Positions 1 to 52,376 of a stretch of 52,376 nt of DNA are shown piece by piece. Source of the stretch: Frankiales bacterium (GTDB taxonomy: Bacteria; Actinomycetota; Actinomycetes; Mycobacteriales; SCTD01); contig JAOPVV010000173.1 of assembly GCA_025966005.1 (NCBI GenBank), positions 1 to 52,376 on the forward strand, in the 5' to 3' direction. The first letter of the stretch is position 1; each line of letters begins with the position of its first letter. The position numbers and the translations under genes are program-made. A model generated the notes under the pieces. That model was not told the DNA's origin and ran no database searches. It saw only the letters and a program-made list of their open reading frames with translations.

Positions 1-1149
1 GCCGGCGGCGGTGCGCCGGCGGCGGGCGCGAAGGGCGCCGCGCCACCGGCGGCGGCCCGCAAGGAGCCCCTCGTCATCGGGAACGTCGGGACCTACAGCG
101 GGCCGAGCGGGTCGGCGTGGAAGCCGGGTGTCGAGGCGCTCAAGGTGTGGGCCAAGGACATCAACGGGCGCGGTGGCCTGGACGGTCACCCGGTCCAGCT
201 GATCTCGGTCGACGACGCCGGCGACCCGGCGCGTCACCTGTCGGCGGTCAAGGACCTGGTCGAGAACAAGAAGGCCTTCGCCTTTGCCTACAACATCGTC
301 TCGACGAGCGGCTCCGACGCCGTCGACGCCTACCTCGCGCAGAAGGGCGTACCGGTCCTCGGCGGCGACCTCACCTACAAGGTGTGGGACAAGAACAAGA
401 TGTACTTCCCCAACGGCACCCCGCAGGACGACCAGATCCTGGCGCACGTGTCCGGCGCGGCCAAGCTGCGTCCCAAGCTCAAGAAGTTCGGCTCCTTTAC
501 CTGCCGTGAGGCCGAGGGCTGCCAGGCCGCGCGGGCGGCGTACCCCGCTGCCTCCAGGAAGGCCGGGCTGGAGCCGGTCTACAACGCCGAGGTCTCCATC
601 GCCCAGCCGGACTTCACCTCCGAGTGCCTCGGCGCCCGAAACGCCGGCGTCGAGATCCTCGCCATCGTCGTCGACCCGAACTCGGCGCGTCGCGTCGCGG
701 ACTCCTGTGCCCGCCAGAACTTCCGACCCACGTTCCTGTTCGTCGCCACGGTCGTGTCGAGCGGCCAGAACGGCGCGGAGAGCATCAACGGCACCATCGG
801 CGTCATCAGCACTGCCCCCTGGGTCTCCGCCGTCAGCCCCGGACAGGTCGCCTTCCAGGCAGCGGTCCGCAAGTACGCGCCGAGCCTGAAGCTGAACGGC
901 GCCTCCACGCTGGGCTACTCCTCCGGGGTGCTCCTGGAGACCGCGGCCAAGCTCGGTCTCGGGCAGCCGGCCTCCCGGGCCGCGCTCATCAAGAACCTCG
1001 GCACGTTCCGCACCGAGACCCTCGGCGGCCTGACGCCTCCGCTGAACTTCACCCCGGGCAACAAGCGCGTCGTGCCGTGCTTCTTCGCCCTCGAGTACAC
1101 GAACACGAAGTGGGGCCAGGCCAACGGCGGCAAGCACCTCTGTCCCTGA
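1..1149 (+). CDS. ABC transporter substrate-binding protein, LivJ/type-I periplasmic-binding family (5' end lies outside the window)
   Basis: Frame 1 is open from base 1 (..PLVIGNVGTYSGPSGSAW..) and continues into track ORF 145..1149. Layout and segments such as AYLAQKGVPVLGG fit Leu/Ile/Val-type binding proteins. High GC3. Confidence 0.85.
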   Translation, partial: AGGGAPAAGAKGAAPPAAARKEPLVIGNVGTYSGPSGSAWKPGVEALKVWAKDINGRGGLDGHPVQLISVDDAGDPARHLSAVKDLVENKKAFAFAYNIVSTSGSDAVDAYLAQKGVPVLGGDLTYKVWDKNKMYFPNGTPQDDQILAHVSGAAKLRPKLKKFGSFTCREAEGCQAARAAYPAASRKAGLEPVYNAEVSIAQPDFTSECLGARNAGVEILAIVVDPNSARRVADSCARQNFRPTFLFVATVVSSGQNGAESINGTIGVISTAPWVSAVSPGQVAFQAAVRKYAPSLKLNGASTLGYSSGVLLETAAKLGLGQPASRAALIKNLGTFRTETLGGLTPPLNFTPGNKRVVPCFFALEYTNTKWGQANGGKHLCP

Positions 1150-1175
1150 GGGGTCGCCCGCACGGGCGTGGTGCG

Positions 1176-1210
1176 CGGGCCTCCCGCCCCTTCCGGTGGT
1201 GGGAGGCCCG
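1176..1210. terminator. GC-rich hairpin between convergent genes (possible bidirectional terminator)
   Basis: cgggcctccc (1176-1185) is the exact reverse complement of gggaggcccg (1201-1210), with a 15-nt loop. It lies between the stop at 1149 (+) and the stop at 1225 (-). No T-tract. Confidence 0.45.
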
Positions 1211-1224
1211 GCGCCGGCGCAGGG

Positions 1225-2013
1225 TCAGGCGAGCCCGGCCTCGACGTCCTCGCTGCCGAGGTAGGCAGCCCGCACGACGTCGCTCGAGGCGATCTCACGG
1301 GCGGTCCCCTCGAACACGAGCTTGCCGAAGTCCAGCACGTAGACGTAGTCGCAGATGCCGAGCACCAGGCTCATGTCGTGCTCCACGACCAGGATGCCCA
1401 GGTCGCGCTCGCGCACCAGATCGAGCAGGATCTCGCCGAAGCGGGCCGTCTCGCTCTTGTCCAGGCCGGACGAGGGCTCGTCGAGAAGCAGGACGCGGAA
1501 GTCGCCCGCCGTCACGCGGGCCAGCTCGACCAGGCGGCGCTGGCCGGTCGACAGCTCGCCGGGCCGGCGGTCGGCGAGGTCGGTGATGCCGCACAGGTCC
1601 ATCGCAGCATGCGCGGCGTCGAGCGCCTCCCGTCGTTCGCTGCGCCGGGCCACGAGCTGCCGCAGCGGGCTGTTGCCGGCGATTCCGGCCTCGCGACCGA
1701 GCGCGACGTTCTCGAGCACCGGCAGCGAGTCGAACAGCTCCATGCGCTGGAACGTGCGTCCCAGTCCGCGCTGTGCGCGGGCCGTGGGCGACAGCGAGAA
1801 GGCGTCCTCGCCGAACAGCAGCACCTGGCCGGACGTCGGGCGGTTGAGCCCGCTGCAGGAGTTGAAGGTGGTGGTCTTGCCGGCGCCGTTCGGGCCGATG
1901 AGCCCGGTGATGCGCCCGAGCGGGGCCTGCAGGCTGGCGCCGTCCACCGCGGTCAAGCCGCCGAACCGCACGACCAGGTCGCGCACTTCGAGGGCTGGCT
2001 GGTCTGCGCTCAT
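1225..2013 (-). CDS. ABC transporter ATP-binding protein, LivG type
   Basis: Walker A GPNGAGKTTTF, signature LSTGQRRLVELAR, Walker B VLLLDEPSSGLD. ATG at 2013 (MSADQPALEVRDL) is preceded by GGAGAA. The longer track ORF to 2112 was rejected as an upstream extension. Confidence 0.9.
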   Translation of the reverse strand: MSADQPALEVRDLVVRFGGLTAVDGASLQAPLGRITGLIGPNGAGKTTTFNSCSGLNRPTSGQVLLFGEDAFSLSPTARAQRGLGRTFQRMELFDSLPVLENVALGREAGIAGNSPLRQLVARRSERREALDAAHAAMDLCGITDLADRRPGELSTGQRRLVELARVTAGDFRVLLLDEPSSGLDKSETARFGEILLDLVRERDLGILVVEHDMSLVLGICDYVYVLDFGKLVFEGTAREIASSDVVRAAYLGSEDVEAGLA

Positions 2014-2104
2014 CGTTTCTCCGGCGACGTCGGCCGGGTGGCGGCAGGAGATCCGCGCCCCGTGTCGAAGCCTCCTGGACAGAGGCTCCACGCCACGAAC
2101 TGTA

Positions 2105-2130
2105 TTGCACAACTACGACATATTGTGCAG
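2105..2130. promoter_or_regulatory. AT-rich imperfect inverted repeat in the divergent promoter region
   Basis: TTGCACAA (2105-2112), N10, TTGTGCAG (2123-2130); 7 of 8 positions are complementary. This is the only AT-rich patch between the divergent starts at 2013 (-) and 2226 (+). Confidence 0.4.
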
Positions 2131-2225
2131 TTAGTGCTTCACTCGCCCTGTCGACGTCGCGCCGTGACCCTGTGCAGTGCGAGCACGTCCTAGACCGCTC
2201 CCATCGACTCTGGAAGAGGCTGACC

Positions 2226-3566
2226 GTGACCCGTGACCGGTCCTTGCGCAGTGGCTGCAGGTCCCGCCCGGCGGGCGGGGTCCTCGCCGCGGTGGCGGTG
2301 CTCGGCATGACGGGGCTGCTCGGAGCGGCTTCGCAGCCCGGCGCGCTCGCCCAGGAGGAGGCAGCCGTCAGCCCGAGCGAGTTCTTCGCGGTCGGCAGCG
2401 CCGAGGGCGTGCGGATCGCGGCGGCGTCGCCCGGCTTCCTCGTCGTCGAGCAGTTCGCCGACGCCGGCCTGCCGGCCGCGCAGGCCCTGACCAGCTCGAC
2501 CGACGCGCAGGGGTACGCGGCAGCGCCCTACCCGGGGGCGGAGACGTTCGGCGTGCTCGGCACGGCCAGCGGAGCCTCCGGGCAGGACCTCAACGACTTC
2601 CCGCTGGCCGTGCGGACCGACAGCGCAACCCCGGCGCAGGAGCGGACCGTGGGACCGGTCGTCCTGAAGTCCGTCACCGGAGCGAGCTCGACCACGTCGA
2701 GCGCAGTGGGCGGCGCTGCCGTCACCGAGGCCGGCACGATCGGATCGTCGGAGGCCTCCGCCCGCTCCAGCCACGCCGCGAACGGCACGTCCGTCGCCGC
2801 CTCCGCCAGCCGGGCCGGCTCCGTCGTCATTGGGGACGTGCTGCGGATCGGCGGGGTGTCGGCGACGGCCGAGGTCACCGCGCCACTGAGCGGCGCGCTC
2901 GTCCGGCGCAGCGCGCTGGTGATCGGCGAGGTCCGGGTGGCCGGACAGGCGGTCGGCGTGACGGAGAAGGGACTGGTCCTGCCCGGCACCGAGGTCGCCC
3001 TTCCCCGCGACAGCGCACTGGCGCAGGCCCTGGCCGGCCAGGGCATCACGGTGGAGTACATCGCGCTGACCACGACGAAGGACGGCGTCATCTCGGCCGG
3101 TCTGCTGGTGGAGCAGGTGCGCTCCGTCCCGGGACTTCCGGAGCCGGTCACGGTGAGCTACACGTTCGGCCGGGCTGCCGCCTTCGCCAAGGGCGGCGAG
3201 GGGGAGACGTCGGTGACCGACGAGGAGCCGGTTCTCTCGCCGGTGGACCCGTCCTCCGCCGCACCGCCAGGCCTCGACGCCGGCGGCACGGCAGCCTCGG
3301 AGGCCAGAGACTCCGGGCTGCTCGCGGCAGGCGGCGCGGTGCCGCCCCTCCCGGAGTCCGCCGGAGGCGTCGGGAGCGCCGACACGGCGGCTCCCGTGAC
3401 TGCCCCCGCCGAGGGCTCGACGCGCGCGGTCGCCGCGTCGTCCAGCCGCGGGGCCCTGGCAGCCGACACCTCCTACTTCTACCTCGTGCTCGTGGCCGGC
3501 GGAGCCCTGCTCGTCGGCGGAGTCCAACTACTGCGACTGTTCGGAGTGAGAGTGCTATGGGCGTGA
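2226..3566 (+). CDS. Secreted, C-terminally membrane-anchored Ala/Ser/Gly/Val-rich protein of unknown function
   Basis: GTG 2226 is preceded by GGAAGAGG. Signal-peptide-like N-terminus RSRPAGGVLAAVAVLGMTGLLGAASQPGALA/QEE. C-terminal hydrophobic helix YFYLVLVAGGALLVGGVQLL followed by basic residues. High GC3 throughout. Lies inside track ORF 2172..3566. Confidence 0.6.
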   Translation: MTRDRSLRSGCRSRPAGGVLAAVAVLGMTGLLGAASQPGALAQEEAAVSPSEFFAVGSAEGVRIAAASPGFLVVEQFADAGLPAAQALTSSTDAQGYAAAPYPGAETFGVLGTASGASGQDLNDFPLAVRTDSATPAQERTVGPVVLKSVTGASSTTSSAVGGAAVTEAGTIGSSEASARSSHAANGTSVAASASRAGSVVIGDVLRIGGVSATAEVTAPLSGALVRRSALVIGEVRVAGQAVGVTEKGLVLPGTEVALPRDSALAQALAGQGITVEYIALTTTKDGVISAGLLVEQVRSVPGLPEPVTVSYTFGRAAAFAKGGEGETSVTDEEPVLSPVDPSSAAPPGLDAGGTAASEARDSGLLAAGGAVPPLPESAGGVGSADTAAPVTAPAEGSTRAVAASSSRGALAADTSYFYLVLVAGGALLVGGVQLLRLFGVRVLWA

Positions 3567-3913
3567 AGACCTTCGTACTGGTCCAGTGGGACCGCGTGTT
3601 CGCCTGGGTGGCAGTGGCTCTGGGCCTGCTGGTCCTGCTCATCGGCTGGCTGGGCGTGAGCCGGTCGGCCTTCGTCTTCGAGCAGCTGCCCTACGTCGTC
3701 AGCGGCGGGGTCGGCGGACTGTTCCTGCTGGGTGTCGGCGCGATGATGTGGCTGTCCGCGGATCTGCGCGACGAGTGGCGCAAGCTGGACGCGCTGGAGG
3801 TGGCCCTGCTGGCGACCCAGCAGGCGGAGCTGCCCGACGAGCCGGTCGCACCGCCGCTCGGCTCCGCAGCCCCCGCGCCGCGAGGTGCCCGCAGGACGTC
3901 GCGCTCGTCGTGA
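3557..3913 (+). CDS. Small two-TM membrane protein, unknown function
   Basis: ATG 3557 overlaps the upstream stop (3564-3566) by 10 nt. Two predicted helices (FAWVAVALGLLVLLIGWLGV and GGVGGLFLLGVGAMMWL), then a charged/helical tail DLRDEWRKLDALEVALL. Confidence 0.55.
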   Translation: MGVKTFVLVQWDRVFAWVAVALGLLVLLIGWLGVSRSAFVFEQLPYVVSGGVGGLFLLGVGAMMWLSADLRDEWRKLDALEVALLATQQAELPDEPVAPPLGSAAPAPRGARRTSRSS

Positions 3914-4485
3914 CGGCGGTGCAGGTCACCGCCGCGCGGCCCGTGCGCCGCGCGGCCGGGTCGACCGGACGCGAGAGCCGTGCCGTGCCGGCCAGCTCGT
4001 CCGTCCCGTGGCTGCCGTCGGATGCCCTGCGCCTGCTGGTCTGCAACGTGCTCGGACTGCTCCTCGTGGTCGGGGCCTGGCTCGGCGTCGGCAGTACCGC
4101 GCAGGTGACCGCGCAGTTCGGCTGGCTGTCCCTGGTCGTCATCGGGTTCCTGATCTCGAGCGTGGGCAGCGGCGCCTGGGTGCTGACCGGTCGCAGGACC
4201 GTGGGGCTGCGTCTCGCGGAGCTGCTGGAGTCGACACCGCTCACCGAGCAGCTGCTGCACCCGGCCGTCGACACGCACGAGCCGCCTCCCGCCGCGGTCG
4301 TGGCCGAGGACGCGCGGACCGCGTCGGACCTCCTGTCGGCCGTGCCCGGGACCGCGCGCTACCACCGCGCCGGCTGCGCCCTGGTGCGTGGCAAGTCGGT
4401 GGAGCACACCGACGTGCCTGGCCACGAGACGAGCGGCCGCCGCCCCTGCGAGCTGTGCCGGCCGGACGAGGGAGCAGCCGCATGA
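3910..4485 (+). CDS. Two-TM membrane protein with a C-terminal Cys/His zinc-ribbon-like motif; distant paralog of 3557..3913
   Basis: GTG 3910 overlaps the stop at 3911-3913 (GTGA). TM hairpin LGLLLVVGAWLGVGSTAQVTAQFGWLSLVVIGFLISSVGSGAWVL resembles the hairpin of the preceding gene. C-terminus reads YHRAGC..(24 aa)..RRPCELCRP. Its stop overlaps the next ATG (ATGA at 4482-4485). Confidence 0.55.
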   Translation: MTAVQVTAARPVRRAAGSTGRESRAVPASSSVPWLPSDALRLLVCNVLGLLLVVGAWLGVGSTAQVTAQFGWLSLVVIGFLISSVGSGAWVLTGRRTVGLRLAELLESTPLTEQLLHPAVDTHEPPPAAVVAEDARTASDLLSAVPGTARYHRAGCALVRGKSVEHTDVPGHETSGRRPCELCRPDEGAAA

Positions 4486-6458
4486 GCGAGTTCCTGATCT
4501 ACGTCGTGGCCGGGCTCGTGACCGGGTCGCTGTACGGCCTGGCCGGGATGGGTCTGGTCCTGACCTACAAGACCTCGGGCATCTTCAACTTCGCCCACGG
4601 CGCGGTGGCGACCATCGCCGCCTTCTGCTTCTACACCCTGTACGTCACGCTCGGGTGGCCGTGGCCGATCGCCCTGGTGCTCTGCGTGCTCGGTCTCGGA
4701 GTCCTGCTGGGAGTCCTGCTCGAGAGGCTCGGGCGGACCCTGGCCAGCGTCAGCCCGGCGATGCAGATCGTGGCGACGGTCGGCCTGCTCATCGCGGTCA
4801 ACGGGCTGACGGTGACGGTCTTCGGCGCCGAGTCGCGGTCGGTGCCGCCCTTCCTCCCGGTCGACAACCTGTCGCTGGGTGGGCTCAACGTCGGGGTCGA
4901 CCAGGTCATCGTGTTCCTCATCGCCCTGTCGAGCGCCGTCGGGCTGTTCCTGTTCTTCCGGACCACGACGCTCGGGCTGTCCATGCAGGCCGTGGTGGAC
5001 GACCCTGCGCTGCTGTCGATGGGGGGAACGAGCCCTGTCCGCGTGCGCCTCATCTCCTGGGTCATCGGGGCGTCCTTCGCCTGCCTGTCCGGTGTGCTGC
5101 TCGTCCCGACGGTCGGCCTGGACGCGACGATCCTGACGTTGCTGGTCGTGCAGGCCTTCGGTGCGGGCGCGGTGGGCCTGTTCTCCAGCCTGCCGCTGAC
5201 CTACGCCGGCGGACTGCTGATCGGTGTGCTCGCCGCGCTGTCCACCGCCTACACAGGCTCGGTCTCCTTCCTCGCCGGCCTGCCGTCCGCCGTGCCGTTC
5301 CTCGTGCTGTTCGCCGTGCTGCTGTTCGCGCCGAAGCGCCGGTTGGTCGAGGTCGGCGGTCAGCTCAGGCTTCTGGCCAAGGCGCCGCCCTCGTTCAGCC
5401 CGCCGACCAAGGCGGTCGTCGGCGGCCTCTCGCTCGTCGTGCTCGTCGCCCTGCCGGTGCTGGTCGGGGCCAAGTTGCCGATCTTCACCAACGGCGTCAT
5501 CTTCGTCATCATCTTCTTGTCGCTGCACCTGCTCGTGCGCACGTCGGGCCAGGTGTCCCTGGCGCACGCGTCGTTCGCGGCCGTCGGGGCGGCGGGTTTC
5601 TCGCACCTCGCCGTCGATGCCGGGCTGCCGTGGCTGCTGGCGGTGCTCGGCGCCGGACTCGTCACGGTGCCGGTCGGGGCCCTGGTCGCCGTCCCCGCGA
5701 TCCGGCTGTCGGGGCTGTACCTCGCGGTCGCCACCCTGGGCTTCGGGATCCTCATCGAACGGCTGCTGTTCGGGACGAGCCTGATGTTCGGGGCGGCCCT
5801 GTCGCTGCCGGCGCCGCGACCAGAGGTCCTGGGGCTCGACTCCGACCGGGGCTACTACTACGTCGTGCTGGCCCTGACCCTGGTCATGGCGGGCCTGGCG
5901 ACGTTCGTCATCCGGGGCCGGCTCGGCCGGATGCTGCGCGCCATGTCGGACTCGCCGACCGCGCTCAGCACCCTGGGTGCGGGCGTGAACTCCATGCGGG
6001 TCCTCGTCTTCTGCATCTCGGCCTTCATGGCCGGGATCGCCGGAGCGCTGTTCGCCGGGCTCACCCAGTCGGTGGGAGCGGTGGGCTTCAGCTTCTTCGC
6101 CTCGCTGACCTGGCTGACCATCCTGGTCATCTCGGGGGCGCCGTTCCGCTACGCCCCGCTGCCGACGGCGGTTCTCGGTGGCATCAACATCGCAGTGCTG
6201 CCGTCGTACCTGACCGATGAGCGGCTGCTGAGCCTGCTGCCGGCGGTCTTCGGCGTGGCGGCGGTCGCGAACGCGCTGCTGACCGATCGCGACACCTCAC
6301 GCGCCCCCTCGCAGGAGGAGCGGGACGCTCCGGCGGTGCTCGGCGGGCAGGGTGGGCGTCGCGCGGCGGCACGCCGGCGCAGTCCGGTCACCGCACGGAT
6401 GGCCGTCCCCGCGCCGCCGTCACCCGCGGCGCGCGACCTGACCGGGGCGCGGCTGTGA
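4482..6458 (+). CDS. Fused LivH-LivM type branched-chain-amino-acid-family ABC permease
   Basis: N-terminal half MSEFLIYVVAGLVTGSLYGLAGMGLVLTYKTSGIFNFAHGAV is LivH-like. The second half (..SGQVSLAHASFAAVGAAGF..GLYLAVATLGFG..) is LivM-like. About 18 hydrophobic segments. The portion of track ORF 3885..6458 upstream of 4482 was rejected. Confidence 0.9.
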   Translation: MSEFLIYVVAGLVTGSLYGLAGMGLVLTYKTSGIFNFAHGAVATIAAFCFYTLYVTLGWPWPIALVLCVLGLGVLLGVLLERLGRTLASVSPAMQIVATVGLLIAVNGLTVTVFGAESRSVPPFLPVDNLSLGGLNVGVDQVIVFLIALSSAVGLFLFFRTTTLGLSMQAVVDDPALLSMGGTSPVRVRLISWVIGASFACLSGVLLVPTVGLDATILTLLVVQAFGAGAVGLFSSLPLTYAGGLLIGVLAALSTAYTGSVSFLAGLPSAVPFLVLFAVLLFAPKRRLVEVGGQLRLLAKAPPSFSPPTKAVVGGLSLVVLVALPVLVGAKLPIFTNGVIFVIIFLSLHLLVRTSGQVSLAHASFAAVGAAGFSHLAVDAGLPWLLAVLGAGLVTVPVGALVAVPAIRLSGLYLAVATLGFGILIERLLFGTSLMFGAALSLPAPRPEVLGLDSDRGYYYVVLALTLVMAGLATFVIRGRLGRMLRAMSDSPTALSTLGAGVNSMRVLVFCISAFMAGIAGALFAGLTQSVGAVGFSFFASLTWLTILVISGAPFRYAPLPTAVLGGINIAVLPSYLTDERLLSLLPAVFGVAAVANALLTDRDTSRAPSQEERDAPAVLGGQGGRRAAARRRSPVTARMAVPAPPSPAARDLTGARL

Positions 6459-6494
6459 CCGGCCGGACCCACGACCTGACGACGGAGGACTGAC

Positions 6495-7190
6495 GTGCTC
6501 GAGCTGCGCGCGGTCGATGCGGGCTACGGCGACACCACGGTCCTGCGCGGGGTCGACCTCGTCGTGCCCGACGGCGCTGTCGTGGCCCTGCTGGGCGCCA
6601 ACGGCGCCGGAAAGACGACGCTGCTGCGCACGGCGTCCGGGCTGCTCAACCCTACGTCCGGGTCCGTGCTCGTCGATGGCGCGGATGCGAGTCGTTGGCC
6701 GCCGCACCGGCTGGCCAAGGCCGGCGTCGGGCACGTGCCGGAGGGGCGGGGCGTCTTCCGCAGCCTGACCTTGCGGCAGAACCTGCGGCTGCAGGCGGTG
6801 TCGGTCACCGTCGAGGAGGCGATCGAGCGAGCCGTCGGTGCGTTCCCCGTGCTGGGAGAGCGGCTCGATCAGGTGGCAGGGACGATGAGCGGCGGCCAGC
6901 AGCAGATGCTCGCGCTGGCCCGCGGCTACGTCGAGAACCCCCGCTACCTGCTGCTGGACGAGGTGTCGATGGGGCTCGCGCCGATCATCGTGGACGAGAT
7001 CTTCGCGTTCCTGGCTGTTCTCGCCCAGGAGGGCACCGGTCTGCTGCTCGTCGAGCAGTACGTCACGCGCGCCCTCGAGCTGGCCGACCTGGTCTACGTC
7101 CTCAACCGGGGGGAGGTCGCCTTCGCCGGCGAGCCCAGCGAGCTCGACAGCGCCGAGCTGTTCGAGCAGTACCTCGGCGTTACGGTCTAG
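6495..7190 (+). CDS. ABC transporter ATP-binding protein, LivF type
   Basis: GTG 6495 follows GGAGGAC. Walker A GANGAGKTTLL, signature MSGGQQQMLALARG, Walker B LLLDEVSMGLAP. Confidence 0.9.
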   Translation: MLELRAVDAGYGDTTVLRGVDLVVPDGAVVALLGANGAGKTTLLRTASGLLNPTSGSVLVDGADASRWPPHRLAKAGVGHVPEGRGVFRSLTLRQNLRLQAVSVTVEEAIERAVGAFPVLGERLDQVAGTMSGGQQQMLALARGYVENPRYLLLDEVSMGLAPIIVDEIFAFLAVLAQEGTGLLLVEQYVTRALELADLVYVLNRGEVAFAGEPSELDSAELFEQYLGVTV

Positions 7191-7192
7191 CC

Positions 7193-8305
7193 GTGACGAA
7201 CACCCGCCCGCAACGCCCCTGGGACGTGCCGCTGAAAGATCAGGGCCACGACCCGAGCGCGATGCGCGGAGTCCTGCAGGGCTGGCTGATGGCGAAGGTG
7301 CCCGGGGCGCGGGACCTGCGGATCTCACCGGTGGAGCGCCCCAGCGGCAACGGCGTCTCCAACGAGACGGTGCTGTTCGACGCCACGTGGGAGGGCGGGG
7401 GCCGGCGGCTGGTGGGCCGGTTGCAGACCGACGACCCCCTCTACCTCGATGCCAGCGTCGAGCGCCAGTACCAGATGTACGCGTCGCTCGCGGCCGCACC
7501 AGGGGTCCCGGTGCCGGAAATGATCGGGTTCGAACCGGACCCCTCCGTGCTCGGGACGCCCTTCTTCGTCATGGAACGCGTCGCCGGGCTCGTGCCTGCG
7601 GACAACCCGCACTGGACCCGCGAGGGGTGGGTCGTGGACGCGAGCCCCGCGCAGCGCGAGACGCTCTGGCGCAGCGCCGTCGAGCGGCTCGTCGCGCTGC
7701 ACGCGGTCGACACGGCGCCCTTCTCCTTTCTGAGCCGGCCGGCTGACGGGCGGCACGGCCTGGAGCAGGACCTCACCTATTGGCGCCGCTCCTACCGCTG
7801 GGCCGCGGGCGGTCAGGTGCACCCGGTGATGGAGGCCGGTGAGGCGTGGCTGGTGGAGAACCTCCCGCCGGCCCCGGCCCCCGGCCTGTCCTGGGGGGAC
7901 AGTCGTCCCGAGAACATGATCTTCGAGGACTTCCGCTGCACCGCCCTGCTGGACTTCGAGAGCGCCTCGCTGGCAGGCCCGTCCGTGGACCTGGCCTGGT
8001 GGGCGCTGATGGACAAGGGCAGTGCGCGGCTGTCCGGGCTGGGCTCGCCCCAGCAGACCGTGGACCTGTACCGCCAGCTGGGGGGCGACCCGCTGCACGA
8101 TCTGCGCTACGGCCTGGTGCTCTGCGCCTTCCGGCTGGCAGCGATCTACCTGCGGCTGGCAGCGCAACTGGAGGCGCGCGGACTGCTCACCGAGCACAAC
8201 CGTGACCTGGGCCGGCACAGCGAGAAGCTCCAGCAGCTGGCCCTGCTGCTGGAGGTGCCCGCCCCGTGTCCGGTGACCGCCACGCTCCCCGCGCTCGACG
8301 TGTGA
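7193..8305 (+). CDS. Phosphotransferase-family (APH/choline-kinase-like) protein
   Basis: GTG 7193 lies 2 nt after the LivF stop. Motifs SGNGVSNETVLF, PFFVMERVAG, catalytic-loop-like WGDSRPENMIF and ALLDFE. Paralog of 19792..20910. Confidence 0.85.
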   Translation: MTNTRPQRPWDVPLKDQGHDPSAMRGVLQGWLMAKVPGARDLRISPVERPSGNGVSNETVLFDATWEGGGRRLVGRLQTDDPLYLDASVERQYQMYASLAAAPGVPVPEMIGFEPDPSVLGTPFFVMERVAGLVPADNPHWTREGWVVDASPAQRETLWRSAVERLVALHAVDTAPFSFLSRPADGRHGLEQDLTYWRRSYRWAAGGQVHPVMEAGEAWLVENLPPAPAPGLSWGDSRPENMIFEDFRCTALLDFESASLAGPSVDLAWWALMDKGSARLSGLGSPQQTVDLYRQLGGDPLHDLRYGLVLCAFRLAAIYLRLAAQLEARGLLTEHNRDLGRHSEKLQQLALLLEVPAPCPVTATLPALDV

Positions 8306-8339
8306 CCGGTCGACCCGGCCGGACGCCCAGCGACCGTCC

Positions 8340-9377
8340 CTACTCCGGCGGCGGGCAGTCCGAGCGCTCGACGTACAGGTGGCCGACCTCGCCGTCGAGC
8401 TCGAAGCGGGCCCAGTTGAGGGCGTAGCGACTGCCGAGCGAGCCGGTCGGGTCGATGCCGTAGTACTGCCGCGACCGCTTGAGCATTGACCAGATGCTGG
8501 TCGTGGTCTCGGCGTCGATCGTCAGATCCCCGAGGTCCGAGCGCAGGCCGAAGCGCAGCGCCTCACCGCTCTTCACCAGCTCGCCCAGCAGTGGCGCGTC
8601 GAGCACCTCGGCGTGGTGCATGACCCCGGCCTGGCTGACGTACGCGCCCTCGAGGCTGACGCCGCCGTCCGGGGTGTAGTACCGGCACAGCCCGATGCCC
8701 CGGTCGCTGCCGGGGAGGTAGGCGCCCATGATCACGTGTCCGCCCCAGGGCTTCCCGGTGTTCGCGCCCCGCGGGCCGCGGGAGTGGTCGCGCCAGCCGG
8801 TGCCGTCGAACTGCACCTCGCCGGTCGGCAGCGTCACGGTGCCCGTCACGGTGTACAGCTGCTCGTAGTGGTCGGACGCCCAGCTCTGCTCGCGCATGGT
8901 GCCCTTGGCGGTCCCGCTCGAGGCCGCCGTGTGCAGGTCCCAGACCGGGGTCCGGCAGGTGACCTCGAGATCGACGGCGAAGTGCTGCCGCATCCCGTCC
9001 TGCTCCATCGACGTCCGCATGTCCTCGTACGGCGTGACCCGCCCGACGGCCTCGGACCGGATGCGCCAGCGGCGAAACGGCTCGAGGCACTCGAAGAACA
9101 GGTTGCCGGCGCCGGGCCGCTGCTCGGGCGGCGTCGCCGTGTAGGAGCGGGACGTGAGGATGCCTGCGTCGCCCGGGAGGGAGATGAGCACCCGGTCCTC
9201 CCACAGGTGCCACAGGTTCGGCATGGTGCCGAGGTGCAGCCACATCCCGATGTCGTGCGTCGGGTCGTGCAGCGCGAACAGCAGGTTCTCGGCCCAGTGC
9301 TCGACGTCGGGCTTGGCGAGAAGCACCGACTCCTTCACGGGGTCGAGGCCGGAGGACAGGTCGAGGACGGCAGTCAC
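8340..9377 (-). CDS. Conserved hypothetical protein (possible AttH/CrtC-like beta-barrel fold)
   Basis: GTG 9377 is preceded by AGGAGA at 5-nt spacing. High GC3. The segment FDGTGWRDHSRGPRG resembles the G-x-G-x-RDHSWG motif I associate with CrtC/AttH-like hydratase-fold proteins. I recognise no other motif. Confidence 0.7.
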   Translation of the reverse strand: MTAVLDLSSGLDPVKESVLLAKPDVEHWAENLLFALHDPTHDIGMWLHLGTMPNLWHLWEDRVLISLPGDAGILTSRSYTATPPEQRPGAGNLFFECLEPFRRWRIRSEAVGRVTPYEDMRTSMEQDGMRQHFAVDLEVTCRTPVWDLHTAASSGTAKGTMREQSWASDHYEQLYTVTGTVTLPTGEVQFDGTGWRDHSRGPRGANTGKPWGGHVIMGAYLPGSDRGIGLCRYYTPDGGVSLEGAYVSQAGVMHHAEVLDAPLLGELVKSGEALRFGLRSDLGDLTIDAETTTSIWSMLKRSRQYYGIDPTGSLGSRYALNWARFELDGEVGHLYVERSDCPPPE

Positions 9378-9391
9378 GAAGTTCTCCTGAG

Positions 9392-9411
9392 ACAGTAGGC
9401 GTCTATTGTGT
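9392..9411. promoter_or_regulatory. ACAG-N12-GTGT operator-like element
   Basis: acagtaggcgtctattgtgt lies 15 nt upstream of the start at 9377. Member of the recurring element family described in the findings. Confidence 0.45.
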
Positions 9412-9510
9412 TCCGACCCTAGCGTGATGACAGGGAGCCGCGTGCTGCTGGCCGGCGCGGACGAGGCACCCGTGCGTGAGCGCTGGACGGGGACGGCGGC
9501 GCTGGAGGGC

Positions 9511-10128
9511 TCAGGCAGAGATGCGTGGCCGCGCGGTGGAGCGCGCACGGACCTGCTTCGGCGGGCGCGTCGTGGTCATGAAGCTGTCCCACATGTCGCT
9601 GATGCGCTCGTCGAGCCGCTCCGAGCCCGGGGTCGGGATGAGGAACGTCGAGGTGATCAGCCGCTGGAAGATCTCGGACAGCTGCTCAGGGGACAGCAGT
9701 CCGTCAACGACCGGGGGCGCGGTCTCGAAGATCGGCTCGAGGTACTCGGTCAGGGTCGTGACCAGGCGCGGCATCTCCCGGGAGAGGAAGGCCAGCGCCG
9801 AGCTCGGCTCGTGCTCGATCAGCCTGGTCATGTGCGGGAACTGCTGCGGGAAGCCGATCATCGCGTGCAGGACGACGCGCAGTCGGGCCTCGGGGCGAGG
9901 GTCGGCGGCGATGGCCTCGTCGAAGCTGGAGCGCATGGTGCTGGCGATGCGGCGGTTGACCGCGTCGAGCACGTCCTCGCGGTTGCTGAAGTAGCGGTAC
10001 AGCGTGCCGCGCGAGACCCGGGCCTCGCGGCAGATGTCGGTCATCGACACCCGACTCGTGCCGTGCCGGGCGAGCGCCCGCATGGCGCCTTCGACGATGA
10101 CGTCGGCGGTGTCGGGCGGTGGCTGCAC
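9511..10128 (-). CDS. TetR-family transcriptional regulator
   Basis: HTH segment RVSMTDICREARVSRGTLYRYFSNREDVL. The start is uncertain: GTG at 10128 or 10155, or the track start at 10236. Confidence 0.85.
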   Translation of the reverse strand: MQPPPDTADVIVEGAMRALARHGTSRVSMTDICREARVSRGTLYRYFSNREDVLDAVNRRIASTMRSSFDEAIAADPRPEARLRVVLHAMIGFPQQFPHMTRLIEHEPSSALAFLSREMPRLVTTLTEYLEPIFETAPPVVDGLLSPEQLSEIFQRLITSTFLIPTPGSERLDERISDMWDSFMTTTRPPKQVRARSTARPRISA

Positions 10129-10184
10129 CCGCCCACGGTACCCCAGGTGGCGCACGTCACGCGTGTTCTGCGCGCCCGCAGTCC

Positions 10185-10769
10185 CTACGCCGTCGCGGTC
10201 GCCTGCGGCGGTCCATGAGCGACGAGCGCCCCCCACATGTCGGCCAGCAGGTCGGGCACGCTGCCCGCGTCGCCGTCACGGATCACGTAGGCAGACAGGA
10301 CGACCCGCTCGAAGAGCTCGCACAGGTCGCCGATGGTGACCACCCCCGAGCGCACCGGTGCACTGTCGGCCAGCACCGGGGACAGGAAGCGCTCGAGGAT
10401 CACCCGGTAGCTCGCCATCGACCGACGGAAGAAGGCCAGCGAGAAGGCCGGCTCGGTCTGCACGAGCGCCATCGTGTAAGGCAGGCGGTCGGTGAAGGAC
10501 ATCATGGCCGTGAGGACGACCCGGAGCCGGTCCTCGAGCGCCGGCCGCTCGTCCACCGCCTCCTGGATGATCACTGCCATGGACTCGAGCACGTGCTGGC
10601 TCAGCGCCTCGAGCACGTCGTCCTTGCTCTTGAAGTACCGGTACAGCGTCCCCCGCGACACCCCCGCCTCGTCGCAGATGTCGCTCATCGAGAGCTTCTG
10701 GACCCCGCGGTGTCCGAGGGCGCGCGCGGCACCCTCGAGGATCGCTTCGACGGTGCTGACCGCGGACAC
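10185..10769 (-). CDS. TetR-family transcriptional regulator (tandem paralog)
   Basis: HTH segment KLSMSDICDEAGVSRGTLYRYFKSKDDVL. GTG start at 10769 has no obvious SD, so it may be leaderless or weakly initiated. Confidence 0.85.
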   Translation of the reverse strand: MSAVSTVEAILEGAARALGHRGVQKLSMSDICDEAGVSRGTLYRYFKSKDDVLEALSQHVLESMAVIIQEAVDERPALEDRLRVVLTAMMSFTDRLPYTMALVQTEPAFSLAFFRRSMASYRVILERFLSPVLADSAPVRSGVVTIGDLCELFERVVLSAYVIRDGDAGSVPDLLADMWGALVAHGPPQATATA

Positions 10770-10782
10770 GTTCTAGACACTA

Positions 10783-10802
10783 ACAGTCACATGCGTCTCA
10801 AG
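10783..10802. promoter_or_regulatory. Weak relative of the ACAG-N12 element next to the TetR start
   Basis: acagtcacatgcgtctcaag shares the GCGTCTCAA core with 33474..33493 but lacks the right-hand CTGT. A second ACAGT follows at 10803. Confidence 0.25.
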
Positions 10803-10865
10803 ACAGTCCCGGGGCCGCACTCGTCCTCGGGGTTCGCGGGGCTCCCGCTGGCGCACACTGCGCCC

Positions 10866-11102
10866 ATGGACTCGGCGACCATCACGACCTGCTCCGGAGT
10901 GCTGCGCATCGTCGTCGTGCGGCGAGGGCGGTCGTGGGTAGCCCGGCTCGCTCCGGAGCACGTCGAGCTGCTGGTCCCGCCGTGCGTCGGGCCCGACCGC
11001 GACGCGGCGGTCCGCAGCCTGACGTGGGCGGTCCGGAGCCTGAGCGACCTCGGGGCGGCGCCGGGCGCGTCCCGGCCGGGGTCGTGGGCCGGCTGCGGCT
11101 GA
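10866..11102 (+). CDS. Small hypothetical protein (78 aa), weakly supported
   Basis: ATG 10866 within track ORF 10119..11102. High GC3, but no clear RBS and no recognisable motif. Confidence 0.3.
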   Translation: MDSATITTCSGVLRIVVVRRGRSWVARLAPEHVELLVPPCVGPDRDAAVRSLTWAVRSLSDLGAAPGASRPGSWAGCG

Positions 11103-11114
11103 CGAGAGGTCGGG

Positions 11115-11351
11115 TCAGAGCTGCCAGTCGTCCATCAGGTCGCCCCACTTCTGCGGCGTGTGGGCAGGTTCGACGGTCGCTGGCGCCTCGGCCGCGCTCT
11201 GCGCCCCGAGGAGGGCCTGGGCCCTCGCCTGCCAGGCAGTGAGAAGTCCGCGGTGCTCGAGCCGGAAGGCCGCCCGCAGCTCCGCCGGGAGCGTCGCCTC
11301 GATGCGGTCGGCGCTCCACACCTCGTCGGGCCCTTGCCCTGCGTCCGCCAC
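11115..11351 (-). CDS. Small hypothetical protein (78 aa), weakly supported
   Basis: GTG 11351 is preceded by GGGAG. Acidic/helical sequence ending DLMDDWQL. No recognisable family. Confidence 0.35.
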   Translation of the reverse strand: MADAGQGPDEVWSADRIEATLPAELRAAFRLEHRGLLTAWQARAQALLGAQSAAEAPATVEPAHTPQKWGDLMDDWQL

Positions 11352-11415
11352 GTCGGCTCCCGCCCGGTCCTCGTCGACCCTCGCGTCCGGCGACCGACGT
11401 CGTTACGGTTCGGAC

Positions 11416-12435
11416 ATGGAGATGAGAAGACTAGGACGCACCGGCCTGCAGGTGTCCGCCATCAGCCTCGGGGCGATGAACGTCGGTGCCGGCGCCGACG
11501 AGGCGACGTCCGAGCAGATGCTCCTGACCGCCCTCGACGCCGGCATCAACCTCGTCGACACCGCGGACCTCTACCACCACGGCGAGAGCGAGCGCATCCT
11601 CGGCGAGGTGCTGGCCCGCAACGGGCGGCGCGACGAGGTGCTCATCGCGACCAAGTGCGGGATGCCGGTCGGGCCCGGGCCCAACGACCGGGGCGCCTCC
11701 CGCCGGCACGTCATCGCCTCGTGCGAGGCGTCACTGCGACGCCTCGGCACCGACCACATCGACCTGTACCAGCTGCACCGGCCGTTCTTCGACGTGGCCC
11801 CGGAGGAGACGCTGTCGGCCTTCGACCAGCTCGTGCGCGACGGCAAGGTGCGCGACATCGGCTCCTCGACGCACCCGGCCTGGTTCCTCATGGAGTGCCT
11901 GGCCGTCAGCGACAGGCACGGCTGGCCGCGCTACGTGACCGAGCAGTCGCCGTACAACGTGCTGGACCGCCGCGCCGAGAACGAGCTTGTGCCGCTGTGC
12001 CAGCGCTACGGCGTCGCGGTCATGCCGTGGTCCCCGGTGGCGGGCGGGATCCTCGCGGGGCGCTACACGTCCGTGCAGGACGTGCCGGCGGGTTCCCGGG
12101 CGGCCCGACTCCCGGCGCTGCGCGAACGACTGACCGGGCCGTCCCTGGCCGCCGCGACGCGCCTCGCCGAGCTGGCGGACCAGGCCGGGATGCACGCGCT
12201 GGAGCTGGCGCTGGTGTGGCTGCGGGACCAGCCCGGGGTGACCAGCCCGGTGATCGGGCCGCGGACCCCGGAGCAGCTGGCGCTGTACCTCGCCGCTGTC
12301 GAGCGACCGCCGCTGGAGCAGGCCCTGCTGGACGCGATCGACGAGGTCGTCCCGCCCGGCGGCCACGTCAGCGACTTCTACAACAGCAGCCGGTGGATGG
12401 GTGGCGTCGGCCGCAGCGACGCGCTGCAGCGCTGA
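11416..12435 (+). CDS. Aldo/keto reductase
   Basis: MEMRRLGRTGLQVSAISLGAMN, INLVDTADLYHHGESERILGE and HIDLYQLHRP are typical AKR motifs. The track ORF extension from 11158 was rejected. Confidence 0.9.
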   Translation: MEMRRLGRTGLQVSAISLGAMNVGAGADEATSEQMLLTALDAGINLVDTADLYHHGESERILGEVLARNGRRDEVLIATKCGMPVGPGPNDRGASRRHVIASCEASLRRLGTDHIDLYQLHRPFFDVAPEETLSAFDQLVRDGKVRDIGSSTHPAWFLMECLAVSDRHGWPRYVTEQSPYNVLDRRAENELVPLCQRYGVAVMPWSPVAGGILAGRYTSVQDVPAGSRAARLPALRERLTGPSLAAATRLAELADQAGMHALELALVWLRDQPGVTSPVIGPRTPEQLALYLAAVERPPLEQALLDAIDEVVPPGGHVSDFYNSSRWMGGVGRSDALQR

Positions 12436-12448
12436 CCCGACGCGACGA

Positions 12449-13216
12449 CTACGCCCGGCGGACCGCGCCGCCGTCGACCGAGATCGTCTGGCCCGTGACG
12501 AACGCGCTGGCGTCGCTGACCAGGTAGAGCAGCGCGCCGACCAGATGCGACATCTGACCGTCGACAGGCAGCAACTGGGCGGCGACCGCCCGGTCGCGGT
12601 TCGCCGGCAGGACGTGCGCGACGGCCGCGGGAGACGCGACGAACCCCGGCGCGATGCCGTTCACCCGGATGCCGTCGGGGGCGAGCTCGCGTGCCAGCAC
12701 GGCAGTGAGGCCGTTGAGCGCTGCCTTCGACACGCTGTAGGCGCCTGCCGCGGCGAGGTAGGCGGCTGACGAGGACTGGTTGACGACCACCCCGCCTCCG
12801 CGCGCGGCCATGCTGGCGCGGCACGCCGTGGCGCACACCAGCGGACCCACGACGTTGACGTCGAGGATCCGACGCCACCGGGCGGCCGGGAGGGCCACGC
12901 CCGCGCTCCACTCGCCGAGGTGCAGGGCCGCGTTGTTCACGAGCACGTCGACGCCCCCGAAGGTGGTCGTGGCCTGCGCGACCAGCGCCCGCACCGACTC
13001 CTCGTCCGTCACGTCGGCCGCCACCGCGAGCAGCCTCGACGCGTCCGAGGTCAGCCGGGCGGCAGCGGCGCGCACACCCGGCTCGTCGACGTCGGTCAGC
13101 ACCACACGGGCACCGCGAGCCAGCAGGGCCGCGGCGTAGACCTCGCCGATGCCGCCCGCGGCGCCGGTGACCACGGCGGTCCGGTCGTGCAGGTCCTGGG
13201 GGACGGTGCCGGTCAT
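12449..13216 (-). CDS. Short-chain dehydrogenase/reductase (SDR)
   Basis: TGAAGGIG cofactor motif, NNAA, YSVSKAAL catalytic motif. ATG 13216 is preceded by GGAG. Confidence 0.9.
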   Translation of the reverse strand: MTGTVPQDLHDRTAVVTGAAGGIGEVYAAALLARGARVVLTDVDEPGVRAAAARLTSDASRLLAVAADVTDEESVRALVAQATTTFGGVDVLVNNAALHLGEWSAGVALPAARWRRILDVNVVGPLVCATACRASMAARGGGVVVNQSSSAAYLAAAGAYSVSKAALNGLTAVLARELAPDGIRVNGIAPGFVASPAAVAHVLPANRDRAVAAQLLPVDGQMSHLVGALLYLVSDASAFVTGQTISVDGGAVRRA

Positions 13217-13252
13217 GCGTGCTCCTCGAGCGGGTGGGGCCGGCCGGCGCCG

Positions 13253-14470
13253 TCAGTTGACGGCGCCGGAGTCCTTGCGTGCGAGGATGTCGTCCCAGGA
13301 CAGCCCGAGCTCGAGCAGGATCTCCTCGGTGTGCTGCCCGTGCTCGGGTGCAGCGGCCGTCACGGGGGACTGCTCGTCGAACTGCGCCGGGTTGGTGGCG
13401 ACGGCCAGCGTGTGCCCGGACGACGTGGACAGGTCGCGCAGGAACCCGTTCGCCAGGACCTGCGGGTCCTCGTGCAGCTCGCGGGGCGTCTGCAGCGGCG
13501 ACCACACGCCCTCCAGGGTGGCGAGCCGGGTGCGCCACTGCGCCAGCGTGCGGGACGCGAAGACCTGCTTCAGCGCCTGGGTGCAGGCCCTGGAGCTCTC
13601 GCCGCGCAGCGCGTGGGTGGCGAAGCGCGGGTCGTCGAGCAGGTCGGGCCGGTCGAGATGCGCGCACAGGTCGGCCCAGTGCCGGTCGGACTGCAGCAGG
13701 GTCAGGTTCAGGTGCCGTCCGTCCTTCGTCCGGTACATGCCGACGGTCGGGTTGACCAGGTCCTCCGGGTCGTACCGGAACACGTCGTCACCGGCCAGCA
13801 CCGGCGCGGAGGCGACGTCGACCGACAGCTGCCACAGCGCCAGGTTGAGCAGGGCCACGTCGACGACGCTGGGCTGCCCCGTCCGCTCGCGCTGGTAGAG
13901 CGCTGCGGCGATGGCGCCCGCCAGCGTCGAGCCCCCCATGACGTCGCCGAAGGCCGAGCGCATCCGCACCGGGTGCTCGAGCTCGGGCGGGGAGACGGCG
14001 TAGCCGATGCCGCCCCGCGCCCAGTAGGTCGAGGAGTCGAAGCCCCCGCGCTCGGACTCCGGACCGCGAGGGCCGTGACCGCTCCCGCGGGCGTAGATCA
14101 GGCGCGGGTTCACCGCACGCAGGTCGTCGACGTCGATCCTCAGCCGCCGCCGGGCGTCCGGCAGGAAGTTGGTGACGAAGACGTCGGCGGACTCCACCAA
14201 CTGCAGCAGCAGCTCGCGGCCCTGCTCGTGGGCCAGGTCGATCCCGATGCTGCGCTTGCCGCGGTTCGGGACCTCCCACATGTAGTTCAGGCCCTGCGCG
14301 TTGTCCGGGAGGAAGCCGGAGTTGATGATCCCGCGCTGGGGGTCGCCGGTGACGGGGTGCTCGACCTTCACCACGTCCGCGCCCCACTCGGCCAGGACGG
14401 CTCCCGCCGCGGGGACGAACGTCCACATCGCCACCTCGACGACCCGGACGCCCTCGAGCACTCCAGTCAC
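13253..14470 (-). CDS. Family III CoA-transferase (CaiB/BaiF type)
   Basis: VRVVEVAMWTFVPAAGAVLAEWGADVVKVEHPVTGDPQR is a typical N-terminus. GTG 14470 overlaps the upstream stop (GTGA) and follows AGGAAC. Paralog of 48572..49789. Confidence 0.9.
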   Translation of the reverse strand: MTGVLEGVRVVEVAMWTFVPAAGAVLAEWGADVVKVEHPVTGDPQRGIINSGFLPDNAQGLNYMWEVPNRGKRSIGIDLAHEQGRELLLQLVESADVFVTNFLPDARRRLRIDVDDLRAVNPRLIYARGSGHGPRGPESERGGFDSSTYWARGGIGYAVSPPELEHPVRMRSAFGDVMGGSTLAGAIAAALYQRERTGQPSVVDVALLNLALWQLSVDVASAPVLAGDDVFRYDPEDLVNPTVGMYRTKDGRHLNLTLLQSDRHWADLCAHLDRPDLLDDPRFATHALRGESSRACTQALKQVFASRTLAQWRTRLATLEGVWSPLQTPRELHEDPQVLANGFLRDLSTSSGHTLAVATNPAQFDEQSPVTAAAPEHGQHTEEILLELGLSWDDILARKDSGAVN

Positions 14471-14961
14471 TGCTGTTCCTCTCGTGCAGAGCAAGGGCTG
14501 CCGTCCTGCTCGGCCAGCCAGGCGACGTGCCGCTCGGCGTGGCCCGCGTCGACGACGACCATGACGGCCGAGGCCGACGCGAGCAGGGCACCAGTGGAGG
14601 CCAGGCGCAGCTCTCCCGACACGGTCCGTCGCCGGCGCTCGCGCTCCACCAGCCACCCGGACAGCAGCAGCTCGCGCTCGACGGGTACCGGGGCCACGTA
14701 CCGGACCTGCAGGCTGCCGGTGACCGCGGACTCGCCCATCGCGCGGGGGAGCCGGCCGAGCACGTCGTCGAACACGCCGGCGGTCCAGCCGCCGTGCGCG
14801 ATCGCCGGCCCGGCGCGGTCGGACGCGGAGCAGACGACCCGGCACAGGACGGTGCCGGCAGCCGGGTCGGCGTCCCACGATCGGACACCCATCCGGCAGG
14901 AGCCGCGGTCGCGGCAGCCGCCGCACAGCTCACCCCCGGCGCCGGCTGCGCCCGCAGTCAC
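14467..14961 (-). CDS. Hotdog-fold (PaaI/4HBT-like) thioesterase
   Basis: AHGGWTAGVFDDVLG core and a size of about 160 aa. N-terminal Cys cluster ELCGGCRDRGSC. Both ends overlap their neighbours by 4 nt (GTGA). Confidence 0.7.
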   Translation of the reverse strand: MTAGAAGAGGELCGGCRDRGSCRMGVRSWDADPAAGTVLCRVVCSASDRAGPAIAHGGWTAGVFDDVLGRLPRAMGESAVTGSLQVRYVAPVPVERELLLSGWLVERERRRRTVSGELRLASTGALLASASAVMVVVDAGHAERHVAWLAEQDGSPCSAREEQQ

Positions 14962-15767
14962 GCGCCCGACGGCTCGAAGGCGCTGAGGTCGGCCGGCTTG
15001 CTCTGGTAGCGGGGCAGGTGCTGGCCGCCGTCGACGTGGATGGTCTCGCCGGTGATGTAGCGGGAGTCCTCGCTGGCGAGGAACAGCACGACGGGGGCGA
15101 TGTCCTCCTCCGGGTCACCGACGCGGCCCATCGGGTTCATCCCGCCGGCCATCTCCTCGAACCCGGGTATCTGCTGCTTGAGCTGCTCGAACACCTGCCC
15201 GGCGGCTGCAGGAGCCAGCGCGTTGACCAGGATGTTGTAGCGCGCCCACTCCGCGGCGGCGGAGCGGGTGAAGCCCTTCACCGCGTCCTTGCCGATGTTG
15301 TAGTCGGCGTGCAGCCAGGCGCCGGCCTCGGCGTCGATGGAGTAGTAGTTGATGATCCGGCCGCCGCCGGCGTCCCGCATGATCGGGAAGACCGCGTGCG
15401 AGAACCACCAGGTCGCCCACAGGGTCGCGTGCAGCACGTCGTCGAGCATGTCGTCCGTCTTCTGCTCGAGCAGGATGTTGGGGGACAGCCGGCTGGCGTT
15501 GTTGACCAGCACGTCGAGGCGCCCGAACTCCGAGACGGTGCGCTCGACGGCGCCGACCACCTGGTCCTTCTTCGTGACGTCCGTCGGGACGAACAGGCCG
15601 CGACCACCGAGCTCGGCGAGGGAGTCGGCCGTCGCCTGCCCGGCCTCGGCGTCGATCTCCGCCACGACGACCGTCGCGCCCTCCCGGGCGAATCGACGTG
15701 CCGTCCCCCGGCCGATGCCGTGACCTGCGCCGCTGATGAGCACGACCTTGCCGTCGAAGCGGCCCAT
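14958..15767 (-). CDS. Short-chain dehydrogenase/reductase (SDR)
   Basis: ISGAGHGIGRG, VNNA, and a C-terminus IHVDGGQHLPRYQSKPADL shared with paralog 29012..29797. Confidence 0.9.
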   Translation of the reverse strand: MGRFDGKVVLISGAGHGIGRGTARRFAREGATVVVAEIDAEAGQATADSLAELGGRGLFVPTDVTKKDQVVGAVERTVSEFGRLDVLVNNASRLSPNILLEQKTDDMLDDVLHATLWATWWFSHAVFPIMRDAGGGRIINYYSIDAEAGAWLHADYNIGKDAVKGFTRSAAAEWARYNILVNALAPAAAGQVFEQLKQQIPGFEEMAGGMNPMGRVGDPEEDIAPVVLFLASEDSRYITGETIHVDGGQHLPRYQSKPADLSAFEPSGA

Positions 15768-15796
15768 GACTCTCCTTGACTCGGACGTCCCCGTCG

Positions 15797-15816
15797 TCAG
15801 ATCGGACGGTTCTTGT
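15797..15816. promoter_or_regulatory. Degenerate ACAG-N12-CTGT-like element (reads ACAAGAACCGTCCGATCTGA on the minus strand)
   Basis: Lies 29 nt upstream of the SDR start at 15767. Shares the ACA-GA-CCGTCC core with 24031..24050 and with 21391..21410 (reverse strand). Confidence 0.35.
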
Positions 15817-15926
15817 CATTCTTGCTCAGTGAGGTGTCGTCTGTCGAGCAGACGCGCGAAGACGCGGGCGGGGACGACGACGGCCCGGCTCTCCCAGGGG
15901 GAGGGCCGGGCCGGAGGGGGCCAGGT

Positions 15927-16565
15927 CTAGCTGGCGCGACGCAGGGAGTCGCGGGGGGCGGTCGCGCGGGTGCGGCCGATGTCGCGCGGGGCCAGCAGCG
16001 ACGTCCACAGGCCCACGGCTCCGCCGCCGAGCCACTCGGAGCCCGGGGCGGAGATGACGTCCGCCGTCAGGGCGAGCCGCAGCAGCACCTCGGCGAGCTG
16101 GCGCTCCGACATCGCGCCCGTGTGCACGGCGGACGTCCGTGTCAGGGCCGGGTGCAGGTACGTGGTGAGCAGCTCGAGCAGCGCGTCGAACTCCCGGGTG
16201 AAGAAGTCCAGGACCAGGCGCGGCTGCGACTCGACCAGGTCGTCCAGGGCCGGGAAGCGCTGGCGGTGGCTCTGCAGGGCGCCGAGGACAGCCGGCACGC
16301 GGTCGGAGTCGTCCGGCAGCGCCTCGACGGCCTGCTCGAGCTCGGCCTCGAGGGTCTGCAGCATCCGCTCCTCGAGGGCGACCAGCACGTCGTCCCGGCT
16401 CGCGAAGTACCGGTAGAGCGTCCCGCGGGACACGTTGGCCTCGTCCCCGATGTCTGTCATGGACAGCTTGCGCAGTCCACGGCGGGCGAGGACGCGGAGC
16501 GAGGCGTCGACGATGCGGTCGGAGGTGCTGAGGTCATTGCTCATGCAAGAGACGCTAGCAACCAC
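15927..16565 (-). CDS. TetR-family transcriptional regulator
   Basis: KLSMTDIGDEANVSRGTLYRYFASRDDVL. GTG 16565 is preceded by GAGGGA. The alternative start is ATG 16544. Confidence 0.85.
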   Translation of the reverse strand: MVASVSCMSNDLSTSDRIVDASLRVLARRGLRKLSMTDIGDEANVSRGTLYRYFASRDDVLVALEERMLQTLEAELEQAVEALPDDSDRVPAVLGALQSHRQRFPALDDLVESQPRLVLDFFTREFDALLELLTTYLHPALTRTSAVHTGAMSERQLAEVLLRLALTADVISAPGSEWLGGGAVGLWTSLLAPRDIGRTRATAPRDSLRRAS

Positions 16566-16640
16566 ACGTGTCCCTCGCGTGACGCGCAGATGGCGTCCTT
16601 GGTCACACCCCGTCCACAGGCTGGGGAGCTGCGACAGCTC

Positions 16641-17441
16641 TCAACCGGCGGACGCCGGTGCCGCTCGGCCCATCGCGGCGGCCATGCTGATCCAGGCGTC
16701 GAGGTCGGCGTGCTTGAGGGCGACGGTGTCGGCCACCGACGGGGGGACGAAGGTCTCGAAGGGGCCGTCACCCCTGAGCGCCTCCACGATGGCGTCGGCG
16801 GCCATCGACGGCGGGTGCTTCGTGCCGGCGTAGTGGGTGGGCTCGTCGTCCTTGACGCCCCAGATGGGGGTGTCGAACGGGCCGGGCGTGACCAGCCGGA
16901 CGGTGATCCCGGTGCCGGCGGTGTCGACCGCCAGGGCCTCCGCGAAGCCTGCCAGCGCGTACTTGCTCGAGACGTAGCTGACCTCGCTGGGCGCGCAGAT
17001 GCGACCGGCGACCGACCCGACCATCACCAGCGTCCCCGAGCCGCGCTCCAGCATCCGCGGCAGCAGGGCGAGGGACATGTGCGCCGGCGCCAGGAAGTTG
17101 ACCGTCATGTGCTCGTCGAGCTCGGCTGCCTGCAACCGCAGGGCGCTGCGCCGCCGGATGAGGGCCGCGTTGCTGACGAACGCGTCGACACCGCCGAAGG
17201 CGTCCCACGCCTGCCCGGCCACCCGCGTTGCGGCGGGCAGGTCGGCCAGGTCGACCGCCCAGCGCCGGCTGTCCGGTCCGGCGCCGGCCTGCACGGCCTG
17301 CTCCAGCACCTCGTCGAGCAGCTCGCCGCGACGTGCGACCAGCCCGACCGTGGCTCCGGCCCGGCCCAGCGCGACGGCCAGCGCCGCCCCGATCCCGGTC
17401 GAGGCGCCGGTCACCAGCACACGCGATCCTCGGACGTCCAT
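16641..17441 (-). CDS. Short-chain dehydrogenase/reductase (SDR)
   Basis: VTGASTGIGAA, YVSSKYAL. ATG 17441 is preceded by AAGGAGG. Confidence 0.9.
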   Translation of the reverse strand: MDVRGSRVLVTGASTGIGAALAVALGRAGATVGLVARRGELLDEVLEQAVQAGAGPDSRRWAVDLADLPAATRVAGQAWDAFGGVDAFVSNAALIRRRSALRLQAAELDEHMTVNFLAPAHMSLALLPRMLERGSGTLVMVGSVAGRICAPSEVSYVSSKYALAGFAEALAVDTAGTGITVRLVTPGPFDTPIWGVKDDEPTHYAGTKHPPSMAADAIVEALRGDGPFETFVPPSVADTVALKHADLDAWISMAAAMGRAAPASAG

Positions 17442-17530
17442 GCGGTCCTCCTTCGTCGGTCCCGGTCGCCCGGGTCAGGTCGTTCGACGTGCCTGCGCCG
17501 GGACGGACGAGCAGTCGCCCCGGCCGTGTG

Positions 17531-18526
17531 TCACGGCGCGGCGGGACTCCACCGGTTGCGCAGCCGGCCGAGGCCCTCGACCTCGAGCTCGACCACGTCG
17601 CCGGCCTGGGGGTACTTGCCGAGCTCCAGCCCGCAGCCGCCGCCGACCGTGCCGGTGCCGATCACGTCGCCCACCTGGAGCGTCTCGCCACGGCTGATGT
17701 AGGCGAGGATGCGCTCGACCGGGTGGTAGATGCTGTCGGTCGACCCCTCGCTCCACCGGACCCCGTTGACCGACGCCGTCATGGTGTGGGCCGCGTGCGG
17801 GTCCCACTCGTCGGGGGTGACCAGCACGGGCCCGAGGACGTTGCTGCCGTCGAGGTCCTTGGACTTGGCCGGACCGAGGCCGATCGACATCTCCCGGAAC
17901 TGCACGTCCCGCACGGAGACGTCGTTGAAGACCAGGTAGCCGGCGACGTGGTCCAGGACCTCCGCCTCCGACAGGTCCGCGCCGCACCGGCCGATCACCG
18001 CGGCGTACTCCAGCTCGTAGTCGCACTTCTCGGACCCGCTGGGGACGGGCACGTCGACGTCGGTGCCGATGACCGTGCGCGGGTTGCCCTTGTAGTAGGC
18101 CGGCATCTCGTACCAGCGCTTCGGGACGTTGCCCTTGGTGGCGGCCGCGACGTGCTGCTCGTAGGCGGAGCAGTCGCGCAACGACGCGGGACGGGGGAGC
18201 GGTGACAGCAGCCGCAGCCCGGACAGGTCGTGCACGAGGACCGTGCCCTCGTCGTCCGTGCTGCCCGCCTCGGCCCGGCGGTCCCCGAGCGCCTCGAGCG
18301 CCTCGTCGACGGCGTCGCGCCCGAGCGACCCGTTGCCCAGCAGCAGCAGCAGGTCTGCGGGCAGGACCTCCGCGGCGATCCGCGCCGCCCGCGACGGGTC
18401 GACCCGCCGGGACACGACCGCGCGGTACGCCAGGTTGAGGTCGACGACCGTGCCCTGCGGGGTCAGGGCGCCGACCCGCTCCTGCGGGCCGAGCGGGGTC
18501 GGCATCTGGAAGGTGACGTAGCGCAA
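17531..18526 (-). CDS. Fumarylacetoacetate hydrolase (FAH) family protein
   Basis: YYKGNPRTVIG.., DYELEYAAVIG, VFNDVSVRD, GDVIGTGTVGG. TTG start at 18526 follows GAGGAG. Confidence 0.85.
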   Translation of the reverse strand: MRYVTFQMPTPLGPQERVGALTPQGTVVDLNLAYRAVVSRRVDPSRAARIAAEVLPADLLLLLGNGSLGRDAVDEALEALGDRRAEAGSTDDEGTVLVHDLSGLRLLSPLPRPASLRDCSAYEQHVAAATKGNVPKRWYEMPAYYKGNPRTVIGTDVDVPVPSGSEKCDYELEYAAVIGRCGADLSEAEVLDHVAGYLVFNDVSVRDVQFREMSIGLGPAKSKDLDGSNVLGPVLVTPDEWDPHAAHTMTASVNGVRWSEGSTDSIYHPVERILAYISRGETLQVGDVIGTGTVGGGCGLELGKYPQAGDVVELEVEGLGRLRNRWSPAAP

Positions 18527-18587
18527 CGGTGCTCCTCGGTGGGCGTGGCTCGGTGGACGGCGTCAGGCGGAGTGCGTCGCGGCTCGC

Positions 18588-19652
18588 TCAGGCTCCTGGA
18601 GCCGTCGCGGCGAAGGCGCGCACGGTGGGGCCGAGCAGCTCCGGCGAGCTGCCGTGCACGATCATCTCGTCGGCTCCGGCGGCCTGCAGCGAGCGCAGGA
18701 CGGCCGCGCACTGCTCGTGGGTCCCGACCGCGGCGCCCTCGTCGAACCACTCGTCGGGGATCACCCGGCTGACCTCGACCAGCTGCTCGCCGTCGAGGGC
18801 CCCGTCGGCTGTGCGGCCCTCGAGCGCGGCGATCAGCGGGTGCGCCGCCACGGCCTCGAGCACGCGGGCGTCCCAGCCGTTGGCCTGCACGAGGCTCTCG
18901 CCCAGCTTGGGGGCGTTGAGGTAGGTGACCAGGCGCGCCCGGACGCGCAGATCGACCTCGTCCTGGGGCAGGTCGGCGGCGACGACGACCATGCCGTAGA
19001 GCCGCACCGCGCCCGGGTCGCGACCCGCGTCGGACGCCGCCTTGCGCACGGCGTCCGCGGACCGGCGGTGCCCCTCGGCCGTGAGGAAGGCGTGCAGCAG
19101 GACGCCGTCGAAGTGCTCACCGGCGAGCTTGAGCGCCTGCGGGCCGATGGCCGTGAGCAGGACGGGGGGCGGGGCGACGTCCGGCCGGTCCTTCAGGTAC
19201 AGCGACGGGAAGGTGCCGAGGGGCCCGTCGTAGGAGACCTCCTCGCCGGCCCAGAGCCGGCGCAGGATGCCCAACCCGTCGACGAGGACCGCGTTCGTGG
19301 CCGGCGGCAGCCCGTGCGCCTTCCACACCTGGGGGATCGAGCGCCCGATGCCGAGGACGAAGCGCTCGTCGCTCAGGGCCTGCAGGGTGATCGCGAGGGA
19401 CGCCAGCGCCAGCGGGTGCCGGCTCTGCATGTGCGTGGCCGCCGCGGTGATGGTGACCCGCTCCGTGGCCTGGGCGATGGCCCCGCCCACGGTCCCGAGG
19501 TCCTTGGTGCCGAGGCGCTCGGACAGGTAGACCGAGCCGAGCCCGACCTGCTCGCCGGCGACGGCCTGCTCGACCGCCAGCTTCGGTGACGATGCGCGCC
19601 CCGGCAGGACGTACGCACCGAGCTCGGGGGCGAGCACGGGGGCTGTAGGCAC
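18588..19652 (-). CDS. Luciferase-like monooxygenase (LLM) class oxidoreductase, possibly F420-dependent
   Basis: GSVYLSERLGTKD, RFVLGIGRS, and LLM-like length and pattern. GTG 19652 is preceded by GAGGAG. The 630-aa track ORF extension was rejected. Confidence 0.8.
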   Translation of the reverse strand: MPTAPVLAPELGAYVLPGRASSPKLAVEQAVAGEQVGLGSVYLSERLGTKDLGTVGGAIAQATERVTITAAATHMQSRHPLALASLAITLQALSDERFVLGIGRSIPQVWKAHGLPPATNAVLVDGLGILRRLWAGEEVSYDGPLGTFPSLYLKDRPDVAPPPVLLTAIGPQALKLAGEHFDGVLLHAFLTAEGHRRSADAVRKAASDAGRDPGAVRLYGMVVVAADLPQDEVDLRVRARLVTYLNAPKLGESLVQANGWDARVLEAVAAHPLIAALEGRTADGALDGEQLVEVSRVIPDEWFDEGAAVGTHEQCAAVLRSLQAAGADEMIVHGSSPELLGPTVRAFAATAPGA

Positions 19653-19679
19653 GGGGGCTCCTCGGCAGGGGATGACATG

Positions 19680-19699
19680 ACAGATAGTGCAGCAACCGT
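19680..19699. repeat. Copy 1 of a perfect 20-bp direct repeat, ACAGATAGTGCAGCAACCGT (operator-like)
   Basis: Identical 20-mer at 19741..19760. Lies 28 nt upstream of the LLM start (19652, minus strand). Confidence 0.8.
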
Positions 19700-19740
19700 G
19701 CCGTTCGTCAAAGTCTGGCCTTGTGCTGCCGGGCCCGAGG

Positions 19741-19760
19741 ACAGATAGTGCAGCAACCGT
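19741..19760. repeat. Copy 2 of a perfect 20-bp direct repeat, ACAGATAGTGCAGCAACCGT (operator-like)
   Basis: Identical to 19680..19699. Ends 31 nt upstream of the kinase GTG at 19792. Both copies are followed by a CCGTTCG segment. Confidence 0.8.
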
Positions 19761-19791
19761 ACTGACCGTTCGAGACCAGGAGGACGTCCGC

Positions 19792-20910
19792 GTGGGCGAG
19801 CACCAGCAGGCGCAGCAGGACCGGGGACGGTCCCTCGAGGCCTGGCTGGCACCGCAGCTCGGCGTGCCGTCGGTGACCGTCCCCGACTTGGCCAAGGCGA
19901 GTGTGGGCAACTCCAACGAGACGCTCCTGTTCACCGCGCAGTGGGACGGTGACCCGCCGGGGGAGGAGCGCCTCGTCGTCCGCGTGCAGCCGACGGGACG
20001 GACGCTGTTCCAGCGTCCGGACGCCGTCCGCGAGGCCGCGGTCCTGCAGCACGTCGGCCGCACGTCGGCCGTCCCCGTCCCGCACGTGGTCGGCGTCGAG
20101 CCGGACCCCTCGCTGCTCGGTGCCCCCTTCTTCGTGATGCGGCACGTGCAGGGCCGGGTCCTGGCGGACATCCCCAGCTGCCACGCGGCGGGCTGGCTGA
20201 CCGAGCTCACGCCGCAGGAGCGGGCCCGGCACTGGGACGAGGGCCTGCGGGCCCTGGTGGCGGTCAGCCGCGTCCCCCTGCCCGGGCTGGACGCCCTGAG
20301 TCCCCCGGCCGCGGGCCGGACGGCGCTGCAACAGCTGGTCGTCGAGACGCGGGAGTGGTTCGACTGGGCGGTCGGTGGCCGTGACGTCGGCGTGGTGGGC
20401 CGGGCGATGGACCACGTCGAGGCGACCATCCCCGCGCACGATGACAGTGCGCTGTCCTGGGGTGACGCCCGCGTCGGCAACCTGCTGTACGCCGCGGACG
20501 GCGCGGTGGCGGCCGTCCTGGACTGGGAGATGGCCGCGCTGGCGCCCGCGGAGGTGGACCTCGGCTGGTGGCTCGCGACCGACGAATTCTACAGCACCCG
20601 GCTCGGCGTCCCGCCGCTGGAGGGCGTCCCGGACACCGCGGCGACGGTGCGCAGGTGGGAGGAGCTGGCAGGGCGCAGGGCGCGGGAGCTCGGCTGGTAC
20701 CGGCTGCTGGCAGGGCTGCGCTTCTGCATCGTCCTGGTCCGCGCCCGCGACGCGAACGTGGCCAAGGGCGTGCTGGCCGACGACTCGGCGATGCACACCC
20801 ACAACCCCATGAGCCAGCAGCTGGCTTCGCTGCTCGGCGAGCCCGAGCCCGAGCTGGCCCCGGAGTTCGCGCACCTGCTCGCGAGCTACGCCCAGGAGCG
20901 GGGGAGGTAG
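19792..20910 (+). CDS. Phosphotransferase-family (APH-like) protein
   Basis: GTG 19792 follows CCAGGAGGAC. Motifs VGNSNETLLF, PFFVMRHVQG, WGDARVGNLLY, AVLDWE. Paralog of 7193..8305. Confidence 0.85.
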   Translation: MGEHQQAQQDRGRSLEAWLAPQLGVPSVTVPDLAKASVGNSNETLLFTAQWDGDPPGEERLVVRVQPTGRTLFQRPDAVREAAVLQHVGRTSAVPVPHVVGVEPDPSLLGAPFFVMRHVQGRVLADIPSCHAAGWLTELTPQERARHWDEGLRALVAVSRVPLPGLDALSPPAAGRTALQQLVVETREWFDWAVGGRDVGVVGRAMDHVEATIPAHDDSALSWGDARVGNLLYAADGAVAAVLDWEMAALAPAEVDLGWWLATDEFYSTRLGVPPLEGVPDTAATVRRWEELAGRRARELGWYRLLAGLRFCIVLVRARDANVAKGVLADDSAMHTHNPMSQQLASLLGEPEPELAPEFAHLLASYAQERGR

Positions 20911-20912
20911 CG

Positions 20913-21347
20913 GTGTCGCTGGAGGGCCTGGAGCTGCACCACGCCGCCGTGCGGATGAGCCCGGCCGCGGTCGACGAGACCCTGCACCTCTACCAGGACG
21001 TGCTGGGACTGCGCCCGGACCCCGGCACCCGTCGGATCCCCGGCATCCCCGGCACGTGGCTCGATGCGGACGACGACGCGCAGCTGCACCTGTTCGCGGT
21101 GGAGGGCACGTCGGAGTACGCCACGTCCCCGGAGCGGGACCCGTTCCGGCCGCACGTCGCCTTCGGCGTCCCGTCGATCGAGGCGGCGCTCGCGGAGCTG
21201 AGCCGGCTCGAGGTCGACCACTGGACGGCGGGCAGGGGCGAGCGCCGGCAGGCCTTCCTCTCGGACGCCTCCGGCAACATGGTCGAGCTGCACCAGACGG
21301 GCACCTGCCGCTGTCGCCGTCGCGACCGACCGGGGGCGCCGGCCTAG
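20913..21347 (+). CDS. VOC (glyoxalase/bleomycin-resistance/dioxygenase) family protein
   Basis: GTG 20913 lies 2 nt after the upstream stop and follows GGGGAGG. Motifs LHHAAVRM, HVAFGV, NMVELHQ. About 144 aa with a basic Cys/Arg tail. Confidence 0.75.
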   Translation: MSLEGLELHHAAVRMSPAAVDETLHLYQDVLGLRPDPGTRRIPGIPGTWLDADDDAQLHLFAVEGTSEYATSPERDPFRPHVAFGVPSIEAALAELSRLEVDHWTAGRGERRQAFLSDASGNMVELHQTGTCRCRRRDRPGAPA

Positions 21348-21364
21348 GAGCCAGGTCCCGATCA

Positions 21365-21410
21365 GGTCACAGTGTGACCGTCAACACAGAACAGTCTTGA
21401 CGGTTCCTGT
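21365..21410. promoter_or_regulatory. Nested palindromes including a perfect ACAG-N12-CTGT element
   Basis: GGTCACA-G-TGTGACC (21365-21379). CCGTCAA (21378-21384) pairs with TTGACGG (21397-21403). acagtcttgacggttcctgt sits at 21391-21410, 50 nt upstream of the TTG at 21461. Confidence 0.5.
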
Positions 21411-21460
21411 CGCACATGACTAGATGCAGGTCGACCACGGCGCCTGAGGAGGCGGTTTCC

Positions 21461-22540
21461 TTGTTGATCGATCTGCATGCGCATCAGTTGACGTTGGACA
21501 TGTTCAACCAGCACGAGAAGTGGGGTCCGTTCTGGGAGGACGGGTCGTTGCGGATCGGTGACTGGAAGCTGGGGAGCAAGCGGGATGCTCCGCCGTTGGA
21601 GAAGTTCATCGAGGACCGCTGGGCGCCGGAGCCGCGGTTGGCGGCGATCGACGCCGCGGGGATCGACAAGATGGTGGTGTCGATGCCGCTGCACATGGTG
21701 GGTTATCACTACGAGGTGGAGTTCGCGAAGCGGTTCGCTACGACGGTGAACGACTCGCTCGCGGAGTACTGCTCGCACAACCCCGATCGGAACTACTTCT
21801 GGGCGCATGCGCCGCTGCAGGACCCGGTGGCGGCGGCGGCGGAGCTGGAGCGGGCGGTGACGCAGCTGGGTGCGAAGGGCCTGATGATGGGCGGGCGGAA
21901 CTTCGGTGGTCGTGAGGTGTACGACCCGGCGTTCCGGCCGTTGTGGGAGAAGGTCTCGGAGCTCGGCTGCATGATTTTCGTGCACGGCTACAACCAGTCG
22001 GTGACCTGGGGCGACAGGGCGATGGAGGACCCGTTCGACACGACGTCGATCGTGGGGATGAACTCCGACGAGACGCTGTTCTACTGGTACCTGACCAACG
22101 GTGGGGTGCTGGACGACTTCCCGGACCTGAAGATCCTGATCACTCACGGTGGTGGGTTCACGCCCTTCCAGCTGGGTCGGTTCGCGATGACGAACAAGAC
22201 GATGGCGCCGGACAGCAAGAACAAGAAGGACCTGCTGGAGTACAACTCGAACTTCTTCTACGACCTGGACATCCACTCGCCGTACATGCGGCGGGCGATC
22301 ATCGATGAGGTCGGGGTGTCGCAGGTGCTGTACGGCGACAACTTCTCCGGTTCGGACGTGCACGAGGGTGACCTGACCGATGGTCTGGGTCTGAGCACGG
22401 CTGACCAGGAGGCGATCCGGTTCCGCAACGCACTCGGTCTGATGCAGTTCGACGACCTGGACGCCACGCACGGCGTCGGTGACCCGTCGCTGGCGCAGGA
22501 GCCCGGTCAGGGCACCGACGCCGTCGTCAAGGCCGGCTGA
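21461..22540 (+). CDS. Amidohydrolase-2 (ACMSD-like metal-dependent hydrolase/decarboxylase) family protein
   Basis: LLIDLHAH metal-binding N-terminus, ILITHGGG, and a late YGDNFSGSD segment. TTG 21461 follows GAGGAGG. Codon usage is visibly different from the neighbours. Confidence 0.8.
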   Translation: MLIDLHAHQLTLDMFNQHEKWGPFWEDGSLRIGDWKLGSKRDAPPLEKFIEDRWAPEPRLAAIDAAGIDKMVVSMPLHMVGYHYEVEFAKRFATTVNDSLAEYCSHNPDRNYFWAHAPLQDPVAAAAELERAVTQLGAKGLMMGGRNFGGREVYDPAFRPLWEKVSELGCMIFVHGYNQSVTWGDRAMEDPFDTTSIVGMNSDETLFYWYLTNGGVLDDFPDLKILITHGGGFTPFQLGRFAMTNKTMAPDSKNKKDLLEYNSNFFYDLDIHSPYMRRAIIDEVGVSQVLYGDNFSGSDVHEGDLTDGLGLSTADQEAIRFRNALGLMQFDDLDATHGVGDPSLAQEPGQGTDAVVKAG

Positions 22541-22604
22541 CCGTCTGTCGCCGAGCCGCCTCCGGGCGCGTCGCGGTGGAACCTCCACGAAGTCCCACAG
22601 CAGC

Positions 22605-22624
22605 ACAGATGTGACCACTACTGT
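22605..22624. promoter_or_regulatory. Perfect ACAG-N12-CTGT element
   Basis: acagatgtgaccactactgt lies 64 nt upstream of the ATG at 22689, in a locally lower-GC spacer. Confidence 0.45.
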
Positions 22625-22688
22625 CCCTCGTGGTGCACCACTCACCCCTTCGTACCCCACACCACTGAAGCCCTTCGAAAGGGAACGC

Positions 22689-23933
22689 ATGAAGCAGCAC
22701 TCTGCACGCACCGCGACCGTCGCCATCGGCCTGAGCCTGGGCCTGCTGATCGCCGGCTGCGGGGACGACGCCGACGAGGAGGCCGCGGTCCAGGGCAGCG
22801 ACTCGGGCACCGAGCTCACCGGCGACCCGATCAAGATCTTCACCATCCAGCAGATCACCGTCACCAACCAGGACGCGACCGACGAGGCGGCGGACGCCGT
22901 GAAGGCGTCCATCAAGCGCATCAACGCCAATGGCGGGATCAACGGCCGCCCCGTCGAGGTCGAGGTCTGCGACGACAAGTTCGCGCCGGCCGAGGGTGCG
23001 AACTGCGCCCGCAAGGCGGTGGAGGCCGGTGCTGTCGCGCTCGTCGGGACGACCACCCAGCAGGGCGGGACCATCTACCCCGTCCTGGAGAAGGCGGGCC
23101 TGTGCAACCTGGCGCCCCAGCCGATCAACGCCACGGACTACTCCAGCAAGGTCTCCTACCCGATCATCTCGGCGGGCCCGGTGAACGTCGCGGGGTACGC
23201 GTACGCCCTCAAGGCGGCGGGAGCGTCGAAGATCAACGTGGCGTACATCGACGTCGCGACAGCGGCGGGCGTCGTCCCCTTCATCGACATGGGCGCCAAG
23301 AACGCCGGCGGCCTCACCGTCGGTCAGAAGATCCCGATCCCGATCACCAACACCGACATCGCGCCGATCGTCGCCGCGGCGACGCGTGACGCCGACGGTG
23401 TCGCCCTCGTGGTGGCTCCCGCGCAGCTGCAGAACTTCGCACGCAGCCTGGCGCAGCAGGGCAGCGACGTGAAGATCGCTGCGAGCGCCGCCGACAACAA
23501 GCTCATCGACACGATCGGCGACGGCGCCGACAACCTCGTCGTGGCCGCGGCCTTCGCGCCGATCCAGTCCGACGCGCCGGGCATGGTGCAGTTCCGTGAG
23601 GACATGGAGAAGGAGAACCCGGACGCCGAGCTCAACGCCTTCTCCTACAACGGCTGGATGGGCGTCCACGTCCTCAAGGAGGTCATCGAGTCCCAGAACC
23701 TCGAGACCGTCGACAGCACCACCGTCTGCGACGCGCTGAGCAAGGCCAAGGACATCGACCTGCTCGGCACCGCGCCGAAGTGGTCCACGGACAAGCCCTT
23801 CCCGATCAAGGGCCTGGACCGCATCTTCGCGCCGTACATCCAGGTGCAGAACGTCGTGGACGGAGAGCTCAGGGTCCTGGACGAGAAGTTCATCAACCCG
23901 ATCGACCCGACCGACACGGCCCCGGCCGTCTAG
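22689..23933 (+). CDS. Lipoprotein, LivJ-type ABC substrate-binding protein (orphan)
   Basis: Lipobox LLIAGCG after MKQHSARTATVAIGLSLG. INGRPVEVEVCDDKF and the overall pattern fit a type-I binding protein. Paralog of 37766..38998. Confidence 0.85.
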   Translation: MKQHSARTATVAIGLSLGLLIAGCGDDADEEAAVQGSDSGTELTGDPIKIFTIQQITVTNQDATDEAADAVKASIKRINANGGINGRPVEVEVCDDKFAPAEGANCARKAVEAGAVALVGTTTQQGGTIYPVLEKAGLCNLAPQPINATDYSSKVSYPIISAGPVNVAGYAYALKAAGASKINVAYIDVATAAGVVPFIDMGAKNAGGLTVGQKIPIPITNTDIAPIVAAATRDADGVALVVAPAQLQNFARSLAQQGSDVKIAASAADNKLIDTIGDGADNLVVAAAFAPIQSDAPGMVQFREDMEKENPDAELNAFSYNGWMGVHVLKEVIESQNLETVDSTTVCDALSKAKDIDLLGTAPKWSTDKPFPIKGLDRIFAPYIQVQNVVDGELRVLDEKFINPIDPTDTAPAV

Positions 23934-23948
23934 CTCGCCGTCAGCAGG

Positions 23949-23984
23949 GGAGGGGCCGGGTCGCGCACAGCGCCCGGCCCCTCC
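23949..23984 (+). terminator. GC-rich hairpin after the binding-protein gene
   Basis: ggaggggccggg (23949-23960) pairs with cccggcccctcc (23973-23984), with a 12-nt loop. No T-tract. Confidence 0.45.
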
Positions 23985-24030
23985 TGCATCGTCCCGAGGT
24001 CCGTCCGGTTCCGGCAGCAATACACGTGGA

Positions 24031-24050
24031 ACAGAGACCGTCCTAGTGTT
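24031..24050. promoter_or_regulatory. ACAG-N12-TGTT operator-like element
   Basis: ggaACAGagaccgtcctagTGTTac lies 40 nt upstream of the dioxygenase ATG at 24091. Confidence 0.45.
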
Positions 24051-24090
24051 ACGGTCGGGTCAGCAGCAGCAGACGCACACGAGGAGAACC

Positions 24091-25020
24091 ATGGACATCA
24101 TCGGACTCGGCTACCTGGGTCTCGAGTCAGCGCACGCCTCCGACTGGTCCGAGTATGGCCCGCAGGTGCTGGGCCTCGGTCTGGCCCCGTCGGAGGACGA
24201 GGGCACCGTGCTGCTGCGCATGGACGAGCGGCACCACCGGATCGCGGTGCGCCAGGGGGAGCGGGAGCGGCTGTCCTACCTGGGCTGGCACCTGCGCAAC
24301 CGGATCGCGTTCGAGGCCGCGCTCACGGTGCTCGAGCGCGAGGGCATCGAGTACACCCTGGCCGGCCAGGAGCTCATCGACGAGCGCGGCGTCCACGCGA
24401 TGGCCTGGTTCATCGGCCCCGACCGCCAGCGCCACGAGCTGTTCTACGCGCAGTCGTTCAACCCGCACTCGTTCCTGCCCGGCCGACCGCACGCGGGCTT
24501 CATGGCCGGTGACGGGGGTCTGGGCCACGTCGTGCTGGCGGTGCCCGAGTGGACCGACGAGCTGGAGCACTTCGTCACCGACGTGATGCAGTTCAAGTGG
24601 TACGGCTCCGGGATGAGCACGGGCCGGCTCCGCTTCTACTCGCCCAAGCTCAACCTGCGCTCGCACAGCATCGGCTACGCCACGATGCCGGGCCTGCTCG
24701 GCCTGCAGCACATCGGGATCGAGGTCAAGGAGCTCGACGACGTGGGCATCGCCTACGACCTCGTGCAGGAGCGCGGCATCCAGCTGATGGCCACGCTGGG
24801 CCGGCACGCGCAGGACCCGGTGATCTCCTTCTACTCCTTCACCCCGTCCGGCTTCCCGGTCGAGTACATCTGGGACGGCGTGGAGGAGTCGCACGAGCGC
24901 CCCTTCACCGAGCAGCGCCCGCAGAAGTTGAGCGTGTGGGGCCACAAGTTCCAGAACGCCCCGCAGCCGTCCACCCTGTACGCCGCCGAGGAGGCCACCC
25001 AGACCGCTCCGGCGGGCTGA
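24091..25020 (+). CDS. Type I extradiol (catechol-cleaving) dioxygenase, BphC/HsaC-like
   Basis: ATG 24091 follows GAGGAGAAC. Two-domain VOC layout. Candidate Fe(II) ligands lie in GLGHVVLAV, GLQHIGIEV and FPVEYIW. Confidence 0.9.
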   Translation: MDIIGLGYLGLESAHASDWSEYGPQVLGLGLAPSEDEGTVLLRMDERHHRIAVRQGERERLSYLGWHLRNRIAFEAALTVLEREGIEYTLAGQELIDERGVHAMAWFIGPDRQRHELFYAQSFNPHSFLPGRPHAGFMAGDGGLGHVVLAVPEWTDELEHFVTDVMQFKWYGSGMSTGRLRFYSPKLNLRSHSIGYATMPGLLGLQHIGIEVKELDDVGIAYDLVQERGIQLMATLGRHAQDPVISFYSFTPSGFPVEYIWDGVEESHERPFTEQRPQKLSVWGHKFQNAPQPSTLYAAEEATQTAPAG

Positions 25021-25115
25021 GCCGGTCGGCGCCCGCCGGCGTCCCGGTGCGCGGCGTCGGGCGGGCCACGGTGGCCAGGAGCGGTCCAGGACCGTGCGAC
25101 CCCGGGAAGGCGGAC

Positions 25116-26204
25116 ATGAGCTCAGCCCAGTTGGACGCGCTGGCGGTCGCCGTAAAGGCCGACGTGCCGGTGCTGCTCTGGGGCAGCCCGGGCACGGGCA
25201 AGACCTCCGCCGTGCTGTCCCTGGCGAACGCCCTGGGGTGGCCGGTGGAGGTGGTGGTCGGCGCCATCCGGGAGCCGTCGGACTTCGCCGGGCTGCCCGT
25301 CGTCTCGGACGGGGACGTGCACTTCGCCCCACCGCGATGGGCCCGCCGGCTGGCTGAGGCGCCGAACTCGCTGCTCCTGCTGGACGAGCTGACCACGGCG
25401 CCGCCCGCGGTCCAGGCGGCGATGCTGCGGGTGGTCCTGGAGCGGCACGTCGGTGACCTCGCGCTCCCCGCCGGCGTGCGCATCGTCGCGGCTGCGAACC
25501 CCCCGGACGAGGCGGCCGACGGCTGGGAGCTCTCGGCGCCGATGGCCAACCGCCTGGTCCACCTCGACTGGAGCGTCGACGCCGAGACGGTGGCGCGCGG
25601 CCTGGCGGTCGGTTTCCCGCCGCCCACCGCGGTCCTCTCCCGTCCCGACTCCGACGCGGGTCAGGGCCTCGTCGCCCGCTCGCTGGTCGGCGCCTTTCTG
25701 CAGGTGCGGCCCGCGCTGGTCCTCGACGTCCCCAAGACGTCGTCGGCCGCGGGCCGGGGCTGGCCGAGCCCGCGCAGCTGGGAGACGGCGGCCAGGCTCG
25801 TGGCGGCGGCAGATGCTGCCCGCGCCACGAGCGAGGTCCGGAGCCTGCTGGTCACGGGTGCCGTCGGTGAGGGCGCTGGGCTCGAGTTCCTTTCGTGGGC
25901 AGCCAACCTCGACCTCCCCGACCCGGCGGCGGTGCTCGCCGACCCGGACAGCTTCGAGCTGCCCCAGCGCGGTGACCGGGCCTACGCCGCCCTGGCCGCC
26001 GTGGCCGACTACGCCGTCAACCACGGCACGCCGGAACTGTGGGACGCCGCCTGGCGGGTCGTGGCGAGGGTCTCCAGCACGGCGCCTGACATCGCCGTCC
26101 TGGTGGCTCGCATGCTGGCGACTCGACGTCCAGCCGGCGCGCGGATCCCGTCCGAGGTGCAGGCGCTGGACCCCGTCCTGCGCGCGGCCGGCCTGCTGCC
26201 GTGA
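25116..26204 (+). CDS. MoxR-class AAA+ ATPase (AAA_5 type)
   Basis: Walker A LLWGSPGTGKTS, Walker B LLLLDELTTAPPAVQAAMLRVVLER, sensor-like RIVAAANPPDE. ATG 25116 follows GGAAGG. The track ORF extension from 24549 was rejected. Confidence 0.85.
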   Translation: MSSAQLDALAVAVKADVPVLLWGSPGTGKTSAVLSLANALGWPVEVVVGAIREPSDFAGLPVVSDGDVHFAPPRWARRLAEAPNSLLLLDELTTAPPAVQAAMLRVVLERHVGDLALPAGVRIVAAANPPDEAADGWELSAPMANRLVHLDWSVDAETVARGLAVGFPPPTAVLSRPDSDAGQGLVARSLVGAFLQVRPALVLDVPKTSSAAGRGWPSPRSWETAARLVAAADAARATSEVRSLLVTGAVGEGAGLEFLSWAANLDLPDPAAVLADPDSFELPQRGDRAYAALAAVADYAVNHGTPELWDAAWRVVARVSSTAPDIAVLVARMLATRRPAGARIPSEVQALDPVLRAAGLLP

Positions 26205-27478
26205 CGTCGGCGGCCCTGGGAGTGCGCCGCTCCGGGGTGCAGGACCTGCCCGCGCCCCTGCGGGAGGCCTGGGCCGCCGCCCGGGTGCGCGCCGCGCACA
26301 CCGCGCCCTACCTGACGACCGCCGTCCTGGCGCTGCAACCGGTGGTGGTCGACGGGCTCGAGGAGGCCGGCTGCTCGGCGGCCGCACTGCGGGCCTTCCC
26401 GGTCGACACCGGGTGGCGGGTCCACCTCGACCCGCACTGGCTGGCGGTGACGCCGCCCGCCGGCATCGCCTTCTGGCTGGTGCACCAGGTCGGGCACCTG
26501 CTGCGCCAGCACGCCGACCGCTTCGGCGCGGCCTGCCCACAGCCCGCGGCCGTTCCTGGGCAGCCGCGGACCCCCGAGCAGCAGCGCTGGAACGTGTCCG
26601 CGGACTGCGAGGTCAACGACGACGTGCCGGGCGACGCCAGGGCGTCGGACGCCGTGCTGCCGTCCTCCCTGGGGCTGGCGGACGGCCAGCCGGCAGAGGT
26701 CTACTGGGCGGCCCTGGCCCACCGGACACCCACGTCGGTGCAGGCGACTGTCGACTGCGGCAGCGGTACCGACGGTGTCGCGCGCGGCTGGGACTCCGGC
26801 GAGCCGGGGCTCACCGAGCCGGAGGCCCGCCAGGTCCGTCGCGAGACCGCGCGGACGGTCGCGGCCCGCGGCCGCGAGGGCGGCGACGTCCCGGAGGCCT
26901 GGCGACGCTGGGCCGAGCAGGTCCTGGAGCCCGTCGTGGACTGGCGGCGCGAGCTGTCCGCCGCGCTGCGCCTGGGGGTGGCCGGCGTCGTGGGACGGGT
27001 CGACTACAGCTACGTGCGTCCGTCCCGCCGGGCCGGTGCGGTCCCGGGGGTGGTGCTGCCCTCCCTGCGCCAGCCCGTGCCCCAGGTGACGGTGCTGCTC
27101 GACACGTCGCAGAGCATGCTCGGTGAGCCGCTGAGCCGAGCGGTCGCGGAGGTGGGCGGTGTCCTGCGGGCGGTCGGCGTCGCCCGGCACTCGCTGCGGG
27201 TCCTGTGCTGCGACAGCACGGCCTACGACAGCGCGCGGGTGCTGGACGCACGAGAGGTCCAGGTGGTCGGCGGCGGCGGGACCGACCTGCGTGCCGGCCT
27301 GGCCGCCGCCGCCTCGGCACGGCCGCGGCCCGACCTCGTCGTCGTGCTCACCGACGGCGGGACGGACTGGCCGCAGGAACGACCCCGCCATGGCGCCGTG
27401 GTGGTCGGGCTGCTCGACAGCCGAAGGCGGCCGCCCGACTGGGCGAGGACCGTCGACATCCCCTGGGGAGGTGCATGA
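26201..27478 (+). CDS. VWA-domain protein with an N-terminal putative metallopeptidase-like domain (DUF2201-type architecture)
   Basis: GTG 26201 overlaps the ATPase stop (GTGA). The N-terminal domain carries LVHQVGHLLRQH, i.e. HQxxH where HExxH would be expected. The C-terminal VWA domain has MIDAS-like VLLDTSQSM, GGGGTDL and VVVLTDGG. Confidence 0.8.
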   Translation: MTSAALGVRRSGVQDLPAPLREAWAAARVRAAHTAPYLTTAVLALQPVVVDGLEEAGCSAAALRAFPVDTGWRVHLDPHWLAVTPPAGIAFWLVHQVGHLLRQHADRFGAACPQPAAVPGQPRTPEQQRWNVSADCEVNDDVPGDARASDAVLPSSLGLADGQPAEVYWAALAHRTPTSVQATVDCGSGTDGVARGWDSGEPGLTEPEARQVRRETARTVAARGREGGDVPEAWRRWAEQVLEPVVDWRRELSAALRLGVAGVVGRVDYSYVRPSRRAGAVPGVVLPSLRQPVPQVTVLLDTSQSMLGEPLSRAVAEVGGVLRAVGVARHSLRVLCCDSTAYDSARVLDAREVQVVGGGGTDLRAGLAAAASARPRPDLVVVLTDGGTDWPQERPRHGAVVVGLLDSRRRPPDWARTVDIPWGGA

Positions 27479-27819
27479 CCGTGTCCTGGCACGCAGGATC
27501 CACGTCGATCATGGGACTGATGTTCGGCGGCCCGGCGCCCCCGGAGTGGGCGCGCGTCGGCATCTCCGGCATCGACGCGAGGCTCTGGCAGCTGCTCGGG
27601 GTCCCGCCCGCTGAGGCGGCCCGGCTGGCCAAGGCCGGCCAGGACCCCGTCGTCGTCGTCGAGCAGTGGTGGGCCGCCGGCGTGCCGCTGGACGAGGTGG
27701 CGGCCTGGCTCGGCGCCGGGCTCTCGGCCCAGGAGGCCGTCGAGCAGCGCGCCGCGGGCGTCGACGTCGAGCAGGCCGCCACGCTGCGGGCGCTGCGGGG
27801 CCTGGGCCACACGGACTAG
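27475..27819 (+). CDS. Small Trp-rich tandem-repeat protein, unknown function (114 aa)
   Basis: ATG 27475 overlaps the VWA stop (ATGA). High GC3. Three to four ~22-aa repeats of the form W-x3-G-[VI]-x3-[ED]-x-A-x-[LW]-x2-[AL]-G: RLWQLLGVPPAEAARLAKAG, QWWAAGVPLDEVAAWLGAG, EQRAAGVDVEQAATLRALRG. Confidence 0.6.
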   Translation: MTVSWHAGSTSIMGLMFGGPAPPEWARVGISGIDARLWQLLGVPPAEAARLAKAGQDPVVVVEQWWAAGVPLDEVAAWLGAGLSAQEAVEQRAAGVDVEQAATLRALRGLGHTD

Positions 27820-28991
27820 GTCCGAGCGCCGCCGTACGTCAGCTCCACCGAGGGGAAGCCGAGCAACCCGGCCGGCCACGGCAGCACCGGCGTGGTCCCC
27901 GGCTGCAGCGCGAAGTCGGGGACCTGGGTCAGCCACTCCTCGAGCACCAGGCGGAGCTCGGCCCGGGCCAGGTGCGAACCGAGGCACCGGTGGATGCCCC
28001 CGCCGAAGCCCCAGTGCGCCTCGTCGCGGTCGAGCTGCACGGCGGTGCCGTCCTCGTACCGGTCGGGGTCGCGGTTGGCGGCTGCCCACACCATGACCAC
28101 CCGGGTTCCCGCAGGGAGGTCCCGTCCCTCGAGCACGGTGTCCTGCGTCGTGACCCTCGGCGTGAAGGTGGCGACCGGGTTGAGCCGGACGAGCTCCTCC
28201 ACGAACCCCGGGACGAGCGTGAGGTCCTGGGCCAGCCGACCGCGCAGGTCGGCGTCCCGGGCCAGCAGCTCGAAGGCGAAGCCGAGCGTCGCCGTGACCG
28301 TGTCGAGTCCGGCGAGCACCATGAGGAAGCCGAGTCCGAGCAGCTCCTCCTGGCTCATGGCCTCGGCGGAGGTGTCGTTCACGAGGACGGTCAGCAGGTC
28401 CTCGCCCGGCTGACCCCGGCGCTGCTCGATCTTCTCGCCGAGGTAGGTGAACAGCTCCAGTGCCTCGGCCTGCTGCCCCTCACTGGCGCCGGCAGGGCCG
28501 GCGGCCGCGAGGACGGCGTCCTTCCAGCGGACCAGTCGCTCGGTGTCGCTGAGCGGCAGGCCGAGCAGCGTGAGGAACACCTGGCTCGGGAACGGGACGG
28601 CCAGGTCGCGGACGACGTCGCAGCGACCCGCCTCGGCCAGCGGAGTGATGAGGGCGCGCAGCTGCTCGCGCAGGCTCTCGTACATGCGCCCGACGACCAC
28701 CGGGCTGAAGAACGGCGCCAGGAGCTTGCGGTACCGCATGTGCTCGGGCGGGTCGAACGCGATCGGGACCATCGGCACGGGGCTGCCCACGACGCCGAAG
28801 GCCAGCCGCGAGGAGTAGGTCGCCGGGTCGTGCAGCACCACGTCGACGGCCTTGTTGCCCACGACGAAGACAGCCCCGTCGACGTCCACGAGCGGTCCCT
28901 GGTCGAGCAGCGCCTGCCAGGCGGCCTCCCGGTCCGAGGCGACCGGGAGGTCGGCGAGGGACAGCGCGGGCCGGGCGGGTGTCGTGGTCAA
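27816..28991 (-). CDS. Cytochrome P450
   Basis: Heme loop FGGGIHRCLG, ExxR in VEELVR, I-helix-like VLAGLDTVT. TTG 28991 follows GGAGGA. Its stop overlaps the convergent stop of 27475..27819 (CTAG). Confidence 0.9.
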   Translation of the reverse strand: MTTTPARPALSLADLPVASDREAAWQALLDQGPLVDVDGAVFVVGNKAVDVVLHDPATYSSRLAFGVVGSPVPMVPIAFDPPEHMRYRKLLAPFFSPVVVGRMYESLREQLRALITPLAEAGRCDVVRDLAVPFPSQVFLTLLGLPLSDTERLVRWKDAVLAAAGPAGASEGQQAEALELFTYLGEKIEQRRGQPGEDLLTVLVNDTSAEAMSQEELLGLGFLMVLAGLDTVTATLGFAFELLARDADLRGRLAQDLTLVPGFVEELVRLNPVATFTPRVTTQDTVLEGRDLPAGTRVVMVWAAANRDPDRYEDGTAVQLDRDEAHWGFGGGIHRCLGSHLARAELRLVLEEWLTQVPDFALQPGTTPVLPWPAGLLGFPSVELTYGGART

Positions 28992-29011
28992 GGGTCCTCC
29001 AGAGTGGTGGG

Positions 29012-29797
29012 TTACAGGCCGGCTGGCTTGTTGTTGTAGCGGGGCAGGTGCAGGCCGCCGTCGACGTGGATGACCTCACCCGTCACGTAGGAGGCGTCGT
29101 CGCTGGCGAGGAACACGGCGACGGGGGCGATGTCGGGCTCCGGGTAGCCGACCCGGCCCAGCGGCTTGATGCTCGCCGACATCTCGACGAAGCCCGGGTC
29201 CTGCCTGGCGTACTCCTCGAAGACCGAGCCGGCCGCGGCGGGGGCGATCGCGTTGACCGTGATGCCATAGCGAGCCCACTCGACCGCCGCCGAGCGGGTC
29301 AGCCCCAGGATCGCCTGCTTGCTGGCGATGTAGTCGGCCCGCAGCCAGGCGGCGGCCTCGGCGTCGATGGAGTACATGTTCACCACCCGTCCCCGGCCCT
29401 GCTCGCGCATCGTCGGGAACGCCGCCTGCATGGCCCACCAGGTGGCCTTGAGCCCGGAGCGCATGAGGCTCTCGAGCATCTCGTCGGTCTTGTCCTCGAG
29501 CAGCACGTTCGGCGAGAGCTTGATGGCGTTGTTGACCAGGACGTCGATGCGGCCGTGGCCCTCGACGGCACGGGCGACAGCGGCCACCACGGACGCCTTG
29601 TCGGTGACGTCCGTGTGCACGAACTCACCTGGGGTGCCCAGCTCGGCCAGCTCGTCGGCCGTCGTCCTGCCGGCCTCGGCATCGACGTCGGCGACGAGGA
29701 CGGTGGCGCCCTCGCGGGCGAACAGCCGGGAGATGCCCCGGCCGATGCCCTTGCCGCCTCCGGTGACGAGGGCGACGCGGCCGGTCAGCCGGCTCAT
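29012..29797 (-). CDS. Short-chain dehydrogenase/reductase (SDR)
   Basis: VTGGGKGIGRG, VNNA, YIASKQAI, tail IHVDGGLHLPRYNNKPAGL. ATG 29797 follows AAGGAG. Close paralog of 14958..15767. Confidence 0.9.
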   Translation of the reverse strand: MSRLTGRVALVTGGGKGIGRGISRLFAREGATVLVADVDAEAGRTTADELAELGTPGEFVHTDVTDKASVVAAVARAVEGHGRIDVLVNNAIKLSPNVLLEDKTDEMLESLMRSGLKATWWAMQAAFPTMREQGRGRVVNMYSIDAEAAAWLRADYIASKQAILGLTRSAAVEWARYGITVNAIAPAAAGSVFEEYARQDPGFVEMSASIKPLGRVGYPEPDIAPVAVFLASDDASYVTGEVIHVDGGLHLPRYNNKPAGL

Positions 29798-29827
29798 GGG
29801 ACTCCTTCTGCTGGGGTGACTGGGGGT

Positions 29828-30544
29828 TCAGACGGCGGCGGCGGGGACGGCGAGGTAGGCGCTCTCCACCTCGTGCCACTGGGAACGCAGCTCGGCGGTC
29901 GTCCCGGACAGGACCACCTTGCCGTGGACGAGCAGGTAGCCGCGGTCGGCGATCTCCAGCACGCTCGAGACGTGCTGCTCGACGAGCAGCACGGCCAGCC
30001 CGGTGTCGGCCGCGGCTCGGACCGCCTTGAACAGGCGCTCCACCGCGAGCGGCGCGAGCCCGAGCGAGAGCTCGTCGGCCAGCAGGATGCGCGGTCGGCG
30101 CGCCAGCGCCCGGGCCAGGGCGAGCATCTGCTGCTGACCGCCCGACAGCAGCCCGGCCTTGCGGCCCAGGTGCGGCTCGAGCTCGGGGAAGACCGCCAGC
30201 GCGCGGTCGACGTCACCCTTGCCGAGCCGCAGGTTGTCGACGACCGTCATCTTCATGAGGACCGAGCGCTCCTCGGTCAGCAGCGACAGGCCCCGCTGGG
30301 CCCGGCGGTGCAGTGGTGCGCCGGTCGCGTCGCCGTGCAGGGCGATGCTGCCCTCGATGACGGGCAGCTCACCGGCGAGCGTCAGCACGGTGGTCGTCTT
30401 GCCGGCCCCGTTCGGCCCGAGCAGGACGACGACCTCACCCGGCTGCACGTGCAGGTCCAGGCCGCGGACGACGGGCGTCTTGCCGTAGCCGGCGCTCAGG
30501 CCGGTGCAGGAGATGGCCGGCTCGGTCGTGGTCGTGGTGGTCAC
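29828..30544 (-). CDS. ABC transporter ATP-binding protein, LivF type
   Basis: GPNGAGKTTTV, LSGGQQQMLALARAL, ILLADELSLGLAP. GTG 30544 overlaps the upstream stop (GTGA). Confidence 0.9.
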   Translation of the reverse strand: MTTTTTTEPAISCTGLSAGYGKTPVVRGLDLHVQPGEVVVLLGPNGAGKTTTVLTLAGELPVIEGSIALHGDATGAPLHRRAQRGLSLLTEERSVLMKMTVVDNLRLGKGDVDRALAVFPELEPHLGRKAGLLSGGQQQMLALARALARRPRILLADELSLGLAPLAVERLFKAVRAAADTGLAVLLVEQHVSSVLEIADRGYLLVHGKVVLSGTTAELRSQWHEVESAYLAVPAAAV

Positions 30545-33282
30545 GTGGTGGCTCCGCTGGTGGTGGTGGCGACCGGGTCGCGGCGGGTGCTGGCGGGGAC
30601 GGGGTCCTCGGAATCCTTCTGCTGGCCGAGGTAGGCCGCGACGACGGCGGGGTCGGAGCTGACCTGCGCGGGCGAGCCGTCGGCGATCTTCTTGCCGAAG
30701 TCGAGGACGACGACGCGGTCGCAGATGTCCATGACGAGCCCCATGTCGTGCTCGACGAGCAGGATCGCGGTGCCCCACTCGTCGGCGAGGCGGCGCAGGA
30801 GCTGCCCGAGCTCGCGCGACTCGGTCTCGTCGAGGCCGGCGGCCGGCTCGTCGAGCAGGAGCACCGACGGGTGCCGGGCCACCGAGCGCGCGATCGCCAC
30901 CAGGCGGCGCTTGCCGTACGACAGCTCTGTCGGGGTCTTGAGCAGGTCGTCAGCGAGCTGAAAGTCGACGACGGCCCGGAGGGCGGCGGGAGACAGCTGG
31001 GGCTTGCTGGGCCGGAACAGGTCCGTGACGTAGGAGCGCAGGTCGCGCTCCTCCGCGGCGACGCACAGGTTGTCCTGCACCGTGAGGTCCTCGAACAGCT
31101 CCAGGTTCTGGAAGCTGCGGCCGATGCCGAGCTCGGCCCGGCGACGGGCGGACATCCCCGTGATGTCCTGGTCGTCAAGGGCGATCCGGCCGGTGGTCGG
31201 CTTGGTGAAGCCGGTGACGACGTCGATCAGGGTCGTCTTGCCGGCTCCGTTCGGTCCGATCAGTCCGACGATCTCACCCGGTCGGGCGTGCAGCGCGACG
31301 TCGTCGAGAGCGACCACGCCGCCGAAGCGCATGCCCAGCCCCTCGACGCGCAGCGTGCGTGGCGCGGCCCGCTCGATCACGACGTCGTCCTGCGAGTCCA
31401 CCGCCGGCTGCTCCATCTGGCGGCGGTTGAGCCTGCCCAGCAGGGCCTGCTTCATCAGCATCTGGCGGAAGACGGCCCCGTTGGGGTCGTTGATGACCAT
31501 CAGGATCAGGGCGATGCCGGTGATGAGGGTCGCCCACTGACCGAGCTCGATGGCCTGCTCCACGACGTACGGGATCAGGCCGCCGACTACCAGCAGGCCG
31601 CCGAACAGCGCGCCGCCGATGAAGCCGATGCCGCCGAGGAAGGTGAGCACCACGGCGTTGATCGAGGCGAAGACGTCGTACTGGGCGAAGTCGACGTTCG
31701 GGAAGCGGTAGGCCAGCAGGACGCCGCCGGCCGCGGCGATCCCGGCGCCGAGGGCGAAGGCGTACAGCTTGGCGCCGATGATGCTGATGCCGAGCGACGC
31801 CGCGGCGCGCTCGTTGGCGCGGGTCGCGAGCAGGCGGCGGCCGGAGCGGCCGCGCCTGAGGTTGGAGACGGCGAACGCGAAGGCCGCGAACACCACGAGG
31901 GCGACGGCGCTGTAGCGCTGCGGGTGCACGACCGAGTCGATGCTCCAGCCGAACAGGGCCGGGGGCTCGATGATCGTCCCCTCGTAGCCGCCGGTGTAGT
32001 CCTTGTTGTTGAACAGCAGCGCCTGGAGCGCCACGGCGAGCCCGAGCGTCGCGATGGCGAGGTTCACGCCGCGGGTGCGCAGGGCGGGCAGGGCGAACAC
32101 GAGCCCGAAGGGGATGGCGGCCAGGACGCCCATCGGCAGGGCGAGGATGAACGGCAGACCCAGCAGGTCGCCGGCGATCCGGGCCGAGACGAACGCCCCG
32201 ACCCCGGCGAGCCCGTACTGGGCCAGCGAGACCTGGCCGGCGTAGCCGGTGACGACCACGACGGACAGCGCGATCAGGCCGACGGCGAAGGTGAGCACCA
32301 GCGCGGCCAGCAGCCCTTCCGAGCCGGCGCCGATCACGATGCCGGCGAGGACCAGTCCGGCCAGCACGGTCCAGCGCCGACGGCGCACCGGAGCCACCAG
32401 TGGCAGCCGGTCGTTGAGGAACCCCCGTAGCGGCAGCGCCTGACCCCGGACGATCAGCAGGCCGATGATGACCAGGAACGGCGCGCTCTCGGCCCACCCG
32501 GTCACGGTCACGTAGCGCGTCATCTCGGACTGCACGATGCCGATGACCGCACCGCCGACGGCGGTGAGGGCGAAGGAGGAGAAGCCACCCACCATGGCGC
32601 TGGCCAGGACGGGGACGATGAGCAACGCCAGGGTGCCCGGTGCGAAGCCGGTGATCGGCACGATGAGGATGCCGGCGAGCGCCGCGAGCGCGCCGCCGAG
32701 GGCCCAGTTGGCCGTCGCGATCACGTCGGGGGAGACGCCGAGCGCCGCGGCGCTGCGCTGGTTCTCCGAGACGGCGGCGGTGGAGCGGCCGAAGTCCGTC
32801 GAGCGGTACACCACGGTCAGGGCGGCCGTGAGGACGACGGCGATGCCGATGATCCACAGGCGGTCCTCGCCGACGCTCACGTCGCCGAACAGGGTCCGGT
32901 TCTTGGCCGGCAGGAAGCTGTCGACGAACTGGAACTCCGAGCCGTACCGGATCTGGGCGGCGGAGGAGACCACAGCGAGGATGCCGAGCGTGGCCACGAG
33001 GCGGGCCAGGGCCGAGGCCGTGCGCAGCGGACGCATGATCAGCAGCGAGATCCCGACGCCGACCAGGGCCATGACCAGGATCGGCACGACCACCGCCACC
33101 ACCTTCGGGGCGTCGTTGTCGAGCAGCTCCATGTAGAGCGCGGCGCCGAGCAGGGCCATCGCGCCGTGCCCGAAGTTCAGCACTCCGGATCCGCGGTAGA
33201 CGACGACGAGGCCTTGCGCCGCGACGGCGTAGACCGCGCCGACGGCCAGGCCGAGTATGGCGAACTTCAGGACTTCTTCCAC
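30541..33282 (-). CDS. Triple-fusion LivH-LivM-LivG ABC permease/ATPase (913 aa)
   Basis: N-terminus MEEVLKFAILGLAVGAVYAVAAQGLVVVYRGSGVLNFGHGA is LivH-like. The middle is LivM-like (GQVSLAQYGLAGVGAF). The C-terminus is LivG-like (GPNGAGKTTLID, LSYGKRRLVAIARS, LLLDEPAAGLD). GTG 33282 follows GGAGGT. Confidence 0.9.
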   Translation of the reverse strand: MEEVLKFAILGLAVGAVYAVAAQGLVVVYRGSGVLNFGHGAMALLGAALYMELLDNDAPKVVAVVVPILVMALVGVGISLLIMRPLRTASALARLVATLGILAVVSSAAQIRYGSEFQFVDSFLPAKNRTLFGDVSVGEDRLWIIGIAVVLTAALTVVYRSTDFGRSTAAVSENQRSAAALGVSPDVIATANWALGGALAALAGILIVPITGFAPGTLALLIVPVLASAMVGGFSSFALTAVGGAVIGIVQSEMTRYVTVTGWAESAPFLVIIGLLIVRGQALPLRGFLNDRLPLVAPVRRRRWTVLAGLVLAGIVIGAGSEGLLAALVLTFAVGLIALSVVVVTGYAGQVSLAQYGLAGVGAFVSARIAGDLLGLPFILALPMGVLAAIPFGLVFALPALRTRGVNLAIATLGLAVALQALLFNNKDYTGGYEGTIIEPPALFGWSIDSVVHPQRYSAVALVVFAAFAFAVSNLRRGRSGRRLLATRANERAAASLGISIIGAKLYAFALGAGIAAAGGVLLAYRFPNVDFAQYDVFASINAVVLTFLGGIGFIGGALFGGLLVVGGLIPYVVEQAIELGQWATLITGIALILMVINDPNGAVFRQMLMKQALLGRLNRRQMEQPAVDSQDDVVIERAAPRTLRVEGLGMRFGGVVALDDVALHARPGEIVGLIGPNGAGKTTLIDVVTGFTKPTTGRIALDDQDITGMSARRRAELGIGRSFQNLELFEDLTVQDNLCVAAEERDLRSYVTDLFRPSKPQLSPAALRAVVDFQLADDLLKTPTELSYGKRRLVAIARSVARHPSVLLLDEPAAGLDETESRELGQLLRRLADEWGTAILLVEHDMGLVMDICDRVVVLDFGKKIADGSPAQVSSDPAVVAAYLGQQKDSEDPVPASTRRDPVATTTSGATT

Positions 33283-33383
33283 GCTGGACGCACCTCCGAG
33301 TCGGGGCAGCAGGGTCGTGTCTGGACGCGCGACGTGGCGGTCCCTGTTCGGGTCAAGATCGTCCGCTGAGCGGGACTAGTGTG

Positions 33384-33403
33384 ACAGAAGTCATGCACCT
33401 TGT
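33384..33403. promoter_or_regulatory. ACAG-N12-TTGT operator-like element flanked by a CTAG..CTAG inverted repeat
   Basis: acagaagtcatgcaccttgt lies within gACTAGtgtg..ttgttCTAGTc, 101 nt upstream of the transporter start at 33282. Confidence 0.4.
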
Positions 33404-33473
33404 TCTAGTCTTTCCGCGGACTTCTTCGTGGCCGGTGAGGCCGGCGACGTGGCAGGTCAGGGTTGCGTCTTGA

Positions 33474-33493
33474 ACAGATAGCGTCTCAACCGT
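33474..33493. promoter_or_regulatory. ACAGATAG-N6-AACCGT element, sharing both flanks with the 19680/19741 repeat
   Basis: acagatagCGTCTCaaccgt versus acagatagTGCAGCaaccgt. Lies 71 nt upstream of the ATG at 33565. Confidence 0.5.
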
Positions 33494-33564
33494 ACACTCC
33501 GAGGACCGAAGACACCACGGCTGCTCGTCCCGGTCGCGGTCACGACACACACGAGGAGCCGGCC

Positions 33565-33876
33565 ATGGCCGTCACGGAAGTCAAGCCCGGTGCGCGGCTG
33601 CGCAGCACGGTGTCCGAGGCAGAGGTCGTCGTGGTCCGAGGGCCGCAGGACGCGGTCCAGCTGCGCTGCGGCGGCGCACCGATGGTGGCTCTCGATGCGG
33701 CCACGGAAGCGGCCGCGGCTCCCGGGGACGACGGGAGCACGCTGCTGGGCAAGCGGTACGTCGACGAGACGAGCTCGCTGGAACTGCTGTGCACCAAGGG
33801 CGGAGCCGGAGCGCTGACCGCCGACGGCCGGGTCCTGACGCTCAAGGGCGCCAAGCCGCTGCCCTCCTCGGACTGA
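33565..33876 (+). CDS. Small hypothetical protein (103 aa)
   Basis: ATG 33565 follows GAGGAG. High GC3. Its stop is 9 nt before the acyl-CoA synthetase start. I recognise no motif. Confidence 0.55.
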   Translation: MAVTEVKPGARLRSTVSEAEVVVVRGPQDAVQLRCGGAPMVALDAATEAAAAPGDDGSTLLGKRYVDETSSLELLCTKGGAGALTADGRVLTLKGAKPLPSSD

Positions 33877-33885
33877 GGGCCGGTC

Positions 33886-35379
33886 ATGGACCTCGGCCTG
33901 CTGCTGGACATGGCCGTCTCCGGCGACCCCGACCGGGTCGTGCTCGGCACGGCTGACCAGGGCATGACCGCCCAGGAGCTGCAGCAGCGCGCCCGCAACG
34001 GCGCCGTCGCGGTGCAGGAGGCCGGGGCCGCGCACCTGATGTTCGTCGGAAGCAGCGGACCGGCCTTCCCCGTGGCCCTGTTCGCCGCGGCGGCCGCGGG
34101 GGTGCCGCTGGTCCCGCTCAACTACCGGATGCCCGGGGAGCAGATCGCGGCGCTGATCGCCGAGAACGAGCCTGCGCTTGTCATCGCGGACGCCTGGCTG
34201 CGGGACTCCGGGGCGGTCGGTCCTGACGCCCTGACGCCGGAGCAGTGGCTCGAGCGGACGGCGGTCGACCGGTCGGACGTCCCGCTGGTCGGCGCCGTCG
34301 ACTCCGACGCCGTCGCCCTGCTGCTCTACACGAGCGGGACCACGGCCGCCCCGAAGGCTGCGGTGCTGCGGCACCGGAACCTGACGTCCTACGTCCTGTC
34401 GACGATCGAGTTCGCCTCCGCCGACCCGTCCGAGGCCAGCCTGGTGAGCGTCCCGCCCTACCACATCGCCGGCGTCGCCAACACGATCACGAACCTCTAC
34501 GCCGGCCGGCGCGTCATCCACCTGCCGACCTTCACGCCCGAGGCGTGGCTGGAGACAGCCCACCGAGAGGGTGTGACGCACGCGCTCGTCGTCCCGACCA
34601 TGCTCTCGAGGATCGTCGACCACCTCGAGCAGGACCCGGCGGCCACTGCGCCGAAGCTGCGAGCGCTGGCCTACGGCGGCGCCACCATGCCCAGCCGGGT
34701 GATCGAGCGCGCGCTCGCGCTGTTCCCCGACACCGGCTTCGTCAACGCCTACGGCCTGACGGAGACCAGCTCGACCATCGCGCTGCTCGGGCCGGACGAC
34801 CATCGGGCTGCCGGCTCGAGCGGTGACCCGGAGGTGCGCGCCCGGCTCGGCTCGGCCGGCCGGGCCGTCCCGGGCATCGAGCTCGAGGTCCGCGACGAGC
34901 ACGGTGCCCCGTGCCCGGCCGGCGTCGCCGGCGACCTGTGGGTCAGCGGGGAGCAGGTCTCGGGGGAGTACCGCGGGAGCGCGGGCAACGTCGTCGACGG
35001 CTGGTTCTCGACCCGCGACCGCGGCTGGCTCGACGCCGAGGGGTTCCTGTTCATCGAGGGGCGCACCGACGACACGATCATCCGCGGCGGGGAGAACATC
35101 GCCCCGGCGGAGATCGAGGACGTCCTGCAGCGGCACCCGTCCGTGGCCGACGTCGCGGTGGTCGGGCTGCCCGACGAGGAGTGGGGCCAGCGGATCGCTG
35201 CGGCCGTGGTGCCCCGCACGGGCCAGACGTGCTCCCCGGAGGAGCTGCAGGCCTGGGTCCGCACGCACCTGCGCGGCTCGAAGACCCCCGACCTCGTCGT
35301 CCTGACGGACGCACTGCCCCGCACGGACACGGGCAAGCTGCTGCGCCGTCAGGTGATCGCGGACCTGTCCCGGTCCTGA
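33886..35379 (+). CDS. Acyl-CoA synthetase / AMP-dependent ligase (class I adenylate-forming enzyme)
   Basis: LLYTSGTTAAPKA, NAYGLTETS, TRDRGWLD, GRTDDTIIRGGENI, LPRTDTGKLLRR. Confidence 0.9.
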   Translation: MDLGLLLDMAVSGDPDRVVLGTADQGMTAQELQQRARNGAVAVQEAGAAHLMFVGSSGPAFPVALFAAAAAGVPLVPLNYRMPGEQIAALIAENEPALVIADAWLRDSGAVGPDALTPEQWLERTAVDRSDVPLVGAVDSDAVALLLYTSGTTAAPKAAVLRHRNLTSYVLSTIEFASADPSEASLVSVPPYHIAGVANTITNLYAGRRVIHLPTFTPEAWLETAHREGVTHALVVPTMLSRIVDHLEQDPAATAPKLRALAYGGATMPSRVIERALALFPDTGFVNAYGLTETSSTIALLGPDDHRAAGSSGDPEVRARLGSAGRAVPGIELEVRDEHGAPCPAGVAGDLWVSGEQVSGEYRGSAGNVVDGWFSTRDRGWLDAEGFLFIEGRTDDTIIRGGENIAPAEIEDVLQRHPSVADVAVVGLPDEEWGQRIAAAVVPRTGQTCSPEELQAWVRTHLRGSKTPDLVVLTDALPRTDTGKLLRRQVIADLSRS

Positions 35380-35474
35380 GCGGGACGTCCGCACACGCCC
35401 ACCGAGTAACGTCCATCACACCCCACCGTGCCAGCCGCCGTGCTCGCACCCCATCCAGGTCGGAGTCGAGAGTC

Positions 35475-35675
35475 GTGACGCTTCACGTCAAGGTCGAGCG
35501 CGAGAAGTGCTGTGGGTACGGGATCTGCGCCGAGATCTGCCCGTCGGTCTACAAGCTGGACGACCAGGGTTTCGCCTACGTCGACACCGAGCTGGTCTCG
35601 TCCGACGACGAGGACAGCGCGGTCGAGGGCGCGGAGGCCTGCCCCGAGCTGGCCATCGTGCTCGTCCGCAGCTGA
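35475..35675 (+). CDS. Small ferredoxin (single-cluster, P450-associated type)
   Basis: 66 aa. KCCGYGICAEICP..(distal)..ACP cluster motif. GTG 35475. Confidence 0.75.
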   Translation: MTLHVKVEREKCCGYGICAEICPSVYKLDDQGFAYVDTELVSSDDEDSAVEGAEACPELAIVLVRS

Positions 35676-35689
35676 TCCCTTCCCCCGCA

Positions 35690-35713
35690 CTGACCCGGCG
35701 CGCGCCGGGTCAG
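35690..35713. terminator. Perfect 24-nt palindrome between convergent genes (possible bidirectional terminator)
   Basis: ctgacccggcgc/gcgccgggtcag lies between the stop at 35675 (+) and the stop at 35729 (-). Confidence 0.5.
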
Positions 35714-35728
35714 CCCAGCCGGGTCGGG

Positions 35729-36733
35729 TCAGCCGGGTCGGCGCGCCGCGAGGGCGACGCCTGACAGAGCCAGCAGGGCGCCCGCGACCGCGCCGGCGCT
35801 GAGGGGGCGGCCCTCGAGCGGGACGAGCCCGTCGAGCAGCGCCGCTCCGGTGAGCTGGCCGCCCACGGTCGCGAGCATCAGCGGCAGGACGGCCAGCCGG
35901 CGCACGGCCAGGACCGAGGACGTGATGTACCCGGCGGCGATCAGCCCGCCGGTGTACAGCCACGGCGAGGTCGGCCACTGCACGCTCGGCAGGGCAACCA
36001 GCAGGAGCACCAGCAGGGCCGCCATGCCGACGGAGAACGACACCAGCGCCGGGACGAACGCCCCGCCCGAGACGGCGCCCAGCCGGCCGTTCACCGGCTG
36101 CTGGAACGCGGTGGCGACGCCCGCGAGGACCAGGACGCCCAGCAGGCCCAGCTCCCCGCCCGCAGAGGCGGACCCGGAGGCGGCGGCGACCGCGGCAACG
36201 GCGAGGAGCGAGCCCCCGACGCGAGCGGGCGTCAGGACATGGCGTCCCGACGGGCCGAAGCCGGCCCGGTCGGCCGCCAGGGCGCCCAGCGCCATGCCGG
36301 TGCACGAGCCGACGCTGGCCACCGCGACGCCGACGCGCGGGGCGGCGACGACCATCGCGGTGGCCGAGAAGGCACCGGACACGCCGCCGAGCCAGTACCA
36401 CCAGCGCGTGGGTCCCTGGCGCAGCCGTCGCACGGCGTCGCGGTCGCGCACCAGCACCAGCAGCGCCAGCGCCACCACGGCCACGGCGAAGGAGATGCCG
36501 CTGGCGGCGAGCGGCGAGCCCATCTCGACGCCCAGGGCGCCGGCCACCCGCGTCTGCACGGCGAGCATCGCCCCGGCCAGGGTCATCCCCGCGAGGGGCA
36601 GGAGCGCCGAGCGGGGCGGGCCCGCCGCCGGGGCGGGAGGGGCCGGCGGCGCCGACGTGGTTGCGCTCAGGTCGGCGGCGCGACGGGCCGCACGGTCGGG
36701 GCCCAGCCCTGCGTCACGAACTTGTGGCCCCAC
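35729..36733 (-). CDS. DMT-superfamily membrane protein (duplicated YdcZ/DUF606-like)
   Basis: About 10 hydrophobic helices with an internal duplication (QTRVAGALGVEMGSPLAASGISFAV versus QQPVNGRLGAVSGGAFVPALVSFSV). The start is uncertain: ATG 36733 would overlap the upstream dioxygenase by 67 nt, and ATG 36586 is the alternative. Confidence 0.6.
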   Translation of the reverse strand: MGPQVRDAGLGPDRAARRAADLSATTSAPPAPPAPAAGPPRSALLPLAGMTLAGAMLAVQTRVAGALGVEMGSPLAASGISFAVAVVALALLVLVRDRDAVRRLRQGPTRWWYWLGGVSGAFSATAMVVAAPRVGVAVASVGSCTGMALGALAADRAGFGPSGRHVLTPARVGGSLLAVAAVAAASGSASAGGELGLLGVLVLAGVATAFQQPVNGRLGAVSGGAFVPALVSFSVGMAALLVLLLVALPSVQWPTSPWLYTGGLIAAGYITSSVLAVRRLAVLPLMLATVGGQLTGAALLDGLVPLEGRPLSAGAVAGALLALSGVALAARRPG

Positions 36734-37587
36734 ACCTCGGGGCTCGACGGGCTCAGCTGCACATAGTCATCGCTGAGGGCGTCGCCGCCGGCGCCGAACT
36801 CCATGTCGAAGCCGGTCGGGGTCCGCAGGTAGAACGACACCAGGGAGTCCATCATGTGACGCCCGAGCGACATGGTGATCGGGATGTCCTCGCGCGACTG
36901 CACGATGTCGTAGGCCTTGCCGACGTCGTCCAGGCTGTTGGCCTCCAGGCACCAGTGCTGCATCCCGCGCATGCCGGGGATGGCGATGTAGGCGAAGCAG
37001 TGCGTCCGAGGGTTGCAGCGGTAGAACTGCGGACCGGCGAGCTTGCCGTCCGGAGTCGGCGCGAGGTAGCCGGCGAACAGCTGGAAGCCCAGGACCTCGG
37101 TCGCGAAGTGCTCGAGCTCGTCGGTGAACTCGGGGACGACGACCACGCAGTGCCCGACGCCGTGGTGGTCGGCGACGAAGCCGGCGGACGGCTTGGCGGT
37201 CTGGAAGGAGCCGGCCGTGAAGACCTGGCCGTAGAAGATCTCGTGCGTGAAGTCTGCGGGGTCGACGAACTGCGCGAAGGCCGCGACCTTGCGCTCCTGG
37301 CACTCCTGCGGACTGCCCAGGCGGAAGTCGACGCCGTGCCCCTCGAGTTCGGCACAGGCCTCGACGAAGGCGGCCTTCCCGGTGAGCTCCCAGCCCAGGT
37401 AGGCGAGCTCGTCCTGGTCGCCCGGGTGCACCGCTACGCGGTGGTGCCGGTCGTCCATCCTCAGGTAGACGGTGCCGTCGGAGCCGGGCTCGGCCAGGCC
37501 CAGCCCGAAGACCTCGGGCCCGAAGGACTCCCACTCCTTGTGGAGAGGGGACCGGAAGCCGAGGTAACCGAGCGAGGTGATCTTCAC
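36667..37587 (-). CDS. Type I extradiol dioxygenase, BphC/HsaC-like (second copy)
   Basis: GTG 37587 (VKITSLGYLGF, matching MDIIGLGYLGL of the paralog) follows AGGGAG. Candidate ligands lie in GVGHCVVVV, GMQHWCLEA and FDMEFGA. Confidence 0.9.
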   Translation of the reverse strand: MKITSLGYLGFRSPLHKEWESFGPEVFGLGLAEPGSDGTVYLRMDDRHHRVAVHPGDQDELAYLGWELTGKAAFVEACAELEGHGVDFRLGSPQECQERKVAAFAQFVDPADFTHEIFYGQVFTAGSFQTAKPSAGFVADHHGVGHCVVVVPEFTDELEHFATEVLGFQLFAGYLAPTPDGKLAGPQFYRCNPRTHCFAYIAIPGMRGMQHWCLEANSLDDVGKAYDIVQSREDIPITMSLGRHMMDSLVSFYLRTPTGFDMEFGAGGDALSDDYVQLSPSSPEVWGHKFVTQGWAPTVRPVAPPT

Positions 37588-37649
37588 GGCGAGCTCCCTG
37601 GGTACGCGGATGGCCGTGGTCACGGCTGACATGACGGTAGGCAATCAAG

Positions 37650-37669
37650 ACAGTTGCTGTCAATGCTGT
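37650..37669. promoter_or_regulatory. Perfect ACAG-N12-CTGT(TC) element
   Basis: acagttgctgtcaatgctgt followed by tc. Lies 62 nt upstream of the dioxygenase start at 37587. Confidence 0.5.
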
Positions 37670-37713
37670 TCGAGGCTAACCGGCCCTGGTGCCGGGCGTT
37701 GCACTCGTGCGGC

Positions 37714-37733
37714 ACAGGTAGTACAACTCCACT
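37714..37733. promoter_or_regulatory. ACAGGTAGT-type half element
   Basis: acaggtagtacaactccact resembles the left half of ACAGATAGTGCAGC. Lies 32 nt upstream of the ATG at 37766. Confidence 0.3.
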
Positions 37734-37765
37734 CACACTTGTCTCATCCCCCGAAGGGCTCCTCC

Positions 37766-38998
37766 ATGAGGGCACCACGTCGCACCACCGCCGTCGCCGC
37801 CGCAGGCCTGAGCCTCGCCCTCGCTCTCTCGGGCTGCGGCAGCGACGACGAGACCGCCGCCGCCGACCAGGGGGCCGCGGCGCTCGTGGGCCCACCGGTC
37901 CGGCTGTTCACGATCCAGCAGCTCACCGCGCAGAACCAGCAGTCCCGGCCCGAGGCCGTCTCGGCCATCGAGGCCGCCGTCAAGGCCGTCAACGCGGAGG
38001 GCGGCCTGGCCGGCCGGCCCGTGGAGGTCGAGGTCTGCGACGACAAGTTCAGCGCGGCCGACGGGGCCAACTGCGCGCGGGAGGCCGTGAGCGGCGAGTT
38101 CGCGGCGGTCGTCGGCTCCACGACAGCCGTCGGTGACGCCGTGTACCCCGTCCTCGAGGCCGCCCAGGTCCCGAACATCGGACCGTTCGCGATCAACCGA
38201 GGCGACTTCTCCAGCGAGATCTCCTTCCCGCTGTTCGGTGCCGGCCCGTCCGGGACGGCCGGTCTGCCCTACGCGCTCAAGGAGGCCGGGGCCGAGAAGA
38301 TCGGCATCGCCTTCGTCGACATCCCGACCGCTGCGGTCGGCCTGACCTTCATCGCCGCCGGCGCCAAGGGCGCCGGGATCGAGCTCGGCAACGAGGTCCC
38401 GATCCCGCTGACCACGACCGACATCACGGCGGTCGTCTCCGCGGCGGCGCGCGGCAACTCCGGGATCGGCCTGGTGACGCAGCCGGTCCAGACGGCGTCG
38501 TTCCTGCGCAGCCACGGTGCCCAGGGACTCGACATCCCCGTCGCCGCCACCGCCGCCGGCCCGGTCCTGCTCGAGCAGCTCGGGAGCGCCGCGGAACCGC
38601 TCATGCTGGCCAGTGCCTACGCCCCCCTCAACGCCGACGTCCCTGGCATGAAGCAGTTCAACGCCGACATGGACGAGTACGCACCGGACGCCGAGCGCAG
38701 CGCCTACGCGATCACCTCCTGGCTGGCGGTCCGTGCGGTGCAGAGGATCGTGGCGGACCAGGGCCTCGAGAAGATCGACAAGGCCAGCCTGATGGCCGCC
38801 TTCTCGCAGGCGGACGGACTCGACCTGGGTGGCGTCGTGCCGAAGTTCTCGACGAAGAACGCGCTCACGCTGAAGGGCCTGAACCGGATCTTCACGCCCT
38901 ACATCCAGATCCTGGACGTCAAGGACGGGGAGCCGACGGCCGTCACGGGGAAGTGGTTCAACCCGTTCGACCCCACCGCACCCGAGCCGGAGGTCTGA
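37766..38998 (+). CDS. Lipoprotein, LivJ-type ABC substrate-binding protein (orphan, second copy)
   Basis: Lipobox LALSGCG. LAGRPVEVEVCDDKF. Collinear with 22689..23933 over its full length. Confidence 0.85.
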   Translation: MRAPRRTTAVAAAGLSLALALSGCGSDDETAAADQGAAALVGPPVRLFTIQQLTAQNQQSRPEAVSAIEAAVKAVNAEGGLAGRPVEVEVCDDKFSAADGANCAREAVSGEFAAVVGSTTAVGDAVYPVLEAAQVPNIGPFAINRGDFSSEISFPLFGAGPSGTAGLPYALKEAGAEKIGIAFVDIPTAAVGLTFIAAGAKGAGIELGNEVPIPLTTTDITAVVSAAARGNSGIGLVTQPVQTASFLRSHGAQGLDIPVAATAAGPVLLEQLGSAAEPLMLASAYAPLNADVPGMKQFNADMDEYAPDAERSAYAITSWLAVRAVQRIVADQGLEKIDKASLMAAFSQADGLDLGGVVPKFSTKNALTLKGLNRIFTPYIQILDVKDGEPTAVTGKWFNPFDPTAPEPEV

Positions 38999-39003
38999 CC
39001 GAA

Positions 39004-39026
39004 CGGGCCCGCCTGCAGCGGGCCCG
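39004..39026 (+). terminator. GC-rich hairpin after the binding-protein gene
   Basis: cgggcccgc (39004-39012), loop ctgca, gcgggcccg (39018-39026). Confidence 0.45.
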
Positions 39027-39109
39027 CTCGTCCGTGCTCGTCGTCGTCCGAGACGGATCGGACACGTACTGTCGTCCCTGAGTGCACACCCGTCCCCGTG
39101 GAGGCTCCG

Positions 39110-40381
39110 ATGTCCGTCCAGCTGACCAGTGCCGTGATCGTCGACGCCGTCCGCAGCCCCATGGGCAAGGGCAAGCGGGCCGCCCACGGCCGGCCGGGAG
39201 GTGCGCTGTCCCCACTGCACGCCGTCGACCTGCTCGCCCAGGTCCTGCGCGGGCTGGTCGACCGCACCGGCATCGACCCGGGCCTGGTCGACGACGTGCT
39301 CATCGGGTGCGTCAGCCAGGCCGGCGAGCAGGCCGCCACCCCGGGCCGGCTGGCCTGGCTCGCTGCCGGCCTGCCCGAGCACGTCCCGTCGGTGACGATC
39401 GACCGGCGCTGCGGCTCGAGCCAGCAGTCCGTCGAGTTCGCCGCCCACGCGATCATGGCCGGCGCCTACGACGTCGCCGTCGCGGGCGGCGTCGAGTCGA
39501 TGAGCCGGGTGCCGATGGGGTCGGCCCGCATGGGCGCCGACGTCTACGGCCGGGGCATCGCCGAGCGCTACGCCCCCGGGCTCGTCGGACAGGGCGTGTC
39601 CGCCGAGCTGGTGGCTGCCCGGTACGGCATCACCCGTGACGAGATGGACGCCTACGCCGCGCGCTCCCACGCCCTGGCCTCGGCGGCGCAGGACGCCTTC
39701 GCCCAGGAGATCGTGCCCATCACCGTGCCCGTCGAGGTCGACCCGAGCGCGGTCAGCGTCGACGACGAGCGGCCGTCCGGGGCCCACCCGACAGGGGAGA
39801 CCCGAGTCGTGAGCCAGGACGAGACGATCCGGACCGGGACGACGGCCGAGGGCCTGGCGGCGCTCCGGCCGGCCTTCCAGGACGACGAGAGCAGCGCCCG
39901 CTTCCCGGAGATCACCTGGTCGGTGACCGCTGGCAACTCCTCGCAGATCACCGACGGGGCGACGGCGCTGCTGCTCATGAGCGAGGAGCGGGCCAGCGCC
40001 CTCGGGCTGCGACCCCGCGCGCGCATCGTCGGCACCTGCGTCGTCGGAGACGACCCGCTGCTGATGCTCACCGGGCCGATCCCGGCGACCGAGCGGGTGC
40101 TCAAGCGCACCGGGCTGTCGCTCGACGACATCGACCACTACGAGGTCAACGAGGCGTTCGCCTCGGTCCCGCTGGCGTGGCAGAAGCACTTCGGGGCCGA
40201 CCCCGCGAAGCTCAACGGCCAGGGCGGCGCCATCGCCCTCGGCCATCCGCTGGGTGCGTCCGGCGCACGACTGCTGACCACGATGCTGGGCGCCCTCGAG
40301 GCCTCGGGCGGCCGGTACGGCCTGCAGACGATGTGCGAGGCCGGCGGCATGGCCAACGCTCTTGTGGTCGAGCGGCTCTGA
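39110..40381 (+). CDS. Acetyl-CoA acyltransferase (thiolase)
   Basis: ATG 39110 follows GGAGG. Nucleophile region IDRRCGSSQQ, NEAFAS, GGAIALGHPLGASG, CEAGGMA. Confidence 0.9.
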   Translation: MSVQLTSAVIVDAVRSPMGKGKRAAHGRPGGALSPLHAVDLLAQVLRGLVDRTGIDPGLVDDVLIGCVSQAGEQAATPGRLAWLAAGLPEHVPSVTIDRRCGSSQQSVEFAAHAIMAGAYDVAVAGGVESMSRVPMGSARMGADVYGRGIAERYAPGLVGQGVSAELVAARYGITRDEMDAYAARSHALASAAQDAFAQEIVPITVPVEVDPSAVSVDDERPSGAHPTGETRVVSQDETIRTGTTAEGLAALRPAFQDDESSARFPEITWSVTAGNSSQITDGATALLLMSEERASALGLRPRARIVGTCVVGDDPLLMLTGPIPATERVLKRTGLSLDDIDHYEVNEAFASVPLAWQKHFGADPAKLNGQGGAIALGHPLGASGARLLTTMLGALEASGGRYGLQTMCEAGGMANALVVERL

Positions 40382-40464
40382 GACCGGGCGGTTGCCGCCG
40401 CCAGCACCGCCGAGCCGGACCGGTACACCCCCGACACCCGCCCCCTGACACGTGAGGAGACGTC

Positions 40465-41610
40465 GTGCGCCGCACGCTGTTCACCGAGGAGCACGAGGCC
40501 TTCCGCAAGCTGGTCCGCTCGTTCTACGAGAAGGAGGCCGTCCCGCACTACGCCGAGTGGGAGGCCGCGGGCCACCCGCCGCGGGACTTCTGGCTGCAGG
40601 CCGGCGAGCTGGGACTGCTCGGCGTGCAGGTCCCGGAGGAGTTCGGGGGCGGCGGCGAGTCCGCGACCTTCCTGTACAACGTCATCCTCACCGAGGAGGC
40701 GCAGCGCGCTGGGCTGGCCCTCGGTGGGCTGCGGGTGCACACCGACATCTGCATGCCCTACTTCCTCGAGCTCACGACCGACGAGCAGAAGGCACGCTGG
40801 CTGCCGCGCCTGGTGACCGGCGAGGCCGTGTCGGCGCTCGGCATGAGCGAGCCCGGTGCCGGCTCGGACGTCAAGGCGCTGCGGACGACGGCGGTCCGCG
40901 ACGGCGAGCACTACGTCGTCAACGGCGCCAAGACGTTCATCAGCAACGGCCTGGTCGCCGATCTCGTGGTGCTGTGCGTGAAGACCGACCCCACTGCCGG
41001 TCGCAAGGGCATCAGCCTGCTGGTCGTCGAGGCCGACACTCCGGGCTTCGAGCGGGGCCGCAAGCTGGAGAAGATCGGGCTGAAGTCGCAGGACCTAGCG
41101 GAGCTCAGCTTCACCGACATGCGCGTCCCTGTGGAGAACCTGCTCGGCGCAGAGGGCGACGGATGGCCGCACCTCACGCGCAACCTGGCCCAGGAACGGC
41201 TGTCCATCGCGGTGAACTCGCAGGCCGCGGCCGCGCAGGCCATCGTCACGACGGTCGACTACGTGAAGAACCGGCAGGCCTTCGGCACCACCGTCGCGTC
41301 GTTCCAGAACACCAAGTTCGAGCTGGCGGCGTGCGCCACCGAGGTGGAGGCGGGCCAGGCGCTGCTCGACAACGCGCTGCAGGCGAACGAGCTGGGCGAG
41401 CTGAGCGGCGCGGACGCGGCCAAGGTCAAGCTCTACTGCACCGAGCTCCAGGGGCGCGTCGTCGACCGCTGCCTGCAGCTGCACGGCGGCTACGGCTACA
41501 TCCTGGAGTACCCGATCGCCAAGGCGTACGCCGACGCCCGCGTCACCCGCATCTACGCCGGCTCGAGCGAGATCATGAAGACCATCATCTCCAAGGACAT
41601 GGGCCTGTAG
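40465..41610 (+). CDS. Acyl-CoA dehydrogenase
   Basis: GTG 40465 follows GAGGAGA. Motifs LGMSEPGAGSD, YVVNGAKTFISNG, QLHGGYGY, IYAGSSEIMK. Confidence 0.9.
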   Translation: MRRTLFTEEHEAFRKLVRSFYEKEAVPHYAEWEAAGHPPRDFWLQAGELGLLGVQVPEEFGGGGESATFLYNVILTEEAQRAGLALGGLRVHTDICMPYFLELTTDEQKARWLPRLVTGEAVSALGMSEPGAGSDVKALRTTAVRDGEHYVVNGAKTFISNGLVADLVVLCVKTDPTAGRKGISLLVVEADTPGFERGRKLEKIGLKSQDLAELSFTDMRVPVENLLGAEGDGWPHLTRNLAQERLSIAVNSQAAAAQAIVTTVDYVKNRQAFGTTVASFQNTKFELAACATEVEAGQALLDNALQANELGELSGADAAKVKLYCTELQGRVVDRCLQLHGGYGYILEYPIAKAYADARVTRIYAGSSEIMKTIISKDMGL

Positions 41611-41612
41611 CT

Positions 41613-41667
41613 GCCCGCACGCCAGCGGCCGCCGCCCCTCGGGGACGGCGGCCGCTGGCGTGCGGGC
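41613..41667. terminator. Very strong hairpin (22-bp perfect stem) between convergent genes
   Basis: gcccgcacgccagcggccgccg (41613-41634) is the exact reverse complement of cggcggccgctggcgtgcgggc (41646-41667). Confidence 0.65.
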
Positions 41668-41675
41668 CTGTCTGC

Positions 41676-42863
41676 TCAGCGCGGTGGCGTGAGCAGCACC
41701 GCCCCTCCGAGCGGTCCCGCTCCCGCTGAGGTCAGGGCCACCTGGGCGCCCTGCACCTGGCGGGCACCCGCCTCGCCGCGGATCTGCACACAGCTCTCGT
41801 AGAGCAGCGAGTGGGCGTGCACCCGGCCGCCCGAGAGCTGCCCGCCGCCCGTGTTGAGAGGCAGCTGGCCGCCGATCCTGATGCGCTCGCCGCCCTCGAC
41901 GAAGGCTCCGGCCTCGCCGGGACCGCAGAATCCGAGTGCCTCGAGCCAGGCGATGAGGATGAACGAGAAGCCGTCGTAGAGCTGCGCCACGTCGACGTCG
42001 TCCTGCCGCAGGTCGGTGCGCGACCACATGTGCTTGGCCGCCGCGTGGGAGGCCATGTGGGTCGGGTGCGTCCACTGGTCCCAGAACGGCCGGCCGCTGT
42101 ACGCACTGCCCACGGCCTCGATGCGGACCGGTGCCCGCAGGTCGGGCACCGTGTCGACCGCTGAGACGACGAAGGCCACCGCGGCATCCGACGGGACGTC
42201 GCAGTCGTAGAGGCGCAGCGGGCTGGTGATGACGCGCGACTCGAGGTAGTCGTCGATCGTGATCGGGTCGCGGTAGACCGCGTGCGGCGTCAGCGCGGCG
42301 TGCGCGCGGTTGTTGACCGCGACCCAGCCGAGCTGCTCCGGCTTGAGGCCGTACTCGTGCACGTAGCGCGTCGCCATCAGCGCCATCCAGTGCGCCGCGG
42401 ACACGGCTCCGAACGGGCGCAGCCAGGAGAAGTTTCCGACGATGCCGTTGTTGTCGACGGGGTGGACAGCCGACCGGCCGCCACCGCCCTGCCCGCTCGA
42501 CTCGCCGGTGGCGCGGTAGACGAGAACGTGCTTGGCGACACCGGCGGCAACGGCGTGGCAGGCGGAGAACAGACCCGCCAGCTGGCTGGCCCCCTCGGTC
42601 CAGGAGCCGTGGAAGGTCAGCTCGCCCAGCGCCAGCGCGTCCGACACGCGCAGGGCCGCCGGGCCGCTGAAGCCCATGGGGGCGGGGATCTCCCCGGGCC
42701 AGGCGATGATCCCGTCGATGTCCGCAGGCGTCAGCCCAGCATCCTGGATGGCGTCGCGGGAGGCCTGGACCGCGAGGTCGAGCTCGGAACGCCCGGAACG
42801 GCGGGCGAAGTCGGACTTCCCGGCACCGGAGATGACGACGTGGTCCTCCCACTTGCCCCTCAC
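41676..42863 (-). CDS. Thiolase-fold SCP-x/Ltp-like protein (lipid-transfer-protein type)
   Basis: VVISGAGKSDFARRSGRSELDL, thiolase-like length, C-terminal NTGGGQLSGG. GTG 42863 overlaps the DUF35 stop (GTGA). Confidence 0.8.
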   Translation of the reverse strand: MRGKWEDHVVISGAGKSDFARRSGRSELDLAVQASRDAIQDAGLTPADIDGIIAWPGEIPAPMGFSGPAALRVSDALALGELTFHGSWTEGASQLAGLFSACHAVAAGVAKHVLVYRATGESSGQGGGGRSAVHPVDNNGIVGNFSWLRPFGAVSAAHWMALMATRYVHEYGLKPEQLGWVAVNNRAHAALTPHAVYRDPITIDDYLESRVITSPLRLYDCDVPSDAAVAFVVSAVDTVPDLRAPVRIEAVGSAYSGRPFWDQWTHPTHMASHAAAKHMWSRTDLRQDDVDVAQLYDGFSFILIAWLEALGFCGPGEAGAFVEGGERIRIGGQLPLNTGGGQLSGGRVHAHSLLYESCVQIRGEAGARQVQGAQVALTSAGAGPLGGAVLLTPPR

Positions 42864-43270
42864 GCCGGCACCGGCGCGAACAGGGGCAGGTAGACGTCGT
42901 CGTGCTGCTCGAAGCGGACCTGCAGCGGCATGCCGATGCGGACCTCGTCGAGGTCGACGCCGACGATCCTGGTGGTGATGTGCACGTCGTCCTGCTCCTC
43001 GAGGGCCACGATCCCGACCACGTACGGCGCGGGGATCGACGGCAGCAGCTGCTGGTAGGACACCGTGAAGGTGAACAGGGTGGCGCGTCCGGAGACCGGC
43101 TGCGGCGCGACGTCCGCAGAGCCGCAGGCGCGGCACTGCGGCGTCGGCGGGTGCAGGTAGAAGCCACAGGCCGAGCACCGCAGCAGCGACAGGGTGCCGG
43201 TGGCGCCGGAGGTCCAGTAGAAGTCGGACTCCGGGGTCAGGCGAGGAAGCGGCGGGGTCAGGGCGGTCAT
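42860..43270 (-). CDS. DUF35-type zinc-ribbon/OB-fold protein (partner of Ltp-like thiolases)
   Basis: CSACGFYLHPPTPQCRACGS zinc ribbon followed by an OB-like segment, 136 aa. ATG 43270 overlaps the ferredoxin stop (ATGA). Confidence 0.8.
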   Translation of the reverse strand: MTALTPPLPRLTPESDFYWTSGATGTLSLLRCSACGFYLHPPTPQCRACGSADVAPQPVSGRATLFTFTVSYQQLLPSIPAPYVVGIVALEEQDDVHITTRIVGVDLDEVRIGMPLQVRFEQHDDVYLPLFAPVPA

Positions 43271-43479
43271 GCGTGCACCGCCGAGTCCTCGAGCGTCACG
43301 CTGATCGCGTCCTCGGGACAGCTGCGCACGGCCTTGCCGGCGTCGAGCTCGAGGTCGGGCGGCACGACGCCGTCCCGCGTGGTCGAGAAACCGTTCTCGT
43401 CGAGCTCGAACACTTCGGGAGCGAGGGCTGCGCAGCGCGCATGTCCCTGGCACCGCTGGGGATCCACATGGACTCGCAC
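43267..43479 (-). CDS. Small ferredoxin (3Fe-4S, P450-associated type)
   Basis: VDPQRCQGHARCAALAPEVF..(distal)..RSCPEDAI. GTG 43479 follows AAGGAGA. Confidence 0.8.
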   Translation of the reverse strand: MRVHVDPQRCQGHARCAALAPEVFELDENGFSTTRDGVVPPDLELDAGKAVRSCPEDAISVTLEDSAVHA

Positions 43480-43559
43480 GATCGGTCTCCTTCTGCGGCG
43501 ATGGCCCTTGCACGACGGCGGGATGTGAGGCAACGTACATCCCGGACGCGACGGGCGCG

Positions 43560-43579
43560 ACAGTCCGTGTTTGATGTGT
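43560..43579. promoter_or_regulatory. ACAG-N12-GTGT element near the centre of a divergent promoter region
   Basis: acagtccgtgtttgatgtgt. Followed by further ACAG-containing words (43583, 43593: ACAGGAGACG, also present at 51358). Confidence 0.4.
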
Positions 43580-43653
43580 ACGACAGAAGCGGACAGGAGA
43601 CGGAGCCGGCGGAGCCGCTCCGGAGCCGATCAGGACGAAGGACGGTGAGGCAC

Positions 43654-45123
43654 GTGAGCGGCTGGCCCACAGAGCTGTACATCGACGGGGCGTGGCGCGC
43701 TGCGTCCGACGGAGGACGCCTGCAGGTGCTCAACCCGGCGGACGGCTCCCTGGTCGGGGAGGTGGCCGAGGCCACGGTCGGCGACGTCGAGTCGGCGATC
43801 ATCGCCGCCCGGCGCGCGTTCGACGAGGGACCGTGGGCGCACCTGCCCGTCCTCGAGCGCCAGCAGGTGCTGCGCGCCTTCGCCGACGGGCTCGAGGCGC
43901 GCGAGGCGGCCTTCACCGAGCTTGTCGTGGCCGAGGCCGGCGTCACGCTGCAGCTGGCGCGCGCCGCCCAGGTCAGGGCCCCGCTGTTGCACTTCCGCGA
44001 CATGGTCGAGCGGGTGCTCCCGACGTTCGCGTTCTCCCGGCCGCAGCCCCCGACCTTCGGCCTGGGCATCGGCCAGGGCGTCGTGCTGCGCGAGCCCGCC
44101 GGGGTCGTCTCGGCCATCACCGCCTTCAACTGGCCGATGTTCCTGAACATCTCGAAGATCGCGCCTGCGCTCGCCGCGGGCTGCACCGTCGTGCTGCGAC
44201 CGTCACCGCTCACACCGCTGTCGGCGCTGCTGCTCGGCGAGGTCGCCGAGGAGGCCGGCCTGCCCGCCGGCGTGCTGAACATCGTCACGGGCGGCGTCGA
44301 CGCGGCGGCCCTGCTGACCCACCACCCGGCCGTCGACGTGGTGAGTTTCACCGGGTCCGACGCCGTGGGACGCCAGGTCATGCAGCAGGCGGCGGTCGGT
44401 GCCAAGCGCACGGTCCTCGAGCTGGGCGGCAAGTCGGCCAACATCGTCCTCGATGACGCCGACCTGGCCCGCGTCGCGCCCTACGCGGTCACGAACTTCA
44501 CCCGGCACTCCGGGCAGGGCTGCGCCTGCTTCACCCGCGTGCTGGTGCACGAGTCGCGCCACGACGAGCTGGTGGAGCGGATGCTCGAGGTGCTGCGGGG
44601 GCTCAAGGTCGGCGACCCGACCGACCCGGCGACCGACATGGGGCCGCTCATCAGCGCCCGGCAGCGGGACCGCGTCGAGAGCTACGTGGCGCTGGGTCGC
44701 GAGGAGGGGGCGACGGTGGCCTTCGGCGGCGGCCGTCCCGCGGGGCTGGACGCCGGCTTCTTCGTCGAGCCGGTGCTGTTCACCGACGTCAAGAACTCGA
44801 TGCGCATCGCCCAGGAGGAGATCTTCGGGCCGGTCGGCGTGGTCATCCCGTTCTCCAGCGACGACGAGGCCGTCAGCATCGCCAACGACTCGCCGTTCGG
44901 GCTGTCCGGTGCGGTGTGGGCCAAGGACCCCGTGCGCGCCTACGGCGTCGCGACCCGGCTGCGCACCGGCATGGTCACCCTCAACGGCGGGGGCGGTGGC
45001 GTGAACCCCCACGGCCCCTTCGGCGGCTACAAGATCAGCGGCGTCGGGCGCGAGTTCGGCGAGGCCGGTCTCGAGGAGTACCTCGAGACCAAGACCGTCA
45101 ACTGGGCCGTCGCCTCCGGCTGA
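43654..45123 (+). CDS. Aldehyde dehydrogenase (NAD(P)+)
   Basis: VLELGGKSA, catalytic GQGCACFTR, EEIFGPV, PFGGYKISGVGRE. The GTG 43654 start is tentative. Confidence 0.9.
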   Translation: MSGWPTELYIDGAWRAASDGGRLQVLNPADGSLVGEVAEATVGDVESAIIAARRAFDEGPWAHLPVLERQQVLRAFADGLEAREAAFTELVVAEAGVTLQLARAAQVRAPLLHFRDMVERVLPTFAFSRPQPPTFGLGIGQGVVLREPAGVVSAITAFNWPMFLNISKIAPALAAGCTVVLRPSPLTPLSALLLGEVAEEAGLPAGVLNIVTGGVDAAALLTHHPAVDVVSFTGSDAVGRQVMQQAAVGAKRTVLELGGKSANIVLDDADLARVAPYAVTNFTRHSGQGCACFTRVLVHESRHDELVERMLEVLRGLKVGDPTDPATDMGPLISARQRDRVESYVALGREEGATVAFGGGRPAGLDAGFFVEPVLFTDVKNSMRIAQEEIFGPVGVVIPFSSDDEAVSIANDSPFGLSGAVWAKDPVRAYGVATRLRTGMVTLNGGGGGVNPHGPFGGYKISGVGREFGEAGLEEYLETKTVNWAVASG

Positions 45124-45178
45124 GCCGGGCCCGCTCCTGCCCCACCCTTCCTCGCACCTGCTACCAAGGAGTCTCCCA

Positions 45179-46393
45179 GTGACGCAGCTCGACCTTCCCG
45201 CCACCGACCTGACGCGTGAGTTCCTCACCGCCTTCGACCACCACGACAAGCGCCTCGGTGCGGTCCGCGAGGACGTGTTCAAGGGACTCCGGGAGACGCC
45301 GGTCGTGTGGACGGACAAGCACGGCGGCTTCTGGGTGGTGTCGGGTTACGACGAGGCGCGCTACGTCATGCAGAGCTACGACCTGTTCGCCACGGCGCCC
45401 AGCGTGAACATCCCGCCCGGCCTCGGCCAGCGGCGGCCGATGCTGCCGCTCGAGGTCGACCCGCCGCTGCAGATGCGCTACCGCAGCCCGCTCGCGCCGG
45501 TCTTCGCGCCGCAGCGGATGCGCGAGCTCAAGGTCCAGATCGAGCAGCTCGCCCACGAGCTGCTCGACGGGTTCATCGAGCGTGGCAAGGGCGACTTCTT
45601 CAACGAGTTCGCCGACCCGCTGCCGGTCGCGATCTTCACCCGGCTGATGGGACTGCCCGAGGAGGACACCCCCAAGTTCAACCACTGGAAGAAGGTGCTG
45701 CTGCACGGGCACGCCGACGACCCGGACGGCACCGTCCGGGCGGCCGCCGGCGACGACCTGTCGGCCTACCTGACGGGCCTGATCCGGGCGCGTCGGGCCG
45801 AGCCGCGGGACGACCTGCTGACGCTGCTGGTGCAGGCCGAGACCGAGGGGGGTCCCCTGGACGACGACGAGATCCTCGACATCACCTTCCTGCTGTTCGT
45901 CGCCGGCCTGGACACGATCAGCTCCTCGATCGGCCTGCAGGTGCTGTTCCTCGCGACGCACCCGGAGTACCGCGACCTGCTGGTCGAGGACCCCTCCCGC
46001 ATCCCGAACGCCGTCGAGGAGCTGCTGCGCACGAACAGCCTCATCCTGCTGGCGCGCACGGCGACGCAGGACACGGACCTGTTCGGCTCGCCCGTCAAGA
46101 AGGGTGACCGGATCCTCGTCAACACCATCACCGCCAACCTGGACGGCCGGGAGTTCCCGGACGCCGACCACGTCGACCTCACGCGCGAGCCGAACCGGCA
46201 CATCGCCTTCGGCGCCGGACCGCACCGCTGCCCGGGCTCGCACCTCGCCCGGATCGAGCTGGAGATCGTGCACCGCGTGCTGCACGAGCGGATGCCCGAC
46301 TACCGGCTCGACCCGGACGCGGCGATCTCCTTCCACTTCGGGTCGGTCGCCGGCCTGGACACCCTCCCGCTGCTGTGGGGGGCCGAGGCGTGA
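45179..46393 (+). CDS. Cytochrome P450
   Basis: GTG 45179 follows AAGGAG. Heme loop FGAGPHRCPG, ExxR in VEELLR, AGLDT I-helix. Confidence 0.9.
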   Translation: MTQLDLPATDLTREFLTAFDHHDKRLGAVREDVFKGLRETPVVWTDKHGGFWVVSGYDEARYVMQSYDLFATAPSVNIPPGLGQRRPMLPLEVDPPLQMRYRSPLAPVFAPQRMRELKVQIEQLAHELLDGFIERGKGDFFNEFADPLPVAIFTRLMGLPEEDTPKFNHWKKVLLHGHADDPDGTVRAAAGDDLSAYLTGLIRARRAEPRDDLLTLLVQAETEGGPLDDDEILDITFLLFVAGLDTISSSIGLQVLFLATHPEYRDLLVEDPSRIPNAVEELLRTNSLILLARTATQDTDLFGSPVKKGDRILVNTITANLDGREFPDADHVDLTREPNRHIAFGAGPHRCPGSHLARIELEIVHRVLHERMPDYRLDPDAAISFHFGSVAGLDTLPLLWGAEA

Positions 46394-47703
46394 CCCTCGA
46401 GACAGGCACGCCCACGACCGGCACCGGTTTCCCGTCCACCGACGAGCTGATGCGCGAGCTCAGCGAGGTGTTCGCCGCCAGCAAGGTCAGCGACATCTAC
46501 CCGGGGCTCGCGCAGCGCCGCCGGGACACGCCGGTGATGGAGGGCGACCTGCTGGCGGAGTTCGGTGCCCCGTCCATGGCTGCCGGCTTCGACGGCAGTC
46601 GGGCCGTTTACACGCTGTTCCGCTACGACGACGTGCTGGCGGCGCTGAAGGACGACGAGACGTTCTCCAGCAGTCCCATGCAGGACGCCCTCGGGCCGCT
46701 GCTGGGGACCGTCATCACGGGCCTGGACGGCGAGGAGCACCGCCACCTCCGGGCGCTGCTGAGCCCGGCCGTCGCCCGCGAGAACTTCGGCCTGTGGCAG
46801 GAGACGATCGTCGACCCGGTCGTCACGCAGCTGGTCGCCGACGTGGCGGCGGGCGACGGCAGGGCCGACCTCATGGGCTTCGCCGTGCGCTTCCCGATCC
46901 GGATCATCTACGAGGTGCTCGGGTTCCCGACCGACGACCTCGAGAGCTACGAGCTGTTCCAGGCGCGGGCCCTCACCACCCTGCTCGGCTTCGGCAGCAC
47001 CGACCCCGCCATGGCCGACAAGGCCATGGCGAACATGATGCGCGCGCTCGAGTCCGTGCAGGGCCTCTACGACGACATGCTGCCGATCGTGCAGCGCCGA
47101 CGGGCCGAGGGCGCGGTCGGGCACGACCTCATCGCGCACCTGCTTCGGGCCGAGGTCGACGGCGTCCGGATGACCGACCACGAGGTCACCGTGCTGGCCC
47201 GTTCGCTGCTGCCGGCTGCGGCCGAGACCACCACCCGCTCCTGGAGCAACATGATGGTGTGCCTGCTCAACCGACCGGAGCTGCTCGACGCCGTCCGCGC
47301 CGACCGGAGCCTGGTGCCCAAGGTCGTCAACGAGACGATGCGCTTCGAGCCGACGTCGGTGGCCAACGCGCGGCTGACGACGCGCGACGTCGAGATCCGC
47401 GGCGTGACGATCCCCGCGGGCACGGGGGTGACGCTGATGCAGGGCGCCGCCAACCGCGATGAGGAGGTCTACGCCGACCCGGACACGTTCGACCCGTTCC
47501 GGACAGGCAAGCCCTCCCTGACGTTCGGGTGGGGCGCCCACATGTGCATCGGGATGAATCTGGCCAAGCTCGAGATGGTCAGCGCCCTCAACGCCGTGCT
47601 CGACGGGCTGCCCGGGCTGCGCGCCGACCCGGACGCCCCGGCGCCCGAGGTCGCCGGGATCACGCTGCGAGGGGCTCGGGCGCTCCCGGTCGTCTGGGGA
47701 TGA
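46390..47703 (+). CDS. Cytochrome P450
   Basis: GTG 46390 overlaps the upstream stop (GTGA). Heme loop FGWGAHMCIG, ExxR in NETMR, AAAETTT I-helix. Confidence 0.9.
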   Translation: MTLETGTPTTGTGFPSTDELMRELSEVFAASKVSDIYPGLAQRRRDTPVMEGDLLAEFGAPSMAAGFDGSRAVYTLFRYDDVLAALKDDETFSSSPMQDALGPLLGTVITGLDGEEHRHLRALLSPAVARENFGLWQETIVDPVVTQLVADVAAGDGRADLMGFAVRFPIRIIYEVLGFPTDDLESYELFQARALTTLLGFGSTDPAMADKAMANMMRALESVQGLYDDMLPIVQRRRAEGAVGHDLIAHLLRAEVDGVRMTDHEVTVLARSLLPAAAETTTRSWSNMMVCLLNRPELLDAVRADRSLVPKVVNETMRFEPTSVANARLTTRDVEIRGVTIPAGTGVTLMQGAANRDEEVYADPDTFDPFRTGKPSLTFGWGAHMCIGMNLAKLEMVSALNAVLDGLPGLRADPDAPAPEVAGITLRGARALPVVWG

Positions 47704-48482
47704 GTCCCGCGCGCGACCTCGACGGCCGCGTCGTGCTCGTGACCGGTGCCTCCCGGGGCATCGGCCTGGCCACGGCCCGTGCGGTGGCGGATGCCGGGGG
47801 GACGCCGGTCCTGGTCGCGCGCGACGAGGACCGGCTGCGCAAGGCCGCGGCCGAAGTCGGCCCCAGCGCCGTGGCCCTGCCGGCTGACGTCTCGGACAGC
47901 GGCTCGGTGACACGCCTGCTGGACGCGGTCGACACGCGGCTGGGGCGGCTCGACGCGGTCGTCAACAACGCGGCCGTGGCGTGGCCGCACCGGGTGGAGG
48001 ACGTCACCGACGCGCAGCTCGCGGCCGAGGTGGGGACCAACCTGGTCGGTCCGCTGCTGGTGATCCGCGCGGCGCTGCCGCTGCTGCGCCGCAGCGGTGG
48101 CGGCACGATCGTGAACGTCTCCACGGAGTCGGTGCGCGACCCGTTCCCGTTCCTCGCCCTGTACGCCGCCACCAAGGCCGGGCTCGAGGTCCTCACCGAG
48201 GGCCTCGCCCGCGAGCTGCGCGGCGAGCCGGTGCGGGTCTGCCTGCTCGTGGCCGGCCGCACGGGGGGAGGCGGGTTCACGGCGCACTGGCCGGCCGACG
48301 TCCGCCGGGAGGCCGAGGCGGCCTGGGACGCCCAGGGCTACCGGGCGCGGACGTCGGGCACGGTCGCGCAGCCGCCGGAGCGGGTCGCCGAGGCCGTGCT
48401 GCTGATGATCACCCAACCACCGGGCTCCGTGGTCGACCACGTGTCTGTCCGGGCGCACACCGGTTCCCTGCTGCCGCCGTAG
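47700..48482 (+). CDS. Short-chain dehydrogenase/reductase (SDR)
   Basis: ATG 47700 overlaps the upstream stop (ATGA). Motifs VTGASRGIGLA, NNAA, YAATKAGL. Confidence 0.9.
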   Translation: MSPARDLDGRVVLVTGASRGIGLATARAVADAGGTPVLVARDEDRLRKAAAEVGPSAVALPADVSDSGSVTRLLDAVDTRLGRLDAVVNNAAVAWPHRVEDVTDAQLAAEVGTNLVGPLLVIRAALPLLRRSGGGTIVNVSTESVRDPFPFLALYAATKAGLEVLTEGLARELRGEPVRVCLLVAGRTGGGGFTAHWPADVRREAEAAWDAQGYRARTSGTVAQPPERVAEAVLLMITQPPGSVVDHVSVRAHTGSLLPP

Positions 48483-48518
48483 GCCCGCTCCGTCCGCGCG
48501 CCGACCCGTACCCATGAG

Positions 48519-48538
48519 ACACTCGGGGCAGGATCTGT
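48519..48538. promoter_or_regulatory. ACAC-N12-CTGT(CC) element (weak member)
   Basis: acactcggggcaggatctgt lies 33 nt upstream of the GTG at 48572. Confidence 0.3.
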
Positions 48539-48571
48539 CCAGTCACACCGCCCAGTCCGCTGAGGAGTCCC

Positions 48572-49789
48572 GTGTACACGCTCATGTCAGGCGTCCGCGT
48601 CGTCGAGGTCGCCACCTGGACCTTCGTCCCGGCAGCGGGGGCCGTCCTCGCCGACTGGGGCGCCGACGTCATCAAGGTCGAGCACCCGGTCAAGGGCGAC
48701 CCGCAGCGTGGCCTGATCAGCTCGGGGGTGGTGCCGGGGCTCACCGCGGGAGCGGACCACCTCATCGAGGTGCCGAACCGGGGAAAGCGCAGCGTCGGGC
48801 TGGACATCGCCACCCCGGAGGGCCGCGCCCTGCTCGACCAGCTCATCGCGACGGCCGACGTCTTCCTCACCAACTTCCTGCCGCCGACGATCGCCAAGCT
48901 CGGCCTGGGCGTGGAGCAGGTCCGGGCCGTCAAGCCGGACATCATCTACGCCCGGGGCACCGGCCAGGGAGTCCGGGGCCCGGAGGCGGGCAAGGGCGGC
49001 TACGACGGGGCGTCCTACTTCGCCCGTGGCGGCGTCTACGCGTCGCTGACCTCCCCGGGCGGACCGCTGCCGGAGCAGCCGTCCGCGTTCGGCGACATCA
49101 TGGGCGGCCTCACGCTGGCCGGTGGCGTGTCCGCGGCGCTCTACAAGCGGGCGATGACCGGTGAGCCCTCCACGGTCGACGTGTCCCTGCTGGGCCTCGC
49201 GGCGTGGAACGTGGCTCCCAACGTCGTCGCCGCCAAGCTGCTCGAGGGCGTCGAGATGCCGACGTACGGTCCGGACGACCGGCCGAACCCGATCGCGCGG
49301 ATGGCCTACGAGACCAAGGACGGCCGGCGGCTGGCCTTCGTCATGCTCGAGTCGGACCGCTTCTGGCCCGACCTGTGCCAGCACCTCGAGCGGCCGGACC
49401 TCATCGACGACCCGCGCTTCATCGACGCGAAGGCGCGCAACGAGAACCGGCGCGAGTGCATCGCGGTCCTGCGCGAGGTGTTCCGCCAGCGGACGTTCGA
49501 GGAGTGGAAGACGCAGCTGGCGACCGTGAAGGGGGTCTGGGCGCCGGTGCAGACGCCGCTCGAGCTCCACGACGACGTCCAGGTGCAGGCCAACGGCTAC
49601 CTGCAGCAGGTGACCACGAACAGCGGGCACGCGTTCGCCACCGTGGCGAGCCCGGTGCAGTTCGACGGCGCCCCGACCGGACTCACGGCTGCGCCCGACC
49701 TCGGTCAGCACACGGAGGAGGTCCTGCTCGAGCTGGGTCTGACGTGGGACGACCTGATCGTGCACAAGGACAGCGGCACCATCTCCTGA
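48572..49789 (+). CDS. Family III CoA-transferase (CaiB/BaiF type), second copy
   Basis: VRVVEVATWTFVPAAGAVLADWGADVIKVEHPVKGDPQR. GTG 48572 follows GAGGAG. Confidence 0.9.
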   Translation: MYTLMSGVRVVEVATWTFVPAAGAVLADWGADVIKVEHPVKGDPQRGLISSGVVPGLTAGADHLIEVPNRGKRSVGLDIATPEGRALLDQLIATADVFLTNFLPPTIAKLGLGVEQVRAVKPDIIYARGTGQGVRGPEAGKGGYDGASYFARGGVYASLTSPGGPLPEQPSAFGDIMGGLTLAGGVSAALYKRAMTGEPSTVDVSLLGLAAWNVAPNVVAAKLLEGVEMPTYGPDDRPNPIARMAYETKDGRRLAFVMLESDRFWPDLCQHLERPDLIDDPRFIDAKARNENRRECIAVLREVFRQRTFEEWKTQLATVKGVWAPVQTPLELHDDVQVQANGYLQQVTTNSGHAFATVASPVQFDGAPTGLTAAPDLGQHTEEVLLELGLTWDDLIVHKDSGTIS

Positions 49790-49803
49790 CGCCCCGATGC
49801 TGA

Positions 49804-49842
49804 CAGGACCGGCCGGCCGCGGCGTGCGGCCGGCCGGTCCTG
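49804..49842. terminator. Strong hairpin (17-bp perfect stem) between convergent genes
   Basis: caggaccggccggccgc (49804-49820), loop ggcgt, gcggccggccggtcctg (49826-49842). Confidence 0.6.
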
Positions 49843-49852
49843 CGGTCGAGCT

Positions 49853-51310
49853 CTACGGGGCCGGGTACCCGATGGTCTTGGTCTCCAGGTAGTCCTCGAG
49901 CCCCTCCGGTCCCCACTCCCGGCCCAGCCCGCTCTGCTTGTAGCCGCCGAACGGGGTCTCGGGGTCGAAGAACTGGCCGCCGTTCACCGAGATGGTCCCG
50001 GTGCGCAGGCGTGCGGCGACCCGCATGGCCCGGTCGAGGTCGCCGCCGAAGACGGCGCCGCTGAGCCCGAACGGGGACTCGTTCGCCACCCGCACCGCGT
50101 CGTCGTCGTCGTCGAACGGGACGATGGCCAGGACGGGGCCGAAGATCTCCTCCTGCGCGATGCGGCTGAGGTTGGGCACGTCGGCGAACACGGTCGGCTG
50201 GACGAACCAGCCCTGGTCGAACTGGGTCGCCCGGCCGCCGCCGAGCACGAGGCGGCCCTCCTGCTTGCCGATCTCGATGTACTCGAGCACGCGCTCGTAC
50301 TGGCGCTGGGTGATCAGCGGCCCCATGAGGTTGCCCATGTCGGTCGGGTCGCCGTAGGGGATCGAGCCGACGACCGCCGCGGCGATCTCGGCGGCCCGGT
50401 CCATCAGGTGGCGGGGGACGAGCAGGCGGGTGGGGAGTGCGCAACCCTGGCCGGCGTGCATGCAGATGGTCCCGGCGGCGGCACCGACGGAGGCGGCGAG
50501 GTCGGCGTCCTCGAGCACGATCGCGGCAGACTTGCCGCCCAGCTCGAGCGACACCCGCTTGATGGTGTCGGCCGCGTTCCTCATGATCCGCCGACCGGTC
50601 GCGGTCGACCCCGTGAAGGTGATCTGGTCGACCTCGGCGTGGCTGGTGAGCAGCTCGGCGACGGCGTTGTCGGAGGTCGTGATGACGTTGAGGACGCCGG
50701 CGGGGATGTCGGTCTGCGCCGCCGCGGCCGCGAGCAGGGTGCCGGACCACGGGGTCTCGGGCGCGGGCTTGAGCACGACCGTGCAGCCGGCAGCCAGCGA
50801 GGCCGCGATCTTCGTGATGTTCAGCTGGAACGGGTAGTTCCAGGGCGTGATGGCCGAGACGACGCCCGCCGCCTCCTTGCGCACGACGCGGCGGGACGGC
50901 GTGCCGAACACCGTCTTGACCGGGATCTCGCGCTGCCACTCGTAGTTTGGGATCAGGTCGGCGTAGTACGAGAGGTTCTCGATCGGCCCGTCGACCCCGA
51001 TGGCGTGGGCCAGCCCGACCGGCATGCCGGTCTCGGCCGTGTGCGCCGCGCGGATCGTCTCGACGTCCTTGCGCAGCTGGGCCTGCAGCTGCAGCAGGCA
51101 GTCGCGGCGGAAGTCGACGTCGGTCGACCAGCGCGACTGCTCGAACGCCCGTCGAGCCGCGGTGACCGCACGGTCGACGTCCGCGACGCTGGCGTCCGGC
51201 GCGGTGCCGACGACCTGCTCGGTGGCCGGGTTGACGTTGTCGTACTCGCGACCGCCCTCGGCGGCGACGAGGTCGCCGTCGATGAGCATCTGCTGGACAT
51301 CGAGGTCCAT
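49853..51310 (-). CDS. Aldehyde dehydrogenase (NAD(P)+), second copy
   Basis: ATG 51310 follows GGAGGAAG. Motifs SLELGGKSA, GQGCALPTR, EEIFGPV, PFGGYKQSGLGRE. Confidence 0.9.
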   Translation of the reverse strand: MDLDVQQMLIDGDLVAAEGGREYDNVNPATEQVVGTAPDASVADVDRAVTAARRAFEQSRWSTDVDFRRDCLLQLQAQLRKDVETIRAAHTAETGMPVGLAHAIGVDGPIENLSYYADLIPNYEWQREIPVKTVFGTPSRRVVRKEAAGVVSAITPWNYPFQLNITKIAASLAAGCTVVLKPAPETPWSGTLLAAAAAQTDIPAGVLNVITTSDNAVAELLTSHAEVDQITFTGSTATGRRIMRNAADTIKRVSLELGGKSAAIVLEDADLAASVGAAAGTICMHAGQGCALPTRLLVPRHLMDRAAEIAAAVVGSIPYGDPTDMGNLMGPLITQRQYERVLEYIEIGKQEGRLVLGGGRATQFDQGWFVQPTVFADVPNLSRIAQEEIFGPVLAIVPFDDDDDAVRVANESPFGLSGAVFGGDLDRAMRVAARLRTGTISVNGGQFFDPETPFGGYKQSGLGREWGPEGLEDYLETKTIGYPAP

Positions 51311-51357
51311 GGGCACTTCCTCCGGGTGGCTGGCTGTCAAGAAAGGGGACGTCTTGA

Positions 51358-51377
51358 ACAGGAGACGTCTCGACTGT
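51358..51377. promoter_or_regulatory. Perfect (GA)ACAG-N12-CTGT element with a palindromic GAGACGTCTC core, centred in a divergent promoter region
   Basis: acagGAGACGTCTCgactgt. Its centre coincides with the midpoint of the 113-bp gap between the starts at 51310 (-) and 51424 (+). Confidence 0.55.
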
Positions 51378-51423
51378 AACGTCGCCAGACCGGATCGGTC
51401 GACCTTCACGCGAGGAGCACATC

Positions 51424-52251
51424 ATGGGCAGGATGGACGGACGGGTCGTCTTCATCACCGGAGCGGCACGTGGGCAGGGCCGTTCGCACGCGGTGCGGCT
51501 GGCCGAGGAGGGCGCGGACGTCGTCGGCGTCGACCTCTGCGAGCAGATCGACATCGTCCCCTACACCATGGCGACGCGGGAGGACCTCGACGAGACGGTC
51601 CGCCTCGTGGAGAAGACCGGTCGCAGGATGCTGGCCAGCACCTGCGACGTGCGCGACCTGCCCGGCCTGCAGGCCGCCTTCGACGCGGGCGTGGCGGAGT
51701 TCGGGCACATCGACACGGTGCTCGCCAACGCCGGTGTGATCATGATGAACAGCCAGGAGAAGGACCCGGCCGAGGCCTGGCAGGTCGGCATCGACATCAT
51801 GCTGACCGGGGTCTGGAACACCATCCGGGTCTCCTTCCCGCACATGGTCGAGCGCGGTCAGGGCGGCGCCATGGTGCTGACCAGCTCGGCCGCGGGCCTC
51901 ATGGGGCTCGGGAGCGGCGGCGGCGGCGACGACGCCTACGCCATCGCCAAGCTGGGGGTGACCGGCCTGGCCAAGTCCTACGCCAACTTCCTCGGCCCGC
52001 ACAGCATCCGCGTCAACGCCATCGCGCCGACCGGCGTGGCCACGCCGATGGTCACCGAGAACCCCGAGCTGTTCAAGGTCATCTCGCAGACGCCGTCGCT
52101 GGTGAACTCGATGTCGAACCTGCTCCCCATCGAGATGCTCGAGCCGCGCGACGTCAGCGAGACCGTGCTGTTCCTGGTCGCGAACGACAGCGGCCGGGCC
52201 TACACCGGCAGCGTCCTGACCATCGACGCCGGTCTGCTCACCAAGAAGTAG
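51424..52251 (+). CDS. SDR of the mycofactocin-coupled / carveol-dehydrogenase-like subfamily
   Basis: ITGAARGQGRSHAVRLAEEGADVVGVDLC..VPYTMATREDLDETV is the hallmark N-terminal pattern of this subfamily as I remember it. YAIAKLGV catalytic motif. Confidence 0.8.
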   Translation: MGRMDGRVVFITGAARGQGRSHAVRLAEEGADVVGVDLCEQIDIVPYTMATREDLDETVRLVEKTGRRMLASTCDVRDLPGLQAAFDAGVAEFGHIDTVLANAGVIMMNSQEKDPAEAWQVGIDIMLTGVWNTIRVSFPHMVERGQGGAMVLTSSAAGLMGLGSGGGGDDAYAIAKLGVTGLAKSYANFLGPHSIRVNAIAPTGVATPMVTENPELFKVISQTPSLVNSMSNLLPIEMLEPRDVSETVLFLVANDSGRAYTGSVLTIDAGLLTKK

Positions 52252-52260
52252 CCCCCCGTG

Positions 52261-52299
52261 CGACGAAGGCCCTCCTCGGATCGAGGAGGGCCTTCGTCG
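52261..52299 (+). terminator. Strong hairpin (18-bp perfect stem, 3-nt loop) after the last gene
   Basis: cgacgaaggccctcctcg, loop gat, cgaggagggccttcgtcg. No T-tract follows. Confidence 0.6.
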
Positions 52300-52376
52300 T
52301 ACCGGGGCCGCTAGTGTTGCGGGTCGTTAGTTCCTTTACTTCTGGTGCTGGGCGCGGGATGATTAGTCATGTCGCT

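What the first reader, a model, noticed from the sequence alone, without database searches (positions are those of the whole stretch)
9392..51377. Island-wide family of 20-bp (GA)ACAG-N12-CTGT(TC)-like elements in promoter regions, suggesting one regulon
Perfect ACAG-N12-CTGT words occur at 21391, 22605, 37650 and 51358. Close variants occur at 9392, 15797 (minus), 19680, 19741, 24031, 33384, 33474, 37714, 43560 and 48519. Every one I found is intergenic, 15-100 nt upstream of a start codon. At 51358 and 43560 the element sits at, or within a few nt of, the midpoint of a divergent promoter region. Subsets share longer cores: ACAGATAG..AACCGT at 19680, 19741 and 33474; ACAG-A-ACCGTC at 24031, 15797 and 21391 (reverse); GAGACGTCTC or CGTCTC at 51358, 33474, 9392 and 10783. 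From base composition I would roughly expect fewer than one perfect ACAG-N12-CTGT per 50 kb, but I did not scan coding DNA exhaustively. The pattern fits TetR-type dimer operators and ties the duplicated modules, both orphan binding proteins and the MoxR operon into one regulatory unit. It matches neither the KstR (TnnAACnnGTTnnA) nor the KstR2 consensus as I remember them.
Basis: partly seen in the sequence, partly recalled or inferred. Interest (0 to 1): 0.6.

Follow-up and report, generated by a model that had tools for sequence, protein, structure and literature searches.

The report
Conserved TetR operator family across catabolic island
About 18 copies of one conserved DNA element sit in front of nearly every operon of this 52-kb catabolic island, and they are most likely the binding sites of the island's own three TetR-type repressors: a real but ordinary kind of regulon whose motif I could not find described.

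Summary
ACAG-N12-CTGT occurs 4 times in the window, against 0.43 expected, and all 4 are intergenic. A motif finder given no hint recovers the same 20-bp motif in 15 of 24 promoter-type gaps. Its log-likelihood ratio is 122.6, against 67.7±6.3 for GC- and length-matched control sets from the same genome.

The full element is a 29-bp palindrome with four half-sites, ACAG-N5-ACAG-N3-CTGT-N5-CTGT.

The same element lies at orthologous intergenic positions in homologous clusters of Mycolicibacterium, Mycolicibacter, Streptomyces and Frankiales MAGs. A model trained only on those loci picks out this window: 14 of its 26 genome-wide hits fall here, and none of those 14 is in coding DNA.

The three island TetRs are paralogs. 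Their recognition helix, RGT(L/F)YRYF, is invariant across the subfamily. In four TetR genes the element ends exactly 7 nt before a start codon with no ribosome-binding site, so its TAG(T/C)GT end probably doubles as the -10 box. That is the layout of classic autorepression.

The element is not KstR or KstR2. Binding, stoichiometry and the inducing ligand are untested.

Verdict: a real, conserved operator and regulon of an uncharacterised TetR subfamily. It is a new member of a known kind, of moderate interest.

The parts
2109..2146 (.). Operator in two overlapping registers (2109-2137 and 2118-2146). It lies between the ABC ATPase gene (1225-1986, minus) and the secreted-protein/Liv-permease operon (from 2292, plus).
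   Evidence: Independent 29-bp model: 20.3 and 23.2 bits. Window-trained 20-mer: 20.4 bits.
9383..9411 (.). Operator 14 nt upstream of the DUF7065 gene (8340-9377, minus).
   Evidence: 18.1 bits and 26.6 bits. An orthologous site is at L015:4290.
10768..10796 (.). Operator on the promoter of the TetR2-TetR1 operon. The TAGTGT end lies 7 nt before the GTG start at 10769, with no ribosome-binding site, so the mRNA is probably leaderless.
   Evidence: 26.1 bits. Sequence context. It is the only conserved block in the three-locus alignment A3.
15797..15825 (.). Operator 29 nt upstream of the SDR / thioesterase / CoA-transferase / SDR operon (15767 down to 12449, minus).
   Evidence: 16.6 bits and 20.3 bits.
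16552..16571 (-). Operator (20-mer register) on the TetR3 promoter. The TAGCGT end lies 7 nt before the ATG at 16544.
   Evidence: 16.4 bits with the window-trained model. Context. It scores below 10 bits with the independent 29-bp model.
19680..19708 (.). Operator copy 1 in the divergent F420-LLM (minus) / APH-like kinase (plus) region.
   Evidence: 20.6 bits. Exact repeat of the copy at 19741. Orthologous site at L016:5544.
19741..19769 (.). Operator copy 2, 31 nt upstream of the APH-like gene (19792, plus).
   Evidence: 23.3 bits.
21391..21419 (.). Operator upstream of the amidohydrolase_2 gene (21500, plus). Perfect ACAG-N12-CTGT, formed by half-sites 1+3.
   Evidence: 15.9 bits and 24.8 bits. 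Orthologous site at L016:4350.
22605..22633 (.). Operator upstream of the solute-binding protein gene (22689, plus). Perfect ACAG-N12-CTGT.
   Evidence: 12.6 bits and 26.3 bits.
24022..24050 (.). Operator upstream of the BphC-type dioxygenase / MoxR / VWA operon (24091, plus).
   Evidence: 15.2 bits and 18.3 bits.
33384..33412 (.). Weak candidate operator on the Liv-type ABC operon side (33282, minus).
   Evidence: 10.5 bits only.
33465..33493 (.). Operator overlapping a TTGAAC-N17-TACACT promoter-like pair, upstream of 33565 (plus) and the acyl-CoA ligase gene.
   Evidence: 21.7 bits and 22.2 bits. The promoter reading is from the sequence itself.
37641..37669 (.). Operator in the divergent BphC-type dioxygenase (minus) / solute-binding protein (plus) region. 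Perfect ACAG-N12-CTGT, formed by half-sites 2+4.
   Evidence: 24.4 bits and 25.0 bits.
37714..37742 (.). Second, weaker operator in the same divergent region.
   Evidence: 14.4 bits. Matches the four-triplet pattern with 2 mismatches.
39053..39081 (.). Operator 37 nt upstream of the thiolase / acyl-CoA dehydrogenase genes (39110, plus).
   Evidence: 12.1 bits and 24.4 bits.
43551..43579 (.). Operator in the divergent region between the ferredoxin/OB-fold/SCPx-thiolase genes (minus) and the ALDH-P450-P450-SDR genes (plus).
   Evidence: 15.2 bits and 23.6 bits.
48519..48547 (.). Weak operator 33 nt upstream of the CoA-transferase gene (48572, plus).
   Evidence: 10.5 bits and 19.4 bits.
51349..51377 (.). 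Operator at the midpoint of the divergent ALDH (minus) / SDR (plus) region. It overlaps a TTGAAC-N17-TAACGT promoter-like pair. Perfect ACAG-N12-CTGT, formed by half-sites 2+4.
   Evidence: 20.1 bits and 21.1 bits.
10185..10769 (-). TetR2, a candidate repressor.
   Evidence: Pfam TetR_N, E = 6.8e-18. Recognition helix VSRGTLYRYF.
9511..10155 (-). TetR1, a paralog lying 29 nt downstream of TetR2, so probably in the same operon.
   Evidence: Pfam TetR_N. 36% identical to TetR2 with the same recognition helix.
15927..16544 (-). TetR3, the third paralog.
   Evidence: Pfam TetR_N. Same recognition helix.

Best explanation
The elements are operators of one regulon. Each is a roughly 29-bp palindrome built from four ACAG-like half-sites: ACAG-N5-ACAG-N3-CTGT-N5-CTGT, with invariant C2, C11, G19 and G28. 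They sit on or next to the promoters of about 15 transcription-unit starts in a horizontally acquired catabolic island. The island encodes extradiol dioxygenases, P450s, Liv-type uptake systems, CoA-transferases, beta-oxidation-type enzymes and a MoxR/VWA pair.

The binding proteins are most likely one or more of the island's three paralogous TetR-family regulators, which share an identical recognition helix. By analogy with the family (inferred, not shown), TetR dimers occupy the operators and block RNA polymerase until a pathway substrate or intermediate binds the C-terminal domain and releases them. Four half-sites suggest two dimers per full site. The regulators repress themselves: at their own leaderless promoters the third half-site, TAG(T/C)GT, doubles as the -10 hexamer.

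Shown here: the motif exists, it is significant, it is intergenic and promoter-proximal, it is a four-part palindrome, it is conserved across genera, and it co-occurs with this TetR subfamily. Inferred: which protein binds, the stoichiometry, repression, and the ligand.
For: - **Significance.** Unhinted EM on the 24 promoter-type gaps gives ACAsATnnGACrsnTAcTGT in 15 of 24. The LLR is 122.6, against 67.7±6.3 (maximum 77.4) in 14 GC- and length-matched control sets.
- **Intergenic placement in this genome.** Window-trained model at >=16 bits: 30 intergenic and 2 coding hits.
- **Placement in other organisms.** Window-trained model on seven loci from other organisms: 21 of 22 distinct sites are intergenic where 11.5% of the DNA is intergenic, p = 4e-19.
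- **Reverse test.** EM on those loci alone yields ACAGATTGGACAGAATCTGTCCAATCTGT. That model puts 14 of its 26 hits at >=14 bits into this window, p = 3e-19. Of the 26, 24 are intergenic, and none of the window's 14 is coding.
- **Spacing.** ACA-Nx-TGT peaks only at N14: 9 in 3.3 kb of island gaps and 16 in 7.1 kb of homologous gaps, against 11 in 184 kb of other gaps of this genome. Secondary peaks are at N5 and at direct ACA-N6-ACA.
- **Fourth half-site.** G28 is present in 13 of 16 window sites and 29 of 35 other sites, p = 1e-5 and 6e-13.
- **Orthologous positions.** TetR upstream: W10768, L015:2937, L016:10019. LLM/APH gap: W19680, L016:5544. Amidohydrolase upstream: W21391, L016:4350.
- **TetR genes.** The motif ends 7 nt before TetR start codons with no ribosome-binding site in four genes. 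The residues R-G-T-x-Y-R-Y-F of the recognition helix are invariant in 12 subfamily members.
- **Only local regulators.** The three TetRs are the only transcription factors found among the 51 genes.
- **Co-inheritance.** Neither the TetR subfamily nor the dioxygenase ortholog occurs in 60 relatives, so the genes, regulators and motif travel together.
Against:
- The loci L015-L022 were fetched through TetR homologs, so TetR presence there is by construction. Only L013 and L014, fetched through the dioxygenase, test co-occurrence independently, and in those two the TetR gene has no motif directly upstream.
- The dominant half-site pair is 16-17 bp apart, which is long for the two DNA-binding heads of one TetR dimer. 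The two overlapping 20-bp palindromes are offset by 9 bp, which would place two dimers on nearly the same face of the helix. The binding geometry is therefore unresolved.
- The 20-mer points the same way as the downstream gene in 9 of 10 unambiguous cases, so promoter elements contribute to the asymmetric part of the motif.
- Motif hits on C120 and C101 lie next to Lrp/AsnC- and CRP-type regulator genes.
Confidence: 0.75

Rival explanations
1. The motif is real, but a regulator other than the local TetRs binds it. Candidates are a global or distant factor such as the CRP-family or Lrp/AsnC-family proteins encoded next to motif hits on other contigs. On this reading the TetRs have other, unrecognised operators.
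For: A hit at C101:10182 lies directly upstream of a CRP-family gene, and C120:3826 lies next to an AsnC-type gene. The TetR genes in L013 and L014 lack an upstream site. Four half-sites at 9-bp spacing are not the textbook TetR layout.
Against: - No CRP or Lrp gene is in the window or among the genes listed for the homologous loci that carry sites.
- A TetR of this one subfamily is present in L013-L020 and L022, the nine loci with sites.
- The element sits on the TetR genes' own -10 box in four genes.
- The recognition helix is invariant, matching the invariant half-site core.
- The polarity ACA...TGT is the reverse of the CRP-type TGTGA-N6-TCACA (the CRP consensus is from memory).
Confidence: 0.1
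2. There is no single regulon. Each of the three TetR paralogs reads its own sub-class of the element, such as the reader's ACAGATAG..AACCGT or CGTCTC subsets. The island would then be split into two or three separately induced sub-regulons that only look like one family.
For: - There are three paralogs, only 36-40% identical outside the DNA-binding region, so they probably bind different ligands.
- Orthologous sites keep their variable inner positions much better than the generic motif requires. W10777 matches L016:10019 at 19 of 20 positions, and W19680 matches L016:5544 at 15 of 20.
- Sites 33465 and 51349 share a longer core, CGTCTTGAACAG-N5-CGTCTC.
Against: The recognition helices are identical, and a single position-weight model captures all sites. 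Inner-position conservation can equally reflect overlapping promoter elements. Clusters with a single TetR of the subfamily, such as L020, carry the same motif at several operons.
Confidence: 0.3
3. The pattern is a by-product of promoter sequence and low-GC intergenic composition. ACAG would be the tail of -35 boxes (TTGACAG, TTGAACAG) and CTGT/TAnnGT would belong to -10 boxes, with no dedicated regulator.
For: - Several sites overlap -35-like TTGAC or TTGAAC and -10-like TAnnGT.
- The 20-mer is co-oriented with the gene in 9 of 10 cases.
- The window's promoter gaps are lower in GC than the genome's, 0.68 against 0.74.
Against: - GC-matched real promoter gaps from the same genome give no comparable motif.
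- 184 kb of other intergenic DNA shows no ACA-N14-TGT peak.
- The element has dyad symmetry about position 15, including G9/C21 and G13/C17.
- The half-site spacings of 9, 7 and 9 bp fit no sigma-factor -35/-10 geometry.
- The element recurs in other genera only beside this gene set.
Confidence: 0.04

Closest known systems
KstR regulon of mycobacteria: a TetR repressor of cholesterol and lipid catabolism with the operator TnnAACnnGTTnnA (PMC1995591)
   Same: An autoregulated TetR-family repressor with many copies of one palindromic operator in the intergenic regions of a large catabolic gene set. The operator overlaps a putative -10 region, and the motif is conserved across actinomycetes.
   Different: The motif is different: the KstR consensus has one match in the window, and it is inside a gene. 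The TetRs score 27-46 bits against the NCBIfam KstR model, whose cut-off is 280. The element is 29 bp with four half-sites rather than a 14-bp dimer site. There are three paralogous regulators instead of one. The gene content is not the cholesterol pathway.
QacR-IR1 of Staphylococcus aureus: a TetR-family protein binding a 28-bp palindrome as a pair of dimers (cited in PMC4482099)
   Same: A long operator of about 28-29 bp, palindromic as a whole, with room for four DNA-binding heads. It is a precedent for two TetR dimers on one operator.
   Different: Here each arm carries a direct repeat of the same ACAG half-site 9 bp apart. From my memory of the QacR structure, its inner and outer contacts are closer together and differ in sequence. 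Stoichiometry was not tested here, and QacR controls one efflux gene rather than a regulon.
TetR-tetO: one dimer on a 15-bp palindrome
   Same: The inner part, GACAG-N3-CTGTC, is a 13-bp palindrome of the classic size. The inferred logic is the same: repressor release on ligand binding.
   Different: The strongest pair signal here is ACA-N14-TGT (20 bp), not the inner pair. The outer half-sites are equally conserved.
EthR and Mce3R operators of M. tuberculosis: larger, composite, multi-copy TetR sites (as described in PMC4482099)
   Same: A composite architecture that mixes direct and inverted repeats and implies binding by more than a simple dimer.
   Different: No sequence resemblance was tested or is claimed. 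Mce3R is a double-domain TetR, whereas the proteins here are ordinary single-domain TetRs of 194-214 aa.

Membership tests
TetR-family repressor operator | Dyad-symmetric DNA element | tested here: met
   The element is a palindrome about position 15: A1/T29, C2/G28, G9/C21, A10/T20, C11/G19, A12/T18 and G13/C17. A palindrome-constrained EM on independent loci gives ACAGATTGGACAGAATCTGTCCAATCTGT.
TetR-family repressor operator | Located in promoter regions of target genes, usually next to the regulator gene and on its own promoter | tested here: met
   All window hits are intergenic, 7-100 nt from start codons. Sites end 7 nt before the starts of TetR2, TetR3 and the L015 and L016 orthologs. 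Transcription start sites were not mapped.
TetR-family repressor operator | A TetR-family protein with an N-terminal helix-turn-helix is encoded nearby and co-occurs with the motif | tested here: met
   Three TetR_N proteins are in the window. A TetR of the same subfamily is in all nine other loci that carry the motif. Seven of those loci were fetched through the TetR itself.
TetR-family repressor operator | Specific binding by the TetR protein, released by a ligand | not testable with these tools
   This needs EMSA, DAP-seq or ligand screening.
KstR regulon | Operator TnnAACnnGTTnnA in promoter regions (PMC1995591) | tested here: not met
   One match in the window, at 38957, inside the solute-binding protein gene.
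KstR regulon | Regulator orthologous to KstR | tested here: not met
   NCBIfam NF033703 scores are 27-46 bits against a cut-off of 280.
KstR2 regulon | Operator AnCAAGnnCTTGnT (consensus as I recall it from the literature) | tested here: not met
   No matches even with one mismatch allowed.
QacR-type pair-of-dimers operator | A palindrome of about 28 bp contacted by four DNA-binding heads (two dimers) | tested here: inconclusive
   The length (29 bp) and the four conserved half-sites fit. However, half-site centres at positions 2.5, 11.5, 18.5 and 27.5 do not obviously fit two interdigitated dimers, and stoichiometry cannot be tested here.
Sigma-70-type promoter elements only | -35 and -10 hexamers 16-18 bp apart, with no dyad symmetry required | tested here: not met
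   Conserved blocks are 9, 7 and 9 bp apart and are symmetric. No such motif appears in matched promoter gaps of the same genome. Only the third half-site, TAnnGT, plausibly doubles as a -10 box.
Structured RNA element | Match to an Rfam family | tested here: not met
   No Rfam hits at gathering score in the window.

The most novel reading that the evidence does not exclude
A previously undescribed TetR subfamily, spread across several actinobacterial lineages, controls a KstR-sized catabolic regulon through an unusual four-half-site 29-bp operator. The regulon is for an unidentified alicyclic, terpenoid-like or aromatic substrate. In this island, three paralogs with identical recognition helices but divergent ligand domains compete or co-bind (possibly as two dimers or mixed dimers) on the same operators, so that up to three chemical signals are integrated at every promoter.
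Probability: 0.25. Interest if true: 0.6.

Novelty: new member of a known kind. Interest (0 to 1): 0.4.

Why it matters
If the assignment holds, it has four uses.

- It gives a ready-made regulon map, about 18 operators and about 15 transcription units plus satellite contigs, for an uncharacterised catabolic island. The island is shared by Frankiales-like MAGs, Mycolicibacterium, Mycolicibacter and Streptomyces.
- It ties genes of unknown role into one pathway: the MoxR/VWA trio, the DUF7065 protein, the APH-like kinases and the orphan binding proteins.
- It offers a defined operator and repressor set that could be used to find the inducing compound, and hence the substrate, or to build a biosensor.
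- The four-half-site layout read by three paralogs with one recognition helix is a tractable case for studying how TetR proteins assemble on composite operators.

It does not change any general principle. TetR-controlled catabolic regulons are well known.

Tried and rejected
- **Raw pairwise identity.** Comparing 18-mers between intergenic regions gave only the 19680/19741 repeat. Everything else was at the level of GC-rich noise, so I switched to a composition-aware EM.
- **Footprinting with close relatives.** This was impossible. None of 60 genomes of the same genus, family or order has the dioxygenase ortholog or the TetR subfamily.
- **Exact IUPAC patterns for a phylogenetic-profile test.** They were too strict or too unspecific (1-6 window matches against 3-22 elsewhere), so I dropped the idea.
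- **Promoter-only explanation.** I considered -35 TTGACAG with -10 TANNNT and rejected it as the main cause. I kept it as a partial contributor.
- **KstR and KstR2.** Both rejected.
- **Literature.** Searches for a described TetR operator of this form found nothing relevant. The logos in PMC4482099 are figures and could not be compared.
- **Solved structures.** No PDB entry matches the TetRs beyond the N-terminal domain.
- **Rfam.** No hits.
- **Substrate.** I could not identify it. One P450 is closest to P450cam/CYP101, and the amidohydrolase is closest to ACMSD- and LigY-type enzymes.

Full report
**Setting.** The window is contig C242 of a fragmented genome of 3.44 Mb, 451 contigs and 74% GC. 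I called genes with a codon-usage model trained on the genome itself: 51 genes in the window and 89% of the genome coding.

Pfam shows a catabolic island. It encodes:
- two BphC/HsaC-like extradiol dioxygenases;
- three P450s and a ferredoxin;
- two Liv-type ABC systems and three LivK-type binding proteins;
- two family-III CoA-transferases and two aldehyde dehydrogenases;
- many SDRs, thiolases, an acyl-CoA dehydrogenase, a DUF35/SCPx pair and an acyl-CoA ligase;
- an F420-type LLM, an FAA-family hydrolase and an amidohydrolase_2;
- two APH-like kinases and a MoxR/VWA pair;
- three TetR-family regulators (9511-10155, 10185-10769, 15927-16544, all on the minus strand).

No other regulator family was found. 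One P450 is closest to P450cam/CYP101. The amidohydrolase is closest to ACMSD- and LigY-type enzymes. The substrate is unknown.

**Checking the observation.** ACAG-N12-CTGT occurs exactly four times, at the stated coordinates, against 0.43 expected. All four are intergenic. Across the genome, spacer 12 gives 12 intergenic hits, four of them here. Other spacers from 0 to 24 give 0-9. The interiors of the four perfect words are not alike, so the perfect word alone is weak evidence.

**Unbiased motif discovery.** I wrote a ZOOPS expectation-maximisation motif finder and ran it, with no hint, on the 24 promoter-type intergenic regions of the window (3.3 kb).
- At width 20 it converged on ACAsATnnGACrsnTAcTGT, with sites in 15 of 24 regions.
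- The log-likelihood ratio is 122.6. Fourteen control sets of real promoter gaps from other contigs, matched for length and GC, gave 67.7±6.3 with a maximum of 77.4.
- Scanned over the genome, this model gives 32 hits at >=16 bits: 30 intergenic and 2 coding.
- In the window, all 19 hits at >=9 bits are intergenic and 7-100 nt from a start codon.
- Further hits cluster on contigs C120, C169, C116/C307, C101 and C435, next to catabolic-type genes.

**Evidence from other organisms.** The island has no counterpart in 60 genomes of the same genus, family or order, so I looked further afield.
- The dioxygenase found two loci at about 65% identity, in Mycolicibacterium porcinum (L013) and an Actinomycetota MAG (L014). 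They share at least ten island gene families.
- Homologs of TetR2 led to syntenic metagenome and Frankiales contigs (L015, L016).
- They also led to related clusters in Mycobacteriales (L017), a metagenome contig (L018), Streptomyces phaeochromogenes (L019), Mycolicibacter (L020) and another assembly (L022).
- The window-trained model hits these loci almost only in intergenic DNA. Using the database's gene calls, 21 of 22 distinct sites are intergenic where 11.5% of the DNA is intergenic, p = 4e-19.
- The hits fall at orthologous places: directly before the TetR start (W10768, L015:2937, L016:10019), in the LLM/APH divergent gap (W19680/19741, L016:5544) and before the amidohydrolase (W21391, L016:4350).
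- In a three-locus alignment of the TetR upstream region, the operator is the only conserved block.

**The reverse test.** EM run only on the 47 gaps of L015-L022, with no window data, finds the same motif. Under a palindrome constraint it gives ACAGATTGGACAGAATCTGTCCAATCTGT. Scanned over the whole 3.44-Mb genome, that independent model gives 26 hits at >=14 bits. Of these, 24 are intergenic and 14 lie in this window, which is 1.5% of the genome (p = 3e-19). None of the 14 is in the window's coding DNA.

**Anatomy.** I aligned 44 sites with their flanks.
- The 20-mer is part of a 29-bp palindrome centred on position 15. ACA is at 1-3, (G)ACA(G) at 9-13, (C)TGT(C) at 17-21 and YGT at 27-29.
- G28 is present in 13 of 16 window sites and 29 of 35 other sites, against a flank G frequency of about 0.25 (p = 1e-5 and 6e-13).
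- A spacing spectrum free of any model confirms this. ACA-Nx-TGT has a single sharp peak at N14 in island gaps (9 in 3.3 kb) and in homologous gaps (16 in 7.1 kb). It is at background in 184 kb of other gaps of this genome (11). Smaller peaks appear at N5 and at direct ACA-N6-ACA.
- The four-triplet pattern with up to 2 mismatches occurs 8 times in the window against 0.28 expected, always in intergenic DNA.

**Link to the TetRs.**
- The three TetRs are paralogs, 36-40% identical.
- Twelve members of the subfamily from all these loci share invariant R-G-T-x-Y-R-Y-F in the recognition helix. That matches the invariant half-site core.
- In TetR2, TetR3 and the L015 and L016 orthologs, the motif's 3' hexamer TAG(T/C)GT ends exactly 7 nt before the start codon, and no ribosome-binding site lies between. 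From what is known of actinobacterial leaderless promoters (-10 box TANNNT), this hexamer is very likely the -10 box, so a protein bound there would shut off the TetR's own gene.
- Motif sites also lie upstream of the TetR genes in L016 (second TetR), L017, L018, L019 and L020.
- The subfamily is absent from all 60 relatives and from the rest of this genome. Regulators, targets and motif therefore form one mobile package.

**Caveats.**
- Nothing here shows binding.
- Seven of the nine comparison loci that carry the motif were found through the TetR itself.
- The L013 and L014 TetR genes have no site directly upstream.
- The 16-17 bp separation of the dominant half-site pair, and the 9-bp offset of the two overlapping 20-bp palindromes, do not map simply onto known TetR-DNA geometries. 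Whether one dimer, two dimers or alternative registers are used is open.
- The 20-mer's orientation follows the gene in 9 of 10 unambiguous cases, which I attribute to overlap with promoter elements.
- Some satellite hits sit by CRP- or AsnC-type regulator genes.

**Comparison with known systems.** The arrangement works like the KstR regulon: an autoregulated TetR with many operators across a catabolic gene set and overlap with the -10 region (PMC1995591). It is not KstR or KstR2 by motif or by protein. Its length and four half-sites recall QacR-IR1, a pair of dimers on 28 bp, and the composite EthR and Mce3R sites (PMC4482099). Literature searches found no description of this motif. No close TetR structure exists, and no Rfam family matches.

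**Verdict.** It is a well-supported prediction of a new TetR operator and regulon: a new member of a known kind, of moderate interest. The modest twists are the four-half-site operator and the three paralogous regulators that share one recognition helix.

Noticed in passing
window 21448-21544 and 22315-22542; contigs C277:1-97 and C169:10857-11084: The start of contig C277 and the end of contig C169 match the two ends of the amidohydrolase_2 gene region at 100% and 99.1% identity. This suggests either a second copy of the gene elsewhere or an assembly branch or strain variant. C169 itself carries three or four motif sites. C378:14689-14747 matches the last 59 bases of the window and may continue it.
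   Followed up: partly
window 10767-10796, 16542-16571; L015:2937-2966; L016:10019-10048: The TetR genes appear to be leaderless. A TAG(T/C)GT hexamer ends 7 nt before the start codon and there is no Shine-Dalgarno sequence. The database's start for the L016 TetR (10001) is probably 45 nt too far upstream.
   Followed up: yes
window 41613-41667: A near-perfect 55-bp self-complementary stretch (92.9%) lies in the convergent gap between the acyl-CoA dehydrogenase and the SCPx-type thiolase genes. It is probably a bidirectional terminator hairpin.
   Followed up: no
window 45179-46393: This P450 is most similar to P450cam/CYP101 camphor hydroxylases (E = 1e-65). Related clusters contain limonene-epoxide-hydrolase-like, SnoaL-like and biotin carboxylase/carboxyltransferase genes (L018, L022). 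This hints at a terpenoid or alicyclic substrate.
   Followed up: partly
window 13251-15719 vs 29016-29749 and 48590-49791; 22943-23386 vs 38011-38451: The island contains internally duplicated modules at 71-75% DNA identity: SDR, CoA-transferase and solute-binding protein genes. The three TetR helix-turn-helix regions also cross-match at about 80%.
   Followed up: partly
contig C120:286-3786 and 3915-4433: A 1166-aa protein gene lies divergent from an Lrp/AsnC regulator gene, with a motif hit (16.7 bits) between them. From its sequence, not from any search, the protein looks like an indolepyruvate/2-oxoacid:ferredoxin oxidoreductase. C120 carries five motif hits in 12.8 kb and may be part of the same regulon or of the same island.
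   Followed up: partly
window 33465-33493 and 51349-51377: These two operators share a longer core, CGTCTTGAACAG-N5-CGTCTC-AC-GTA. Both overlap a good TTGAAC-N17-TAnnnT promoter-like pair. They may be paralogous promoters or a sub-class of operator.
   Followed up: no

What the first reader, a model, noticed from the sequence alone, without database searches (positions are those of the whole stretch)
24031..27819. Extradiol dioxygenase co-transcribed with a MoxR AAA+ / VWA-peptidase-like / repeat-protein trio: candidate dedicated metalloenzyme maturation or remodelling system, or an embedded conflict module
A hairpin at 23949..23984 and an operator-like element at 24031 mark the start of a new unit. 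That unit contains the extradiol dioxygenase (24091..25020). After a 95-nt gap with no obvious terminator come a MoxR-class AAA+ ATPase, a VWA protein and a 114-aa repeat protein, locked together by GTGA and ATGA overlaps. The unit ends stop-to-stop against a convergent P450 gene. Nothing else in the 52-kb catabolic island is non-metabolic. Known MoxR/VWA pairs (NorQ/NorD, CbbQ/CbbO, CoxD/CoxE, RavA/ViaA) act as ATP-driven maturases or activases of metalloenzymes. Fe(II) extradiol dioxygenases are well known to be inactivated by oxidation or loss of the metal. A MoxR/VWA activase dedicated to an extradiol dioxygenase, or to the adjacent P450s, has not been described to my knowledge. The alternative is that vWA-MoxR modules have also been proposed as NTP-dependent conflict systems, in which case this would be a hitch-hiking module.
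Basis: partly seen in the sequence, partly recalled or inferred. Interest (0 to 1): 0.8.

Follow-up and report, generated by a model that had tools for sequence, protein, structure and literature searches.

The report
Self-contained ATPase module beside a dioxygenase
A three-gene ATPase/adaptor/repeat-protein module of unknown function sits directly behind an iron dioxygenase gene, but comparison with other genomes shows it is a widespread self-contained module inserted once into this degradation cluster and later lost from sister clusters, so it is probably not a helper the dioxygenase needs.

Summary
GTGA and ATGA overlaps link the trio. It ends stop-on-stop against a P450.

- The ATPase-VWA pair is common in Actinomycetota (at least 556 relatives in species-representative genomes) and also occurs on plasmids and in phage protein families.
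- Its closest relatives (29 loci) carry a longer version of the same repeat protein. They have no dioxygenase or P450 neighbour and no recurrent neighbour of any kind.
- Only one clade (100/100 bootstrap; five genomes, all with a truncated third gene) sits behind the dioxygenase, always in the same orthologous cluster.
- Sister clusters with equally close dioxygenases (61-73% identity) lack the trio. One keeps a frameshifted stump of the ATPase gene.

Where kept, the trio is under purifying selection. In two genomes it starts 3-16 nt after the dioxygenase gene, so co-option is not excluded. The 'peptidase' motif is HQxxH, which is probably inactive.

Verdict: an uncharacterised self-contained three-gene module, inserted once. 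Interest is moderate.

The parts
23949..23984 (+). GC-rich hairpin (perfect 12-bp stem, no U tract) after the substrate-binding-protein gene. It is terminator-like and marks the upstream boundary of the dioxygenase unit.
   Evidence: 12/12 complementary arms, and z = -3.9 for the surrounding fold; the GGCCGGG...CCCGGCC arms are conserved in L001 and L002.
24029..24052 (+). Operator-like imperfect inverted repeat GAACA-N12-TGTTAC. It overlaps a -10-like TAGTGT (24044-24049) and lies 39 nt upstream of the dioxygenase start codon. A promoter/operator role is inferred, not shown.
   Evidence: unique in the window, 0 matches expected in shuffles; it lies in the block GTGGAACA...TAGTGTTACG conserved in L001 and L002; the strict sigma-70 scan found nothing.
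24091..25020 (+). Type I Fe(II) extradiol dioxygenase of BphC/HsaC type, 309 aa. It is the conserved 5' neighbour of the module in this lineage only.
   Evidence: 100% identical to a protein named 2,3-dihydroxybiphenyl 1,2-dioxygenase from a Frankiales bacterium MAG.
25029..25066 (+). Imperfect GC-rich hairpin just after the dioxygenase stop codon. It could be a weak terminator, attenuator or RNA-stabilising element. It is degenerate in the window and strong in close relatives.
   Evidence: repeat I9, arms 25030-25041 and 25052-25063; window z = +0.66, L001 z = -4.5, L002 z = -2.1; some compensatory pairs.
25116..26204 (+). AAA+ ATPase of the AAA_5/MoxR-like group, 362 aa, with all catalytic motifs intact.
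   Evidence: full-length match to phrog_1297, E = 1.5e-50. NCBI MCW2614479.1.
26201..27478 (+). Protein of 425 aa with an N-terminal zincin-like domain (DUF2201_N, motif HQVGH instead of HExxH) and a C-terminal VWA domain (DUF2201) with intact MIDAS. Its start overlaps the ATPase stop (GTGA).
   Evidence: AlphaFold model, pLDDT 81.6; only the VWA half resembles a solved fold (the Ro60 vWA domain); phrog_1314, E = 2e-30.
27475..27819 (+). Helical-repeat protein of 114 aa (about 13-residue units, x-A-G-[VIL]-x3-E-A-x2-[WL]). It is a truncated version of the 230-320-aa third gene of the module and keeps only the best-conserved C-terminal repeat block. Its start overlaps the VWA stop (ATGA).
   Evidence: alignment A1; 320 representative proteins at E <= 0.001. 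AlphaFold model; no significant structural match; conservation profile; overlap confirmed.
27816..28991 (-). Convergent cytochrome P450 gene whose stop shares CTAG with the repeat-protein stop. It is a boundary gene and not part of the module, because the adjacency is absent in L004 and L026.

Best explanation
The trio is one copy of a widespread, self-contained actinobacterial three-gene module. It consists of a MoxR-like AAA+ ATPase, a zincin-like/VWA adaptor protein, and a helical-repeat partner protein.

An ancestor of a small group of Actinomycetota acquired one copy at the 3' end of the Amidohydro_2-BphC operon of a catabolic cluster, just before the promoter of the next operon. The group includes this Frankiales MAG, a Mycobacterium MAG and Nocardia jinanensis. 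During or after that event the third gene was shortened to its C-terminal repeat block. The module has since been inherited with the cluster, and deleted in some lineages.

Inferred mechanism, by analogy with studied MoxR-VWA pairs:
- The ATPase forms a ring.
- The VWA domain binds an acidic residue of a client protein through its MIDAS metal site.
- The zincin-like domain has lost its catalytic Glu (HQxxH) in this clade, so it probably holds a peptide segment without cutting it.
- ATP hydrolysis then remodels or releases the client.
- The repeat protein is the module's own conserved partner, either an adaptor or the client itself.

The dioxygenase is a neighbour by descent. It is not a demonstrated client and it does not need the module.
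For: Shown by tool results:

1. The pair is near-universal. The ATPase lies directly upstream of the VWA gene in 78 of 80 genome loci. At least 556 relatives exist in species-representative genomes.
2. The third gene is homologous across loci. The 114-aa protein aligns to the C-terminal third of the 251-320-aa downstream genes, and tblastn finds it in 29 of the 80 loci.
3. No neighbour is conserved around 29 long-form loci. None has a dioxygenase or P450 homologue within 10 kb.
4. Some copies lie next to an integrase (L006) or between transposases (L008). Relatives occur on 61 plasmid records, including Rhodococcus pREL1, and in the phage families phrog_1297 and phrog_1314.
5. The dioxygenase-linked copies are one clade with 100/100 bootstrap, always in the same orthologous cluster.
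6. Orthologous clusters exist without the trio: L161 and L162. In L162 the 271-nt gap encodes MSGPALEALVLAVRADVAVLLWKSPGTGKTSAV, then a frameshift, then VEVVVGSIREPSDFAGLPVVGEGDV. That is the 5' stump of the ATPase gene.
7. In the dioxygenase tree, trio-bearing loci are interspersed with trio-less ones.
8. A conserved TTGAAC-17-TAnAnT promoter-like motif directly follows the trio in L004, follows the stump in L162, and lies at window 33471-33500. The module therefore occupies an operon end.
9. A second BphC paralogue in the window has no such module.
10. The ATPase and MIDAS motifs are intact. HQxxH is found through the whole repeat-protein clade and HExxH in the sister clade.

The mechanism itself is inferred from established knowledge of MoxR-VWA pairs (PMC3893208, PMC7159879).
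Against: - Where retained, the three genes show dN/dS of 0.17-0.18 in the closest pair. That is similar to the dioxygenase (0.14) and the P450 (0.11).
- They have stayed directly behind the dioxygenase down to 65% ATPase identity and 60% dioxygenase identity.
- In L004 and L026 the ATPase gene starts 16 and 3 nt after the dioxygenase stop. Expression must there be tied to the catabolic operon, which is odd for a module with an unrelated role.
- The truncated third gene is specific to this clade and could mark a change of client.
- No experiment or structure exists for any member of the DUF2201 family, so the client is unknown.
Confidence: 0.55

Rival explanations
1. Co-opted activase. In this one lineage the module was recruited as an ATP-driven remodeller. 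It would reactivate the adjacent Fe(II) extradiol dioxygenase, or another enzyme of the pathway, after oxidation or metal loss. The shortened repeat protein would reflect the change of client.
For: - Immediate adjacency to the dioxygenase in all five carriers, despite rearrangements on both sides of the four-gene block.
- Gaps of 3 and 16 nt in L026 and L004, which imply co-transcription.
- Purifying selection on all three genes.
- A clade-specific truncation of the third gene that keeps its most conserved block.
- Studied MoxR-VWA pairs do activate metalloenzymes (PMC3893208).
Against: - There was a single origin, so the adjacency counts as one observation.
- The trio was lost while the dioxygenase and cluster were kept: L162 with a scar, L161, and L160.
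- A terminator-like hairpin separates the dioxygenase from the trio in L001 and L002, with a weak one in the window.
- The second dioxygenase in the window has no module.
- From my own knowledge, the established reactivation route for these enzymes is a XylT-type ferredoxin, not an AAA+ machine.
- No paper in the searched library links MoxR proteins with extradiol dioxygenase activation.
Confidence: 0.2
2. Conflict or mobile-element module. The trio would be an NTP-dependent defence or mobile-element maintenance system that merely resides in the catabolic island. The repeat protein would act as sensor.
For: - Relatives occur on plasmids and in phage protein families.
- Some chromosomal copies are flanked by an integrase or by transposases.
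- Genomic contexts are highly variable.
- The sister clade pairs the ATPase-VWA genes with LRR and ankyrin repeat proteins.
- The repeat domain is also fused to Ser/Thr kinases, with or without a UvrD helicase, in other proteins.
- vWA-MoxR conflict systems are frequent in actinobacteria (PMC7159879).
Against: - No PADLOC model matches the VWA or repeat protein, and the ATPase has only weak partial hits.
- The defining third components of the described systems (VMAP, iSTAND, FtsH, beta-propeller) are absent.
- The vWA protein carries no effector domain.
- No toxin-like or nuclease domain is present in the trio.
- tblastn finds no match in 50,697 phage genomes.
- Most flanks are ordinary chromosomal genes.
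Confidence: 0.15
3. Decaying passenger. The trio would be a non-functional remnant on its way to deletion.
For: - The third gene is truncated.
- The catalytic Glu of the zincin motif is lost.
- One sister lineage shows a deletion scar.
Against: - All three ORFs are intact in five genomes, with conserved overlaps.
- All ATPase and MIDAS motifs are conserved.
- dN/dS is 0.17-0.18.
- HQxxH is shared by the whole long-form clade, so it is an old, stable state rather than recent decay.
Confidence: 0.05

Closest known systems
MoxR-VWA metalloenzyme activase pairs (NorQ/NorD, CbbQ/CbbO, CoxD/CoxE, RavA/ViaA)
   Same: - A MoxR-group AAA+ ATPase is encoded directly before, and translationally coupled to, a VWA protein with an intact MIDAS site.
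- In this window the pair sits next to a metalloenzyme gene.
   Different: - The VWA protein carries an N-terminal zincin-like DUF2201_N domain. VWA_CoxE scores only 20.9 bits, below its 26.4 cut-off.
- A third, helical-repeat protein belongs to the module.
- Linkage to the enzyme is confined to one clade and has been lost by deletion in sister clusters. In the named systems, co-occurrence with the target enzyme is the rule (PMC3893208).
AAA_5 + DUF2201_N/DUF2201 gene pairs (Pfam PF13203/PF09967; phage families phrog_1297/phrog_1314; 'ATPase AAA' + 'VWA-like domain-containing protein' on Rhodococcus plasmid pREL1)
   Same: Membership by profile is clear for both proteins. The gene order and start/stop overlap are the same.
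   Different: - The window belongs to a sub-clade with HQxxH instead of HExxH and with the W/AG helical-repeat third gene.
- It carries a truncated form of that third gene.
- It lies inside a catabolic operon.
- I found no functional study of this family.
vWA-MoxR ternary conflict systems of Kaur, Burroughs, Iyer and Aravind 2020 (VMAP, iSTAND, FtsH and beta-propeller types)
   Same: - Three-component logic: a MoxR-vWA core plus a third protein.
- Abundance in actinobacteria.
- Variability of the third component between clades.
   Different: - None of the four defining third components is present.
- The vWA domain is at the C-terminal end with no effector after it.
- bpMoxR scores 24.4 bits, below its 27 cut-off.
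- Descriptions of the systems are in PMC7159879.
XylT-type [2Fe-2S] ferredoxins that reactivate extradiol dioxygenases (from my own knowledge; not tested here)
   Different: - They are a small redox protein that reduces the iron. No ATPase, no VWA protein and no remodelling are involved.
- I did not search the window for a XylT-type ferredoxin. A Fer4_15-type ferredoxin gene lies after the AMP-binding gene in the orthologous clusters.

Membership tests
MoxR-like / AAA_5 AAA+ ATPases | Profile match above the curated cut-off, plus intact Walker A, Walker B, sensor-1 Asn and Arg finger | tested here: met
   AAA_5 scores 37.4 bits (cut-off 22) and AAA_3 scores 30.3 bits (cut-off 27). GSPGTGKTS, LLLLDELTT, AAANP and PMANRL are conserved across the 83 aligned sequences.
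MoxR-like / AAA_5 AAA+ ATPases | Adjacent gene for a VWA protein | tested here: met
   There is a GTGA overlap in the window. The ATPase lies upstream of the VWA gene in 78 of 80 loci.
VWA domain with functional MIDAS | DxSxS ... T ... D metal-site motif | tested here: met
   DTSQS at residue 301, GGGGTD at 357 and LTDG at 383. These are near-invariant in 83 sequences.
DUF2201_N zincin-like metallopeptidase | Profile match | tested here: met
   PF13203 scores 81.3 bits against a cut-off of 23.2.
DUF2201_N zincin-like metallopeptidase | Catalytic HExxH motif (Glu as general base) | tested here: not met
   The window has HQVGH. HQxxH occurs in all members of the repeat-protein clade and HExxH in the sister clade. 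Catalysis is therefore doubtful, although peptide or metal binding may persist (inference).
Dedicated metalloenzyme activase (NorQD / CbbQO / CoxDE type) | Conserved co-occurrence with the target enzyme gene across independent lineages | tested here: not met
   Only one monophyletic clade is linked. None of 29 long-form loci has a dioxygenase or P450. Close dioxygenase orthologues occur without the trio and one shows a deletion scar.
Dedicated metalloenzyme activase (NorQD / CbbQO / CoxDE type) | Enzyme activity depends on the pair | not testable with these tools
   This needs deletion and activity assays.
vWA-MoxR ternary conflict systems (Kaur et al. 2020) | Third component is VMAP, iSTAND, FtsH-type ATPase or a beta-propeller fused to the vWA protein | tested here: not met
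   The third protein is a 114-aa helical repeat with no Pfam match. Definitions are in PMC7159879.
vWA-MoxR ternary conflict systems (Kaur et al. 2020) | Variable effector domains C-terminal to the vWA domain | tested here: not met
   The VWA domain (residues 297-420) ends the 425-aa protein.
Catalogued anti-phage defence systems (PADLOC-DB 2.0) | Profile match of the component proteins | tested here: not met
   There is no hit for the VWA or repeat proteins. The ATPase has only weak partial hits (IetA, E = 2e-4).
Type I extradiol dioxygenase (BphC/HsaC group) - the neighbour gene | Two-domain VOC fold with the 2-His-1-carboxylate iron ligands | tested here: met
   BphC_D1 and Glyoxalase domains match. 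H146, H207 and E258 are invariant; their assignment as the iron ligands is from my knowledge of the family. Scores are below the equivalog cut-offs for BphC (216 vs 366) and HsaC (173 vs 450), so the substrate is unknown.

The most novel reading that the evidence does not exclude
In this lineage a widespread ATPase/VWA/repeat module was captured by a catabolic operon and re-targeted. Its dead-peptidase/VWA adaptor and shortened repeat protein would now hold the neighbouring Fe(II) extradiol dioxygenase, or another oxygenase of the pathway, so that the ATPase can reset it after oxidative inactivation. That would be the first ATP-driven activase for this enzyme class, and a natural example of a remodelling module changing client.
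Probability: 0.15. Interest if true: 0.75.

Novelty: new variant of a known kind. Interest (0 to 1): 0.4.

Why it matters
MoxR-VWA pairs are among the most common unexplained ATPase systems in bacteria, and each solved case has revealed a dedicated remodelling job. This finding matters in three ways.

1. It shows that gene adjacency alone would have misled. The association with the dioxygenase is a single historical insertion that has been lost several times, not a recurrent partnership.

2. It defines a three-gene module for which I found no prior description. The parts are an AAA_5 ATPase, a zincin-like/VWA protein with a probably inactive HQxxH site, and a new roughly 13-residue helical-repeat protein. 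A sister clade uses LRR and ankyrin proteins instead. The module is present in hundreds of actinobacterial species, on plasmids, and in phage protein families.

3. It supplies natural comparisons for experiments. These are orthologous catabolic clusters with the module (Nocardia jinanensis), without it (Actinocorallia herbida), and with a deletion scar. Together they could settle whether the module helps the pathway at all.

Tried and rejected
- **P450 as client: rejected.** The convergent P450 is adjacent only in the window, L001 and L002, not in L004 or L026.
- **Known defence system: rejected for now.** PADLOC gave nothing for the VWA or repeat proteins.
- **Membership in the Kaur et al. 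ternary systems: rejected on architecture**.
- **Solved-structure relatives.**
  - A profile search of PDB sequences with the VWA alignment gave 0 hits.
  - Foldseek of the VWA model matched only the generic vWA fold of Ro60, E = 3e-3.
  - Foldseek of the repeat-protein model gave nothing below E = 0.1, the best hits being designed helical toroids.
  - The ATPase's best solved relative is a short stretch of midasin.
- **Literature.** 'DUF2201' is held by 3 unrelated papers, 'COG3864' by 0, 'VWA-like domain-containing protein' by 2 unrelated papers, and 'extradiol dioxygenase' + 'MoxR' by 1 paper (PMC8195603, not opened).
- **Metagenome scans.** The first scan with the single dioxygenase found nothing. 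The repeat with an alignment gave 70 loci, but nearly all close orthologues were on contigs too short to judge.
- **Promoter and terminator scans.** Consensus scans of 23700-28200 found nothing on either strand, which says little in a 72% G+C genome.
- **Hairpin in the 95-nt gap.** It is not better than shuffles in the window itself, so co-transcription can be neither affirmed nor denied from sequence.
- **Repeat-protein homologue search.** The word-indexed search found only 4 proteins. The exhaustive profile search was needed.
- **Window contig in the gene-position index.** The look-up of the 100%-identical dioxygenase failed. The exact-sequence look-up later identified the NCBI proteins.

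Full report
**1. What is in the sequence**

The window is a complete 52,376-bp contig of a Frankiales bacterium metagenome-assembled genome. The dioxygenase is 100% identical to an NCBI protein from a contig of that length. The ATPase, VWA protein and P450 are NCBI MCW2614479.1, MCW2614480.1 and MCW2614482.1. G+C is 72%.

- A branched-chain-type substrate-binding protein gene ends at 23933.
- A BphC/HsaC-like extradiol dioxygenase lies at 24091-25020.
- An AAA_5/AAA_3 (MoxR-like) ATPase lies at 25116-26204.
- A DUF2201_N + DUF2201 protein (zincin-like domain plus VWA domain) lies at 26201-27478.
- A 114-aa protein with no family match lies at 27475-27819.
- A convergent P450 lies at 27816-28991.

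GC3 of 0.92-0.97 shows that the three trio ORFs are coding. The GTGA and ATGA overlaps and the shared CTAG of the convergent stops are confirmed.

The hairpin at 23949-23984 has a perfect 12-bp stem, and the surrounding fold has z = -3.9. The operator-like element is GAACA-N12-TGTTAC at 24029-24052. It is unique in the window with 0 matches expected. It sits in a block conserved in two related contigs, where the upstream hairpin is conserved too.

**2. The 95-nt gap**

The gap is not featureless. A GC-rich imperfect hairpin follows the dioxygenase stop codon (arms 25030-25041 and 25052-25063). In the window it folds no better than shuffled sequence (z = +0.66). At the same place L001 has a 20-bp stem (z = -4.5) and L002 a weaker one (z = -2.1). 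Hairpins without a U tract are common at gene ends in high-G+C actinobacteria (my knowledge), and their terminating efficiency cannot be read from sequence.

In the Mycobacterium MAG (L004) and Nocardia jinanensis (L026) the gap is only 16 and 3 nt. Co-transcription there is close to certain.

**3. Protein features**

The ATPase has all its working motifs: Walker A, Walker B, sensor Asn and Arg finger. The VWA domain has a complete MIDAS site.

The zincin motif is HQVGH. The Glu-to-Gln change is shared by every member of the clade that carries the repeat protein. The sister clade keeps HExxH. Replacing the general-base Glu inactivates zincin peptidases, often without abolishing substrate binding (established enzymology, my knowledge). 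I therefore read this domain as a peptide-holding rather than a peptide-cutting domain. This is inference.

No solved structure is related by sequence. The AlphaFold model (pLDDT 81.6) resembles solved folds only in its VWA half.

The 114-aa protein is predicted as eight short helices with a period of about 13 residues. It has no significant structural relative.

**4. The trio is a module in its own right**

Context look-ups of VWA homologues gave two pictures. The three nearest looked up (70%, 70% and 61% identity) have the dioxygenase-ATPase-VWA-small protein order. Three at 53-57% identity have ATPase-VWA followed by a gene of 251-320 aa. In those there is no dioxygenase, and the contexts are unrelated to each other:
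- L003 has housekeeping neighbours.
- L006 has an integrase nearby.
- L008 is flanked by transposases.

The alignment shows that the 114-aa protein equals the C-terminal block of those longer genes, with 33 invariant positions.

A scan of one genome per species found at least 556 relatives, and I kept the best 80. Results from those 80 loci:
- The ATPase is directly upstream in 78.
- The repeat-protein gene is directly downstream in 29.
- The dioxygenase is adjacent in one, Nocardia jinanensis (L026).
- P450 homologues occur within 10 kb only in three loci of the sister clade.

Flanking genes of 29 long-form loci fall into 123 Pfam families, none present in more than 5 of 111 genes.

The sister clade (Streptomyces, Actinoplanes, Actinomadura and others) instead has conserved upstream genes for an LRR protein and an ankyrin protein. 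Across the family, then, the ATPase-VWA pair travels with a repeat-scaffold protein.

Both core proteins match phage protein families over their full length: phrog_1297 at E = 1.5e-50 and phrog_1314 at E = 2e-30. Relatives at 38-46% identity lie on 61 plasmid records, including Rhodococcus erythropolis pREL1. tblastn found none in phage genomes.

An exhaustive profile search found only 320 representative proteins with the repeat domain. Most are 230-270 aa. Some are fused to Ser/Thr kinases, with or without a UvrD helicase.

**5. How the module came to sit beside the dioxygenase**

In a tree of concatenated ATPase + VWA sequences, the five dioxygenase-linked loci form one clade with 100/100 neighbour-joining bootstrap support. 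These are the window, L001, L002, L004 and L026. All five have the short third gene.

All five lie in the same orthologous cluster: SDR, aldehyde dehydrogenase, TetR, FAA hydrolase, Amidohydro_2, BphC, the trio, a gene of about 100 aa, acyl-CoA ligase, ferredoxin, thiolase. The window lineage has local rearrangements.

A promoter-like TTGAAC-17-TAnAnT motif directly follows the trio in L004. It is also found at window 33471-33500, before the gene of about 100 aa. The module therefore occupies the 3' end of the Amidohydro_2-BphC operon, a place where an insertion does least harm.

**6. The reciprocal test**

Starting from the dioxygenase, close orthologues were looked up.
- **L162 (73% identity)** has Amidohydro_2-BphC-[271 nt]-101-aa gene-ligase-ferredoxin-thiolase. 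This is the L004 order minus the trio. The 271 nt encode the first 37 codons of the ATPase gene, then a frameshift, then 25 further codons, followed by the TTGAAC-17-TATACT motif. That is a deletion scar. The trio was there and was lost, while the dioxygenase and the cluster stayed.
- **L161 (Actinocorallia herbida, 61%)** has the same cluster with a 40-nt gap and no trio.
- **L160 (70%)** has another context and no trio.

In the dioxygenase tree the trio-bearing genes are interspersed with trio-less ones, which implies repeated loss. More distant dioxygenase relatives (at most 53% identity) with enough flanking DNA never have the trio. The window's own second BphC-type gene (36667-37644) has none either.

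**7. What argues for a local role all the same**

In the closest pair of carriers, dN/dS is 0.17 (ATPase), 0.17 (VWA) and 0.18 (repeat protein). The dioxygenase gives 0.14 and the P450 0.11. dS is partly saturated, so only the comparison between genes is meaningful.

The genes have kept their overlaps and motifs down to 65% ATPase identity. In two genomes they must be transcribed with the dioxygenase. The part of the third gene that was kept is its best-conserved block. This would fit either retention of the core-binding half after a change of client, or simple tolerance of a truncation.

**8. Conclusion**

- The alternative of a resident module is closer to the evidence. It is not one of the described vWA-MoxR conflict systems.
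- My best explanation (0.55) is a self-contained ATP-driven remodelling module whose conserved partner is its own repeat protein, inserted once at an operon end and sporadically deleted.
- Co-option for the pathway in this lineage remains possible (0.20), as does a conflict or mobile-element role (0.15).
- The family itself is uncharacterised in everything I could search.

Noticed in passing
L162:1835-2104: This is a deletion scar. The 271-nt spacer between the dioxygenase and the 101-aa gene encodes a frameshifted 5' stump of the ATPase gene (Walker A still readable). The promoter-like motif TTGAAC-17-TATACT follows it.
   Followed up: yes
window 36667-37644 (minus strand): A second BphC-type extradiol dioxygenase lies in the same island. 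It is next to another substrate-binding protein, a thiolase and an acyl-CoA dehydrogenase, and has no ATPase/VWA module beside it.
   Followed up: partly
window 33471-33500; L004:9598-9626: A sigma-A-like promoter motif (TTGAAC, 17 nt, TACACT or TATATT) is conserved upstream of the roughly 100-aa gene that precedes the acyl-CoA ligase. In the window the inverted P450-SDR-ABC transporter block (27816-33375) separates it from the trio.
   Followed up: partly
L040:7127-8815, L044:5798-6937 and about 20-29 other loci of the Streptomyces/Actinoplanes clade: In the sister clade, the ATPase-VWA pair keeps HExxH. It is preceded by conserved genes for an LRR protein (about 380 aa) and an ankyrin-repeat protein (about 560 aa). 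This looks like a four-gene unit, and I found no description of it.
   Followed up: partly
proteins P0199, P0210, P0213, P0232: The roughly 13-residue W/AG helical repeat of the third gene also occurs between a Ser/Thr kinase domain and, in two cases, a C-terminal UvrD-type helicase. It has no Pfam model. Only 320 representative proteins match it in 1.84 billion.
   Followed up: partly
L163 (Rhodococcus erythropolis plasmid pREL1, record 162170-165880): On this plasmid the ATPase-VWA pair is followed by overlapping genes of 64 and 395 aa of unknown function and then another AAA ATPase, near a MazF toxin gene. Thirty-three Rhodococcus plasmid records carry a relative.
   Followed up: no
L008:4790-6397 and 10542-11639; L006:3020-3940: One long-form trio is bracketed by two rve-family transposase genes. 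Another lies 3 kb from a tyrosine integrase. This hints that the module can move.
   Followed up: no
window 1-7190, 22479-23933, 29828-33375, 37568-38998: The island holds three branched-chain-type substrate-binding protein genes and two sets of ABC permease/ATPase genes, including a fused permease-ATPase gene of about 910 aa. It also holds three TetR-family regulators (9511-10772, 15927-16640). The substrate of the island is unknown. The dioxygenase is below the equivalog cut-offs for both BphC and HsaC.
   Followed up: no
window 27475-27819: The exact 114-aa product is not in the protein collection, although its neighbours are (MCW2614479.1, MCW2614480.1, MCW2614482.1). The deposited annotation probably uses another start codon for this gene.
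   Followed up: partly
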